Assembly: GCF_964355755.1 (NCBI RefSeq)
Contig: NC_092677.1
Location: 18,374,101-18,438,100 of the forward strand
Direction: 5' to 3'
Origin: Antedon mediterranea
Taxonomy: Eukaryota > Animalia > Echinodermata
DNA length: 64,000 nt
Part shown: piece by piece, positions 1 to 64,000 of the stretch
Position numbering within the stretch: position 1 is the first letter of the stretch
How the letters are laid out: every line of letters begins with the position of its first letter
Program-made: the position numbers and the translations under genes
Notes under the pieces: model-generated
Database searches by the model: none
Told to the model about the DNA's origin: nothing
The model's input: the letters and a program-made list of their open reading frames with translations, nothing else

Positions 1-527
1 AAATTACTATTCCCACACATTGAACAAATCCAAATTAACCGGGAATTACATAGTTTGTCTTCAAAAACATCTCTTACACATTTCACATGAAAATATTGAC
101 TACAACAGTCACATTTTATGCAATTGTCGTCTGCTTTCACTTCAATACTACATAAATCGCATGTATCACCAAACTTTGAAGTCTCCTCTGTACCATAAGA
201 TAATATGTTTATGATATCATTAATTATTTCTTTAAATTCAGTTGTATCTTTCATAAATTCACAATTGACATTACCTGTATCATCATTTCTCTCGTCTTTG
301 ACATTCTCAGTTGAACAGCATTTATCAAGTAGGTCCAAGATGTCATTAACAACTATTTTAAATTCTGCTGTCTTATCCATAACTCCATTATTAACATTAC
401 CAGTTGTATTGACAAAAATCTGCTTTTTACTTGTAACTTCTTTATTCACATTCTTACACAAATAAATTATGATTGTAAAGATAATCAACAAAAAGATACC
501 AACTACTGCTATGAATTCCATATCCAT
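1..527 (-). CDS. 5' part of a second Helentron RepHel polyprotein ORF (hydrophobic N-terminus + PHD finger); runs off the left window edge
   Basis: Manual translation from ATG at 527: MDMEFIAVVGIFLLIIFTIIIYLCKNVNKEVTS...CDLCSIEVKADDNCIKCDCCSQYFHVKCVRDVFEDKLCNSRLIWICSMCGNSN, open to position 1 and colinear with residues 1-180 of the 3070-aa ORF. Not in the ORF track because no stop lies in the window. Confidence 0.9.
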   Translation of the reverse strand, partial: MDMEFIAVVGIFLLIIFTIIIYLCKNVNKEVTSKKQIFVNTTGNVNNGVMDKTAEFKIVVNDILDLLDKCCSTENVKDERNDDTGNVNCEFMKDTTEFKEIINDIINILSYGTEETSKFGDTCDLCSIEVKADDNCIKCDCCSQYFHVKCVRDVFEDKLCNSRLIWICSMCGNSN

Positions 528-1094
528 TATTCAAAATTTGTATAAAAAAATAATTTCTTCAAATTTAAAAACTTTGTTTACAAATTAAATTAAAATGTAT
601 TCTGCAATTCCAATGAATATTACAATTAGGTTCTTTTTATCAATTCAAACTTCAAAAAAGAAATCCTTGCTACAACAAAATAAATTATTAAAAATTCCAA
701 AAACAATTCAACTTTATATTGTCTTTTGTTTCTATGACTTTTAACTTTTGTCCTAATTTCTTTTCTCTTTGTCAATATTTTTTTTGTCTGCTTTTTTTCA
801 ATAATTCGATTATACAATTTCACTGAATAAAAAAATTAGCTTCTGCTTAATATTGGCTTGATGAAATACTTTATATTAATTTAAACTTCTCTGTAATACT
901 TGGTTATGCTAAATAGTTTCAGATTCTAATTTTTATTCTTTTTACAATTCTACTTAATAACAGATTTAAATAAAAGTGATCTTTAAATCTTCTTTAATTA
1001 ATTCCTTTGTAATAAACTCTGTTTAATATTTATTTCTTTATAATAAGCTTCTGTTTTATTCTTCAAACTTTTGTTTGTATAATCAAACTTTAAC

Positions 1095-1330
1095 TTTACA
1101 CTTTTGCTTTTGCAAAAAATGGTTTTGTAATAAACTTTTGTTTATTAATTGTTTCCTTGTGATTAACTTCTGTTATCTTCAAGGTTTTACACTTTTGCTT
1201 TTGCAAAAATGGTTTTGTAATAAACTTTTGTTTATTAGTTGTTTCCTTGTGATTAACTTCTGTTATCTTCAAGGTTTTACACTTTTGCTTTTGCAAAATT
1301 GCTTTGTAATAAACTTTTGTTTATTAGTTT
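1095..1330. repeat. ~90-bp tandem repeat, ~2.6 copies
   Basis: tttacacttttgcttttgcaaaa...gtaataaacttttgtttatt recurs at ~1095, ~1186, ~1276. Confidence 0.9.
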
Positions 1331-2074
1331 TTTCTGAATGTTTTAAAGATACTTTTAAAAAATGTTTAAAAAGAAATTGTGCATAAATATTAAAATTCGG
1401 TAACCCCTCGTAGAAACTCTCTTTGGAGAGTGGATCTTTTTCTAAAGACCCGGATCTCTTCTGAGATCCAGTGGGTTTATATAAGACAGTCACCTACAAT
1501 AAAAGAAAAAAAAAAAGAGTTAGTTATTAATTTTAAGATACACTGTACAGTATTAAGAATTACAGTCAAACAATTATAAATTGAATCAGTAGATAAATCA
1601 GTGTTTTTACAAATACCTAAATAATAATATACACATCCCCCCTGTGGAATGTAACATGATCTATTGGGCCTAGCAAAACAAATTAGGACCAACTCATTAC
1701 TAAATTCAGGATAGATCCATTTTATAAAATTGCAAATTTATGTCTGGAGAAACTGACCACCACATTTATGTTAAAAAGGATGATTGTCCCAAATTTTGAA
1801 GTAAATTGTGATAATATATTTGTGACTTTGGTTTATACAATATAAATAAATCACTATAGAAGATATTTTGACCTAAAAATATGTCAAAACTTCATTACAT
1901 GGAATGTGTCGGAAACAAATTCTTTCATAACAATTTCACCTTCAAAATTAATCTGAAAATATGTTTAATTATTCAATGTTCTAATAAAATAGAATTTTAT
2001 ACACAAAAATATTTGGTCACTCAGTATAGTAAATTTACAAACAACACATGTTTATCAATTAAGGGAGGGCATAA

Positions 2075-4665
2075 ATTAAGGAAAATATGTTTTTTCCGTT
2101 TTACAGATAATTTTCTAATACTCACAGCTGTAACTGGCACTGTATATTTTCTGTACAACTACAATCTAAAAAATAAAAGGAAAATCATTAATAATGGCAA
2201 TAAACAACATTAACACTTTTTCAAAATCAACATGCTTCTTAATCAATGTCTGAAAAATTAAGAAATTTTCTCAAAATGACTTTGGGTATTAGACAGCTGG
2301 TTAGGGCCTACATGTTGTCTCAATGCTAATTTCATTTAATATTTTATTCACAAACCATAAAATCTGAATTATGTAAATGTTTCATAATAGAACATGCCTA
2401 CAAAATAACAGGCAACGGTTCACAAAGTAAAGAAAATATGTTGTATCCGTTTAACAGATAATCTACTAATACTCACAGCTGTAGCTGACACTGTATATGT
2501 TCTACAATCTAAAAAAAAAAAACAAGGAAAAACATTAATAATTGGCAATAAACAACATTAACACTTTTTCCAAATCAACATGCTTCTTAATCAATGTCTG
2601 AAAAATTAAGAAATTCCTCAAAATGACTTTGGGTATGAGACAGCTGGTTAGGCCTACATGTTGTCTTAATGCTAATTTCATTTAATATTTTATTCACAAA
2701 CCATAAAATCTGAATGATGTAAATGTTACATAATAGAAAATGCCTACAAAATAACAGGCAACGGTTCACAAAGTAAAGAAAATATGTTTTCTCCGTTTAA
2801 CAGATAATCTACTAATACTCACAGCTGTAGCTGAAACTGTTAATTTTCTACAACCTAAAAAAAAACAAGGAAAAACATTGATAATGGCAATAAACAACAT
2901 TAACCCTTTTGCTCAATCAACATGCTTCTTAATCAATGTCTGAAAAATTAAGAAATTTCCTCAAAATAACTTTGGGTATGGGCCGGCTGATTGGGGTCTA
3001 CATGTTGTCTCAATACTACTTTCATTTAATATCTTATTCAAAAACCATAAAATCTGAATTATTTAAATGTTTCATAATATAAAATGCCTACAAAATAACA
3101 GGCAACAGTTCACAAAGTAAGGAAAATATGTTTTCTCCGTTTAACAGATAATCTACTAATACTCACAGCTGTAGCTGAAACTGTTAATTTTCTACAATCT
3201 AAAAAAAACAAGGAAAAACATTGATAATAGCAATAAACAACATTAACACTTTTTCCAAATCAACATGCTTCTTAATCAATGTCTGAAAAATTAGGAAATT
3301 TCCTCAAAATGACTTTGGGTATGGGCCGGCTGATTGCGGCCTACATGTTGTCTCAATGGTAATTTCATTTAATTGTTTGATCACAAACAATAAAATCTGA
3401 ATTACGTAAATTTTTCATAATAGAAAATGTCTACAAAATAACAGGCAACAGTTCACAAAGTAAGGAAAATATGTTTTCTCCGTTTAACAGATAATCTACT
3501 AATACTCACAGCTGTAGGTGAAACTGTATATTTTCTACAATCTAAAAAAAAAAAAGGAAAAACATTGATAATGGCGATAAACAACATTAACACTTTTTCC
3601 AAATCAACAAGCTTCTTAATCAATGTCTGAAAAATTAGGAAATTTCCTCAAAATGACTTTGGGTATGAGACGGCTGATTAGGGCAGGCAACAGTTCACAA
3701 AGTAAGGAAAATATGTTTTCTCCGTTAAACAAATAATCTACTGATACTCACAGCTGTAGCTGAAACTGTATATTTTCTACAATCTAAAAAAAAACAAGGA
3801 AAAACATTGATAATGGTAATAAAACAACATTAACACTTTTTCCAAATCAACATGCTTCTTAATCAATGTCTGAAAAATTAGGAAATTTCCTCAAAATGAC
3901 TTTGGGTATGGGCCGGCTGATTGCGGCCTACATGTTGTCTCAATGGTAATTTCATTTAATTGTTTGATCACAAACAATAAAATCTGAATTATGTAAATGT
4001 TTCATAATACAAAATGTCTACAAAATAACAGGCAACAGTTCACAAAGTAAGGAAAATATGTTTTCTCCGTTTAACAGATAATCTACTAATACTCACAGCT
4101 GTAGCTCAAACTGTATATTTTCTACAATCTAAAAAAAAACAAGGAAAAACATTGATAATGGTAATAAACAACATTAACACTTTTTCCAAATCAACAAGTT
4201 TTTTAATCAATGTCTGAAAAATTAAGAAATTTCCTCAAAATGACTTTGGGTATGAGACGGCTGATTAGGGCAGGCAACAGTTCACAAAGTAAGGAAATTA
4301 TGTTTTCTCCGTTTAACAGATAATCTACTGATACTCACAGCTGTAGCTGAAACTCTATATTTTCTACAATCTAAAAAAAACAAGGAAAAACATTGATAAT
4401 GGTAATAAACAACATTAACACTTTTTCCAAATCAACACGCTTCTTAATCAATGTCTGAAAAATTAATAAATTTCCTCAAAATGACTTTGGGTATGAAACG
4501 GTTGATTAGGGCAGGCAACAGTTCACAAAGTAAGGAAAATATGTTTTCTCTGTTTAACAGATAATCTACTAATACTCACAGCTGTAGCTGAAACTGTATA
4601 TTTCCTACAATCTAAAAAAAACAAGGAAAAACATTGATAATGGCAATAAACAACATTAACATTTT
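2075..4665. repeat. ~345-bp tandem satellite with ~242-bp deletion variants, ~8.5 units, plus a detached unit at ~5507-5825
   Basis: gaaaatatgttttctccgtttaacagataatctactaatactcacagctg recurs at ~2080, 2431, 2777, 3121, 3463, 3705, 4051, 4293, 4533. Confidence 0.95.
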
Positions 4666-4667
4666 TT

Positions 4668-5215
4668 CATGAGTATATGTAATACTATAATTTGTAATAG
4701 TTTGGAAAATATTATAATTGTCAAGAAGGTGCATGGTTCTTAAATTTAAAAATAAATGTTGTTTTTCGGTAACAACCCGACAAAATCATTAATAAATGTT
4801 GGTCCCTCTCTAATATTTCTATGTTGATTAATTCAATTTTTTAAAACTATATACTATATATTTTGAATATTGATTTTAAAGCATATTGAAATAAATTTTA
4901 CTGTAAAAATGCTGGTTTAGCTTACTGTAATAACACTGGTCACAGACTGACATGTCAGTCTGTGACCAACTCGGTAACAACCAGACACTTTTTAATATCA
5001 TATAAAAATGTAAAAATAAGGTTTTAAAAAAAAGTAACCTCATGAGTGTATGTAAAGCTATAATTTTTAATAGTTTGGAAAATATTATAATTGTCTAGAA
5101 GGTACATGGTTCTTAAATTAAACAAATGTTTTTTGGTAACAACCCGACAAAATTATTAATAATTATGTTGGCCCCTCCTTAATATTTCTATGTTGATTAA
5201 TTCAATTTTTTTAAA
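4668..5215. repeat. ~175-bp direct repeat (4668-4845 / 5041-5215) flanking a perfect 32-bp palindrome (4937-4968)
   Basis: catgagt(a/g)tatgtaa...tagtttggaaaatattataattgtc occurs twice; palindrome TGGTCACAGACTGACA|TGTCAGTCTGTGACCA. Confidence 0.85.
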
Positions 5216-6766
5216 CAAAATCTCAAACAATATATTTAGTTCTTTAATTCTAAAAAGAAATGACATGTATAAATTAGGATTTAGTTGTCTGTTATAGGAT
5301 TTAAGTAAACCTCATATTGTTTTATTTTTTAAGTTTTCTAAATATCATTATTTTAAATGGAAATATGTCTGTATATATCTCTTTTTTTTTTACCACTTAA
5401 ATATCCTGAAAGTATATAACATTAGCTTTAGTTTTATATCAAACATGTTAAGACTGCTAAAAGTTGAACATTTTTAAAATCCCCCAAAAAATTGTGGAAT
5501 TGCCCTACTAATACTCACAGCTGTAGCTGAAACTGTAAATCTTCTGTTAATAAAAAACAATTACAATCTAAAAAATACAAGGAAAAACATTGATAATGGC
5601 AATAAACAACATTAACACTTTTTCCAAATCAACAAGCTTCTTAATCAATGTCTGAAAAATTAGGAAATTTCCTTAAAATGACTTTGGCTATGGGCCAGCT
5701 AATTGGGGCCGACATGTTGTCTCAATGGTAATTTCATTTAATAGTTTGATCACAAACAATAAAATTTGAATTATGTAAATGTTTCATAATAGTATAAATG
5801 CCTACAAAATAACAGGCAACACTTCACTCCCAATCATGAGACCATAAATCATCTCTACAAATTATTTATTTTATGTTCACTATTTACGATATTCTAGAGA
5901 TTATGAAGTACTGTAGAAACAATAATGTTATTACTGTACATGTATCTCTTCCAACTCTTTAGGAACTGATACAACTAAAAACTAGGCCTAGCCCCTACCT
6001 AGGAGGCCTAGGCTAGTAGGCATAGAAGAGAACTTCGCAAAAAGCAGACTCAGCTTGCTAACAATGCTAAGTAGAGTAGGCTATATTATACCGGTATTTA
6101 ATTTTAAGGCATGGTATTCAAGATAAAGTTTGTTAACAAATTAGGAATTAATATATAGTTATAAGCCAGATGCAAAATGGAACTAGGCTAGCGTCACTAT
6201 GCCTCTACTACAGTACTGTACAACTAAACCTAGGCTAGGCTAGGTCTAGGCCTTCCTGAAGAGGTAATCCGGGACACGGCTAGGCCTAACCTAGCTAGGC
6301 CTAGCCTAGAGGGCCTAGGCTAGGCCATTTCATTTTGATGGCAAACACAAAAACAATTAAATATTACAAATCAACAATCCAAATTAATCAAAATATATCT
6401 TACCTATTTCTAACTATTATATTTAACACAATTGTGTTTAAACTTTTTTAATATAGGCTATATGTTCGTTTTAACAATATAAAATTGCAAAGCAATATCG
6501 GGAGCAATACTAGGCTATAATATTACAAATCCAACATGGAGGTGTAACCACGTTGTTCTTTACTAATATGGCACGCAATCGTCGCCAAAAGTAACATAAA
6601 TGCTGTAGGCCCAGACACAATTCACCACACTTTCACCATAAAAGTAGAGAGCGCATAAACATTTTTTCAATGGATGGCATAATCGTTTTTCTGTGCACAA
6701 TATTCTAACGTATGACGTGCGCTGCGGATAACCTAACTCGTCCGTAGTGACGAGTTCAAATCTAGT

Positions 6767-6844
6767 TGGTTATCCGCACTTGGCGGATAACCTCTTGTTA
6801 TTGTCAGGATCTTTTTTTTTTTTTTTTTTTTTTTTCTATGTTAT
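6767..6844 (+). mobile_element. Head fragment of an A-type non-autonomous Helentron whose body resumes at 29601
   Basis: TGGTTATCCGCacttgGCGGATAACC hairpin, T-run, 'ctatgttat'. Intact units read ...ctatgttat-tcttctttctttccc, and 'tcttctttctttccc' resumes at 29601. Confidence 0.85.
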
Positions 6845-8261
6845 TAGTTATCCGCTTAGTAGCGGATAACTCCTTGTAATCGTCCTGTTTCATCAAATTT
6901 TTTTTCTGTATTATACTTCTTTCTTTCTGTCATTTTTGTGCGTCGCGTTTCTCTAAAACGTGTAGACAGAACATATCGTAACTTTGTCAACATATCGACA
7001 TTTACGTGAACTTGTGCACCTCCTATTTTTGAATGACGTCAGAGTTGCGCAACGTGACTTACGCGCGATTTTATGAATTTCAATGATTGATCATAGACTA
7101 AAAACCAAACATAATTTTGTTTTGAAACCTTGTGAAAATTTAAGTCATATCAAGCGCAAACTTTCTATGGATTAAAATTAGCATGTTTCACAAAAAGTTA
7201 CGCGCGCACGCGCGTTTAAAATTTTAACGTGCGAAATATAAACTTCTAATCAACTTTCTATGCGTTTCATGTCATTTTGAGCATGTCAAAAATTCCCACG
7301 CGCGCGAACATTTTTACGCACGCGGTGCACACGTAGCGTTAAAAACATATTTTTTTCGCGTGATTTATGTTTTTTCAGCCTTTTCTAGTAATGTTACCAA
7401 ATTTTAAACAATTTCGACTTAAAATTACGTCATACGAGCACGTCGAATTAGATAATTTGCACGCGTATTTGGTGAAAAAGTTCAAAAATTCGTCAAAATT
7501 ATGCCTATTTTTAAACAGTCATAGATTCTAAACTACATGGAGAACTTTTTTTTAATTACATATTCTGGAAGTTGATGAGTTGTAGATATCGGATCATGCA
7601 TTAATATGGCTAACCGGACATTGTGACGTCATCGTATGGCCACGCGAATATAAAATATAGGATTTTTGTCTCTTTCGTCATAGCTCATCACATTTAATAG
7701 AGCGCATTTCCACTTATTCGTTGTCCATTTTCACCCCGATTTTAATATATTCTAGATCTATCAACTATCTTTTGCATGAATTAAAATTATTTTAATTTTT
7801 TTAACGTCATCATGCCTAAAAATTTAAATTACGTTGGTCATTAATTTCATCTTTACAGTAAATTTTAATCTGTTATAGCTCTTAAGAATAAAATGTGATA
7901 ATCACGATTAAAACGTTTTCAGGAAGCTATTGTATTGTAGATACAAAATCATATGAAAATTGTGCCAATCGAATGTTGTGACGTCATCATATGGCCAGTT
8001 TAATAAAAATGTCGTATTTTCATCTTTTGCGTTATATTTCATTACATTTAAAAGAGCGCGCATCAATATTTCACGTATTCAAATTTCTTCTACAGGTTAA
8101 TATGTTGTTGCTGAGATAATTTCGTTCTGAAATTTCTACTTTTGCATTTCATTTTGAAACCGTCAAGATGTTAAAAATTACAATAAAATACCGGTCCCGT
8201 AATTTCACCTATTTTACACTGTTTGTGATATGTATACAGATTGTGACGAGTTTCATGTCTA
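6845..8261 (+). mobile_element. B-type non-autonomous unit with a deleted tail, forming the left end of the large element; a second diverged body copy follows at 8262-~9445
   Basis: Colinear with the B unit at 54600-56187 until cagattgt (~8244), then jumps to gacgagtttcatgtcta. The body restarts at acttctttctttctgtcatttttgtgcgtcgc (8262), the same as ~6915. Confidence 0.75.
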
Positions 8262-11200
8262 ACTTCTTTCTTTCTGTCATTTTTGTGCGTCGCGTTTCTC
8301 TAAAACTTGTAAACAGAACATATCGTAACTTTGTCAACATATCGACATTCACGTGAACTTGTGCACCTCCTATTTTTGAATAACGTCAGAGTTGCGCAAC
8401 GTGAATTGCGCGCGAATTTATGAATTTCAATGATTGATCATAGATTATAAACCAAACGTTATTTTGTATTGACACTTAGTGAAAATTTAAGTCATATTAA
8501 GGGCAAACTTTCTATGGATTCAAAATGGCATGTTTCACAAGAAGTTATGCGCGCACGCGCATTTAAAATTTCAAAATGCGCAAAATTAATTTCTAATCTA
8601 CTTTCTACGCTGATCATGACATTTTGAGAATGTCAAAAATTCCCATGCGCGCGAACAATTTTACGCGTAAGGTGCGTACAGTGCATGACAATCATGTGTT
8701 TTTCTCTTGAATTATGATTTCACAGCCTTTCCTAGTCATTTTAAAAAGATTAACATCATTTCAAATTAAAATGACGTCATACGAACACGTTGATTTAGAC
8801 CATTTGCGCGCGTTTTAGTTGAAAAAGTTATAAAATATTGTCAAAATAATGCCAATTTTTAATCTATTATAGCTGTTCAGAATCAATAGTTACCCCAATT
8901 TTTTTACTTATTATGTAAGAAGATAAATTGTAGATATGAATTCATGCAGAATTTTTGTCTCTTTCGTTATTGGTCATCATATTCAACAGAACGCATCTGG
9001 CTTATACGTATTCCATTTCCCCCGAGATTTTAATATTATCTACGTTAATCAACTATCTTTCGTATGAGTTAAAAATATTTTAATTTTTGTGAGTCATCAT
9101 GTCTAAAAATGTAAATAACGTGGGTCACTTATTTTCATCTTTACAGTAAATTTCATTCTGTTATAGCTCGTCAGAATAAAAAGTGATAATCATAATTAAA
9201 ACGTTTTCTGGAAGCTATTGGATTGTAGATACGAATCCATGTGAACATTTTGCCAATCAGATGTTGTGACGTCATGATCATATTTTCATATTTAGCGGCA
9301 TAGTTCATCACAATTAAAAGAGCGCGGATCTATATTTTACGCACTGAAATTTCTTTTACGCGTTAATATGTTTTTGCTGAGATAAATTCTTTCCGAAATT
9401 GCTATCTTAGTGTTTCATTTTGATACCGTTGCCATGTTAAAAATGGATCGAATTTCTGTTATGAGTATACAGTACTTGCCTTTACGACGCCTGAGGGAAT
9501 AGAAACTTGTGGAACAGAGATTGGAATGTTCCATTCATCACAAATCAATACATTTGTATAAACGTATAGTAAATGTATCAAAATAGCATTTTTTAAGGAA
9601 AATCGGCCTGTCTTCAACATTATGATGCTGTACTCGAACTGTTCAACCGGTTTTCAGCTATTAAAAATAATTATCGTAGGAGGAGATAGGAAAATGCGAA
9701 GCGTCCTAGTATTATTGTGTGCGGGTATTTTTCAAGTTGGACATCCATTAGACAGTGTATACTACGATCGGAAAACACCCCTATTTGGGGCAAATCGTTG
9801 AACCTAAATTCGTTTTAATCGTCAATAACTAATTATCTAACTCAATTTAATTAGTAAACAGGGTTACATCAGGTGGTTAAAATCAGTACCAAAAGTACGA
9901 ACCAACTTTATATACCATCGAGTAAAAATTCTAGAAATAAACCGCGATTTATCGAATTTTGCCCTTACGTAAATTTATATATAGATTATATTCATCTTTA
10001 AAAAATGTGTACATCTAATTATTTTGTTTCAACGTACGTATTTATTTCAACGTACGTGTGCATGCTACACGGTACGTTTATATTGTAACATGCATGCACG
10101 TTGTTATGGCAGAAATATGGTACAATATATTATTATATTCAATTTTCTTTCGTCTAATTTAGAAATAATTATTTTATTAGGTTATCATGTCCAAACAATG
10201 GAATAACTTGGTTCATTTAGTTTATCATATAGTATTTTTCCATCTCTCATAGCTTTTCCAAATTTAAAGTGATATTCATGATTAAAACTTATTATGGAAG
10301 CTGTTTAAATTGTAGATATGAATTCATATTCACATTTCCTTATTGGATGTTGTGACGTATTCGGACAGGCAAAGTAAAAAAGTCAGATTTCAGTTTGATT
10401 GAAGATCATAATTCAAGAGAAATAAACATGATTTTCACACTCTGTGGGCGCATGGGCATGTTTGACAAAATAAGTCGGACTTTCATTTCTTGCGTCATAG
10501 TTTGTGTCATTTAAAAGAGCACGTATGTGGAATATTATGTTATATCAAAACAAACGTCATGTTGATATGTTTTTATTTCCATTTCATTCTGCAATTTGTC
10601 ATTAGGTTTTCTATCCTGTATTTCAAGTATGCAACTATGTGTGTAAATAATTGCATTAACTCTATAGATTAAACTCGTTTCATTTAATAGGTTTACACAA
10701 ATAAGAATTGTATTTTTGTTTATACGTATCAATTAATTCGTCTATGAATAAACAATAATACTAATTTTGGTTTATACAAAATTCGTACCCCATATAATGT
10801 ATTATCTATTCCAATAGAATTGGAACCGGCCGTATCATCATACATAACTCATGTAGAGTTCACTTTTGTTACTTTTACTTTTTATTCCTATTTGTACTTT
10901 TATTGTTTTATTTGCTAATTAGATATCTGTATTATAGGGTAATGCGTTTAAGAGCTTCGGCTCATTGCATACCCGTTTTGTATCAAATACGTTTATAGAA
11001 ATATTCTTGTGAAAGAAATACTGTATTATTTTATTGTTGATACAAATAAATGGTACGTATATAGTACCACGAATGATGAATAACAACATCGTTAAGCACA
11101 AAGAGTTCTTTTCTGAAGTCCAAAATTATCTCGTTTGTTAATAACTGGCACTGCCTTGGTTTCTTGTAATGGACCCCATTTTGCTTGACCACAACATTGA

Positions 11201-11779
11201 GCACAATTTAAAACCACTTATTCTCATTACACTCCGTAACACTTGCATAAGAAGCCTACTTGTGTTGAATTATTATAATGCTATCTGAATAGAAAGAAAA
11301 ACGAGTAGGATAAAAAAGGTATACATTAAAATATGTCTAATCAAATTGTTAATTGTATCAAATGAAAATGTCTTTTTTAGTTTTGTCATTAATTTAATAG
11401 ATAATGAGGTTGTTACCGTATATTTCGGAAAATAAGTCGTAGGCCTACCTATGTATAAAACGCACTACGGTAACTGACCATATTGGAATTTTTTATATCG
11501 CCAATGTATGTATTATACCGTATTTCATCAAAACAATGTTTTTTTTAATTCTAATTAAAATATTATTGTAATAAAAATATATTTTGTTCATACATCTACA
11601 ACGATGTCTTTTATTTAGGGTTTTTTTTAGGCTTGGCGCTTAAAAGAAGGGAAGTCCCCGAATTCCGTCACTTCTTTCCAAAACGTGCCTAGCCTCGCTT
11701 GATCCGTTTATCCTTATTTAAACAATAATTATAGCCTAGCTACTGATTGTGTGTCTGTTATTATCTCCAGAATAAAGAT

Positions 11780-12748
11780 GATGAAAATAATGTAATTTGT
11801 ATAGGCATACGATGGTAAATAAACCTGATTTGCATAATTATATCATTATACAATTATACCGTAAATGTATTTGCATTTAATGTCATTATACTATATATCT
11901 AATTAAGCAAATATAAAAATAGATATTTCAGTCTTCAATATCTGGCCAATATAACAACTCATTTACTGTCACATTTATTATAAAACCTCGTTTAAAAATT
12001 AAATACCATTTTTTAGTTGGCGATTTAGTCTACCAACCCCCCCCCCCCCCCACCTCTTCGGCGCGCCGGCCGGCTCCCAAAACAAGAAGAAAACCGATTT
12101 GAACTACGTCACGCGTCATAGCGACAATGGGAATTCACCACTACTCCATGGAATATTTAGGGGCCTAGTAGCACTTCGGTCACGCTGTGAAGTACGTGGT
12201 TTCGTCGCGATCATACTTTGCTGTTTGAAATATGAAAGTTACTGTACCGCCATGGTTCTACACACATTTTGAAGTTTTTGTTTGTTGTTAATCGAAAGTA
12301 CTTCACTGTTAATAAATTAATACTGATCTTGTTCCAATAATAAGCGATTAAACTTATGTAGCCTAGGAGGCCTATAAAAGGCTATATATACTCCTAGGCC
12401 TAGGGCCTAGTAGTGATGACTAGCTTAGTCTAGCTAGGCCTAGGGCCTAGGAGTATATATAGCCATATAGTCATCTGATGCGTAAAAAGTTTTGTTGTAA
12501 CAAAAAAATGGAAAATAATATAAATGCGCAGTTTCATACGTCACTCTTTCGCGATTGCATAAAAGTTTTGTTGTAACAAAATATAATATTAATGCGGAAA
12601 ATTGTGTCTGTTTTGACTCTAGGTAGGCCCTAGCCTAAGGCCTACTTCCTTCTTTATGAAATTGAATCAGATTAGAAGTATAGCTCTAGCTAGGCCTAGT
12701 ATTTTAAATTTGGAACTATGACTAAAGTTTGGTTTAAGAATACGGGCA
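11780..12748. mobile_element. Decayed, internally rearranged relative of the Harbinger-type MITE at 32543-33469
   Basis: 11785-12035 matches ~33110-33310 in direct orientation; ~12095-12330 matches ~32840-33100 inverted; 12713-12748 (gaactatgactaaagtttggtttaagaatacgggc) matches its right TIR. Confidence 0.65.
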
Positions 12749-13198
12749 TATCCCGGGGCATGCCATATTTCCGTATCCGGAAAAGTGTGTACGTGCCGCT
12801 AGGCCCATGCTATCAATTTATCAGATTTTAAGAGCGTCTCTATAATGAAATCTTCTCATATATTTATAATTTAGTATAACATCACGCTATGCTTCGAAAA
12901 CTAGGCCTAGGCAGAAGCAGGTTGGTTGGCATGCTGTTTTAGAACACTGTAGCTAGCCTAGGCCTTTACCTTATTAAAGCCTAGGCCTAGGCTTTTATTT
13001 ATTTATTTATTACCATATTTACTGAGGGTAGTAGCCTATCCAGTTCCTAATAGAACTGATCATTCAGGGCCCTCGATAAAACATACATACAGTACAACAC
13101 ATAAAATATTAAATATTCAAATGACATAAAATATATTAAAGGCTTAAAAATTTACAATGATTATATAAAATTCATATAAAAGTTAAAATCGTTGACAG

Positions 13199-13202
<4 letters not shown>

Positions 13203-13293
<91 letters not shown>
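13203..13293. repeat. (TA)n microsatellite
   Basis: pure TA run of ~90 bp; a second run lies at ~13401-13438. Confidence 0.98.
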
Positions 13294-13297
<4 letters not shown>

Positions 13298-13398
13298 TAT
13301 GATTCCTAAAATCATTCGACAATCTGAAAATGTTATTTCCTTTAAACGTGAACTTAAACAATTTATTTCCAGTTAATACTGTTCGTACTATGTATAGG

Positions 13399-13440
<42 letters not shown>

Positions 13441-13545
13441 CCTATACATAGTACGAACAGTATTAACTGGAAATAAATTGTTTAAGTTCACGTTTAAAGG
13501 AAATAACATTTTCAGATTGTCGAATGATTTTAGGAATCATATTAA
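13294..13545. repeat. ~250-bp palindrome centred on (TA)n
   Basis: 13294-13400 is the reverse complement of 13439-13545, and the TA spacer is itself self-complementary. Confidence 0.95.
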
Positions 13546-14735
13546 AATACATAGGTGCTTTATAACTGAAACATTGTTTAAAAATCTCTAAAGAAGGTCG
13601 AGGAATAATATAATTACAATTAGAGATGGATCTGGTAGTAGGTCGACCTCCGGGCTGAGTACTGGTTATAACATGCGACTGATGTAATCCGGAACGGTTT
13701 GAACCAAGTTGAAACTGATAACGTTGAGAAACGGATGAGATAGAAATGGTGTTATCAATAAGGTAATCAACGAAGTGTCGATGTACAATTGTATGGTGAG
13801 GCATTTAGCATATGTTCGGTGTATTAGACACACCCTTAATTTAATTTAAAGGCCAAATTTGCATGTCAAAAGTGCGACTTGTACACCGAAATATACGGTA
13901 AAATTATACACATACGTGTAATTCATATTCAATTCATTATCTATATATAATTTTTTTAAATAATGTGTATAATAAGATAATACTTTATTCCGAACGAGGT
14001 CTTTTCCAGATGACTGCTAAAAAAGGTCATCATCATCTTGGAAAGATCTCGTATCAAAGAAGATGAAGCAGTCAAACGACTACTCTGTATAGAAGCGGTA
14101 ATTTGAGGATTGTACTCACCTAATAATAATGTTTTCAACACCAGAAAATGTTTGGAAGTTATGCTTATCTCCTCTTTGAATTTGTTTCATTAACTATTTT
14201 TTTTTTTTTTTTTTTCCCTAATGATAGAACATTTCAATAAATATAAACATAATAAACCAAATTAAATTTGAAATAGCCTCATATAGTTAACTATAATACA
14301 TTCTGTATGTGTGCATTCAACCTAGACTTTTCTTAACTATAGACATAGTAAAACTTGTAACATGTTGTGGATACCCATTTTAACATTACATTATTTCAAT
14401 TATTTACTTTGAACTGACTGATTAAATTAAAATGTAATTCTGCAAAATTAAATGTAATCTATATAACAAATTTCATGTTCGCCTTTTTGTGGTCATGATA
14501 ATACAGATTTGTCTTGTCTTATAAAAATCTTTTACATCACCTATGTTACTTTTATTGGGTATTTCTTTATACAATTAATTGCCCTTATTTTCAGTTCTTC
14601 AAGTTTGCTTTTAACTAGTTTTGTTTGTTTTTATAAAGTTCTTTTTGTAAAATTGTTTTTAACTTAAAAATAATTACGTTATATTAAAAAATTACCCAAT
14701 ACTAAAACATTTGAATAAAATAATGAAGATTATAA

Positions 14736-17700
14736 TCAAAATGTAATTTGAATGGCCTCATGGTAACTATAATAAATTGGAATTACTTCTGCCTGCATTG
14801 AACCTAGACCTTTGCTATAGACATGATCAATCAATGTATAATTTTCAGTAGTAGAACTTGTAACATGTTGTTGATAACCATACTCTGTCATTATATCATT
14901 CACTCTAGAAGGTTGTTTGAAAAGATTTTCATTAAAGTCCCCCATTATGATACATTTAGTACTTACTTTATGTAGATGTTGTAATAATTTCTTCAAATTT
15001 TGACAAAATTGCTTTATATCATAGCTGGGAGGTCTATAAATTACTGAGACAGCAATTGAAATAGGACATGTTATTAAAAATGAAATTACCTCTATATCCT
15101 TAATACCTATGTCTAACCTGCTTGAAAATGTGTTCTTGGTATAGACTGCAACACCTCCATGAGCTTGATTTTTTAATTTTAATGTAAGATTATTTTTATC
15201 AGAATATGAGTCATACCTTTCTTGGTGATACAATTTATACGGTTCTATACTTAAGTTCAAAAAATCATCATCCTTATTCAGCCATGTTTCAGTTAGACAT
15301 ATTATACTAGAATTCATAAACAAATCATTGCACTGAAGATCAGCAAAGTGATGTTTAAGTCCTTGAATGTTATGTAACATTATAGAAAATTTAGATCCTG
15401 AACCATTAACTGCTTTTTCACATTGTATATATGAATTCATCTTGTTTAAATATTCCTTTATATTTGGATCACAATAAATCAAATTAGGATTAACATGTTC
15501 AATGGTAAGTCCAGATATTGAAGTAACACGACTGAGAGCTACATATGCTTGTCCAGGCGCAAAAGTATTTTTTAGGCAAACCAGTGCTTTATTCATTGTC
15601 ATTCCTTGCACTTTATGAACTGTGCATGCATATGCTAATTTGAGTGGAAATTGCTTTCGACTGTATTTTTTTCCAATAGACTCTTGAAACATTTCAATTG
15701 CCTGAATACCAATGTCATTGTTATCAAATTTCACTTTAATTGATACTGGTTTAGCATTTTGACTGGGCTTAATTATTTCTTCAACATGTCCCATACATCC
15801 GTTTGTTAAGCCTTTTTTGACATCTACATTTTTAATCAACATCACTCTGGCATTAAGTGCAATCCACAAGTAATCTAATAAATTACTTTGACGTGACTTC
15901 CGAGGTTTATCACATTTTTTGTTTTGTTTCTTGCTGTTTACTACAGTATCTTCTGCTTCAATACATATAACATCTGAACAGGTTTTATGCAACATTTTTT
16001 TATTCCATTCATTAACCTGCTTATTACATGGGTATATATGCACAGCATCTTCACATTGTTCACCTGTTTCACATGATTTTAAGACGGACAAATCTTTGTC
16101 AGACAAACAATCATGTCTTTCTTTTGTACGCAATTTGTTTAACAATAGAGCAAATTCTTTATCTTCTTTTTGCCTCATGATTTCATCTAACTGCACTTTT
16201 TTAAAGTTATCTACCCACAATGCGTTTTCCACTTTGTCTTTATATAATGAAGTACCCCTCACAGGCGGTAACTGATAAAAATCACCAACTGCAATTATTG
16301 AAATATTACCAAATGCACTATCATTACGTACTTGTTTTATTTGCCGCAATCGTCCGTGGATGTACCAAAGTAACTTTTGATTAACCATTGATATTTCATC
16401 TATAATAACAATTTGCAATTGACCCAACTGATTACGAAGTGCACTTATTTTTTCTTCTCCAAGTGGTTGATATGGAAGTGAAATATGAATAGGAATAGAC
16501 AAAGCACTATGAATTGTATGACCTTTAATATTATATGCTGCGATTCCTGTAGGAGCTAGTTTCAATATTGACATATCATCTGGATTTTCCATAATTTTCC
16601 CGAGAATACGTGTTGCTTCATTATAAATACAATTAACCAAATGACTTTTCCCAGTGCCAGCACCTCCAGTTATAAAAGTGTGAAACGGTTCAGGTTCTTT
16701 TCGGTTAACTTTATCTAAGCACCATTGCCTTGTTTTATAAAATATTTGTTTTTGTTTTTCATTTAAAGACCGAATCATTTTATTTATTTCTGGTCTTGAA
16801 ATATTAAATGAGTTACACTCTATTGTAGATGTTTCAGTTTTTTTAAGCCCAAAATCTGGAACGAAAAATTCTTTTTCTTCATCATCGACGTCTACATTTG
16901 GTTTTGGGTTCTCTAACCTTTCAATTTCACTTTCGGGACATAAGAGGCCCCATGCATCTTCTTGTGGTCCAAATTTTGCTAAAACACTTTCTGCATGTTC
17001 AATGTCATTAGCACTTTTGTCATACTTGTCCATGTTTTTATCAACTATAACATTTACTTTTTGTAATTTACTGTCACATAATTTGACAGATCCTAGCTCA
17101 TAAAATTCTTGATATGATTGAAATTTCGGTGGTTTTAACTGTTTTTCTGTTCGGAAAGGCAGAAATAACTGCAATATACTCATAAAATATTTTTCAGAAG
17201 CTGTATTAATTGGAAACCGAGGGTACCTTATTATAGCATTATTAGTCCGTGTTCTTTTTTGAATAAATCCTAACTGTTTTTTTAATTGGAATACGTTTTT
17301 TCTTTGCACGTTTTCATTCATTGCTGATGTACTTAACATTCTATAATTAGAACAAAATGTTGCGAGACACATTGTGTTAAATTCAAAACTGTCTGGTCGA
17401 GCTTTATATTTGTCAAGCTTATTTGGCAACCATGCACTTTGATGATCATCAAATTTATTTTTAATTACACTTAGTGGTAAACTCATTCTAACAGGATTAG
17501 GTCCTACTGGGATAAATTCAACTTTCCTTGAACATTCTTTCAATTTCAATCCACAAACACGATAAACACTTTCTTGCGCAGATACTTCTCTATTGTTCAT
17601 ATACACATGACCAAGTTTACTTAAGCTTTGTCTAGCATTTTCATTTCCTTCTTTCACTTCTGATGCTGCATGAGATAAAAGCAAGCCCATTTCTCGTTCA

Positions 17701-20700
17701 GATTTCGACATATATCCTATAACATACGTAACACACGCATATACACTTGTAATATACTGAATATCCATATTAGCATTCCATGCTCTAAGTAAGGAAGGAT
17801 TGTATTGGTTTACCCACGCATCTTGGGGGTTTCTCTTTAAAACGATCTTTTCCTCATTAGTTATACAATTATTTGCATCCTCATATGTACTTTGAGTAAT
17901 ATCTAAACTTTGAAAAAGTTCCTTGGCACTTTGATACGTTTCTTCATTAGCCAAAGCATTTTTTACTGAGGTTAATAATTCCTGCGCTTGTTTATTGGCA
18001 TCACCATCATCATTATCATCACTATTTTTATCCACAATTGTAGGTCTCATAACAAATGTTCTTTCAGAAGGCTGTCTTGGGAAGTTAAATCTGCAATTTG
18101 TTCCCTTCTTCTTACACGATTTTGAATGTCTTTTACTGTGAATCTGCACACTAGTAACAATTTCATTCATTTCAGGATCTACAATTTGACATGGCACAGC
18201 ACAAGATATATACTTATCAACAAAGTCAATAACTTTTTTATCTTCATCTTCATCAAAAACAGGAGCATTTTCAACCCATACCAACATATGAACATGTGGA
18301 CTTCCTCTCATTTGAAATTCGATTCTGTAAAAATAATCTGTGACTTTACCAATAGGGTTTGCTTCAGACAAAATAACATTTTTCAAAAAAGTATGAAAAC
18401 GTTTGTCAAACATTCTGGCAACAGTCACTGGATTTGATTTTAGCAAATTACATTTGTCTAACCATTCCAAATCATCAATGTTTCTTTTATCACCTGTTTG
18501 ACTTAACAATGTAGTCATTATTTCTTTCCAACGTAAGTCAGCACTTGAGAATGAAAGAAAGAATGTTGGTTTTCCAATCTGTCTAACCATTGCTAATACA
18601 TCTTTTTGTGTTGTTTGCCAGTAAGGTGGAGTTCCACGTATATGTTTCAAAAATTTGTAACCTTTATCAGATTTTAAAATCTCCTCAATTTTGTTCATGT
18701 TTTTCAAATCAGATACAGTTACTTTACTAAAATCGTTTTTACTTGTCCCTTTCCGCAATGCAATGGAAATACTTGATAAAATTTGTTGAAGTTCATATAT
18801 AGATTGAGCATAAAATATGAATTCTGTATTTTTTGCAAACCTGTTATCTACATGCATTAATCTATTGTGTAAATAACGTCCAAGTGTTATTTTAACATCT
18901 CTCGTATCATGGAATGTTGGTTGCCCTGTCGGAAATAGTACTGGAAATGATTTTGCTTCGTTGCTTTCATTAGTTAACAATGCAATAGGACTATTATTTT
19001 CACATGGCGCACAACAAATTATATCACGGAAATATTCATCAACCAGATTTTGTCGCCTGTCGACAGGTTGTAGACTTGTGTCAAATGCAATACCACATAA
19101 TCGATCTTCTATTTCTTCTTCATTGTTTTCTACACATGTTTCTTGATCATCTACATTAGTAGTTGCACTTTCAATGTTTTCTTTAGATAAATAATTGTGC
19201 CACTTTTCATCAATTGCTACATCAAAATACCATTTGTTATGATCTTGTAAATATTCAAGAGCTTGAATAACATTGGCTGTGTTAACAAATTTATATTTAT
19301 AATAACCTTTGTACGACAATTTCCGTTTCAATTTTACGGATATTAACTGATCTTCAGCTTCTGGTCTAGGCAGAATTTTTACAGTTTCAATAGTATTTGA
19401 TGGTACGCATACAACTGGTCCATGTATTCCATGCTGTCCACCTTTGGGTAAATTCATTAGTTTCATAAAAGGAATATTCAATCCAATCAAATGCTGCTCT
19501 AAATTATTTAAACACTTTAGCTCAGGAGGAATATCAAGCAGTTCTAAATTATTCGAATTAGCTTCTGCAGGGACTTTTCCATTTAATAATTTCTTGTGAC
19601 ATGTAAAACAAATCCATAAACGGCATCTTGGTGATTTAGCAATTTGACAAGGTTTATTACAATTTTTATTACAAATATGCAAATATTTATCATTTATACA
19701 TGTCCTATTTTCATATTTAGCTTTCGTGCATTTTACAACTTGATTTCTGAATAACATTTTAAAACATACACAACAAACATATTCAGGACCATAAGAAATT
19801 GTTTCCCTGAAATTTTGTAAAACAAATTCAAAACTACATTTTCCTGCTTTTCTTAATTTACGATTTTTCATGGTTTTCTTTACAACATTTTTCCGGAAAA
19901 GTAAATCACTATGATATTTTTTGGTAAACCTTTGAGTACAATTTTGTTTAAATTTTGGATCCATATGGTATTTCTTGTTAAACTTTTGCTTACAAAATTG
20001 TGTGTTGCCATGATACTTTTCTGCGAACCTTCGTTTACAACTTTCACGAAATTTTAAATTATTATGATATTTTTCTCCTAATTTTTGCTTTAAATTTTGT
20101 CTGAATGTTAAATTATTGCGATACTTGGCTGCTAGTTTTTGACTCAGGTGTTGTCTGAATTGAAAATTGTTCCGATACTTTTGTGCCATGTTTTTTTTAT
20201 TGTATTGTTTAAAGTTTTGTCTAAATATTAAATCACTATGATATCGATTTTTTCTTGTCTCTTTTAAATTTTGCCTAAACCTTTCATTTAATTTATATTT
20301 TTGCATACTTTTAGCTTTTCTGCTTGATCGGTAATCCAAATTAATTTTGTAATTTTGTTTCGTTTTATTTCGTATTTTTAGATTATAATAGGGTTCACAC
20401 TTGTACGCCTTCTGTTGCCTTTCTCGATTTCCCATTGTTTTAGAAAATTTATAATTGTCATCAGCATATTTTATTCTCTGTGCCTCTTTAGCTTTACGTT
20501 TCTTTTCTTCTCTGTATACAAAATCATTTTGATATTTCATTCGTTGTAACTCCGCTTTATTATGTTTCTCTACTACATTCGTCATACTTCTATTTGAACG
20601 TTTTATCCTCATTCGACATTTTTGTTTATGTTTCTTATTTCTTTCAGATGTTTTTTTACTGTCTCTTAATGTCTTGTTATTAGAACAAACTCCTTCAACA

Positions 20701-23700
20701 ATTTTACTCTGTTTCTGTTTGGGTCCTATCACATCTAAAAGTTCTTCATGACTTATTTCGTTTATTTTTCGTTTATTGTTATGTTTTGTCAAATTGTGTT
20801 TCGTAGCAAGGTCTACGTTCATTTTTGATGAGATATACAAATCATTACTATCCTTATTTATTATTGCTTCCTCACGATAATTCAAATTGACATTAACGGA
20901 TTCCACCACATTAAAGTGTACATTTCTGTTGTACAGAATATATATACCATTTCCAGTTGTAACTTCATTTATTCTTCCTGGAAGTTGGGCAGAAAACATT
21001 TGCCAAGTCACAAGCTGATCATTGAATGAATAAATATCTGTGTTAAGCAAGTTTGCCATTGCACTTATTTCAGTATTAGAGGCCCACGTTCCATTATCCA
21101 TTACTCTCTTTTTAATCACATATTCCTTAACTGTTCTATATTCATCACTTAATGCATTACTAAACATGTCATCAGATTCCAATAAATGATTAGTAATTGC
21201 TTTTCTTAAAATTAAATGATTATTTTCAGTTCCGGAAATAATGTATGAAATTGCACGATAAAAACAATTACCATCACCTGTGATATTCTTTATTTGAAGA
21301 GGATGTCCAATATGGCTTGCTCTATTAATACTACAATTCCTACCACTATGTTTATAATTAATGCCTAGTTTATTACATATGTTTTTCTTTTCTGCTTCCA
21401 AGATTGGGACAAATTTAAAGTTTTTGTCAGGTTTTTCTCCATACTGAATATTAACAATTTCAATGTCTTCATCATTTTGACATGCATTACTTGTTGAAAT
21501 ATCATCTTGTTTATTGCTATGTTTGTGGCCTTTAAATGTAGAATCAATATTACTGTCAAGTAATGTTTTACTACTTTTAAACTGGCAAGACGTACTAGGT
21601 AAATCAACATTGACACTTTCCGAGTTGTTTTGTTCACAATTATCATCTAACGTAACAGAAGAAGATGAACATAAAAACATAGATTTATTTTGAACATTTA
21701 CACCAGTCAGTTCAAAATCTGTTTCATGTAAATTACAGTTCATTGACCTTGCTAATCTTATACAATAATCGTACACACCTTCCCAACATGTACTGTAAAG
21801 TAAAATACTCTTTCCGTGTTCACTAACACAACCTACACGATCTCTTGCATGTGAATCAAATATAAGGAAACCATTTACACGCTTAATAACAGCAAATGTA
21901 CTTCTGTTAAAATTCATGAAACACGCATCATGCTGGTGTAATTCTTGTTGAAGAGCTTCATTTAATGACAAGGCTCCATATTCAGCCATCAATTCAACAT
22001 TGCCATCTATTATGCCAAACACTGATTCTTTAGGAGATACTACAAATGTGTTATCCAAAATATCCAATTCTTTCGGCAGTTCAGAAATCAACAAAAAATC
22101 ATCATCCATAGTCGAATCTTTCTGAATGTAACAGTACAATTCATTTCCAAGATGCAATATTCTATCAAGGTCTTTTGTGTAAAATTCATTTCCATTCCTC
22201 TTGGTAGTATAAAGAATAGCTACAAGACTATTTGCAACACACTGTTTACCACGTGCATAGCCAAATCTGGAATGCCCTTGATTGAAACTACCATGTGCTA
22301 CAGTTACATAATTATCATTCCTGTTATATATTTTCAAATTATGTATTGGTTGTGTATTCCGCATTATTGTTGCATTGCATGATTTTTTTAGTCCCCCATC
22401 GATTATCAATACTTCTGTAGATTTATTTGTTGTTGAAATTTTAACATCCACATCAGTAGACTGTTCGTCAAATTTAGTTTCAGATTTATTATTGGTCCTA
22501 ATTTTGCTAGTACAAGGTGCTTTGTTTGGTCCTTCATCAATTAATCCTTCCTTTAAAACTTCATTTTCCTCAAATTCAGTACTTTCATGATCTGTAACAT
22601 TACATTTACTTTCAAATCCTGTACTATTACCATACATGTTGCTGTTATTTTGTACTTCCACATCGTCAACTGCTGTGTTAGGGTTGTCTTTAGTACATTT
22701 TCTTTTATAATCGGTTTTCATTTCAAGATTTTCATTATTACCCACGTTCTTTGAAATTTTTTCACCAATTCTGTCCATTTTATCGCAGTCATTCTTGTCA
22801 CGTTTTAAATTCAAGTCCACATTATCTTGTGATTCTTTGTTACCAGATTTCTTACTTTTTACAAACCGACCCTTATTGTTTCGTAAACGTTTCGAATTAA
22901 AACCACCGCCTGAGAGTTGTTGTATTGCATTTATTTCTTTTGTATTTCTCGAAACATAACATTCAGATTTACATACATCTACTATTGTTTGTGCATTGTC
23001 TAATACATTCGTTTCATCATTGTTAGTCTTATTCCTTTTAATTTCTTTATTATTTCGTCTTTCAAAGAAATCCTTTACACCTTTACCAATATATTTTACA
23101 CCTGGTTCTATAATTATACCATTTATAACTTGCTTTCTCTCTTTCTTATTTGATCTATTTTTGGTTTTCCTGTTAGTCTTTTTCCTTGATCTCACCCTTA
23201 TCCATTTACCACCAAGTAAATTTTCACTTCCTGTTTGGTGACATTTTGATTTGACATTATTCTTTCTTCTATTTTGTTGGTTAGTCTCAGAACATGTTTC
23301 TTTATTTTTCGTTAATACTTGGAAGTCCGTGACAGAGTCGTGTTCTAAAATCATATACCTATTAAAATGGCAAGGAATACCTATTTCTCCCAACATGTTG
23401 TCAGCAAAATTACTATTCCCACACATTGAACAAATCCAAATTACTCTAGAATCACATATTTTGTCTTCAAAATTATGTCTTACACATGTTACATGAATAT
23501 TTTTTCTGCAACAGTTGCATGTTACATAATTGTCATCTGCTTTTACTTCAACACTACATAGATCACATTTATCAAACTCTGAAGCAAGCGCTGTACTATA
23601 AGACAATATGTTTAGGATATCATCCACTACAAATTTAAATTCAGTTGTATCCTTCATAAATTCACAATTAACATTACCTGTATCATCATTTTTCTTTTGC

Positions 23701-23948
23701 ATAGTGCTTACATCTTTAACATTTTCAGATGAACAGCATTCGTCAAGTAGGTCCAAGATTTCATCAATGACTGTTTTAAATTCAGTTGTTTTACCCATAA
23801 TTCCATTAGTAACATTACCAGCTGTATTGACAATATTTTGCCCTTCACTTGTAACTTCTGTGTTCACATACTTACGTAAACATATCATTATTAACAAGAT
23901 TATAAACAAACAGATACAATTAACTACTATTATGAATTGCGTTCCCAT
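14736..23948 (-). CDS. Helentron RepHel-endonuclease polyprotein, 3070 aa: hydrophobic N-term, PHD, herpes-tegument(UL36/BPLF1)-like DUB, OTU protease, basic repeats, Cys cluster, HUH-Y2 Rep, PIF1 helicase, APE-type endonuclease
   Basis: PHD CDLC..CNCC..H..C..CSMC; GSFNQG..GKQCVANS..FDSH (~22300-21700); GDGNCFYRAIS..W..HF (~21300-20905); PTFFLSFS, EFQMRGSPHVHMLVW (HUH ~18290), YVIGYMSK (~17715); GGAGTGKS (~16655), DEISMV, GDFYQLPPV, HKVQGMT, YVALSRV; NIQGL, LTETW, GDFN, IDHVY, SYH (15390-14740). Single uninterrupted ORF. Confidence 0.96.
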   Translation of the reverse strand: MGTQFIIVVNCICLFIILLIMICLRKYVNTEVTSEGQNIVNTAGNVTNGIMGKTTEFKTVIDEILDLLDECCSSENVKDVSTMQKKNDDTGNVNCEFMKDTTEFKFVVDDILNILSYSTALASEFDKCDLCSVEVKADDNYVTCNCCRKNIHVTCVRHNFEDKICDSRVIWICSMCGNSNFADNMLGEIGIPCHFNRYMILEHDSVTDFQVLTKNKETCSETNQQNRRKNNVKSKCHQTGSENLLGGKWIRVRSRKKTNRKTKNRSNKKERKQVINGIIIEPGVKYIGKGVKDFFERRNNKEIKRNKTNNDETNVLDNAQTIVDVCKSECYVSRNTKEINAIQQLSGGGFNSKRLRNNKGRFVKSKKSGNKESQDNVDLNLKRDKNDCDKMDRIGEKISKNVGNNENLEMKTDYKRKCTKDNPNTAVDDVEVQNNSNMYGNSTGFESKCNVTDHESTEFEENEVLKEGLIDEGPNKAPCTSKIRTNNKSETKFDEQSTDVDVKISTTNKSTEVLIIDGGLKKSCNATIMRNTQPIHNLKIYNRNDNYVTVAHGSFNQGHSRFGYARGKQCVANSLVAILYTTKRNGNEFYTKDLDRILHLGNELYCYIQKDSTMDDDFLLISELPKELDILDNTFVVSPKESVFGIIDGNVELMAEYGALSLNEALQQELHQHDACFMNFNRSTFAVIKRVNGFLIFDSHARDRVGCVSEHGKSILLYSTCWEGVYDYCIRLARSMNCNLHETDFELTGVNVQNKSMFLCSSSSVTLDDNCEQNNSESVNVDLPSTSCQFKSSKTLLDSNIDSTFKGHKHSNKQDDISTSNACQNDEDIEIVNIQYGEKPDKNFKFVPILEAEKKNICNKLGINYKHSGRNCSINRASHIGHPLQIKNITGDGNCFYRAISYIISGTENNHLILRKAITNHLLESDDMFSNALSDEYRTVKEYVIKKRVMDNGTWASNTEISAMANLLNTDIYSFNDQLVTWQMFSAQLPGRINEVTTGNGIYILYNRNVHFNVVESVNVNLNYREEAIINKDSNDLYISSKMNVDLATKHNLTKHNNKRKINEISHEELLDVIGPKQKQSKIVEGVCSNNKTLRDSKKTSERNKKHKQKCRMRIKRSNRSMTNVVEKHNKAELQRMKYQNDFVYREEKKRKAKEAQRIKYADDNYKFSKTMGNRERQQKAYKCEPYYNLKIRNKTKQNYKINLDYRSSRKAKSMQKYKLNERFRQNLKETRKNRYHSDLIFRQNFKQYNKKNMAQKYRNNFQFRQHLSQKLAAKYRNNLTFRQNLKQKLGEKYHNNLKFRESCKRRFAEKYHGNTQFCKQKFNKKYHMDPKFKQNCTQRFTKKYHSDLLFRKNVVKKTMKNRKLRKAGKCSFEFVLQNFRETISYGPEYVCCVCFKMLFRNQVVKCTKAKYENRTCINDKYLHICNKNCNKPCQIAKSPRCRLWICFTCHKKLLNGKVPAEANSNNLELLDIPPELKCLNNLEQHLIGLNIPFMKLMNLPKGGQHGIHGPVVCVPSNTIETVKILPRPEAEDQLISVKLKRKLSYKGYYKYKFVNTANVIQALEYLQDHNKWYFDVAIDEKWHNYLSKENIESATTNVDDQETCVENNEEEIEDRLCGIAFDTSLQPVDRRQNLVDEYFRDIICCAPCENNSPIALLTNESNEAKSFPVLFPTGQPTFHDTRDVKITLGRYLHNRLMHVDNRFAKNTEFIFYAQSIYELQQILSSISIALRKGTSKNDFSKVTVSDLKNMNKIEEILKSDKGYKFLKHIRGTPPYWQTTQKDVLAMVRQIGKPTFFLSFSSADLRWKEIMTTLLSQTGDKRNIDDLEWLDKCNLLKSNPVTVARMFDKRFHTFLKNVILSEANPIGKVTDYFYRIEFQMRGSPHVHMLVWVENAPVFDEDEDKKVIDFVDKYISCAVPCQIVDPEMNEIVTSVQIHSKRHSKSCKKKGTNCRFNFPRQPSERTFVMRPTIVDKNSDDNDDGDANKQAQELLTSVKNALANEETYQSAKELFQSLDITQSTYEDANNCITNEEKIVLKRNPQDAWVNQYNPSLLRAWNANMDIQYITSVYACVTYVIGYMSKSEREMGLLLSHAASEVKEGNENARQSLSKLGHVYMNNREVSAQESVYRVCGLKLKECSRKVEFIPVGPNPVRMSLPLSVIKNKFDDHQSAWLPNKLDKYKARPDSFEFNTMCLATFCSNYRMLSTSAMNENVQRKNVFQLKKQLGFIQKRTRTNNAIIRYPRFPINTASEKYFMSILQLFLPFRTEKQLKPPKFQSYQEFYELGSVKLCDSKLQKVNVIVDKNMDKYDKSANDIEHAESVLAKFGPQEDAWGLLCPESEIERLENPKPNVDVDDEEKEFFVPDFGLKKTETSTIECNSFNISRPEINKMIRSLNEKQKQIFYKTRQWCLDKVNRKEPEPFHTFITGGAGTGKSHLVNCIYNEATRILGKIMENPDDMSILKLAPTGIAAYNIKGHTIHSALSIPIHISLPYQPLGEEKISALRNQLGQLQIVIIDEISMVNQKLLWYIHGRLRQIKQVRNDSAFGNISIIAVGDFYQLPPVRGTSLYKDKVENALWVDNFKKVQLDEIMRQKEDKEFALLLNKLRTKERHDCLSDKDLSVLKSCETGEQCEDAVHIYPCNKQVNEWNKKMLHKTCSDVICIEAEDTVVNSKKQNKKCDKPRKSRQSNLLDYLWIALNARVMLIKNVDVKKGLTNGCMGHVEEIIKPSQNAKPVSIKVKFDNNDIGIQAIEMFQESIGKKYSRKQFPLKLAYACTVHKVQGMTMNKALVCLKNTFAPGQAYVALSRVTSISGLTIEHVNPNLIYCDPNIKEYLNKMNSYIQCEKAVNGSGSKFSIMLHNIQGLKHHFADLQCNDLFMNSSIICLTETWLNKDDDFLNLSIEPYKLYHQERYDSYSDKNNLTLKLKNQAHGGVAVYTKNTFSSRLDIGIKDIEVISFLITCPISIAVSVIYRPPSYDIKQFCQNLKKLLQHLHKVSTKCIIMGDFNENLFKQPSRVNDIMTEYGYQQHVTSSTTENYTLIDHVYSKGLGSMQAEVIPIYYSYHEAIQITF

Positions 23949-24044
23949 TATGTAAAATGTGTATAATAAATAAATCTACAAATGTATTCAAATTAATGAA
24001 CTTTCAAGTTTTATTTCAAATTTGAATTCCAGGTTTTAATTCCA

Positions 24045-24290
24045 ACTCTTTATTTCAAGTGTTAATGCTCTTTGTTTCAAGTGCTAATGCTCTTTGTTTC
24101 AAGTGCTAATGCTCTTTGTTTCAAGTGCTAATGCTCTTTGTTTCAAGTGTTAGTGCTCTTTGTTTCAAGTGTTAGTGCTCTTTGTTTCAAGTGTTAGTGC
24201 TCTTTGTTTCAAGTGTTAGTGCTCTTTGTTTCAAGTGTTAATACCAACTCTTTGTTTCAAGTGTTAGTGTCAACTCTTTATTTCAAGTTC
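24045..24290. repeat. 22-bp minisatellite, ~10 copies, just upstream of the ORF
   Basis: (a/g)tgctctttgtttcaagtg(c/t)ta repeated with period 22. Confidence 0.95.
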
Positions 24291-24486
24291 AGTTTCAAAC
24301 ACGCTTTTCCCTGCAACAAATTTCTCCTTGTCAAATCTGAAAAAGAAAAAAACAACAAAAAAATATTATTTTCACTCATTCATCTAGTTTCATTTGATTA
24401 ACACAAATAATGTAGGCGTTACTAATTTTCAATGAACACTGGGAACGTAAAATTGAGGGAAGGTAAAATCAGAGTATGTAAAATAA

Positions 24487-25235
24487 GGAACGCCTCCTCT
24501 GCCTTTAGTTCACATTTATCATGCAGTACACACCAATGGTCATGCAGTACACACCAATGGTCATGCAGTACACACCAATCGTCATGCAGTACACACCAAT
24601 CGTCATGCAGTACACACCAAACGTCATGCAGTACACACCAATTGTCATTCAGTACACACCAATCGTCATGCAGTCAAATATTACGTCAACGCCACCTATC
24701 GACAAAATCGAATATCACATAACGTTTATTAGACGGCTGTAAAACTAAGACTATTTATTATTTCTTTTATGGAATTCAATAATTGCCATGGCCTCCTAGC
24801 CGCACCTACGTCCTATAGATTCCTAGATTTCTTTAATAGTTTTGCTAGCCATTTTAATCATAAAGCACGTGCGGTGTAGTAGTAGACAGCGTGAGTTGAA
24901 TAGCTTTAGTTTTACAGTCGTCTAATAAACGTCACGTGATATTCGATTTTGTCAATAGGTGGCAGTATAAATTACGAAATATTTGACTGCATGACGATTG
25001 GTGTGTACTGCATGACAATCGTATGTACTGCATGACCATTGGTGTGTACTGCATGACGATTGGTGTGTACTGCATGACGTTTGGTGTGTACTGCATGACG
25101 ATTGCTGTGTACTGCATGACGTTTGGTGTGTACTGCATGACGATTGGTGTGTACTGCATGACGATTGGTGTGTACTGCATGACCATTGGTGTGTACTGCA
25201 TGATAAATATGAACTGAAGGCAGAGGAGGCGTGCC
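24487..25235. mobile_element. Foldback-type MITE with long TIRs containing 21-bp tandem arrays
   Basis: Left arm acgcctcctctgcctttagttcacatttat(catgcagtacacaccaatcgt)n..aaaactaa; the right arm (~24905-25235) is its inverted copy with more repeats. TSD not resolved. Confidence 0.8.
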
Positions 25236-26037
25236 ATAGTAAAACACAGGTTCTCCTGTAATAATATTCTATGGCTTAAATTAAAAAACTGGTGTAAATA
25301 TGTAAAAACAAGTAACAAACATTATACAATACAGTAATAAAATAAACAAATTATATAAATTATTATTTTAAAAACAAAAGTTACACAAACATCACTTACG
25401 TAAACAATGTAGACAACAGGTGTAAGTAACTGCTATTCTCAAAAATCCAAAAAGCAGCTACAATCTATAAAATAGAAACATACAGATAAATTACAGCAAT
25501 ACATATTGCTACTACCACATGCTTCTCAAACAAGATTTGAAGAACTAAGAAATTTCCTTAAAATAACAATCAAACTTTAGCTAATGTGCTATTTCATTAG
25601 GACCTACATTTTCCCACACAGTAAAACACTAATTGAATGCCTAATTAAGTCTATACAAACAATTAAAACACTCATTTTTTTATCTTATTGTAAATCTCTC
25701 ATTGATACAACATAACAAAAACCAAAGGTGTGCTTTTCCTTTATACCTGTACTTACACTATTTAAATAGTACCAAATAAAAAAAAAAACAACTTCTGATT
25801 CAGTGCAGTAATGCTGGTACGCAACAAGCAGGTAATCAGTAGTTACTACAGTCCTTCGTAAAATCTATAAAAAAAAAGTATTAATTCAATTAATAATAGC
25901 AAAACCATGTAAAATGAATAAAAAACAATAAAAATAGTGTTTGCATTGTATTCAATAACAAAGAAGATGCTAACTAAGTAACCATCAACATTATTAAAGA
26001 ATTAATAAAGGCTAGCTACTAGGTAGGCCTATAGGCT

Positions 26038-27242
26038 TGTCACACCAAAATCAGTCCGGGGACCATTTATGGCTGCCAAAACCTATCCGGCCAGACCAAT
26101 TTTGGCCGCCAAAACTGGTCCGGTCTGGATAAAATCGGTCTGGGCAGTAGGACTGTTTTTGGCCGCCAAATATGGCCCGGTCTTACAAATATATGGTGTG
26201 CAAAATGATTCATAATGCATATACTGTATCATTAAAAAAAGGCCATGATTAGTCATTATATTGAAAACTATGGGGTTTTATTTGTTATTTTAAATTTAAT
26301 ATTATAAATTAAGCCTGTTTTTTTTAGTTCTCATTATTAGTAGTAACTCATCAATAATAAGTACTAATTGTTAGGCTTTTTGTATACAATGTGTATCTCT
26401 GCCTGTTTTTAATCCATTTTGTTCTTTTTTAACATCTTCGTTTCCCCATGATGTTAAAAACAATTTAATTTATCATTTATTTATGGTTATGCACTTGTCA
26501 ATTGTATGACTCACTATACGAACCCCGGGAGAGGTGCGTCATTTACAAATAATTACTCACGCAGGGGTGCGTCAAAAAACCTAGATGGTACGTCACATCA
26601 ATGAACAAGGTGCGTCAATGTCCGTCACTTTACCACCCACCATATCATAAACAACATGGTCACAGTACGTCAAAATGGGTGCGTCATGGTCACCTAAAGG
26701 TAAGTCACCTTTTTGACGCACGGGTACGTCATGGTATTGAAAAGTATGACACACATCGGACAAATGACTCACCTCTCCCGGGGGTCGTATAGTGGGTCAT
26801 ACAATTGACAAGTGCATTAATCAATCAATATATCAATTCAATACAATTATTATAAAACAATTATCCAATATGGATTAGGCTGAGGAAGGAAAAAGGGCTC
26901 AATCATAAATAAAATCTAGCTGGCAATATCAGCATCTCATACCCGTTCATGTGAGTGTGTAGCAGGCCCAAATATGAGTGAACACCTAAGTCATGTTTTT
27001 AGATAAAATACATTTATTTATAGTATTTATCTGACAAGAAAACTTACTAATATATATCATGGGATATTTTTCTAGCCATAAACAACTTAAAACAGCATCA
27101 TAGACCTAGTAATTCAATTAAAATCGACAGATGAAAAGCCCGGACCGATTTTGGCAGTGGCGGACTGCTTTTGGCCACAATTTTAGAGCCAAAACTGGTC
27201 CGGCCGGACCGATTTTGGCCCCGGACTATATTTATCGTGACA
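26038..27242. mobile_element. Non-autonomous TIR element with TGT..ACA ends and 4-bp TSD (Ginger-like)
   Basis: GGCT|TGTCAC..agtccgggg at left, ccccggact..GTGACA|GGCT at right; subterminal ccaaaactggtccgg / ggaccgattttgg repeats. Confidence 0.7.
26490..26816. mobile_element. PIF/Harbinger-type MITE nested in the previous element
   Basis: TTA|TGCACTTGTCAATTGTATGAC.. and ..GTCATACAATTGACAAGTGCA|TTA; ~55-bp imperfect TIR, TTA TSD. Confidence 0.85.
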
Positions 27243-27785
27243 GGCTATTGTAGTTAGTACTGTACTACTATTCACTAAGACTAGGCAAACACCAGTATCT
27301 TAAGAAACACTTGTTTTAATCATTACACATTACTACACCTAATACACAAAACAGTATGTAGTATTGCTACTTGACCAATCAATCTATCCCATTCTACAGT
27401 TTGCATCATCAGGATTTAACTTTACAAAAATGACTTCCGTAGTACCAAATTATCTTTTTTCCAGGAACACAATGACCTCAAAAACCCTATACGATTCTAT
27501 TCCAGATCTATATGCTATTTTTGTTTAACTAAAGTAACAGATAGGGTAAGCCTACTAAACTAGGCCCTAGTCTATAATACTGTAATACAATACGCACGAC
27601 CGTGGACGTACTGTACTGCATTCCTGCACATACAGTTGTTGTACAACTGTGGAAACTGTGTATACTTCGCGTCGACTTGACTAGGGGCCGACTTGACTTT
27701 GGCCGAGACGGTTTAGAACCGAGTTAAATCAACTTCAATCTCTCTTTTTAGGGTATTAATCCTCTTTATACCTAGGTCTAGGCCT

Positions 27786-28862
27786 GGGTGTCACGAAACC
27801 TCAGACCACGAAAGCTCAGACCCCCTAAGACCTAAGATCACGAAAGCTAAGACCCAACACCTAAGATTACAAATACTAAGATATACTACAGCTTAAAAAC
27901 AATACTTGTTTATCCATACATAATTTTAAACACAGTAGGTTTCATTTATTACCATAAATATAATTTAATACTACCGCAAAACATAGATAAACTCACATTA
28001 TTTTCGCCCGTTGAGTAAATGTATATTTTTTCTTTACAACAAACAAACTTGACGGGTTGTTTGTTGGTATATATTTACTCCATTGTGTTGGTTCAGAGGA
28101 TGTTTTTCTTACGCACCTGCCTTTCTTGTATTTTGACTCCAAATTTGTTGACTAACTTTATCCTGAACACCACACTTTAAAATTAGGACTTATAAGTACT
28201 TTCAGAAGGAGAAACACATAATAACAAATAAATAAATCCTTTAAATTGATGATTTTACAGATGTGTTTCTTTGTACTGTTTACTGTAATGACAATGTAAC
28301 TCCTCGAGCTCCCCATGCTAAATGTTTTTGTTTCTATGGAGCGCCAAAAGAGCAACAATAATAGTACAAGTATAAAAACAGAAAGAAAACGAAACAAAAA
28401 AACTTATCATGATTTTTAAATTATAATTTATTTGCCAGTATTTATTTCTTCGTACTTGCATGATTATACTATGATCATTACAATTTTAATTTTACATTGT
28501 TCCATCCACACTGTAGATGGACTCCACAGAGTTTTCAGCCCTCTATATAATTTTTGCTCTTTTGACGTTCCATAGAAACAAAAACATTGAACATGGCCCA
28601 TGTACTGTAGGCTAGTCATTTTGTGTGCGAGAAAAACGTCTTTAAAATCATCAATTTAAAAATGTATTTGTTACTTTTTATGTGATTCTTTTTCATGAAA
28701 GTGCCAATTCTAAGGTGTGGTATTCAGAATAAATTTTGGGAGTTAAAATACAAGGCAGGTGCGAAAGATAAATATTTGTAATCTTAGGTGTTGGGTCTTA
28801 GCTTTCGTGATCTTAGGTCTTAGGGGGTCTGAGCTTTCGTGGTCTGAGCTTTCGTGACACCC
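27786..28862. mobile_element. Mutator-like (MULE) MITE
   Basis: ~90-bp near-perfect TIRs GGGTGTCACGAAA.. / ..TTTCGTGACACCC; 10-bp TSD GTCTAGGCCT at 27776-27785 and 28863-28872. Confidence 0.88.
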
Positions 28863-31800
28863 GTCTAGGCCTAGCTACATTCCTATGCCTAGGCTAGTTC
28901 TAGGAGGCGCGCCTATAGATACTGATAACTTATTATTATTGATTTAATTACAAATCAACAATCCTAATTGAACCAACAATATCTTACCTATATTTATATT
29001 TTACTAAAATCAATTTTCTTGAAATGTCAGTAATCTTTGTTTCCGAAACAAAATAATTTCCCCGACTGAAAAGGGTCTACGCTTGCGCGCGGACGCACAC
29101 TGCACATTTTCTTAGCTCCATACCCACCTGCGATAAACAATATAGGCCTACCTCTTCGCCTGTGGGTACCGTACGTTTTACGTTCCCGTATATTAATTTT
29201 TTTATGCTACAATTTACCCGATATTTTGAACTTTTATTTTTTTAATTGAAAAATATGGATAGAATCATCACGCATCGTTTTTTTGTACGCAGTATTTTAT
29301 TTGCGCATTATAAAAAATGGAAAAAGTGGCTACCCTAAATCTGATTTAAAAGCCCTCAAATGACGCTATAACACGTTGCTTCCTTGGCGTCCCCCAGCCT
29401 GAAGATGCTCGTCGGGGAATGTAGCCCCCGCATCGGGAAGATCATGGCACCACCACTGCCTATAACATGTTATACGTTAGCAAATAAATCGTAACACCAT
29501 ATGAATCTGTGCGTATCTTTAAGATAAGCTTCACATACGTACGCGTGGCGTTTGTTGGGCGGATAACTAACTCGTCAAAGTGACGAGTTTCATGTCTAGT
29601 TCTTCTTTCTTTCCCTGAATTTTGTTGGCAGCGTATCTCTAATTCTGGCAAACAGAAGATTGTGTAACTTTTTCAAAAGATTGACCTGTAGCTGTAGATG
29701 TGCAGGACGTTTCGTTTTTTGACTTTAGAGTCGCGCAGCGTAAGTTACGCGCGATTTTGTGAATTTTGCGTATTTAACATAGATTGAAAACCAAAAAGCA
29801 ATTTTAATTGAAACTTGGCAAAAGTGTAATTTATATCATGCGCTAACTTTCTATGGATTTAAAATGGCACTTTTCCAAAAAGTTACGCGCGCACGCGCCT
29901 TTAAAATTTCAAAATGCGAAAATTCAATTTCTAATCAACTTTCTACGCGTTTCAGGTCATTTTGAGCATTTGAAAAATTCCCACGCGTGCGCAATTTTTT
30001 TACGCGCGCGTGCTCACGTAGCGCAAAAACATCTTTTTTTTTGCTTGATTTTTGTTTTTCCTGTCTTTTTTTAGTAAATTTACCAACTTTCAAACAATTT
30101 CGACTTAAAATCACGTCATACGAGCACGTAGAATTAAACAATTTGCGCACGTTTTTGATGAAAATGTTCAAAAATTCATGAAAATTATGCTTTTTTTAAA
30201 ACAGTCATAGATTGTAAACTACGAGGTGAACTTTTTTTAAATTACACATTCTGGAAGTTGATGAGTTGTAGATATCGAATCATGCATCGATATGGCTAAC
30301 AGGACATAGTGACGTCATCGTATGGCCACTCAAATATAAAATATAGGATTTTTGTATCTTTCGTCATAGCTCATCACATTTAATAGAGCGCATCTCCACT
30401 TATCCTAATTCCATTTCCCTCCATTTTTTTATATTGTCTATGCCAATCAATTATCTTTCGCATGATATACCGTTTTTAAAATTGTGATGACGTCATCATG
30501 TCCAAAAGCGTCAATAACTTGGGCCACTTATTTTCACATATTCTTCACTGTATGTAGTACGTATACAATATATAGTGTATACTGTGTATACTTAGACGTG
30601 ACGTAAAATAGAGAGCGCACTAACATTTTTTCAATGGCGTAATGGTTTTCTCTGCGCAATATTCTAACGTATGACGTGCACGTGGCGTTTGCGGATAACC
30701 TAACTCGTCCGTAGTGACGAGTTCAAATCTAGTTGGTTATCCGCACTTGGCGGATAACCTCTTGTTATTGTCAGGATCTTTTTTTTTTTCTTTTTTTTTT
30801 TTTTTTTCTATCTTATTCTTCTTTCTTTCCCGGAATTTTGTTCGCAGCGTATCTCTAATTCTGGCCAATATAAGATTGTGTAACTTTGTCATAAGATTGA
30901 CCTCTAGATGTAGATGTGCAGGACGTTTCGTTTTTTAACTTTAGAGTCGTGCAGCGTAAGTTACGCGCGATTTTATGAATTTCAATGATTGATCATAGAT
31001 TAAAAATCAAAAGTCATTTTGTATTGAAACTTTGTGAAAATTTAAGTCATATCAAGCGCAAACTTTGTATGGATTAAAAGTGGCATGTTTTACAAAAAGT
31101 TACGCGTGCACGCGCGTTTAAAATTTCAAAATGCGAAAAATCAATTTCTAATCAACTTTCTACGCGTTTCATGTCATTTTGAGCATTTGAAAAATTCCCA
31201 CGCGTGCGCAATTTTTTTACGCGCGCGTGCGCACGTAGCGCAAAAACATCATTTTTTTGCTTGATTTTTGTTTTTCCTGTCTTTTTTAGCAATTTTACCA
31301 ACTTTCAAACAATTTCAACTTAAAATCACGTCATACGAGCACGTAGAATTAAACAATTTACGCGCATTTTTGATGAAAAAGTTCAAAAATGTGTCAAAAT
31401 TATGCCTTTTTTTAAACAGTCATAGATTCTAAACTACGTGGTGAACTTTTTTAAAATTACATATTCTGAATGTAGATGAGTTGCAGATATCAAATCATGC
31501 ATCCATATGGCTAACCGGACATTGTGAGGTCATCGTATGGCCACTGGAATATAAAATATAGGATTTTTGTCTCTTTCGCATAGCTCATCACGTTTAATAG
31601 AGCGCATCTCCACTTATCCGTATTCCATTTCCCCCCATTTTGTTATGTTGTCTAGGTCAATCAATTATCTTTCGCACGATTCACCATTTGAAAAATTGTG
31701 ATGACGTCATCATGTTCAAAAGCGTCAATAACTTTGGTCACTTATTTTCACCTATTCTGCACTGTATGTAGTAGGTATACAATATATAGTGTTATACCGT

Positions 31801-31997
31801 ATATACTCAGACGTGACGAAAAATAGAGAGCACACTGAAATTGTTTCAATGCCTTAATTGTTTTTCTGCGCCCAATATTCTAACGTATGACGTGCACGTG
31901 GCCTTTGCGCTGCGGATAACCTAACTCGTCCGTAGTGACGAGTTCAAGTCTAGTTGGTTATCCGCACTTGGCGGATAACCCCTTGTTATTGTCAGGA

Positions 31998-32029
<32 letters not shown>

Positions 32030-32542
32030 CTTTATTCTTCTTTCTTTCCACGAATTTTGTCCGCAGCACATCTCTATCTTCTGGCTAACATAAGATTGTG
32101 TAACTTTGTCATACGATTGAGCTATAGCTGTAGATGTGCAGCCAAGCTTTTGGACAATTTTGGAGTTGCGCAGCGTAAGTTACGCGCGATTTTATGAATT
32201 TCAATGATTGATCATATATTGAAAACCAAAAGTCATTTTTTATTGAAACTTCGTGAAAATTTAAGTTATACCAAGGGCAAACTTTCTATGGATTAAAAAT
32301 GGCATGTTTGACAGAAAGTTACGCGCGCACGCGCGTTTAAAATTTCAAAATGCGTAAAATCAATTTCTAATCAACTTTCTACGCGTTTCAGGTCATTTTG
32401 AACATTTCAAAAATTCCCACGCGTGCGCAAATTTTTTACGCGCGCGTGCGCACTTAGCGCAAAAACATCTTTTTTTTGCTTGATTTTTGTTTTTTCAGCC
32501 TTTTCTAGTAATTTTACCAAATTTTCAATCAATTTCGACTTA

Positions 32543-33469
32543 CGCCCGTATTCTTAAACCGGACTTTAGTCGTAGTTCGAAGTTCGACTTGGAAAAGTCG
32601 TAGTTCGAGCTATTACTTCAAATTCGATTCAAAAACGAAGTAGTCGAAGTTTGCAGTTCGACTTAATGAAGTCGAGCTTTTAGTCGAGTTGCACACGTCT
32701 GGGTAACAAAGGCTATACATTGGCCAATGACAAGAGAGTATTTGAGGAGCAGACGAAATTTTGCGCATTGATATCACTTTCCATTTCTTACAACACTTTT
32801 TACGCATCAGGACTATATACATGAAAAATAATTTTAATCGTTAATTATTAGAACAATATCAGTATTAATTTAACAGTGAAGTATATTTGATTAACAACAA
32901 ATAAAATCTTAAAAATATATTTAGGAACCATGGCGGTACGGTAACTTTTATATTTTCTAGGCCCCCAACAAAGTATGATCGCCACGAACCACGCACTTCA
33001 TAGCGTGACAAGAAAGCGCTAGGCCCCCTAAACATTCCATCGCGTGGTGAATTGCCGCATCTCCCATTGTCGCTATGGCGTGACGTAGCTCAAGTCGGAC
33101 TTGCGCGAAGAAAATAATGTAATTTGTATACAGTTGTAAATAAAGATGATTTTCATTACTATAATTTATACCAATGTATATTTAATTAAGCTAATATAAA
33201 TATAGATATTTCATTCTTCAATATCTGGCCAATATAACAACTCAATGACTGTTACGTTTTTTATAAACATCGTTTAAAAACCATTTAGTCGACCATTTAG
33301 TCTGCCCCCTCCAGGACTAAAAAAATCGATCAAAATCCGTCTCGATTTAGTCGAGGTTGGCCTGATTTAGTCGGTGATTTAGTTGAAGTTCGGTTTATGA
33401 ATTAAAATGACGTCATTTTTTTAGTTTTAGCTCGAACTACGACTAAAGTCCGGTTTAAGAATACGGGCG
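32543..33469. mobile_element. PIF/Harbinger-type MITE inserted in an array unit
   Basis: Perfect 38-bp TIR CGCCCGTATTCTTAAACCGGACTTTAGTCGTAGTTCGA; TTA TSD; the empty site ttcgacttaaaatcacg is seen in neighbouring units. Confidence 0.93.
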
Positions 33470-35366
33470 TTAAAATCACGTCATACGAGCAGGTAGAATT
33501 TAACAATTTGCGCGCGTTTTTGATGAAAAAGTTCAAAAATTCGTCAAAATTAGACCTTTTTTTAAACAGTCATAAATTCTAAACTACGTGGTGAACTTTT
33601 TTAAAATTACATATTCTGGAAGTAGATGAGTTGTTTTTCTCGAATCATGTATTGATATGCCTAACCGGACATTGTGACGTCATCGTATGGCCACCCGAAT
33701 ATAAAATATAGGATTTTTTTCTCTTTCGTCATAGCTCGTCAATTTAATAGAGCGCATCTCTACTTATCCTTATTCCATTTCACTCAATTTTTTTATATTG
33801 TCTAGATCAATCAATTATCTTTCGCATGATCTACCATTTTAAAAATTGTGATGACGTCATCATGTTCAAATGCGTCAATAACGTTGGTCACTTATTTTCA
33901 CCTATTCTGCACTGTATGTAGTACGTATACAGTATATAGTGTTATACCGTATATACTTCTTAGACGCGACGCAAAATAGAGAGCGCACTAACATTTTTCA
34001 ATGCCATAATCGTTTTTTTTTTTTGCGCTCAATATTCTAACGTATGACGTGCACGTGGCTTTTGCGCTGCGGATAACCTAACTCGTCCGTAGTGACGAGT
34101 TCAAATCTAGTTGGTTATCCGCTCTTGGCGGATAACCTCTTGTTATTGTCAGGATCTTTTTTTTTTTTTTTCTTTTTTTTCTATTTTCTTCTTTCTTTCC
34201 ACGAATTTTGTTGCTAGTGTATCTCTAAATCTTCTTAACATAACATTGTATAACTTTATCAGAAGATTGATCTCTATCTGAAGATGTCGTAATAAGGTTT
34301 TCGGTCACGTCCGAGTTGCGCAGCGTAAGTTACGCATGATTTTATGAATTTCAATTATTGATCATAGAATAAAAACTAAAAGTCGTTTTGTATTGAAACT
34401 TGGTGAACATTTAAGTCATATAATGCGCAAACTTTCTATGGATTAAAAATGGCAAGTTTCACAAAAACTTACGCGCGCACGCGCGTTTAAAATTTCAAAA
34501 TGCGAAAAATCAATATCTAATCAACTTTCTACGCGTTTCATGTCATTTTGAGCATTTCAAAAATTCCCAAGCGTGCGCAATTTTTTTACGCGCACGTGCG
34601 CACGTAGCGCAAAAACATCATTTTTTTGCTTGATTTTTGTTTTTCCTGTCTTTTTTAGAAAATTTACCAACTTTCAAACAATTTCGACTTAAAATCACGT
34701 CATACGAGCACGTAGAATTAAACAATTTACGCGCATTTTTGATGAAAAAGTTCAAACATTTGTCAAAATTATGCCTTTTTTTAAACAGTCATAGATTCTA
34801 AACTACGTGGTGAACTTTTTTATAATTACATATTCTGGTAATAGATGAGTTGCAGATATCAAATCATGCATCAATATGGCTAACCGGACATTGTGACGTC
34901 ATCGTATGGCCACTCGAATATAAAATATAGGATTTTTGTCTCTTTCCTTGTAGCTCGTCACATTTAATATAGCGCATCTCCACTTATTTGTATTCCATTT
35001 CCCCCCATTTTTTTATGTTGTCTAGGTCTATCAATTATCTTTCGCACGATTCACCATTTCAAAATTGTGATCACGTCATCATGTTCAAAAGCGTCAATAA
35101 CTTTGGTCACTTATTTTCACCTATTCTGCACTGTATGTAGTACGTATACAGTATATAGTGTATACCGTATATACTCAGACGTGACGAAAAATAGAGAGCA
35201 CACTGAAATTGTTTTCAATGGCATAATCGTTTTTCTGCGCGCAATATTCCAACGTATGACGTGCACGTGGCTTTTGCGCTGCGGATAACCTAACTCGTCC
35301 GTAGTGACGAGTTCAAATCTAGTTGGTTATCCGCACTTGGCGGATAACCCCTTGTTATTGTCAGGA

Positions 35367-35403
<37 letters not shown>

Positions 35404-36549
35404 CTTTATTCTTCTTTCTTTCCACGAATTTTGTTCGCAGCGTATCTCTAATTCTAGCCAACATATGATTCTATATTCTTTGTTATAAGATTGGCCTGTA
35501 GATGTAGATGTGCATGACATTTTTTTTTTCGAATTTCGAGTCGCGCAGCGTAAGTTACGCGCGATTTTATGAATTTCAATGATTGATCTTTGAATAAAAA
35601 CTAAAAGTCATTTTGTATTGAAACTTGGTGAAAATTTAAGTCATAATATTCTCCAACTTTCTATGGATTAAAAATTGCATGTTTGAAAGAAAGTTATGCG
35701 CGCCCGCGCGTTTAAAATTTCAAAATGCGTAAAATCAATTTCTAATCAACTTTCTACGCGTTTCAGGTCATTTTGAGCATTTCAAAAATTCCCACGCGTG
35801 CGCAATTTTTTTACGCGCGCGTGCGCATTTAGCGCAAAAACATATTTTTTTTGCTTAATTTTTGTTTTTTCAGCCTTTTCTAGTAAATTTACCAATTTTC
35901 AATGGATTTTGACTTAAAATCACGTCATACGAGCACGTAGAATTGAACAATTTGCGCGCGTTTTTGATGAAAAGTTCAAAAATTTGTGAAAATTATGCCT
36001 TTTTTTAAAAAGTCATAGATTCTAAACTACGTGGTGAACTTTTTTTAAATTACATATTGTGGAAGTAGATGAGTTGTAGATATCGAATCATGCATCAATA
36101 TAGCTAACTGTACATTGTGACGTCAACGTATGGCCACTCAAATATAAAATATAGGATTTTTTTCTCTTTCGTATAGCTCATCACATTTAATAGAGCGCAT
36201 CTCCACTTATCCGTATTCCATTGCCTTCCATTTCTTTATATTGTCTAAGTCAATCAATTATCTTTCGCATGATTCATTAGTTTAAAAATTGTGATGACGT
36301 CATCATGTCCAAAAGCGTCAATAACTTTGGTCACTAACTTTCACCTATTCTGCACTGTATGTAGTACGTATAGAGTATAATATAGTGTATACCGTATATA
36401 CTTAGACGTGACGCAAAATAGAGAGAAAACTAAAATTGTTTCAATGGCATCATCGTTTATCTGCGCGCAATATTCTAACGTACGACGTGCACGTGGATTT
36501 TGCGCTGCGGATAACCTAACTCGTCCGTAGTGACGAGTTCAAATCTAGT

Positions 36550-38137
36550 TAGTTATCCGCATTCAGCGGATAACTCCTTGTAACTGTCCTGTGTCTTTTT
36601 TTTTTTTTTCATTATTCTTCAGTCTTTCTCCCTCACTTTTTGTGCAGAGCGTATCTCTAAAATGGGCAAACATAACATTTCATAACTTTGTCAACATATG
36701 GAGATTTACGTGAAGTTGTGCACCTCCTATTTTTGAATGACGTCAGTGTTGCGCAACATGACTTACGCGCGTTTTTATGAATTTACAGATAATAACATAG
36801 ATCGAAAACCATATAACAATTTAAATTGAAACTTTGCAAAAGTTTAATTTATATCAGGCGCTAACTTTCTGTTGAAAAAAAGTTGCGTGTTTTACACAAA
36901 GTTACGCGCGCACGCGCATTTAAAATTTCAAAATGCGCAAAATTAATTTCTAATCAACTTTCTACGCGTTTCATGTCTTTTTAAGCATGTAAAAAATTCC
37001 CACGCATGCGCAAATTTTTACGTGTGCGGTGCGCACGTAGCATTAAAAACATATATTTTTCGCGTGATTTATGTTTTTCCAGCCTTTTCTAGTAATTTTA
37101 CCAACTTTTAAACAATTTCGACTTAAAGTTACGTCATACGAGCACATCGAATTGGACAATTTGCGCACGTTTTTGATGAAAAAGTACAAAAATTTGTCAA
37201 AATTATGCCTTTTTTTAAACAATCGTAATTTCTAAACTACACGGTCAACTTTTTGTGGATGACATATTCTGGAAGTTGATGAGTTGTAGATATCGGATCA
37301 TGTATTAATATGGCTAACCGGACATTTTAACGTCATTGTATGGCCACACGAATATAAAATTGAGGATTTTTGTATCTTTCGTCATAGCTCATCACATTTA
37401 ATAGAGCGCATCTCCACTTATACATTTTCCATTTCACCCCGATTTTGATATTGTCTAGGTCAATCAACTATCTTTCGCATGAGTTAAAAATATTTTAATT
37501 GTTATGACGTCATCGTGCCTAAAAATTTAAATTACATGTGGCATTAATTTCATCTTTACAGTAAATTTTAATCTGTTATAGCTCGTAAGAATAAAATGTG
37601 ATAATCACGATTAAAACTTTTTCTGGAAGCTATTGGATTGTAGATACGAAATTATGTAAAGATGTTGCCAATCGGATGTTGTGACGTCATCATATGGCCA
37701 GTTAAATAAAAACGGTCGTATTTTCATCTTTTGCGTCATAATTCATTACATTTAAAAGAGCGCGCATCAATATTTCACGTATTCAAATTTCCTCTACACG
37801 CTAATACGTTGTTGCTGAGATAATTTCCCTTCGGAATTGCTACCTTCGCGTTTCATTTTAAAACCGTCAACATGTTAAAAATTGGAATAAATGGCGGGTC
37901 CCGTAATTTCACCTATTCTACACTGTATGTAATATGTATACAGATTATACTGTTTGCATGTATACTAAATGACACAAAATTGACAGAATTCAGCACTAAC
38001 AGCATATCATATTCTTCAGTTCTTGTCATAATGCCATAATCTTTATCTGTGTGAAATATTCCAACGTATGACGTGCACGTGGCGTTTGTCGTTGTGCGGA
38101 TAACTAACTCGTCAAAGTGACGAGTTTCATGTCTAGT
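36550..38137 (+). mobile_element. B-type non-autonomous Helentron unit (~1.59 kb)
   Basis: Head TAGTTATCCGCattcaGCGGATAACT; tail GCGGATAACTaactcgtcaaagtgacgagtttcatgtCTAGT. Confidence 0.88.
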
Positions 38138-39392
38138 TGGTTATCCGCACTTGGCGGATAACCCCTTGTTATTGTCAGGATCTTTTTTTTTTTTTTTCTT
38201 TTTTTTCTATTTTCTTCTTTCTTTCCACGAATTTTGTTGCCAGTGTATCTCTAAATCTTCTTAACATAACATTGTATAACTTTATCAGAAGATTGACCTC
38301 TATCTGAAGATGTCGTAATAAGGTTTTCAGTCGCGTCCGAGTTGCGCAGCGTAAGTTACGCGCGATTTTATGAATTTCAATGATTGATCATAGAATAAAA
38401 ACTAAAAGTCATTTTGTATTGAAACTTGGTGAAAATTTAAGTCATATCAAGCGCAAACTTTCTATGGATTAAAAATTGCATGTTTGACAGAAAATTACGC
38501 GCGCACGCGCGTTTAAAATTTCAAAATGCGTAAAATCAATTTCTAATCAACTTTCTACGCGTTTCAGGTCATTTTGAACATTTCAAAAATTCCCACGCAT
38601 GCGCAGTTTTTTTACGCGCGCGTGCGCACTTAGCGCAAAAACATCTTTTTTTTGCTTGATTTTTGTTTTTTCAGCCTTTTCTAGTAAATTTACCAATTTT
38701 CAATCAATTTTGAATTAAAATCACGTCATACGAGCACGTAGAATTGAACAATTTGCGCGCGTTTTTGATGAAAAAGGTCAAAAATTTGTCAAAATTATGC
38801 CTTTTTTAAAACAGTCATAGATTGTAAACTACGTGGTGAACTTTTTTAAAATTACATATTCTGGAAGTTGATTAGTTTTAGATATCGAATCATGCATCGA
38901 TATGGCTAACAGGACATAGTGACGTCATCGTATGGCCACTCAAATATAAAATATAGGATTTTTGTCTCTTTCGTCATAGCTCATCACATTTAATAGAGCG
39001 CATCTCCACTTATCCCAATTCCATTTCCCCCCCATTGTTTTATATTGTCTATGCCAATCAATTATCTTTCGCATGATATACCGTTTTTAAAATTGTGATG
39101 ACGTCATCATGTCCAAAAGCGTCAATAACTTGGGCCACTTATTTTCACATATTCTTCACTGTATGTAGTACGTATACAATATATAGTGTATACTGTGTAT
39201 ACTTAGACGTGACGTAAAATAGAGAGCGCACTAACATTTTTTCAATGGCATAATGTTTTTCTCTGCGCAATATTCTAACGTATGACGTGCACGTGGCTTT
39301 TGCTCTGCGGATAACCTAACTCGTCCGTAGTGACGAGTTCAAATCTAGTTGGTTATCCGCACTTGGCGGATAACCCCTTGTTATTGTCAGGA

Positions 39393-39432
<40 letters not shown>

Positions 39433-40626
39433 CTATGTTATTCTTCTTTCTTTCCCAAAATTTTGTGTCACGTGTATCTCAAATTCTGATCAACATTACA
39501 TCGTATAACTTTGTCAGAAGATTTACCTCTATGTGTAGAAGTGCAGGACAGCTCGTTTTTTTACTTTAGAGTCGCGCAGCGTAAGCTACGCGCGATTTTA
39601 TGAATTTCGCGTATTTAACATAGACTAAAAAGCAAAAGTCATTTTGTAATGACACTTAGTGAACATTTAAGTCATATCAAGGGCAAACTTTCTATGGATT
39701 AAAAAAGGCATGTTTGACATAAAGTTACGCGCGCACGCGCGTTTAAAATTTCAAATTGCGAAAAATTCATTTCTAATCAACTTTCTACGCGTTTCATGTC
39801 ATTTTGAGCATTTCAAAAATTCCCACGCGTGCGCATATTTTTTACGCGCGCGTGCGCACGTAGCGCAAAAACATCTTTTTTTTGCTTGATTTTTGTTTTT
39901 TCAGCCTTTTCTAGTACATTTACCAATTTTCAATCAATTTCGACTTAAAATCACGTCATACGAGCACGTAGAATTGAACAGTTTGCGCGCGTTTTTGAAG
40001 AAAAAGTTCAAAAATTCGTCAAAATTATGCCTTTTTTAAAACAGTCATAGATTCGAAACTCCGAGGTGAAAATATTTAAAATTTCAGATTCTGGAAGTAG
40101 ATGAGTTGTTTTTCTCGAATCATGCATTGATATGGCTAACCAGACATTGTGACGTCATCGTATGGCCACCCGAATATAAAATATAGGATTTTTTTCTCTT
40201 TCGTCATAGCTCGTCAATTTAATAGAGCGCATCTCTACTTATCCTTATTCCATTTCACTCAATTTTTTTATATTGTCTAGATCAATCAATTACCTTTCGC
40301 ATGATCCACCATTTTAAAAATTGTGATGACGTCATCATGTTCAAATGCGTCAATAACTTTGGTCACTTATTTTCACCTATTCTGCACTGTATGTAGTACG
40401 TATACAGTATATAGTGTTATACCGTATATACTTAGACGCGACGCAACATAGAGAGCGCACTAACATTTTTCAATGCCATAATCGTTTTATTTTTTTGCGC
40501 GCACTATTCTAACGTATGACGTGCACGTGGCTTTTGCACTGCGGATAACCTAACTCGTCCGTAGTGACGAGTTCAAATCTAGTTGGTTATCCGCACTTGG
40601 CGGATAACCCCTTGTTATTGTCAGGA

Positions 40627-40660
<34 letters not shown>

Positions 40661-43026
40661 CTATGTTATTCTTCTTTCTTTCCCCGAATTTTGTTCGCAG
40701 CACATCTCTATCTTGTGGCCAACATAAGATTGTATAACTTTGTCATAAGGTTGACCTATAGCTGTAGATGTGCAGCCAAGCTTTTGGACGATTTTGGAGT
40801 TGCGCAGTGTAAGTTACGCGCGATTTCATGAATTTCAATGATTGATCATAGAATAAAAACTAAAAGTTGTTTTGTATTGAAACTTTGTGAAAATTTAAGT
40901 GAGATCATGCGCAAACTTTTTATGGATTAAAAATGGCATGTTTCACAAAAAGTTACGCGCGCATGCGCGTTTGAAATTTTAAAATGCGAAAAATCAATTT
41001 CTAATCAACTTTCTATGCGTTTCATGTCATTTTGAGCATTTCAAAAATTCCCACGCGTGCGCAATTTTTTTACGCGCGCGTGCGCACGTAGCGCAAAAAC
41101 ATCTTTTTTTTGCTTGATTTTTGTTTTTTCAGCCTTTTCTAGTAAATTTATGAATTTTCAATCAATTTCGACTGAAAATCACGTCACACGAGCACGTAGA
41201 ATTGGATAATTTGCGCGTGTTTTTGATGAAAAACTTCAAAAAATCGTCAAAATTAGACCTTTTTTTAAACAGTCATAAATTCTAAACTACGTGGTGAACT
41301 TTTTTAAAATTACATATTCTGGAAGTAGATGAGTTGTTTTTCTCGAATCATGCATTGATATGGCTAACCGGACATTGTGACATCATCGTATGGCCACCCG
41401 AATATAAAATATAGGATTTTTTTCTCTTTTGTCATAGCTCGTCAAATTTAATAGAGCGCATCTCCACTTATCTGTATTCCATTTCACTCAATTTTTTTAT
41501 ATTGTCTAGATCAATCAATTATCTTTCGCATGATTCACCATTTTTAAAATTGTGATGACGTCATCATGTTCAAATGCGTCAATAACTTTGGTCACTTATT
41601 TTCACCTATTCTGCACTGTATGTAGTACGTATACAGTATATAGTGTATACCGTACACACTTAGACGCGACACAAAATAGAGGGCTCACTAACATTTTTTC
41701 AATGGCATAATCGTTTTTCTGCGCGCAATATTCTAACTTAGGTGTCATGCGCGTGGGTTTTGCGATGCGGATAACCTAACTCGTCCGTAGTGACGAGTTC
41801 AAATCTAGTTGGTTATCCGCACTTGGCGGATAACCTCTTGTTATTGTCAGGATCTTTTTTTTTTTTTTCTTTTTTTTTTTTTTCTATATTCTTCTTTCTT
41901 TCCACGAATTTTGTTCGCTGCGTATCTCTAATTCCGGCCAACATAAAGTTGTATAACTTTGTGAAAAGATTGCGCTGTAGCTGTAGTTGTGCAAGAAACT
42001 TTTTTTTATGAATTTTGAGTCGCGCAGCGTAAGTTACGCGCGATTTTATGAATTTCAATGATTGATCATAGAATAAAAACTAAAAGTCATTTTGTATAGA
42101 AACTTGGTGAAAATTTAAGTCATATTATGCGCTAACTTTCTATGGAGAGAAAATGGCATGTTTTAGAAAAAGTTACGCGCGCACGCGCGCTTAAAATTTC
42201 AAATTGCGAAAAATCAATTTCTAATCAACTTTCTACGCGTTTCATGTCATTTTGAGCATTTCAAAAATTCCCACGCGTGCGCACTTTTTTTACGCGCCCG
42301 TGCGCACGTAGCGCAAAAACATCTTTTTTTTGTTTGATTTTTGTTTTTTCTGTCTTTTATAATATATTTACCAATTTTCAATCAATTTTGCCTTAAAATC
42401 TCGTCATACGAGCACGTAGAATTAAACAATTTGCGCGCAATTTTGATGAAAAAGTCCAAAAATTTGTCAAAATTATGCCTTTTTTTAAACAGTCATAGAT
42501 TCTAAACTACGTGGTAAACTTTTTTATAATTACATATTCTGGTAGTAGATGAGTTGTAGATATCGAATCATGTATCAATATGGCTATCAGGACATTGTGA
42601 CGTCATCGTATGGCCACTCGAATATAAAATATAGGATTTTTTTCTCTTTCGTATAGCTCATCACATTTAATAGAGCGCATCTCCACTTATCCGTATTCCA
42701 TTGCCCTCCATTTCTTTATATTGTCTATGTCAATCAATTATCTTTCGCATGATTCACCATTTTAAAAATTGTTATGACGTCATCATGTGCAAAAGCGTCA
42801 ATAACTTTGGTCACTTATTTTCACCTATTCTGAACTGTATGTAGTACGTATACGGTATATAGTGTATACCGTATACACTTTGACGTGACACAAAATAGAG
42901 AGCGCACTCACATTTTTTCAATGGCATAATCGTTCTTCTGCGCGCAATATTCCAACGTATGACGTGCACGTGGCTTTAGGACTGCGGATAACCTAACTCG
43001 TCCGTAGTGACGAGTTCAAATCTAGT

Positions 43027-44619
43027 TAGTTATCCGCATTGAGCGGATAACTCCTTGTAACTGTCCTGTTTCATCATCTTTTTTTTTTTTTTCTGTATTC
43101 TTCTTTCTTTCTGTCATTTTTGTGTCTCGCGTAACTCAAAAACGTGTAAACATAACATTTCATAACTTTGTCAACATGTGGGCATTTACGTGAAATTGTG
43201 CACCTCCTATTTTTGAATGACGTCAGAGTTGCGCAACATGACTTACGCGCGTTTTTCCGAATTTCGCGTATTTAACATAGATCGAAAACCATATAACAAT
43301 TTAATATGAAACTTGACAAAAGTTTAAGTTATATCTTGCGCTAACTGACTATGGGAAAAAAATGGCATGTTTCAAACGAAGTTACGCGCGCACGCGCATT
43401 TAAAATTTCAAAATGCGAAAAATCAATTTCTAATCAACTTTCTACGCGTTTCATGTAATTTTAAGCATGTAAAAAATTCCCACGCGCGCGCCTTTTTTAC
43501 GCGCATGGTGCGAACGTAGCGTTGAAAACAATTTTTTTTTTGTGATTTATGTTTTTTCAGCCTTTTCTAGTAATTTTACCAACTTTTAAACAATTTCGAT
43601 TTAAAATTACGTCATACGGGCACGTTGAATTGAATAATTTACGTGCGTTTTTTATGAAAAAGTTAAAAAATTTGTCAAAATTCGTCAAAATTATGCCTTT
43701 TTTTAAACAGTCAAAGATTCTAAACAACGAGGTGAAATTTTTTTTAATTACAAATTCTGGAAGTTGATGAGTTGTAGATATCGGATCATGAATCAATATG
43801 GCTAACCGGACATTGTCACGTCATCGTATGGCCACACGAATGAAAAATATAGGATTTTTGTCTCTTTCGTTATTGCTCATCATATTCAATGGAGCGCATC
43901 ACGCCTATCTGTATTCCTTTTTCTCCGAGATTTTAATATTGTCTAGGTCAATCAACTATCTTTCGCATGAGTTAAAAATATTTTAATTTTTATGACGTCA
44001 TCATGCCTAAAAATTATAATTAACAGGGTTATTAATTTCATCTTTACAGTAAATTTTAATCTGTTATAGCTCGTAAGAATAAAAAGTGATAATTATGATT
44101 AAAACGTTTTCTGGAAGCTATTGGACTGTAGATACGAATTAATGTGAACATTTTGCCAATCGGATGTTGTGAAATCATCCTATGGCCAGTTGAATAAAAA
44201 AAGTCGTATTTTCATATTTTGCGTCATGGTTCATCATATTTAAACGAGCACGCATCTATATTCTACGTATTCAAATTTCTTCTACACGTTAATATGTTGT
44301 TGGTGAGATAATTTACTTCCGAAATTGCTATCTTAGTGTTTAATTTTAATACCGTCGCCATGTTAAAAATTGGAATAAACGGTGGGTCCCGTAATTTCAC
44401 CTATTCTACACTGTATGTAATATGTATACAGATTATACTGCATATACTATATGACACAAAATAGACAGAATTCAGCACTAACAAGATATGATATTCTTCA
44501 GTTCAGGTCATAATGCCATAATCTTTTTCTGTGTGCAATATTCCAACGTATGACGTGCACGTGGCATTTGTCGTGGTGCGGATAACTAACTCGTCAATGT
44601 GACGAGTTTCATGTCTAGT
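43027..44619 (+). mobile_element. B-type non-autonomous Helentron unit (~1.59 kb)
   Basis: Head TAGTTATCCGCattgaGCGGATAACT; B-type tail ending at 44619. Confidence 0.88.
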
Positions 44620-44680
44620 TGGTTATCCGCACTTGGCGGATAACCCCTTGTTATTGTCAGGATCTTTTTTTTTTTCTTTT

Positions 44681-44725
44681 TGGTTATCCGCACTTGGCGG
44701 ATAACCTCTTGTTATTGTCAGGATC

Positions 44726-44756
<31 letters not shown>

Positions 44757-45900
44757 TCTATGTTCTTCTTTCTTTCCACGAATTTTGTTCGCAGCGTATC
44801 TCTAACTCTGGCCAACATATGATTGTATAACTTTGTCAAAAGATTTCCCTGTAGCTGTAGATGTGCAAGAAACTTTTTTTTATGAATTTTGAGTTGCGCA
44901 GCGTAAGTTACGCGCGATTTTATGAATTTAAATGATTGATCATAGATTAAAAACCGAAAGTTATTTTGTATTGAAACTTTGTGAAAATTTAAGTCATATC
45001 AAGCGCAAACTTTCTATGGATTAAAAATTGCATGTTTCACAGAAAGTTACGCGCGCACGCGCGTTTAAAATTTCAAAATGCAAAAAATCAACTTCTAATC
45101 AATTTTCTACGCGTTTCATATCATTTTGAGCATTTCAAAAATTCCCAGGCTTGCGCAATTTTTTTACGCGCGCGTGCGCACGTAGCGCAAAAAAATCTTT
45201 TTTTTGCTTGATTTTTGTTTTTTCTGTCTTTTATAATATATTTACCAATTTTCAATCAATTTTGCCTTAAAATCTCGTCATACGAGCACGTAGAATTAAA
45301 CAATTTGCGCGCAATTTTGATGAAAAAGTCCAAAAATTTGTCAAAATTATGCCTTTTTTTAAACAGTCATAGATTCTAAACTACGTGGTAAACTTTTTTA
45401 TAATTACATATTCTGGTAGTAGATGAGTTGTAGATATCGAATCATGTATCAATATGGCTAACAGGACATAGTGACGTCATCGTATGGCCACTCAAATATA
45501 AAATATAGGATTTTTGCCTCTTTCGTCATAGCTCATCACATTTAATAGAGCGCATCTCCACTTATCCGAATTCCATTTCCCCCCATTTTTGTATATTGTC
45601 TATGCCAATCAATTATCTTTCGCATGATATACCGTTTTTAAAATTGTGATGACGTCATCATGTCCAAAAGCGTCAATAACTTGGGCCATTTATTTTCACA
45701 TATTCTTCACTGTATGTAGTACGTATACAATATATAGTGTATACCGTGTATACTTAGACGTGACGTAAAATAGAGAGCGCACTAACATTTTTTCAATGGC
45801 ATAATGGTTTTCTCTGCGCAATATTCTAACGTATGACGTGCACGTGGCGTTTGCTCTGCGGATAACCTAACTCGTCCGTAGTGACGAGTTCAAATCTAGT
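44681..45900 (+). mobile_element. A-type unit nested in the T-run of another A-type unit (44620-44680 + 45901-47049)
   Basis: Two heads 61 bp apart; after the tail at 45900 the sequence resumes with T-run + ctatgttcttc and no head. Confidence 0.85.
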
Positions 45901-48900
45901 TTTTTTTCTATGTTCTTCTTTCTTTCCACGATTTTTGTTCGCAGCGTATCTCTAATTCTGGCCAACATAGGATTGTATAACTTTGACAAAAGATTGCTCT
46001 GTAGCTGTAGATGTGCAAGAAACTTTTTTTTTTCAATTTCGAGTCGCACAGCGTAAGTTACGCGCGATTTTATGAATTTCAATGATTGATCATAGATTAA
46101 AAACCCAAAGTCATTTTCTATTGAAACTTGGTGAAAATTTAAGTTATATTATGCGCAAACTTTCTATGGATTAAAAATGGCATGTTTCACATAAAGTGAC
46201 GCGCGCACGCGCATTCAAAATTTCAAAATGCGCAAAACTCATTTCTAATCAACTTTCTACGCGTTTCATGTCATTTTGAGCATTTCAAAAATTCCCAAGC
46301 GTGCGCAATATTTTTACGCGCGCGTGCGCAAATAGCGCAAAAACATCATTTTTTTGCTTGATTTTTGTTTTTTCAGCCTTCTCTAGTAATTTTATCAATT
46401 TTCAATCAATTTTTACTTAAAATCACGTCACACGAGCACGTAGAATTGGATAATTTGCACGCGTTTTTGATGAAAAACTTCAAAAATTCGTCAAAATTAT
46501 ACCTTTTTTTGAACAGTCATAAATTCTAAACTACGTGGTGTACTTTTTTGAAATTACATATTCTGGAAGTAGATGGGTTGTATTTCTTGAATCATGCATT
46601 GATATGGCTAACCGGACATTGTAACGTCATCGTATGGCCACCCGAATACAAAATATAGGATTTTTTTCTCTTTCATCATAGCTCGTCAAATTTAATAGAG
46701 CGCATCTCTACTTATCCGTATTCCATTCCCACCATTTCTTTATTTTGTCCAGGTCAATCAATTATCTTTCACATGATTTACGATTTTTAAAATTGTGATG
46801 ACGTCATCATGGTCAAAAGCGTCATTAACTTTGGTCACTTATTTTCACCTATTCTGAACTGTATGTAGTACGTATACAGTATAGTGTATACCATTATATA
46901 CTTTTACGTGACGCAAAATAGAGAGCGCACTAACATTTTTTCAATGGCATAATCGTTTTTTGGCGCGCAATATTCTAACGTATGACGTGCACGTGGCTTT
47001 TGCGCTGCGGATAACCTAACTCGTCCGTAGTGACGAGTTCAAATCTAGTTGGTTATCCGCACTTGGCGGATAACCTCTTGTTATTGTCAGGATCTTTTTT
47101 TTTCTCTTTCTCTTTTTTCTTCTATTTTCTTCTTTCTTTCCACGATTTTTGTTCGCAGCGTATCTCTAATTCTGGCCAACATATGATTGTATAACTTTGT
47201 GAAAAGATAGCCCTGTAGCTGTAGATGTGCAAGAAACTTTTTTTTTCGAATTTCGAGTTGCGCAGCGTAAGTTACGCGCAATTTTATGAATTTCAATGAT
47301 TGATCATAGAATAAAAACTAAAAGTCATTTTGTATTGAAACTTGGTGAAAATTTAAGTCATAACATGCTCAAACTTTCTATGGATTAAAAATGGCATGTT
47401 TGACAGAAAGTTACGCGCGCACGCGCGTTTAAAATTTCAAAATGCGAAAATTCAATTTCTAATCAACTTTCTACGCGTTTCATGTCATTTTGAGCATTTC
47501 AAAAATTCCCACGCGTTCGCAATTTTTTTACGCGCGCGTGCGCACGTAGCGCAAAAACGTCTTTTTTTTGCTTGATTTTTGTTATTTCAGCCTTTTCTAG
47601 TAAATTTATCAATTTTCAATCAATTTCGACTTAAAATCACGTCATACGAGCACGTAGAATTGAACAATTTAGGCACGTTTTTGATGAAAAAGTTCAAAAA
47701 TTTGTCAAAATTATGCCTTTTTTTAAACATTCATAGATTCTAAACTCCGTGGTGAACATTTTTAAAATTTCAGATTCTGGAAGTAGATGAATTGTAGATA
47801 TCAAATCATGCATGAATATGGCTAACCGGACATTGTGACGTCATCATATGGCCACTCGAATATAAAATATAGGATTTTTGTCACTTTCGCATAGCTCATC
47901 ACATTTAATAGAGCGCATCTCCACTTATCCGTGTTTCATTTCCTCCCATTTTGTTATATTGTCTAGGCCAATCGATTATCTTTCGCATAATCTACGATTT
48001 TTTAAATTGTGATGACGTCATCATGTCCAAAAGCGTCAATAACTTTGGTCACTTATTTTCACCTATTCTGCACTGTATGTAGTACGTATACAATATAGTG
48101 TTATACCGTATATACTTAGACGTGACGCAAAATAGAGAGCCCACTAACATTTTTTCAATGCCATAATCGTTTTTTTGCGCGCAATATTCTAACGTATGAC
48201 GTGCACGTGGCTTTTGCGCTGCGGATAACCTAACTCGTCCGTAGTGACGAGTTCAAATCTAGTTGGTTATCCGCACTTGGCGGATAACCCCTTGTTATTG
48301 TCAGGATCTTTTTTATTTTTTTTATTTTTTTTCTCTTTTTTTTTCTATTTTCTTCTTTCTTTCCACGATTTTTGTTCGCAGCGTATCTCTAATTCTAGTC
48401 AACATAAGATTCTATAACTTTGTCATAAGATTGCCCTGTAGCTGTAGATGTGCAAGAAACTTTTTTTTATGAATTTGGAGTCGCGCAGCGTAAGTTACGC
48501 GCGATTTTATGAATTTCAATGATTGATCATAGATTGAAAACCAAAAGTCATTTTCTATTGAAACTTCGTGAAAATTTAAGTTATATCATGCGCAAACTTT
48601 CTATGGATTAAAAATGGCATGTTTGACATAAAGTTACGCGAGCACGCGCGTTTAAAATTTCAAATTGCGAAATATCCATTTCTAATCAACTTTCTACGCG
48701 TTTCAGGGCATTTTGAGCATTTCAAAAATTCCCAGGCGTGCGCATTTTTTTTACGCGCGCGTGCGCACGTAGCGCAAAAACATCTTTTTTTTGCTTGATT
48801 TTTGTTTTTTCAGCCTTTTCTAGTAAATTTACCAACTTTCAATCAATTTCGACTTAAAATCACGTCATACAAGCACGTAGAATTGAACAATTTGCGCGCG

Positions 48901-50652
48901 TTTTTGAAGAAAAAGTTCAAAAATTTGTCAAAATTATGCCTTTTTTAAAACAGTCATAGATTGTAAACTACGAGGTGAACTTTTTTTAAATTACACATTC
49001 TGGAAGTTGATGAGTTGTAGATATCGAATCATGCATCGATATGGCTAACAGGACATAGTGACGTCATCGTATGGCCACTCGAATATAAAATATAGGATTT
49101 TTGTCTCTTTCGTCATAGCTCATCACATTTAATAGAGCGCATCTCCACTTATCCGAATTCCATTTTCCCCCATTTTTTTATATTGTCTATGCCAATCAAT
49201 TATCTTTTGCATGATATACCGTTTTTAAAATTGTGATGACGTCATCATGTCCAAAAGCGCCAATAACTTGGGCCACTTATTTTCACATATTCTTCACTGT
49301 ATGTAGTACGTATACAATGTATAGTGTATACTGTGTATACTTAGGCGTGACGTAAAATAGAGAGCGCACTAACATTTTTTCAATGGCATAATGGTTTTCT
49401 CTGCACAATATTCTAACGTATGACGTGCACGTGGCGTTTGCTCTGCGGATAACCTAACTCGTCCGTAGTGACGAGTTCAAATCTAGTTTTTTTTTTTTTT
49501 TTTTTTCTATGTTCTTCTTTCTTTCCACGAATTTTGTTCGCAGCGTATCTCTAACTCTGGCAAACATATGATTGTATAACTTTGTCAAAAAATTGCCCTG
49601 TAGGTGTAGATGTGCAAGAAACTTTTTTTTATGAATTTTGAGTTGCGCAGCGTAAGTTACGCGCGGTTTTATGAATTTAAATGATTGATCATAGATTAAA
49701 AACCGAAAGTCATTTTGTATTGAAACTTGGTGAACATTTAAGTCATATCAAGCGCAAACTTTCTATGGATTAAAAATGGCATGTTTCACAGGAAGTTACG
49801 CGCGCACGTGCGTTTAAAATTTCAAAATGCAAAAAATCAACTTCTAATCAACTTTCTACGCGTTTCATGTCATTTTGAGCATTTCAAAAATTCCCAGGCA
49901 TGCGCAATTTTTTTACGCGCGCGTGCGCACGTAGCGCAAAAACATCTTTTTTTTGTTTGATTTTTGTTTTTCCAGCCTTTTCTAGTAAATTTACCAACTT
50001 TCAAACAATTTGGACTTAAAATCACGTCATACGAGCACGTAGAATTGAAAAATGTTCGCGTGTTTTTGATGAAAAAGTTCAAAAATTCCTGAAAATTATG
50101 CCTTTATTTAAAAAGTCATAGATTCTAAACTCCGTGGTGAACATTTTTAAAATTTCAGATTCTGGAAGTAGATGAGTTGTAGATATCAAATCATGCATCC
50201 ATATGGCTCACCGGACATTGTGACGTCATCGTATGGCCACTGGAATATAAAATATAGGATTTTTGTCTCTTTCGCATAGCTCATCACATTTAATAGAGCG
50301 CATCTCTACTTATCCGTATTGCATTTCCCCCCATTTTGTTATATTGTTTAGGTCAATCAATTATCTTTCGCATGGTTAACAATTTTTAAGATTGTTATGA
50401 CGTCATCATTTGCAAAAGCGTCAATAACTTTGGTCACTTATTTTCACCTATTCTGCACTGTATGTTGTACGTATACAGTATATAGCGTATACCGTATATA
50501 CTTAGACGTGACACAAAATAGAGGGCTCACTAACATTTTTTTCAATGGCATAATCGTTTTTCTGCGCGCAATATTCTAACTTATGTGTCATGCGCGTGGC
50601 TTTTGCGCTGCGGATAACCTAACTCGTCCGTAGTGACGAGTTCAAATCTAGT

Positions 50653-52216
50653 TGGTTATCCGCAACGAAGTTGCAGGATAACCTCTTGTGATTGTACGAA
50701 ATCATTCTGTATGATTTTTGTGTAACGCTTTTCTCTAAAACTCGCAAACATAACATTTCGGTAACTATCTTAACATATTGACATTTACGTAACGTCGTCA
50801 AGCGAAGCTTTTCATGACGTTTACAATTGCGCAACGTGACTTACGCGCGATTTAACGATTTTGTCGTATTTAACATAGCTCGACAACCAAATAACATTTC
50901 AACTTGAAACTTTGCAAAAGTTTAATTTATATCATGCGCTAACTTTCTGTTGAAAAAAAATTCCGTGTTTTACACAAAGTTACGCGCGCACGCGCATTTA
51001 AAGTTTCAAAATGCGCAAAATTAATTTCTAATCAACTTTCTACGCGTTTCATGTCGTTTTAAGCATGTCAAAAATTTCCACGCGTGCGCACATTTTTACG
51101 TGTGCGGTGCGCACGTAGCATTGAAAACGTATTTTTTTCGCGTGATTTATGTTTTTCCAGCCTTTTCTAGTAATTTTACAAAATTTTAAACAATTTCGAC
51201 TTAAAGATACGTCATACGAGCACGTCGAATTGGACAATTTGCGCGCGTTTTTTATGAAAAGGTTAAAAAATTTGTTTAAAATATGCCTTTTTTTAAACAG
51301 TCGTACTTTCTAAACTAGACGGTCAAATTTTTGTGGATGACATTTTCTAGAAGTAGATGAGCTGTAGATGTCGGATCAGGTACTAATATGGCTAACCGGA
51401 CATTGTGACGTCATCGTATGGCCACGCGAATATAAAATTTAGGATTTTTGTATCTTTCGTCATAGCTCATCACATTGAATAGAGCGCATCTCCACTTATC
51501 CGTTTTCCATTTTCACCCCGATTTTAATATTGTCTAGGTCAATCAAGTATCTTTCGCATGAGTTAAAAATATTTTAATTTTGTTGACGTCATCATGCCTA
51601 AAAATTTAAATCACGTGTGGCATTAATTTCATCTTTACAGTAAATTTTAATCTGTTATAGCTCGTAAGAATAAAATGTGATAATCACGATTAAAACTTTC
51701 TCTGGAAGCTATTGGATTGTAGATACGAAATTATGTAAAAATGTTGCCAATCGGATGTTGTGACGTCATTATATGGCCAGTTAAATAAAAAAGGTCGTAT
51801 TTTCATCTTTTGCGTCATAATTCATTACATTTAAAAGAGCGCGAATCAATATTTCACGTATTCAAATTTCTTCTACACGCTAATACGTTGTTGCTGAGAT
51901 AATTTCCTTTCGGAATTGCTATCTTCGCGTTTCATTTTAAAACCGTCAACATGTTAAAAATTGCAATAAATAGCGGTCCCGTAATTTCACCTATTCTACA
52001 CTGTATGTGATATGGATACAGATTATACTGTGTATACTATATATGAATTTAAATAATAAAATTCAGCAATAACAAACATATCATATTCTTCAGTTCAGGT
52101 CATAATGCCAACGTGAACACTTCCTTTTGTCCTCAACCTATCCCCTTAATGTTAATGTTGCACCACTTGCGCGGCGGATAACCAAACTCGTCAAAGTGAC
52201 GAGTTACATGTCTAGT
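50653..52216 (+). mobile_element. C-type non-autonomous Helentron unit (~1.56 kb)
   Basis: Head TGGTTATCCGCaacgaagttgcaGGATAACC; tail GCGGATAACCAaactcgtcaaagtgacgagttacatgtCTAGT; B-like body with distinct subterminal sequences. Confidence 0.8.
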
Positions 52217-54599
52217 TGGTTATCCGCACTTGGCGGATAACCCCTTGTTATTGTCAGGATCTTTTTTTTTCTTTTTTTTTTTTTTCTATCTTATTCTTCT
52301 TTCTTTCCCGGAATTTTGTTCGCAGCGTATCTCTAATTCTGGCCAATATAAGATTGTGTAACTTTGTCATAAGATTGACCTCTAGCTGTAGATGTGCAGG
52401 ACGTTTCGTTTTTTAACTTTAGAGTCGCGCAGCGTAAGTTACGCGCAATTTTATGAATTTCAATGATTGATCATAGATTAAAAATCAAAAGTCATTTTGT
52501 ATTGAAACTTGGTGAAAATTTAAGTCATATCAAGCGCAAACTTTCTATGGATTAAAAATGGCATGTTTTACAAAAAGTTACGCGTGCACGCGCGTTTAAA
52601 ATTTCAAAATGCGAAAAATCAATTTCTAATCAACTTTCTACGCGTTTCATGTCATTTTGAGCATTTGAAAAATTCCCACGCGTGCGCAATTTTTTTACGC
52701 GCGCGTGCGCACGTAGCGCAAAAACATCATTTTTTTGCTTGATTTTTGTTTTTCCTGTCTTTTTTAGTAAATTTACCAACTTTCAAACAATTTCAACTTA
52801 AAATCACGTCATACGAGCACGTAGAATTAAACAATTTACGCGCATTTTTGATGAAAAAGTTCAAAAATTTGTCAAAATTATGCCTTTTTTTAAACAGTCA
52901 TAGATTCTAAACTACGTGGTGAACTTTTTTAAAATTACATATTCTAAATGTAGATGAGTTGTAGATATCAAATCATGCATCCATATGGCTAACCGGACAT
53001 TGTGACGTCATCGTATGGCCACTGGAATATAAAATATAGGATTTTTGTCTCTTTCGCATAGCTCATCACATTTAATAGAGCGCATCTCTACTTATCCGTA
53101 TTCCATTTCTCCCCATTTTGTTATATTTTCTAGGTCAATCAATTATCTTTCGCATGGTTAACAATTTTTAAGATTGTTATGACGTCATCATTTGCAAAAG
53201 CGTCAATAACTTTGGTCACTTATTTTCACCTTTTCTGAACTGTATGTAGTACGTATACAGTATAGCGTATACCGTATATACTTAGACGTGACACAAAATA
53301 GAGGGCTCACTAACATTTTTTTCAATGGCATAATGGTTTTCTCTGCGCAATATCCTAACGTATGACGTGCACGTGGCGTTTGCTCTGCGGATAACCTAAC
53401 TCGTCCGTAGTGACGAGTTCAAATCTAGTATTTATTTGTTTCCTTCCACCCTTCTCCCCCATTTTTTGTGCGCAGCGTATCTCTAATTCTGGCCAACATA
53501 TGATTGTATAACTTTGTCAAAAGATTGCCCTGTAGCTGTAGATGTGCAAGAAACTTTTTTTTTCAAATTTCGAGTCGCGCAGCGTAAGTTACGCGCGATT
53601 TTGTGAATTTCAATGATTGATCATAGAATAAAAACTAAAAGTCGTTTTGTATTGAAACTTGGTGAACATTTAAGTCATATAATGCGCAAACTTCCTATGG
53701 ATTAAAAATGGCATGTTTCATAAAAATTTACGCGCGCACGCGTATTTAAAAATTCAAAATGCGAAAAATCAATATCTAATCAACTTTCTACGCGTTTCAT
53801 GTCATTCTGAGCATTTCAAAAATTCCCACGCGTGCGCAATTTTCTTACGCGCGCGTGCGCACGTAGCGCAAAAACATCTTTTTTTTGCTTGATTTTTGTT
53901 TTTTCTGTCTTTTATAATAAATTTACCAATTTTCAATCAATTTTGCCTTAAAATCTCGTCATACGAGCACGTAGAATTAAACAATTTGCGCGCAATTTTG
54001 ATGAAAAAGTCCAAAAATTTGTCAAAATTATGCCTTTTTTTAAACAGTCATAGATTCTAAACTACGTGGTAAACTTTTTTATTATTACATATTCTGGTAG
54101 TAGATGAGTTGTAGATATCGAATCATGTATCAATATGGCTAACAGGACATTGTGACGTCATCGTATGGCCACTGGAATATAAAATATAGGATTTTTTTCT
54201 CTTTCGTATAGCTCATCACATTTAATAGAGCGCATCTCCACTTATCCGTATTCCATTGCCCTCCATTTCTTTATATTGTCTAGGTCAATCAATTATCTTT
54301 CGCATGATTCACCATTTTAAAAATTGTGATGACGTTATCATGTCCAAAAGCGTCAATAACTTTGGTCACTTATTTTCACCTATTCTGCACTGTACGTAGT
54401 ACGTATACAGTATATAGTGTATACCGTATACACTTTGACTTGACACAAAATAGAGAGCGCACTAACATTTTTTCAATGCCATAATCGTTTTTTTGCCCGC
54501 AATATTCTAACGTACGACGTGCACGTGGCTTTTGCGCTGCGGATAACCTAACTCGTCCGTAGTGACGAGTTCAAGTCTAGTTTTTTTTTTTTTCTTTAT

Positions 54600-56187
54600 T
54601 AGTTATCCGCTTAGTAGCGGATAACTCCTTGTAATCGTCCTGTTTCATCATATTTTTTTTTTTTTTCTGTATTATACTTATTTCCTTCCGTCATTTTTGT
54701 GCGTCGCGTTTCTCTAAAACGTGTAAACAGAACATATCGTAACTTTGTCAACATATCGACATTTACGTGAACTTGTGCACCTCCTATTTTTGAATGACGT
54801 CAGAGTTGCGCAACGTGAATTACGCGCGATTTTATGAATTTCAATGATTGATTATAGACTAAAAACCAAACATAATTTTGTTTTGACACTTTGTGAAAAT
54901 TTAAGTCACATCAAGCGCAAACTTTCTATGGATTAAAAATAGCACCATTCACAAAAAGTTACGCGCGCACGCGCGTTTAAAATTTTAGAGTGCGAAAAAT
55001 CAACGTCTTATCAACTTTCTATGCGTTTCATGTCATTTTGAGCATGTCAACAATTCCCACGCGCGCGAAACTTTTTACGCACGCGGTGCACACGTAGCGT
55101 TAAAAACATATTTTTTTCGCGTGATTTATGTTTTTTCAGCCTTTTATAGTAATGTTACCAACTTTTAAACAATTTCGACTTAAAATTACGTCATACGAGC
55201 ACGTCGAATTAAATAATTTGCACGCGTTTCTGGTGAAAAAGTTCAAAAATTCGTCAAAATTATACCTATTTTTAAACAGTCATAGATTCTAAACTACATG
55301 GAGAACTTTTTTTTAATTACATATTCTGGAAGTTGATGAGTTGTAGATATCGAATCATGCATTAATATGGCTAACCGGACATTGTGACGTCATCGTATGG
55401 CCACGCAAATATAAAATATAGGATTTTTGTCTCTTTCGTCATAGCTCATCACATTTAATAGAGCGCATCTCCACTTATTCGTTGTTCATTTTCACCCCGA
55501 TTTTAATATCTTCTAGGACTATCAACTATGTTTTGCATGAATTAAAAATTTTTTAATTTTTTTAACGTCATCATGCCTAAAAATTTAAATTACGTTGGTC
55601 ACTAATTTCATCTTTACAGTAAATTTTAATCTGTTATAGCTCGTAAGAATAAAATGTGATAATCACGATTAAAACGTTTTCAGGAAGCTATTGTATTGTA
55701 GATACAAAATCATGTGAAAATTGTGCCAATCGAATGTTGTGACGTCATCATATGGCCAGTTAAATACAAAAAGTCATATTTTCATCTTTTGCGTTATATT
55801 TCATTACATTTAAAAGAGCGCGCATCAATATTTCACGTATTCAAAATTCTTCTACACGTTAATATGTTGTTGCTGAGATAATTTCATTCTGAAATTTCTA
55901 CTTTTGCATTTCATTTTGAAACCGTCAAGATGTTAAAAATTACAATAAAATACGGGTCCCGTAATTTCACCTATTTTACACTGTTTGTGATATGTATACA
56001 GATTGTACTGTTACTATGTATATGACACAAAATAACAGAATTCAGAAATAACAACATATCATATTCTTCAGTTCAGGTCATAATGCCTTAATATTTTTCT
56101 GTGTGCAATATTCTAACGTATGACGTGCACGTGGGCGTTTGTCGAGCGGATAACTAACTCGTCAAAGTGACGAGTTTCATGTCTAGT
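54600..56187 (+). mobile_element. B-type unit nested in a headless A-type unit at the ttat|tcttc site
   Basis: Left flank tttctttat, right flank tcttctttctttccacg; head identical to that at 6845. Confidence 0.85.
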
Positions 56188-57440
56188 TCTTCTTTCTTTC
56201 CACGAATTTTGTACGCAGCGTATCTCTAATTCTGGCCAACATAAGATTGTATAACTTTGTCATAAGATTGCCCTGTAGCTGTAGATGTGCAAGAAACTTT
56301 TTTTTATAAATTTTGAGTTGCGCAGCGTAAGTTACGCGCGGTTTTATGAATTTCAATGATTGATCATAGATAAAAAACCGAAAGTCATTTTGTATTGAAA
56401 CTTGGTGAACATTTAAGTTATATCAAGCGCAAACTTTCTATGGATTAAAAATGGCAGGTTGCACAAAAAGTTACGCGCGCACGCGCGTTTAAAATTTCAA
56501 AATGCAAAAAATCAACTTCTAATCAACTTTCTACGCGTTTCATGTCATTTTGAGCATTTCAAAAATTCCCAGGCATGCGCAATTTTTTTACGCGCGCGTG
56601 CGCACGTAGCGCAAAAACATCTTTTTTTTGTTTGATTTTTGTTTTTCCAGCCTTTTCTAGTAAATTGACCAACTTTCAAACAATTTGGACTTAAAATCAC
56701 GTCATACGAGCACGTAGAATTGAAACATTTGCGCGTGTTTTTGATGAAAAAGTTCAAAAATTCGTGAAAATTATGCCTTTATTTAAAAAGTCATAGATTC
56801 TAAACTCCGAGGTGAACATTTTTAAAATTTCAGATTCTGGAAGTAGATGAGTTGTAGATATCAAGTCATGCATCCATATGGCTAACCGGACATTGTGACG
56901 TCATCGTATGGCCACTGGAATATAAAATATAGGATTTTTGTCTCTTTTGCATAGCTCATCACATTTAATAGAGCGCATCTCTACTTATCCGTATTGCATT
57001 TCCCCCCATTTTGTTATATTGTCTAGGTCAATCAATTATCTTTCGCATGGTTAACAATTTTTAAGATTGTTATGACGTCATCATTTGCAAAAGCGTCAAT
57101 AACTTTGGTCACTTATTTTCACCTATTCTGCACTGTATGTAGTACGTATACAGTATATAGCGTATACCGTATATACTTAGACGTGACGCAAAATAGAGGG
57201 CTCACTAACATTTTTTTCAATGGCATAATCGTTTTTCTGCGCGCAATATTCTAACTTATGTGTCATGCGCGTGGCTTTTGCGCTGCGGATAACCTAACTC
57301 GTCCGTAGTGACGAGTTCAAATCTAGTTCCGATATTGTTCCTGATAACAAAGAAGCAGATTAAATATAGTTGTTTATTTGACCCATTTGGCTTAGATGCC
57401 TATGCCTAGAAAGATTTTCTATGATACTACCTACTCATTA

Positions 57441-57756
57441 GAGTGAGTGAGTGGCCGAGCGGTTAAGACGTTAATTACGTAGCCATAACATCGGCAGGGG
57501 TTCGAGTCTCACTCACTCCATGGTTCTGGTGGTAGAACGAGTCTTCTCGGATAAGGACTATAAACCGTAGGTCCAGTGTACACATCTAGCTCGTGTGCAC
57601 TTTAAAGAACCTAGTACATCTTTCGAGACGAGTAGGGGTTATCCCGGTGTATTAGTAAATTACAGCCACTGATCACCAACTGGGCCCTCTGGCAGACCAG
57701 TCTTTGACTGAAGAGGTAACCCAGTATAAATATAAATTTCAATTCAATTCAATTCA
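57441..57756 (+). mobile_element. tRNA-derived SINE with Deu/Nin-like central domain
   Basis: A-box TGGCCGAGCGG, B-box GGTTCGAGTCT, acceptor-stem-like GAGTGAG/CTCACTC-CA; core GGATAAGGACTATAAACCGTAGGTCC..TTAAAGAACC..GAGTAGGGGTTATCCCGGTGT resembles the DeuSINE domain; (AATTC)n tail. Confidence 0.8.
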
Positions 57757-59596
57757 TACTATAGCGGCCTAACTAAAATAAAATACAGTATACATATTTG
57801 AGTAGTAGTTTATTAGTACACTACACACTATCAGGCCATCCATATCCTCCTCTCTGGGTTAGTGAACATCTGCACGATGCCACGGCTAACTACACTTCCC
57901 ACCCACCCTAGCTAGAGGTATGCACTGCGCTGCCGGCCACTAGGCCTAGCCTATTTCGGATCTCATGTCTTGCAACATCTGAAAATACATAATGTACTAA
58001 TACTGTACATTATTGTTATTATTTTTTATTCGCACTGGAAGTATCTAGGCTTTCCTGTTATGTTAAAATTAAAAAAATTATTTATTATCCTCAGCAGTGA
58101 AAACAATTATATTTTGTTGTATATGCCGTGATTTTACAAAACATGATCGTCAGTCGATGGCTCAGGAGTTTCGATAAATCTCGCGTCGCGCGTGGAGGAA
58201 AACACGCTCAGCAAGTTTGCGACATTAATATAATTATGCATGATACTCTATGACGATCGACCCACTTTAACGTGACGTCATTTTACTTTAGCTGCATGCG
58301 AAGAAGTAGTCACCGTCGGCGTACGAGTGTCTACATCTTTCTATTACTATAGAGGGGGTAGTCGTACTATTCTTTATTATCATATGTTTCGAAGTATTTG
58401 TTGACTACAGAACTATCTACTTAAGTGTATTTTGTTTGTTCTTATAGACAACCCAACACAGTTGTTGAATAATAATAAATCTAATAAAGACAACATATTG
58501 CAACAACGTGTTCACCTCATTATTTCTCACCGATTCCACAACAATAATTCTATTTAATGTGACATGTATCATGTCTATTAAATCAAGTCTTATTTAGTAT
58601 GTATACATCCGCCCTTATGAGGGCGGGCATCACTCACTGGAGCTCTCTGTTACAAATTTCTCATGCAAAAATCGCGGAATACTCATTCTTGTGATATATA
58701 TTCTTTGACAATAGCTATGGAACGCCCATAGTGCCGTTGGTGGGGAAACAATGACGCGATAATACAGTAATATCGATTTCATTGTGTATTTACCTCTTTG
58801 CTTTTTGTTTTTACACAGGAAAACAACACGGAAAAACTCAACACCGACAAACTACAAATGTTGCAATTAATAATCCACATACAGTAAATTTGAAAGGAAA
58901 ATACCAATTACATATTTGAGGGCTATTTATATTTTATTATAATTATATACAAGAATAAACGAGGAGTTACGTAAATGATACTAACGTTTATGATAAGAAA
59001 CGTTAATGATATAATAAACGTTATAGGCCTATATATAGTAACTTTATTAAAGAACTGAAAAATAACTCTCAATTTCTGACAAGTCTTGTAATCCATGCAT
59101 TAATATGTTACATTCCTTAATGAAAAATAAATATATAAATATAAGAAACGAATTTAAATTAGTACTTAGGCCTATACTTATTTAATGTGTATAAATCAAT
59201 TTGTATATCTAAAGAAAAGAATTAGAAAAAATTACGCAAGTGATAATAAAACTTTAATGATATAAACGTTATTGATTGTAAACGAATTAGTACCTAGGCC
59301 TATAATATATAATTTATTAACAAGATTCATTCGGTTGGTATTGTAAATAAAATTTAATAGTTAATTATATATATAGTAAATAAAATAATCGTTATTTACT
59401 ACTACTATTACGGTATAACAAGAAAGAAATGAGGAATTACTAAAGTTATAATTGCCAATGAGAGTAAGGTTTAAGATAGATATAAGAAACGAATGGGAAC
59501 GTAGTAGGAAGCAGATTAAATATAGTTGTTTATTTGACCCATTTGGCTTAGATGCCTATGCCTAGAAAGATTTTCTATGATACTACCTACTCATTA

Positions 59597-59912
59597 GAGT
59601 GAGTGAGTGGCCGAGCGGTTAAGACGTTAATTACGTAGCCATAACATCGGCAGGGGTTCGAGTCTCACTCACTCCATGGTTCTGGTGGTAGAACGAGTCT
59701 TCTCGGATAAGGACTATAAACCGTAGGTCCAGTGTACACATCTAGCTCGTGTGCACTTTAAAGAACCTAGTACATCTTTCGAGACGAGTAGGGGTTATCC
59801 CGGTGTATTAGTAAATTACAGCCACTGATCACCAACTGGGCCCTCTGGCAGACCAGTCTTTGACTGAAGAGGTAACCCAGTATAAATATAAATTTCAATT
59901 CAATTCAATTCA
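59597..59912 (+). mobile_element. Second copy of the SINE, made by the tandem duplication
   Basis: same sequence, offset 2156 bp. Confidence 0.8.
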
Positions 59913-62028
59913 TACTATAGCGGCCTAACTAAAATAAAATACAGTATACATATTTGAGTAGTAGTTTATTAGTACACTACACACTATCAGGCCATCCATA
60001 TCCTCCTCTCTGGGTTAGTGAACATCTGCACGATGCCACGGCTAACTACACTTCCCACCCACCCTAGCTAGAGGTATGCACTGCGCTGCCGGCCACTAGG
60101 CCTAGCCTATTTCGGATCTCATGTCTTGCAACATCTGAAAATACATAATGTACTAATACTGTACATTATTGTTATTATTTTTTATTCGCACTGGAAGTAT
60201 CTAGGCTTTCCTGTTATGTTAAAATTAAAAAAATTATTTATTATCCTCAGCAGTGAAAACAATTATATTTTGTTGTATATGCCGTGATTTTACAAAACAT
60301 GATCGTCAGTCGATGGCTCAGGAGTTTCGATAAATCTCGCGTCGCGCGTGGAGGAAAACACGCTCAGCAAGTTTGCGACATTAATATAATTATGCATGAT
60401 ACTCTATGACGATCGACCCACTTTAACGTGACGTCATTTTACTTTAGCTGCATGCGAAGAAGTAGTCACCGTCGGCGTACGAGTGTCTACATCTTTCTAT
60501 TACTATAGAGGGGGTAGTCGTACTATTCTTTATTATCATATGTTTCGAAGTATTTGTTGACTACAGAACTATCTACTTAAGTGTATTTTGTTTGTTCTTA
60601 TAGACAACCCAACACAGTTGTTGAATAATAATAAATCTAATAAAGACAACATATTGCAACAACGTGTTCACCTCATTATTTCTCACCGATTCCACAACAA
60701 TAATTCTATTTAATGTGACATGTATCATGTCTATTAAATCAAGTCTTATTTAGTATGTATACATCCGCCCTTATGAGGGCGGGCATCACTCACTGGAGCT
60801 CTCTGTTACAAATTTCTCATGCAAAAATCGCGGAATACTCATTCTTGTGATATATATTCTTTGACAATAGCTATGGAACGCCCATAGTGCCGTTGGTGGG
60901 GAAACAATGACGCGATAATACAGTAATATCGATTTCATTGTGTATTTACCTCTTTGCTTTTTGTTTTTACACAGGAAAACAACACGGAAAAACTCAACAC
61001 CGACAAACTACAAATGTTGCAATTAATAATCCACATACAGTAAATTTGAAAGGAAAATACCAATTACATATTTGAGGGCTATTTATATTTTATTATAATT
61101 ATATACAAGAATAAACGAGGAGTTACGTAAATGATACTAACGTTTATGATAAGAAACGTTAATGATATAATAAACGTTATAGGCCTATATATAGTAACTT
61201 TATTAAAGAACTGAAAAATAACTCTCAATTTCTGACAAGTCTTGTAATCCATGCATTAATATGTTACATTCCTTAATGAAAAATAAATATATAAATATAA
61301 GAAACGAATTTAAATTAGTACTTAGGCCTATACTTATTTAATGTGTATAAATCAATTTGTATATCTAAAGAAAAGAATTAGAAAAAATTACGCAAGTGAT
61401 AATAAAACTTTAATGATATAAACGTTATTGATTGTAAACGAATTAGTACCTAGGCCTATAATATATAATTTATTAACAAGATTCATTCGGTTGGTATTGT
61501 AAATAAAATTTAATAGTTAATTATATATATAGTAAATAAAATAATCGTTATTTACTACTACTATTACGGTATAACAAGAAAGAAATGAGGAATTACTAAA
61601 GTTATAATTGCCAATGAGAGTAAGGTTTAAGATAGATATAAGAAACGAATGGGAACGTAGTAGGCACGTATTTAATGTGCGGGATTTAAAATGTAAATTT
61701 CTAGGCATAAGAAACGAAGAATTATTAAAGTGATAATAATGTGTTTCGAAAATGTTTAATAAAACAAATTAAATTAATTGTTTGTTTTTCGTCTTTGTTT
61801 AAGAGGGCATTGTGCAAAGCAAATCAAGGCGCTAAAAAAAAAAACAATACACAGATTCCTCAGGTGTCGGTAAGCCTTTTCGGAGATAAAACAATGCAGC
61901 TCTTTTTTGTTAATAGAAAGTAGCGTACGCGTGCCTTTGCGTGTACATTTTAACCGCGATGACAACTATAAAATGAACCAAAAATATTAGTAAAACACCA
62001 CTTTAAATTTTTTGATCTATCGAACAAC

Positions 62029-63700
62029 ATGAACGAATGCTTAGAATGTCATCAACTTGTAACTCAACGCCAAGAGGCAATATTTTGCGAAGAATGCGAA
62101 CGCTGGCAGCACAGGACGTGTGGTACGGCAATATCCCAGGAGGAATACCGGCGAGGTATTGAGAATGGATACATGGATTGGTCCTGTGGTGATTGTATGT
62201 TGCCCAGCAATAACGAACATGCTCACGATGTTTTTGCGGAGAATTTGGGAAATTTCGCCGAACCCGACGAATTTGTCGAAGACGATCCAGGGCATCATTT
62301 ATAAGGAGCGCCTGCGCGACCGCGCTCCTCCGCGCTCCTCAACAGGCTTCGAGGAGAGCAATTTATCGCGCTCCTTAATTTTCAAAATAGAGCCTAGCTT
62401 TTGACAGTGTTGATTTTTCTGTCAAGAGGCCTAAAAACACGTGGATTTTTAAAAGTTAAAACCAATCTAGGCCTAGGCTAATAATATATAAGCTAAGTTA
62501 TAAAGCTACAAGCCTAATGGCAGTCCCTCGTTTTTAAGGATCGCGAGCGCGATCGCAATCAACAACCTTCGAAAAGGAGAGCAATTCATCGCGCTCCATC
62601 TCACAGTGCGAGGTACCAACAAAGGGGATTCCCCTGCCTGCGCGCATTCAAGGGCGAGTTTACTTCATCGCCTCATAGTGCAACCAGTACGGTGTCATAG
62701 AAACACCTCCTTTACAGGAAGATCATGTCCCAACCAATAATTTTTCCCTTTATGTTTTTATGGAACGAGTTAATAAAATATATTTAATTTTAAAAGGAAA
62801 CATTAATATAGGAGGCCTAAATATAATGTTTATTATTTAAAAAAGCTTAGCTGCTGGTTGCTTTAATTATGTCATTTTGAAGATGGATTATTTCTTCGAA
62901 AGTTCTAACCAATTTTGGTCACTCAAATCCTCCTCAAAACACGTGCTGATGTGTGACGTCAGCATCTTCTAGAAGCTCTCTCAGCCCTCCCCCTATTGTG
63001 CGTGCGCCCATGTGTGACACATGTAAACACGATCAAATATCTTTCTTAATTATTTTAAAATGACACTTTGTAACTTATTATCAATATTTTAATGGCTGTT
63101 GCATGTTAGAATTGTATAATTTATGAATTGCAGGTAAATACTTTTCAGGTTTTCTGTCTGATTTCTAGGCCAACAAGCTAGGCTAGAAAAGCTAGGCTAA
63201 AGGCATATAGTTGGCCAGGACAGGATTCTCCAGGCTCCTGAAACCCAATCTACCCAGGCAGGCCATAAAAAAAAAATTGGCTTGAGTTTTTTGTACTGTA
63301 GAATAATACGATCCCCACGGAAAATATTGTGTGTAAAGGTGGGTGTGGTGGATTTTAGGGGAGAGGTACAGTATACATTTGTTGTGCCCGGGGGGGGGGG
63401 TTATCCCCTGTCGGGCAAAAAAATGTGTACAAAAAATTAATAAGGGCCAGCCATTTTTAATAAGGGCGACCATCCTTCAACTTCAACATAAATATTTGAG
63501 GAGAGCGATTTAAAATTTTTGCAAGGAGAGCGAATTGCTCTCCTTGGTGATTTGAGGAGAGCGATTTGTTGCTCTCCTGGGTTTTGCATACGTGATGCCC
63601 TGACGATCTACCAGACCCATATCCGGTTGCTAATCCTGTGGTAGCTCCAGAGGATGAAGTGACCTACAGAGTTCTTCCAGGAACCTCTAACCGGGGCAAG
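62029..63700 (+). pseudogene. PHD-finger exon (probably of a MULE/FLYWCH-type transposon gene) interrupted by a TIR element
   Basis: CLEC..CEEC..QHRTC..WSCGDC is a C4HC3 PHD. Removing 62288-63602 and one duplicated acgatc restores ..EFVEDDLPDPYPVANPVVAPEDEVTYRVLPGTSNRGK followed by a GT donor at 63701. Confidence 0.7.
62288..63602. mobile_element. Non-autonomous TIR DNA transposon (hAT-like CAGGG ends)
   Basis: CAGGGCATCA..TGATGCCCTG; duplicated (g)acgatc flanks; subterminal GGAGAGC..GCTC(T)CC hairpin repeats near both ends. Confidence 0.75.
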
Positions 63701-63730
63701 GTATTTGAATTAAGTATTTTTTTGCGTTTC

Positions 63731-64000
63731 ATGTTTTATTTAACAATTAATAATTATACTCAATTACTGTTTTTATATTTTGGATCTGTTAAATTTGTAC
63801 AGAGATGACCTAATTCAATTACATTATCGCCACAAATTACTTAATTTATGTATATTTACAGATTCGGTTAAGTGCATTTATTTATCGTGTTTTATTTAAC
63901 AACAAATTATACTCAATTACTGTTTTTATATTTTGGATCTGTTAAATTTGTACAGAGATGACCTAATTCAATTACATTATCGCCACAAATTACGTAATTA
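63731..64000. repeat. ~153-bp tandem repeat, runs off the right edge
   Basis: aattatactcaattactgtttttatattttggatctg..cgccacaaattac at 63752 and 63905. Confidence 0.85.

Follow-up and report, generated by a model that had tools for sequence, protein, structure and literature searches.

The window, meaning here the whole 64,000-nucleotide stretch of Antedon mediterranea DNA that was analysed, carries a mixed chain of Helentrons which, judging from its sequence, probably grew as the transposase inserted many copies, in separate events, at the heads of resident elements or a short way within them. Across positions 1-57326 there are 24 Helentron (HLE2) right ends in a single orientation, of which 23 are intact tails (subTIR, hairpin, and CTAG) and one (8243-8260) is damaged, together with 19 heads. 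No minus-strand tail was found in the window, which bears out the first-pass annotation in describing a chain of one orientation. Sixteen of the 22 intact tails that run into family DNA do so through an exact tail-TT-head junction (13 A heads, 2 B heads, and 1 C head), and direct evidence of insertion comes from three nested elements whose empty sites can be matched.

Members of the chain

By their sequence, the elements belong to the Helentron (HLE2) group: Rep, helicase, endonuclease, DUF6570, and the expected termini (subTIRs, a left-end inverted repeat, and a 3' stem-loop) are all present, with terminal stems of 10 bp in the head and 8 bp in the A tail. Insertion of the Helentron type, at TT without target duplication, is seen at three paralogous empty sites, where the terminal T's are indistinguishable from a 2-bp duplication, an ambiguity that also appears in the accessible text of PMC4067079. 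An uninterrupted frame of 3079 codons (RepHel) has herpes-tegument-like, OTU protease, DUF6570, Rep (HUH, Y2), PIF1 helicase, and C-terminal endonuclease domains. Pfam detects Helitron_like_N and PIF1 in it, as well as DUF6570 (1465-1591) and Exo_endo_phos (2869-3056). Stretches that fit the HUH, YxxxY, and Walker A motif patterns lie at 1886-1896, 2084, and 2437, respectively. According to the available portion of PMC11417382, DUF6570 is a marker of Helentrons (HLE2).

The first-pass annotation counted two autonomous copies. Both types are in the chain, the first visible in part (6765 bp and 176 RepHel codons inside the window) and the second being a composite nested in an A unit. Both RepHel frames lie on the minus strand, i.e., against the head-to-tail direction. 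The RepHel of element 1 matches P0004, P0023, and P0005 at 91-92% and P0001 at 65%, and patches of the element are colinear with the DNA that lies upstream of the second RepHel frame; the RepHel of element 2 matches P0002 (source label Antedon mediterranea) at 98.9%. A scan of metagenome contigs with RepHel gave 60 pattern matches and no relative. The features along the window are as follows.

1-6765, plus strand: right part of autonomous-type element 1, with an A-type tail at 6726-6765; its head lies outside the window
3-530, minus strand: first 176 codons of the element 1 RepHel, of a different subfamily from element 2
6766-6843, plus strand: A unit a02, head and poly-T; a 22.8-kb insertion separates these from the body
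6844-29599, plus strand: composite B-type autonomous Helentron, nested at a TT within the a02 head, recognised by heads, tails, and an empty-site match (B head at 6846, B tail at 29561-29599, inner terminator at 8243-8260 deleted)
6844-8260, plus strand: B unit b03, 96% to b25, which has lost its 3' subTIR and hairpin arm by deletion; it likely forms the composite's left arm
14736-23975, minus strand: uninterrupted 3079-codon frame (RepHel of element 2), opposite to the termini
24484-25238, no strand: foldback with 21-bp repeats, in the composite
26038-27242, no strand: unrelated inverted-repeat element with 4-bp flanking repeat, in the composite
27785-28863, no strand: unrelated inverted-repeat element with 8-bp flanking repeat, in the composite
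29600-30732, plus strand: body and tail of A unit a02
30733-36548, plus strand: four A units, a05-a08, exact junctions
32543-33469, no strand: unrelated inverted-repeat element in a06, with TTA duplication and a 39-bp perfect inverted repeat
36549-38136, plus strand: intact B unit b09, both junctions exact
38137-43025, plus strand: four A units, a10-a13, exact junctions
43026-44618, plus strand: intact B unit b14, both junctions exact
44619-47048, plus strand: A head (44619-44679), nested a16 (44680-45899), and headless a17 (45900-47048)
47049-49486, plus strand: A units a18 and a19, exact junctions
49487-50651, plus strand: headless A unit a20, beginning in poly-T, 97.5% to a24
50652-52215, plus strand: intact C unit c21, both junctions exact
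52216-54580, plus strand: A unit a22 and headless a23 (from 53429, single-T junction)
54581-57326, plus strand: headless A unit a24 (54581-54598 and 56187-57326), with the chain's last tail
54599-56186, plus strand: B unit b25, nested in a24, its empty site matched by a06

As had been noted, different subfamilies adjoin: units of types A, B, and C are mingled with one another, and autonomous-type elements are also chain members. The chain holds 5 B/C units and 2 autonomous types, and its A units represent no fewer than 11-12 distinct haplotypes. The earlier statement that host DNA is absent holds at the element boundaries, where no unrelated spacer was found in the chain, and does not extend to the inside of the elements, where many kb of unassigned non-coding DNA (in the two large elements) and the inverted-repeat elements are present.

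Junctions and target site

Every element contributes one TT without a longer duplication, so each exact arrival regenerates the tail-TT-head junction. The exact site bears just two T's and is one among ~326 TT/AA sites per unit; if insertions chose among a unit's TT/AA sites at random, 16 exact junctions out of 22 would have P ~4e-36 and the single orientation P ~4e-5. Three of the five B/C units are exact (P ~3e-7). Precise tail-to-head chaining was nevertheless claimed too broadly, since 7 of the 23 internal junctions (8261, the damaged one; 29600; 45900; 49487; 53429; 54581; and 56187) are inexact and set a tail against a headless body. All six inexact junctions of intact tails fall in the first 110 bp of the unit (P 5e-6, or 2.5e-4 when weighted by T4 runs), and none of the family insertions lies in the 1.1-kb bodies of the chain. 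Because the inexact sites lie 45-80 bp inside the resident head, the target is better described as a head zone than as "the end."

The three nested insertions, all within ~80 bp of a resident head, depart from the earlier picture in which every element is chained. The flanks of the 22.8-kb insert match the uninterrupted heads of a11 and a12. Since b25 and the composite Helentron are nested at the same TT behind an A head, this site has been used twice in the window; a contig joint outside it points weakly, on a 22-letter side, to a third use. In addition, a16 sits in the poly-T of the A head at 44619-44679, and the two heads differ at a common polymorphism. Four headless A bodies occur in 45900-57326 vs. 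one orphan head, and some units probably arrived as composites. The final tail (57326) abuts non-family DNA. In contig set X2, a single-depth 790-bp contig has a tail followed by ~550 unlike letters, and contig joints have a head or tail abutting positions in a body. Some tails are thus flanked by non-family DNA and some insertions hit bodies, and targeting is not exclusive.

Relationships among units and competing explanations

The 17 A bodies are 0.863-0.975 identical in pairs (mean 0.899), a range that a simple rolling-circle concatemer does not fit, as near-identical copies are expected of it. Neighbours are not each other's closest relatives (0.900 for adjacent A units vs. 0.899, p 0.33; Mantel test negative, p 0.39); the opposite, adjacent units being closest relatives in a regular pattern, is what the first-pass annotation had named as refuting its reading. 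The chain has no duplicated multi-unit block, higher-order period, or lag periodicity, the lag test being weaker once conversion is added to simulations. Shared haplotypes stop at junctions: the cross-junction correlation is -0.20, and none of the seven pairs with a common 3' end and A successors continue sharing, in a test whose within-unit controls are positive in two of four block pairs. With neighbour similarity, period, and duplicated blocks all absent, a satellite grown from few founders by unequal crossover likewise does not fit. Recombination between monomers is present.

The units are clearly mosaic (PHI-like statistic 0.232 vs. 0.380, p 0.0005), and non-adjacent units share tracts of 200-800 bp that are 97-100% identical. 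Since three alignment slices yield different trees, a tree built from whole units is not meaningful. Windows of 200 columns hold 11-16 distinct haplotypes at 97% among the 17 A units. Private changes at the ends number 1 in 1329 terminal bases vs. 19.6 expected (P 6e-8), and, of the interior windows of 44 columns, the lowest has 4. Terminal conservation can serve as a clock provided that no homogenisation of the ends followed arrival. In an integron-like cassette array, polar addition at a single site would make unit order a record of age. From the start of the chain to its end, the distance of units to the majority letter declines (rho -0.64, p 0.005), as do private changes (-0.53, p 0.027; CpG not significant), but the units are non-independent in both cases and nesting breaks the polarity. 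Readings of the locus as a "safe haven" or a "record of history" are unproven and lack support beyond this weak gradient.

From these data, growth by many separate insertions could proceed as follows. RepHel would bind the head hairpin and nick the preceding TT, as when starting transposition; which end serves as the origin is carried over from canonical Helitrons. In layout, a tail-TT-head junction in the genome matches a joined-end circle, which would make it a favoured substrate. Joining of the incoming strand at the nick would give an exact junction in the same orientation, whereas nicks slipping into the T-rich stretch behind the head would give nested copies. Read-through of a terminator could yield composites that move as one, and could account for headless bodies without an orphan head. 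Family copies likely recombined with one another, either before they arrived or afterwards, to produce the mosaic interiors. Of the repeated independent insertions originally proposed, many separate arrivals and the recreated target are retained, while the site becomes a head zone and some arrivals become composites. A tentative extension, which we hold possible but doubtful, would make RepHel of this lineage an integrase specific to the element's own left-end junction, so that the family builds mixed arrays across the genome, goes on lengthening them, and has them as its main habitat.

The chief competitor, unlikely but deserving weight, is that mixed multimers formed away from the chromosome or at other loci, either by joining the tail of one excised strand to the head of another or by unit-precise transposase exchange between junctions, and arrived in one or a few large events. 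Identical chemistry would leave identical junctions, the ends all appear equally young, and headless bodies without orphan heads plus the 22.8-kb composite suggest that blocks likely move together; composite Helitrons are described in the available text of PMC5148889 and PMC4224331. Against this, the three nested insertions require separate steps, one event alone would have to cover more than 57 kb and bring together two or more autonomous subfamilies, and the divergence gradient, weak as it is, better suits stepwise growth. It is rather more improbable that the array resembles a young satellite, in which a few founders (a short tandem left by rolling-circle replication or by double insertion) multiplied on the spot and were reshuffled there through unequal crossover and gene conversion. 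The mosaic tracts and the 97.5% likeness of a20 and a24 fit such a history, and TE dimers growing to arrays by unequal exchange are described in the accessible part of PMC5932611. However, arrays simulated from 4-6 founders (real units as founders, later mutation omitted) have 4-6 haplotypes per window vs. 13 observed, correlate positively across junctions, and carry 31-75% of their shared 3' tracts on into the next unit, so that they miss the haplotype count, the correlation, and the 0/7 continuation alike; with 14-17 founders and in-place conversion, an array in which no tract continues is not improbable (P 0.12-0.25). The diversity cannot stem from later mutation, which would have struck the ends as well (upper bound 0.4%), and the missing multi-unit block and period also count against it. 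In-place expansion from six or fewer founders is thus largely disfavoured.

The remaining explanations are weaker still. A plain preference for TT or poly-T in a TE-tolerant region, with the head poly-T as a lure and no end targeting, would account for the orientation and some nested sites, and HINEs favour T-rich targets in the accessible text of PMC4067079 and PMC7492417; yet a site of two T's receives 16 of the 22 junctions and the bodies receive none, making this very unlikely. If element circles integrated into resident copies by a homologous single crossover, exact junctions in one orientation and chimeric units would follow with no need of targeting. On the other hand, rotated monomers at the 13 adjacent A-A junctions were not supported (third-unit match 0.940 vs. 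0.943 for other pairs, p 0.72), and no A-head/B-tail or reverse chimera occurs among the intact small units, leaving this highly improbable. For B/C units it is disfavoured: b09, b14, and c21 are mutually 82-87% alike and each retains its own head and tail types, and given this divergence, their own ends, and two exact junctions each, homologous crossover cannot have placed them. Least probable of all is an assembly artefact from dispersed copies. The family is highly repetitive (15,511 contigs matching 1.2 kb in set X1), a perfect 2156-bp duplication begins 25 bp past the last tail, and none of the contigs listed spans the stretch compared, but ~10% unit divergence, distinct poly-T, nesting, and matching empty sites would not arise from mis-joining.

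Comparison with known systems

Helentron target choice is unsettled beyond "TT or T-rich," and the chain offers a specific site, namely the element's own head junction, along with another TT behind the head that was reused. Rolling-circle run-on is the usual account of head-to-tail Helitron arrays, and this chain is a counter-case to it. Such a targeting habit would let elements build their own arrays. Were the preference general, a transposon array could grow without hitting genes and serve as a source of composite elements, and an animal genome would hold a natural HUH enzyme with a defined landing sequence. Were the integrase reading true, tandem arrays could be driven by a transposase with no target duplication needed, and relaxase integration at oriT would have its counterpart in eukaryotes.

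Helitron tandems and self-insertion are known already; a literature search outside subscription papers and supplements found no report of long, base-precise, mixed Helentron chains. In the accessible text of PMC4067079 and PMC11417382, Helentrons/HLE2 and HINEs, including DINE-1, share the subTIRs, left-end inverted repeat, 3' stem-loop, T|T target without clear duplication, and RepHel with endonuclease, OTU, and DUF6570. HINEs are there internal deletions of a large Helentron, and the same holds here. The published elements are interspersed at T-rich sites, with clustering just suggested in those portions, in contrast to a long base-precise mixed chain. The FoHeli self-insertions and HLE2-reverse of Fusarium (PMC5148889) and HelenXT233, with two left ends (PMC11417382), are alike in self-insertion near the 5' end, composites with two 5' termini, a reversed ORF, and one three-copy tandem; as far as the available text describes them, they are isolated cases of two or three copies, whereas here there are 24 ends, 16 exact junctions, and a reused nested site.

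Rolling-circle Helitron tandems of bats and plants (as cited in the accessible text of PMC4067079, PMC5148889, and PMC5876387) have similar circle-like head-to-tail junctions in one orientation. They are expected to hold near-identical copies of one donor, whereas the best pair here is 97.5% alike (mean 90%) and three small types are mixed with two autonomous types. In the Drosophila double-insertion tandems (PMC5932611, available portion), a surviving target likewise permits reinsertion, and tandems may seed satellites; that model needs a duplicated host target motif, while the target recreated here is merely TT. The recreated TT could explain the specificity only if the element's own end is recognised. 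A works-like analogy is TrwC-mediated site-specific integration into oriT, in which an HUH enzyme joins incoming DNA at a copy of its own nick site. TrwC is a bacterial conjugative relaxase whose reaction is shown experimentally in the accessible text of PMC3264647, whereas the corresponding reaction of RepHel is inferred from sequence.

Units, ends and proteins of the element group

In the 64-kb window, the family has 23 intact right ends, or tails (subTIR, hairpin and CTAG), and one damaged tail, all on the plus strand, together with 19 left ends, or heads, that carry a 10-bp stem. The small units, numbered here along the chain, comprise 17 bodies of type A (~1.2 kb each) and 5 units of types B and C (1.4-1.6 kb). 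B units contain an internal duplication (~350 bp, 64% identity, 43701-44402) that A units lack, further traces of which lie in the large element at 10139-10574. Two stretches belong to RepHel, the Rep-helicase protein of autonomous-type elements:

14736-23975, minus strand: uninterrupted RepHel frame of 3079 codons, with Rep, PIF1, DUF6570, OTU and endonuclease domains
3-530: beginning of a second RepHel, from a different subfamily

Catalytic motifs were found in the 3079-codon RepHel, whose closest protein (98.9% identity) carries the source label Antedon mediterranea. Judged by its sequence, the group belongs to the Helentrons (HLE2) as defined in the accessible text of PMC4067079 and PMC11417382, and the reversed ORF has precedents in the available literature. 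A 22-bp repeat in ten copies lies just upstream of the RepHel start (24046-24266). Tandem repeats of 343 and 241 bp lie upstream of the RepHel that comes first along the window (2073-4668), and a related copy at ~25416-25717 lies upstream of the other; the repeats are thus an old part of these elements. A near-perfect palindrome of 268 bp (13286-13553) is located beside a long AT run.

Junctions, nested insertions and probable untargeted copies

The first-pass annotation had described exact tail-to-head chaining in one orientation. The single orientation held, and tail, TT and head are joined exactly in 16 of the 22 intact tails that run into family DNA; the other six, and the damaged tail, are followed by headless bodies. 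With ~206 TT and 120 AA sites per unit, random targeting would give the exact junctions with P ~4e-36 and the single orientation with P ~4e-5. All six non-exact intact junctions fall within the unit's first 110 bp (P 5e-6; 2.5e-4 with weighting for T4 runs). The bodies of this chain are free of family insertions; the one element inside an A body is unrelated to the family and accompanied by a duplication of TTA. At the exact junction 47003-47080, the tail subTIR is predicted to pair with that of the next head across the hairpin (-19 kcal/mol), a fold possible only in chained copies or circles. The final tail borders non-family DNA at 57327. A perfect tandem duplication of 2156 bp (57352-61663), of very recent origin or else produced by the assembly, begins 25 bp beyond this tail; by eye, the stretch at 57440-57520 and its copy near 59596 look like a tRNA-derived short repeat.

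Three insertions are nested, each adding one TT and nothing longer. The second unit, a02, is split at a TT behind its poly-T by the block 6844-29599, and the a02 sequence on either side of the block agrees with the unbroken heads of a11 and a12. Because this block contains a first B unit without its terminator and a large element without its own head, it reads as a single composite of 22.8 kb whose left arm has been renewed, resembling the two-left-end elements described in the accessible text of PMC11417382 and PMC5148889. The B unit b25 is inserted at the same TT in another A body, its empty site matching a06. The A unit a16 is located in the poly-T of another A head. In contig set X1, a tail is joined, at the TT used by the composite and b25, to a body variant absent from the window; as the shorter side has only 22 letters, this is a weak case for a third use of the site. 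Pieces of the inverted-repeat family that interrupts a06 (32541-33468) also occur within the composite at 12094-12750 (76-91% identity).

The family is plentiful in three samples that carry two different species labels, as one 1.2-kb family stretch matched 15,511 contigs in X1, 3,058 in X2, 1,476 in X5 and 10,957 in X8. Isolated copies and insertions without targeting are likely as well, since one single-depth contig runs from a tail into ~550 unlike letters and other contig joints set an end against body positions.

Relatedness of units and number of arrivals

Among the 17 A bodies, adjacent units are 0.900 identical, compared with 0.899 overall (p 0.33), the most similar pair reaches 97.5%, and neither a lag period nor a distance trend was found. 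The expectation that neighbors would not be closest kin or follow a regular period was thus borne out. The units are mosaic, with incompatibility growing with distance (p 0.0005), and three slices gave different trees, which makes a single tree of whole units uninformative. Correlation over 13 A-to-A junctions is -0.20, and sharing continues past the junction in none of seven pairs with a common 3' end and A successors. The pairs a05/a22 and a07/a10 have common 5' parts despite upstream neighbors of differing types. Shared haplotypes therefore end at element boundaries, a test of limited power because its within-unit control was positive in only two of four block pairs. Divergence declines from left to right (rho -0.64, p 0.005; of three measures one was non-significant, and the units are not independent), a hint of a younger right side.

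The ends carry one private change in 1329 bases, compared with 19.6 predicted from the interior rate (P 6e-8); read as a clock, they place mutation since the last transposition below about 0.4%. Despite so little mutation, 11-16 haplotypes can be told apart at 97% in every 200-column window. Growth in place from a few founders is accordingly improbable: in simulations (60 runs per setting, later mutation left out), arrays with 4-6 founders gave 4-6 haplotypes, a positive cross-junction correlation and tracts that often continued. Simulations with 14-17 founders and some conversion were compatible. Many founders are therefore needed, and conversion in place may have acted on top. In addition, b09, b14 and c21 are 82-87% identical to one another; each retains its own ends and is joined exactly at either side. 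This suggests that separate base-precise events, without long homology, placed them.

A proposed joining reaction and its relatives

Taken together, the anatomy, sites, diversity and nesting make it fairly probable that the chain arose by RepHel-driven joining at resident head junctions. RepHel would bind a head and nick the TT preceding it, and an incoming strand joined at the nick would recreate an exact junction. Nicks that slipped into the T-rich stretch could yield the nested copies, and terminator read-through could move composites and leave headless bodies. The main rival, in which the same chemistry joined the units before they reached the locus, is unlikely, if less so than few-founder growth. 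Of the initial proposal that repeated independent insertions recreated their own target, the many founders, nested empty-site matches and precise B/C placement speak for it, tempered by the conversion that may have contributed. The bolder reading, in which RepHel lands chiefly on its own end, is less likely than not and more doubtful than joining at heads, and the array as a "safe haven" or "record of history" is an idea.

Tandem Helitron arrays, neighboring unrelated Helitrons, composites, reversed ORFs and self-insertion near the 5' end have already been published, as far as the available text of the comparison literature goes (PMC5148889, PMC4067079, PMC11417382, PMC13085455, PMC12001565, PMC11934779, PMC5932611, PMC4224331, PMC5876387, PMC7492417, PMC13286980, PMC3264647). 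The literature searches brought up no long base-precise Helentron chain of mixed subfamilies with evidence of many arrivals. The chain itself is a real feature. According to the text available, the Helraiser transposase precisely cleaves a joined-end junction (PMC5876387), and a genomic tail-TT-head junction is laid out like such joined ends. The closest demonstrated reaction, again from the accessible text, is TrwC integration into oriT (PMC3264647).

Follow-up and report, generated by a model that had tools for sequence, protein, structure and literature searches.

Helentrons and their short derivatives, the HINEs, are rolling-circle transposons for which matched, lineage-specific subterminal repeats (subTIRs) are a published family mark in the literature covered. 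In the portion of the Drosophila DINE-1 study considered here, three subTIR subtypes occur within the genome of D. willistoni, two of them differing by one base, and a compensatory change was noted in the 3′ stem (PMC2374699). Precedents for the ends, the reversed ORF, adjacent insertion, and self-insertion are likewise found in the covered sections of previous reports (PMC4067079, PMC2374699, PMC5148889, PMC11417382). The role of the subterminal repeats in Helentrons is only presumed in the literature covered, in which no biochemical reconstitution of a Helentron was found.

The window analyzed here, a 64,000-nt stretch of Antedon mediterranea DNA (NC_092677.1, positions 18,374,101 to 18,438,100), contains a 50-kb chain of rolling-circle transposons consisting of two Helentrons and approximately 20 short derivatives. 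We regard it as probable that this is a mixed head-to-tail array, that its matched ends are markers of subfamilies, and that the terminal cut site of a resident copy is where new copies insert.

Composition of the array and its two Helentrons

The elements were mapped as follows (positions in the window).

3..527, minus strand: N-terminal 175 codons of RepHel copy 1, running past the window edge, with a PHD-like finger; 65% identical to copy 2 and 91–92% to P0004, P0014, and P0021
6363..6442, minus strand: tail-proximal block common to both Helentrons (homologue, 28947–29024), with a splice-donor-like AGGTAAG and a putative first exon
6724..6766, plus strand: A-type tail of copy 1, with 3′ subTIR, 8-bp stem-loop, and CTAGT
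6767..6844, plus strand: head and T-tract of A01, an A element continued at 29601
6845..8261, plus strand: B4, a B-type HINE lying inside A01 at T|T; the subTIR and half of the hairpin are missing from its tail; 96% identical to 54601–56006
8262..9444, plus strand: B-like body without a head, probably from the head side of Helentron copy 2
14736..23948, minus strand: uninterrupted RepHel ORF of copy 2 (3070 aa), directed away from the tail, with PHD-like, Herpes_teg_N, OTU, DUF6570, Rep, PIF1, and AP endonuclease domains
29559..29600, plus strand: B-type tail of copy 2
29601..30733, plus strand: remainder of A01 with an A tail
30734..36549, plus strand: four A HINEs of approximately 1.2 kb each, head to tail without spacer; A03 is interrupted by 0.92 kb of unrelated sequence
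36550..38137, plus strand: B1, a B-type HINE with exact junctions to A on either side
38138..43026, plus strand: four A HINEs with exact junctions
43027..44619, plus strand: B2, a B-type HINE with exact junctions to A on either side
44620..47049, plus strand: A10, with A11 (44681–45900) nested in its T-tract
47050..50652, plus strand: A12, A13, and the headless A14 (49488–50652)
50653..52216, plus strand: C element, with G-type subTIR, bulged head hairpin, and B-type tail loop; middle 90–99% identical to B1, ends distinct
52217..54581, plus strand: A15 and A16, the latter without a recognizable head (53430–54581)
54582..57327, plus strand: headless A17 with B3 (54600–56187) nested at the T|T position also used by B4; the array ends with CTAGT|T at 57327

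The short elements are HINEs of the DINE-1 type, and the two long ones are endonuclease-bearing Helentrons with a reversed ORF. A 5′ subTIR with an adjacent inverted repeat was present in 19 heads and a 3′ subTIR followed by a stem-loop in 23 tails, as in Helentrons and HINEs. The subTIRs measured 11–12 bp in 18 of the 19 pairs and 10 bp in A04 (11–18 bp is the range for these families), and three nested insertions at T|T showed the characteristic lack of target duplication. A canonical Helitron (HLE1), defined by a 5′ TC, an A|T target, and no inverted repeats, was rejected since the heads start with TG or TA, the target is T|T, and subTIRs are present; the sole HLE1-like feature of the locus is the 3′ hairpin with CTAG. 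The tail stretch common to HINEs and Helentrons spans approximately 125 bp for A and 64 bp for B, the head of copy 1 lying outside the window. Tandem Repeats Finder (score 80) detected no tandem or microsatellite central repeat inside the HINE bodies.

Profile analysis, which covered copy 2 only (copy 1 is cut by the window edge), identified Helitron_like_N (8e-36), PIF1 (7e-27), and Exo_endo_phos (2e-9). Rep, PIF1 helicase, and a C-terminal AP endonuclease are thus combined in one ORF, as in Helentrons. The Rep motif 2 signature (F/Y-x-R ahead of the motif and S between G and P) was present (FYRIEFQMRGSPHVH), and DUF6570, a marker of HLE2, was found with an E value of 1.6e-19. Both ORFs are on the minus strand and directed away from the tail, placing the stem-loop end upstream of the ORF as in HLE2-reverse elements. 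The tail-proximal block shared by copies 1 and 2 (77.5% identity) is located approximately 320–580 bp inside the tail. Transposases fell into two clades with one of the two copies in each, and Rep motifs 2 and 3 were identical in all six close paralogues drawn from both clades. Among proteins of 308–2000 aa, no full-length copy-1 protein was found.

The sequence-only reading had proposed two autonomous partners, one with an A tail and one with B ends. The A tail of copy 1 was confirmed at 6724–6766; its autonomy was not, with just 175 N-terminal codons in the window. The B tail of copy 2 is present at 29559–29600, but the head at 6845 opens the separate HINE B4, a 1.4-kb element with 96% identity to the HINE starting at 54600 and with a degraded tail of its own. 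This head also fails to match position 12 of the subTIR in the copy-2 tail. Position 6845 was therefore discarded as the head of copy 2, which appears to have been lost.

Matched ends and their predicted pairing

When heads and tails were paired with nesting taken into account, head base 2 agreed with the corresponding tail base in all 19 pairs (15 G/C and 4 A/T), which bears out the earlier observation that the G/A change in the head is mirrored by C/T in the tail; mismatched types were absent from the 19 pairs in the window. The arm of the head hairpin carries the same G/A change, so that all three motif copies retain it. The exact hairpin pattern occurred 18 times, compared to none in 100 shuffles, and the 19th head, that of C, has a bulged hairpin. 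A second matched change was observed at position 12 of B3 (head T, tail A), a position complementary in 16 of the 19 pairs. The Fisher test for the head/tail match (p = 2.6e-4) would be valid only for independent copies and was dropped as evidence, because the copies share descent.

A and B are separated by 92 fixed differences in 1200 columns and are subfamilies; the head/tail match thus goes back to one or two events that were then inherited. Their end sequences were as previously described, except that one of four B tails has the loop caatgt and two of 18 A tails end with caagtCTAG. The proposed third code was abandoned since C has the same subTIR as A: both share TGGTTATCCGCA, found in 13 of 14 A heads, and the "extra T" held to distinguish C begins all 19 heads. 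The ends are real and matched, but "three codes" was an overreach, and the matched end sequences are ordinary subfamily marks of this transposon group. Pairwise differences were 0.5% among A tails and 1.5% among A heads, compared to 10.1% among bodies, so that the ends are approximately 7 to 20 times less variable. Selection on the matched ends is supported.

For linear elements, the predicted probability of head-tail pairing was 0.11 or less in six of six folds, and long-range pairing on the linear strand was rejected because the local head hairpin is predicted to outcompete it. According to the folding predictions, the two compete only where tail and head are joined (tail|head), and there they are near-equal in energy; complementarity was longer between head and tail than within the head hairpin in 17 of 19 pairs. 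The earlier claim that the head subTIR pairs either locally or with the tail is thus predicted to hold for joined junctions but not for the linear strand. At junctions, B heads paired with B1 or B2 tails at predicted probabilities of 0.36–0.78 versus 0.01–0.04 with C tails, A and C cross-paired (0.49–0.92), B tails paired with A heads (0.33–0.82), and the copy-2 tail paired with none of the head types tested (0.28 or less), all of these values being a guide only, as they shift strongly with flank length (0.32–0.97 for A|A).

The sequence-only reading took head-tail pairing to be under selection, perhaps as a switch by which the unit is defined, with each transposase clade serving only its cognate end code, which we consider improbable. 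The three-site G/A match, the additional change in B3, the longer head-tail complementarity, the near-equal junction folds, and the preference of B heads for B1/B2 over C tails speak for a switch, but the matched changes represent only two or three evolutionary events and pairing is predicted to be weak on the linear strand. The claim of functional selection in that reading is sustained in regard to the conserved ends and the three-site change, but protein binding at three sites fits the end matching equally well as strand pairing. Cognate codes would agree with the presence of two transposase clades, one gene on each tail type, and with the matched ends that C keeps around a B1-like middle. 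However, the 92 columns separate A from B regardless, the Rep motifs are identical across the clades, A and C cross-pair, B tails accept A heads, and the copy-2 tail has no partner among the heads tested; the mixed junctions described below also disfavor strict insulation.

Junctions and proposed growth of the array

All 19 heads and 23 intact tails in the window are on the plus strand. Sixteen of the 19 heads directly abut the preceding tail without spacer (CTAGT|T), and six of these exact junctions join different types. The other three heads lie inside the T-tract of an A head, and none of the 19 in the window was found within the 1.1-kb bodies. The base after the tail is T in 22 of 23 cases and A in the remaining one (53429); three tails (50610, 54539, and 57285) have no head in the window. 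Uninterrupted A copies serve as empty sites for the three nested T|T insertions. At this one locus, and by a conservative count, three of six separable insertions landed on a junction, with junctions making up 21 of 4488 TT sites (p = 2e-6). A 2157-bp perfect duplication is located just beyond the array end.

Among the matches listed, tail-to-head joints were present in three of four public runs, including a second organism, and joints from other runs contained 3, 4, or 8 extra T, indicating that junction exactness is not universal. The tail pattern had no match in metagenome contigs, and the tail motif was found in none of 80 loci from a profile scan, those loci being only 27–39% identical.

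To account for these junctions, we propose that RepHel would need the same 11–12-bp motif at three sites, namely the head, the arm of the head hairpin, and the tail. A change would then survive only if all three sites follow. The enzyme would nick at T|T past the tail hairpin, and the incoming head would be joined to the free 3′ end of the resident tail, giving a junction identical to that of circle closure; arrays may therefore grow on themselves. Recognition would be loose enough for A, B, and C to stack on one another, and headless units and mosaics would subsequently result from unequal exchange and gene conversion. If head and tail pair at all, they would do so at the joined junction, in a circle or tandem, rather than along the element. 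The nicking and joining steps are taken from work on Helitron1, cited in part in PMC5148889, and would apply to Helentrons by analogy. It is conceivable, if rather doubtful, that these Helentrons prefer the terminal cut site of resident relatives as a target, thereby building mixed arrays that grow by themselves, and that the joined junction adopts two near-equal folds, either a tail-head stem around the cut site or the head hairpin, with single matched base changes in the subTIR biasing which neighbors the two transposase clades excise together.

An array formed mainly by recombination is also quite unlikely. Here, one or a few early tandems would have expanded by unequal crossing-over, or circles would have recombined into residents, with weak end targeting and mixed blocks copied from elsewhere. 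The A bodies are indeed mosaic (one segment of A09, for instance, matches A11 at 100% and the next matches A16 at 99%), near-twins do not adjoin (A02/A15, 96%; A14/A17, 97%), and three tails are unmatched. Recombination may thus have multiplied the junctions, which counts against insertion, and another array could have supplied blocks such as A-B-A in finished form via end-bypass. However, an A/B crossover would mismatch head and tail, as no pair does, and A and B bodies are only 71–76% identical. Moreover, B1, B2, and C are three distinct elements (82–87% identical), each with exact junctions on both sides, and no higher-order period stood out by eye in the identity matrix.

It is highly improbable that the array began as a rolling-circle concatemer of a single donor, with later divergence, or that it is an assembly artefact. 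Exact head-to-tail junctions are expected from concatemers, according to the covered part of a previous report (PMC5932611), and the duplication past the array end also counts in favor of this reading. Yet the A copies are 86.7–97.4% identical while their ends are near-invariant, and neighboring A copies resemble each other no more than random pairs do (90.2 vs 90.0% identity, permutation p = 0.21). A simple concatemer was rejected because neighbors are not mutual closest relatives and the types are mixed.

The less usual feature of this locus is the likely insertion of new copies exactly at the ends of older ones, the end "codes" alone being ordinary. If true genome-wide, such end targeting would offer a direct path from rolling-circle transposon to satellite-like arrays and a means for the element to avoid genes. 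With an uninterrupted 3070-aa enzyme, single-base matched end variants, and natural cognate and mixed junctions, the Antedon locus provides what is needed to distinguish strand pairing from protein binding as the mode of action of subTIRs.

Comparison with known systems

No publication on this family or on a long mixed HINE array was found among titles and abstract openings of mostly open literature. The following comparisons refer to the covered parts of each source. The closest relatives are the Helentrons and HINEs of Thomas et al. (2014; PMC4067079), especially Helentron-Da-40 and DINE-Da-40, with the same Rep/helicase-AP endonuclease fusion, OTU domain, and F/Y-x-R and G-S-P Rep signature. 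They also share the 5′ subTIR with a nearby inverted repeat, the 3′ subTIR with a stem-loop, the TT target without duplication, and the reversed ORF, and their families are likewise defined by subTIR identity. In contrast, the Antedon tail ends with a Helitron1-like CTAG ahead of the last T, and the locus stacks two Helentrons and approximately 20 full elements, drawn from several subfamilies, in exact register, a clustering that the paper only suggests for Helentrons.

Yang and Barbash (2008; PMC2374699) described DINE-1 from 12 Drosophila species, in which 13-bp subTIRs vary by lineage while the structure is kept, as observed here, whereas the Antedon subTIR match is 11–12 bp and no microsatellite or tandem central repeat was detected in its HINE bodies at the above setting. 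HLE2 subgroup b and "HLE2-reverse" (HELIANO; PMC11417382) have the same DUF6570, Herpes_teg_N, and endonuclease domains, with the stem-loop end upstream of the ORF; HLE2-reverse was named for fungal elements, whereas the present host is an animal and the endonuclease is on the enzyme. FoHeli (PMC5148889) exhibits the same self-insertion, double heads, and composites via internal end loss, as well as joined-end circles in FoHeli1, but self-insertions in Fusarium are single cases, compared to a 50-kb array in Antedon. Finally, the double-insertion model of tandem transposable elements (McGurk and Barbash, 2018; PMC5932611) invokes the same repeated insertion at one site, producing dimers that expand by unequal exchange. 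That model requires a duplicated target site, whereas the terminal T of the Antedon element recreates T|T with no duplication.

Arrangement of the array

The window contained 19 heads (5' ends), 23 intact tails (3' ends) and one broken tail, all on the plus strand. From 6767 to 57327, 16 of the 19 heads directly abutted the preceding tail with zero spacer, and these junctions joined the end types A, B and C in several combinations (10 A-A, two A-B, two B-A, one A-C and one C-A). The other three heads each lay inside an A head, in its T-rich tract, and none was located in an element body. It is this exact mixed stacking that deserves follow-up. The array is not a single concatemer, since neighboring A copies were no closer than the average pair (mean identity, 90.2% between adjacent copies and 90.0% across the full set of 136 pairs; p = 0.21 by permutation).

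Six separable insertions were counted: B1, B2 and C at junctions, and B3, B4 and A11 in T-tracts. Junctions, which represent 21 of the 4488 TT sites, were thus used by three of the six (p = 2e-6). Bodies can tolerate inserts, because an unrelated 0.92-kb element with terminal inverted repeats had landed at a TA in the body of unit A03 (32547-33469); related fragments were present at 11780-12750, inside copy 2, one of the two Helentrons. Contrary to a purely insertional history, bodies were mosaic and three tails lacked a head in the window.

B3 and B4 occupied an identical TTAT|T site (54599/54600 and 6844/6845, respectively) in A hosts only 88% identical. This site suggests a second insertion hotspot, and it fits the TNAT|T preference reported for FoHeli1 and FoHeli2 (PMC5148889, available text).

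The family was abundant in all four public sequencing runs (21840, 2137, 4541 and 21351 contigs), the first of which is possibly the window's own sample, and A-tail to A-head joints were found in three of them. Among the joints listed for the first run, spacers carried 3, 4 or 8 extra T; no such joint occurred within the 64-kb window. Just beyond the array end, a perfect 2157-bp tandem duplication (57352-61664, 100% identical) included sequence that, by eye, resembled the head of a tRNA-derived SINE; the duplication may have arisen recently or be an assembly artefact.

Covariation of heads and tails

The sequence-only reading held that a G/A change in the head is matched by C/T in the tail. 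After nested copies were assigned to their correct partner, all 19 pairs agreed (15 G/C and four A/T), and the hairpin arm changed along with head base 2. These do not count as 19 independent observations, since the bodies of types A and B separate into two clades (support, 100/100; mutual identity, 71-76%) with 92 fixed differences between A and B1-B3 in 1200 columns; the G/A change amounts to a single event, or to two should C be a reversal. B3 showed an additional matched change at position 12, which was complementary in 16 of 19 pairs.

Divergence among A copies was 0.5% in tails (18 copies), 1.5% in heads (14 copies) and 10.1% in bodies, and the ends are clearly under constraint. At a fixed-difference rate of 7.7%, chance would produce two matching follow-up changes about once in 700, by our own arithmetic and assuming that half of the changes yield the needed base. 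This low expectation makes it likely that head-tail matching is under selection. Matching alone does not establish strand pairing, because a single protein reading three sites would predict the same pattern.

The observations of the earlier reading were partly confirmed and its interpretation partly supported. Type C, proposed as a separate code, is a genuine third lineage, with ends 64-73% like the other types and a middle 90-99% like B1, but its subterminal inverted repeat (subTIR) is the same as that of A and its initial T is common to all 19 heads. The C head loop was also found in four contigs of a second organism's public run. The B head ascribed to copy 2 proved to belong elsewhere: located at 6845, it opens B4, a HINE (short non-autonomous Helentron derivative) 96% identical to B3 (54600-56187). 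In the alignment, 162 nt of the B4 tail were missing, the subTIR among them, and another gap, of 78 nt, took out the expected junction and following head. In the simplest reading, copy 2 formerly stood directly behind B4, and the loss of its own head produced a composite; similar composites have been proposed for FoHeli (PMC5148889, available text). Diverged copies (~70%) of an internal HINE module were present at 10139-10526, toward the head end of copy 2, and are consistent with HINEs deriving from that region.

RepHel genes and predicted folding

The window was AT-rich animal DNA with a single long ORF:

14736-23948, minus strand, copy 2 RepHel ORF, 3070 aa

Its Pfam domains were Herpes_teg_N, OTU, DUF6570, Helitron_like_N, PIF1 and Exo_endo_phos, and Rep motif 2 carried the Helentron signature (criterion from PMC4067079, available text). 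The top protein match was an annotation from the crinoid Antedon mediterranea, with 100% identity over the seven domain segments tested, which makes a feather star the likely host. Copy 1, cut by the left edge, retained 175 codons and was 65% identical to copy 2. Both copies had an N-terminal PHD-like finger (C4HC3) after a hydrophobic leader (23370-23600 and 3-260, minus strand; Pfam PHD E value, 0.002-0.005, below the curated cut-off), which could be a chromatin reader guiding targeting.

Both genes point away from their own tails and have in common, inside the tail, a homologous block that bears a motif resembling a splice donor, features that tie each gene to its tail. Reversed ORFs have precedents in Helentron-Da-40 (PMC4067079, available text) and HLE2-reverse (PMC11417382, available text). 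Trees combining the window copies with 9 and with 16 of 120 matches split the close paralogues into two Rep clades; copy 2 fell in one, and the copy 1 N-terminus clustered with members of the other. Rep identity between copy 2 and copy 1's clade was 88-89%, and Rep motifs 2 and 3 were identical in six of six close paralogues. Regarding the suggested cognate transposases, clade and end type show co-descent, with one gene per end type, and any specificity is putative.

Between the copy 1 ORF and its tail, 343-bp and 241-bp tandem arrays occupied 2073-4668, and a lone 51-bp relic matched copy 2 at 25517-25567. Three fold-back elements (24484-25238, 26463-26842 and 27769-28877), one with arms of a 21-bp minisatellite, lay between the copy 2 ORF and its tail, and downstream of the ORF (13196-13553) was a 268-bp inverted repeat, near-perfect and containing (TA)n tracts.

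The proposed head-tail pairing switch was not borne out along the linear element (P ≤ 0.11, vs. 0.88-0.99 for local-arm pairing, in six of six whole-element folds). Where a tail is joined directly to a head, the two repeats are ~33 nt apart, and tail-head pairing and the head hairpin were within 1-3 kcal/mol of each other. Folds of 35 tail-head combinations, with two flank lengths and both strands, gave predicted values that shift strongly with flank choice: B1/B2 heads paired with B1/B2 tails at 0.36-0.78, A tails at 0.20-0.42 and C tails at 0.01-0.04; A and C ends cross-paired at 0.49-0.92; A heads paired with B tails at 0.33-0.82; and the copy 2 tail paired with none of five head types (≤0.28). 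A pairing switch, if real, would be a leaky one, located at the junctions of circles or tandem copies.

Candidate mechanism and known systems

Most likely, RepHel would require one motif at three places, terminate and nick at CTAGT|T, and join the incoming head to the resident tail the way a circle is closed. The mixed junctions imply that such a joining step would tolerate a one-base difference. For Helentrons, this nick-and-join scheme is carried over from the Helitron1 circle model, its basis. That model is summarised in the available text of PMC5148889; the available texts of PMC13085455 and bioRxiv 10.64898/2026.09.17.752431 contained nothing specific. Adjacent and tandem Helitrons are reported from bat and maize, with a parallel suggested in Helentrons (PMC4067079, available text), and double insertion followed by unequal exchange has been described (PMC5932611, available text).

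The head layout (T, subTIR, short loop, inverted copy) and tail layout (subTIR, 8-bp stem-loop, CTAGT) are those of DINE-1 (PMC2374699 and PMC4067079, available texts). Matched ends are also expected, because subTIR identity defines Helentron families (PMC4067079, available text) and Drosophila willistoni DINE-1 has three subtypes, two differing by one base (PMC2374699, available text). These elements add new members to a kind already known, and their end types are subfamily marks.
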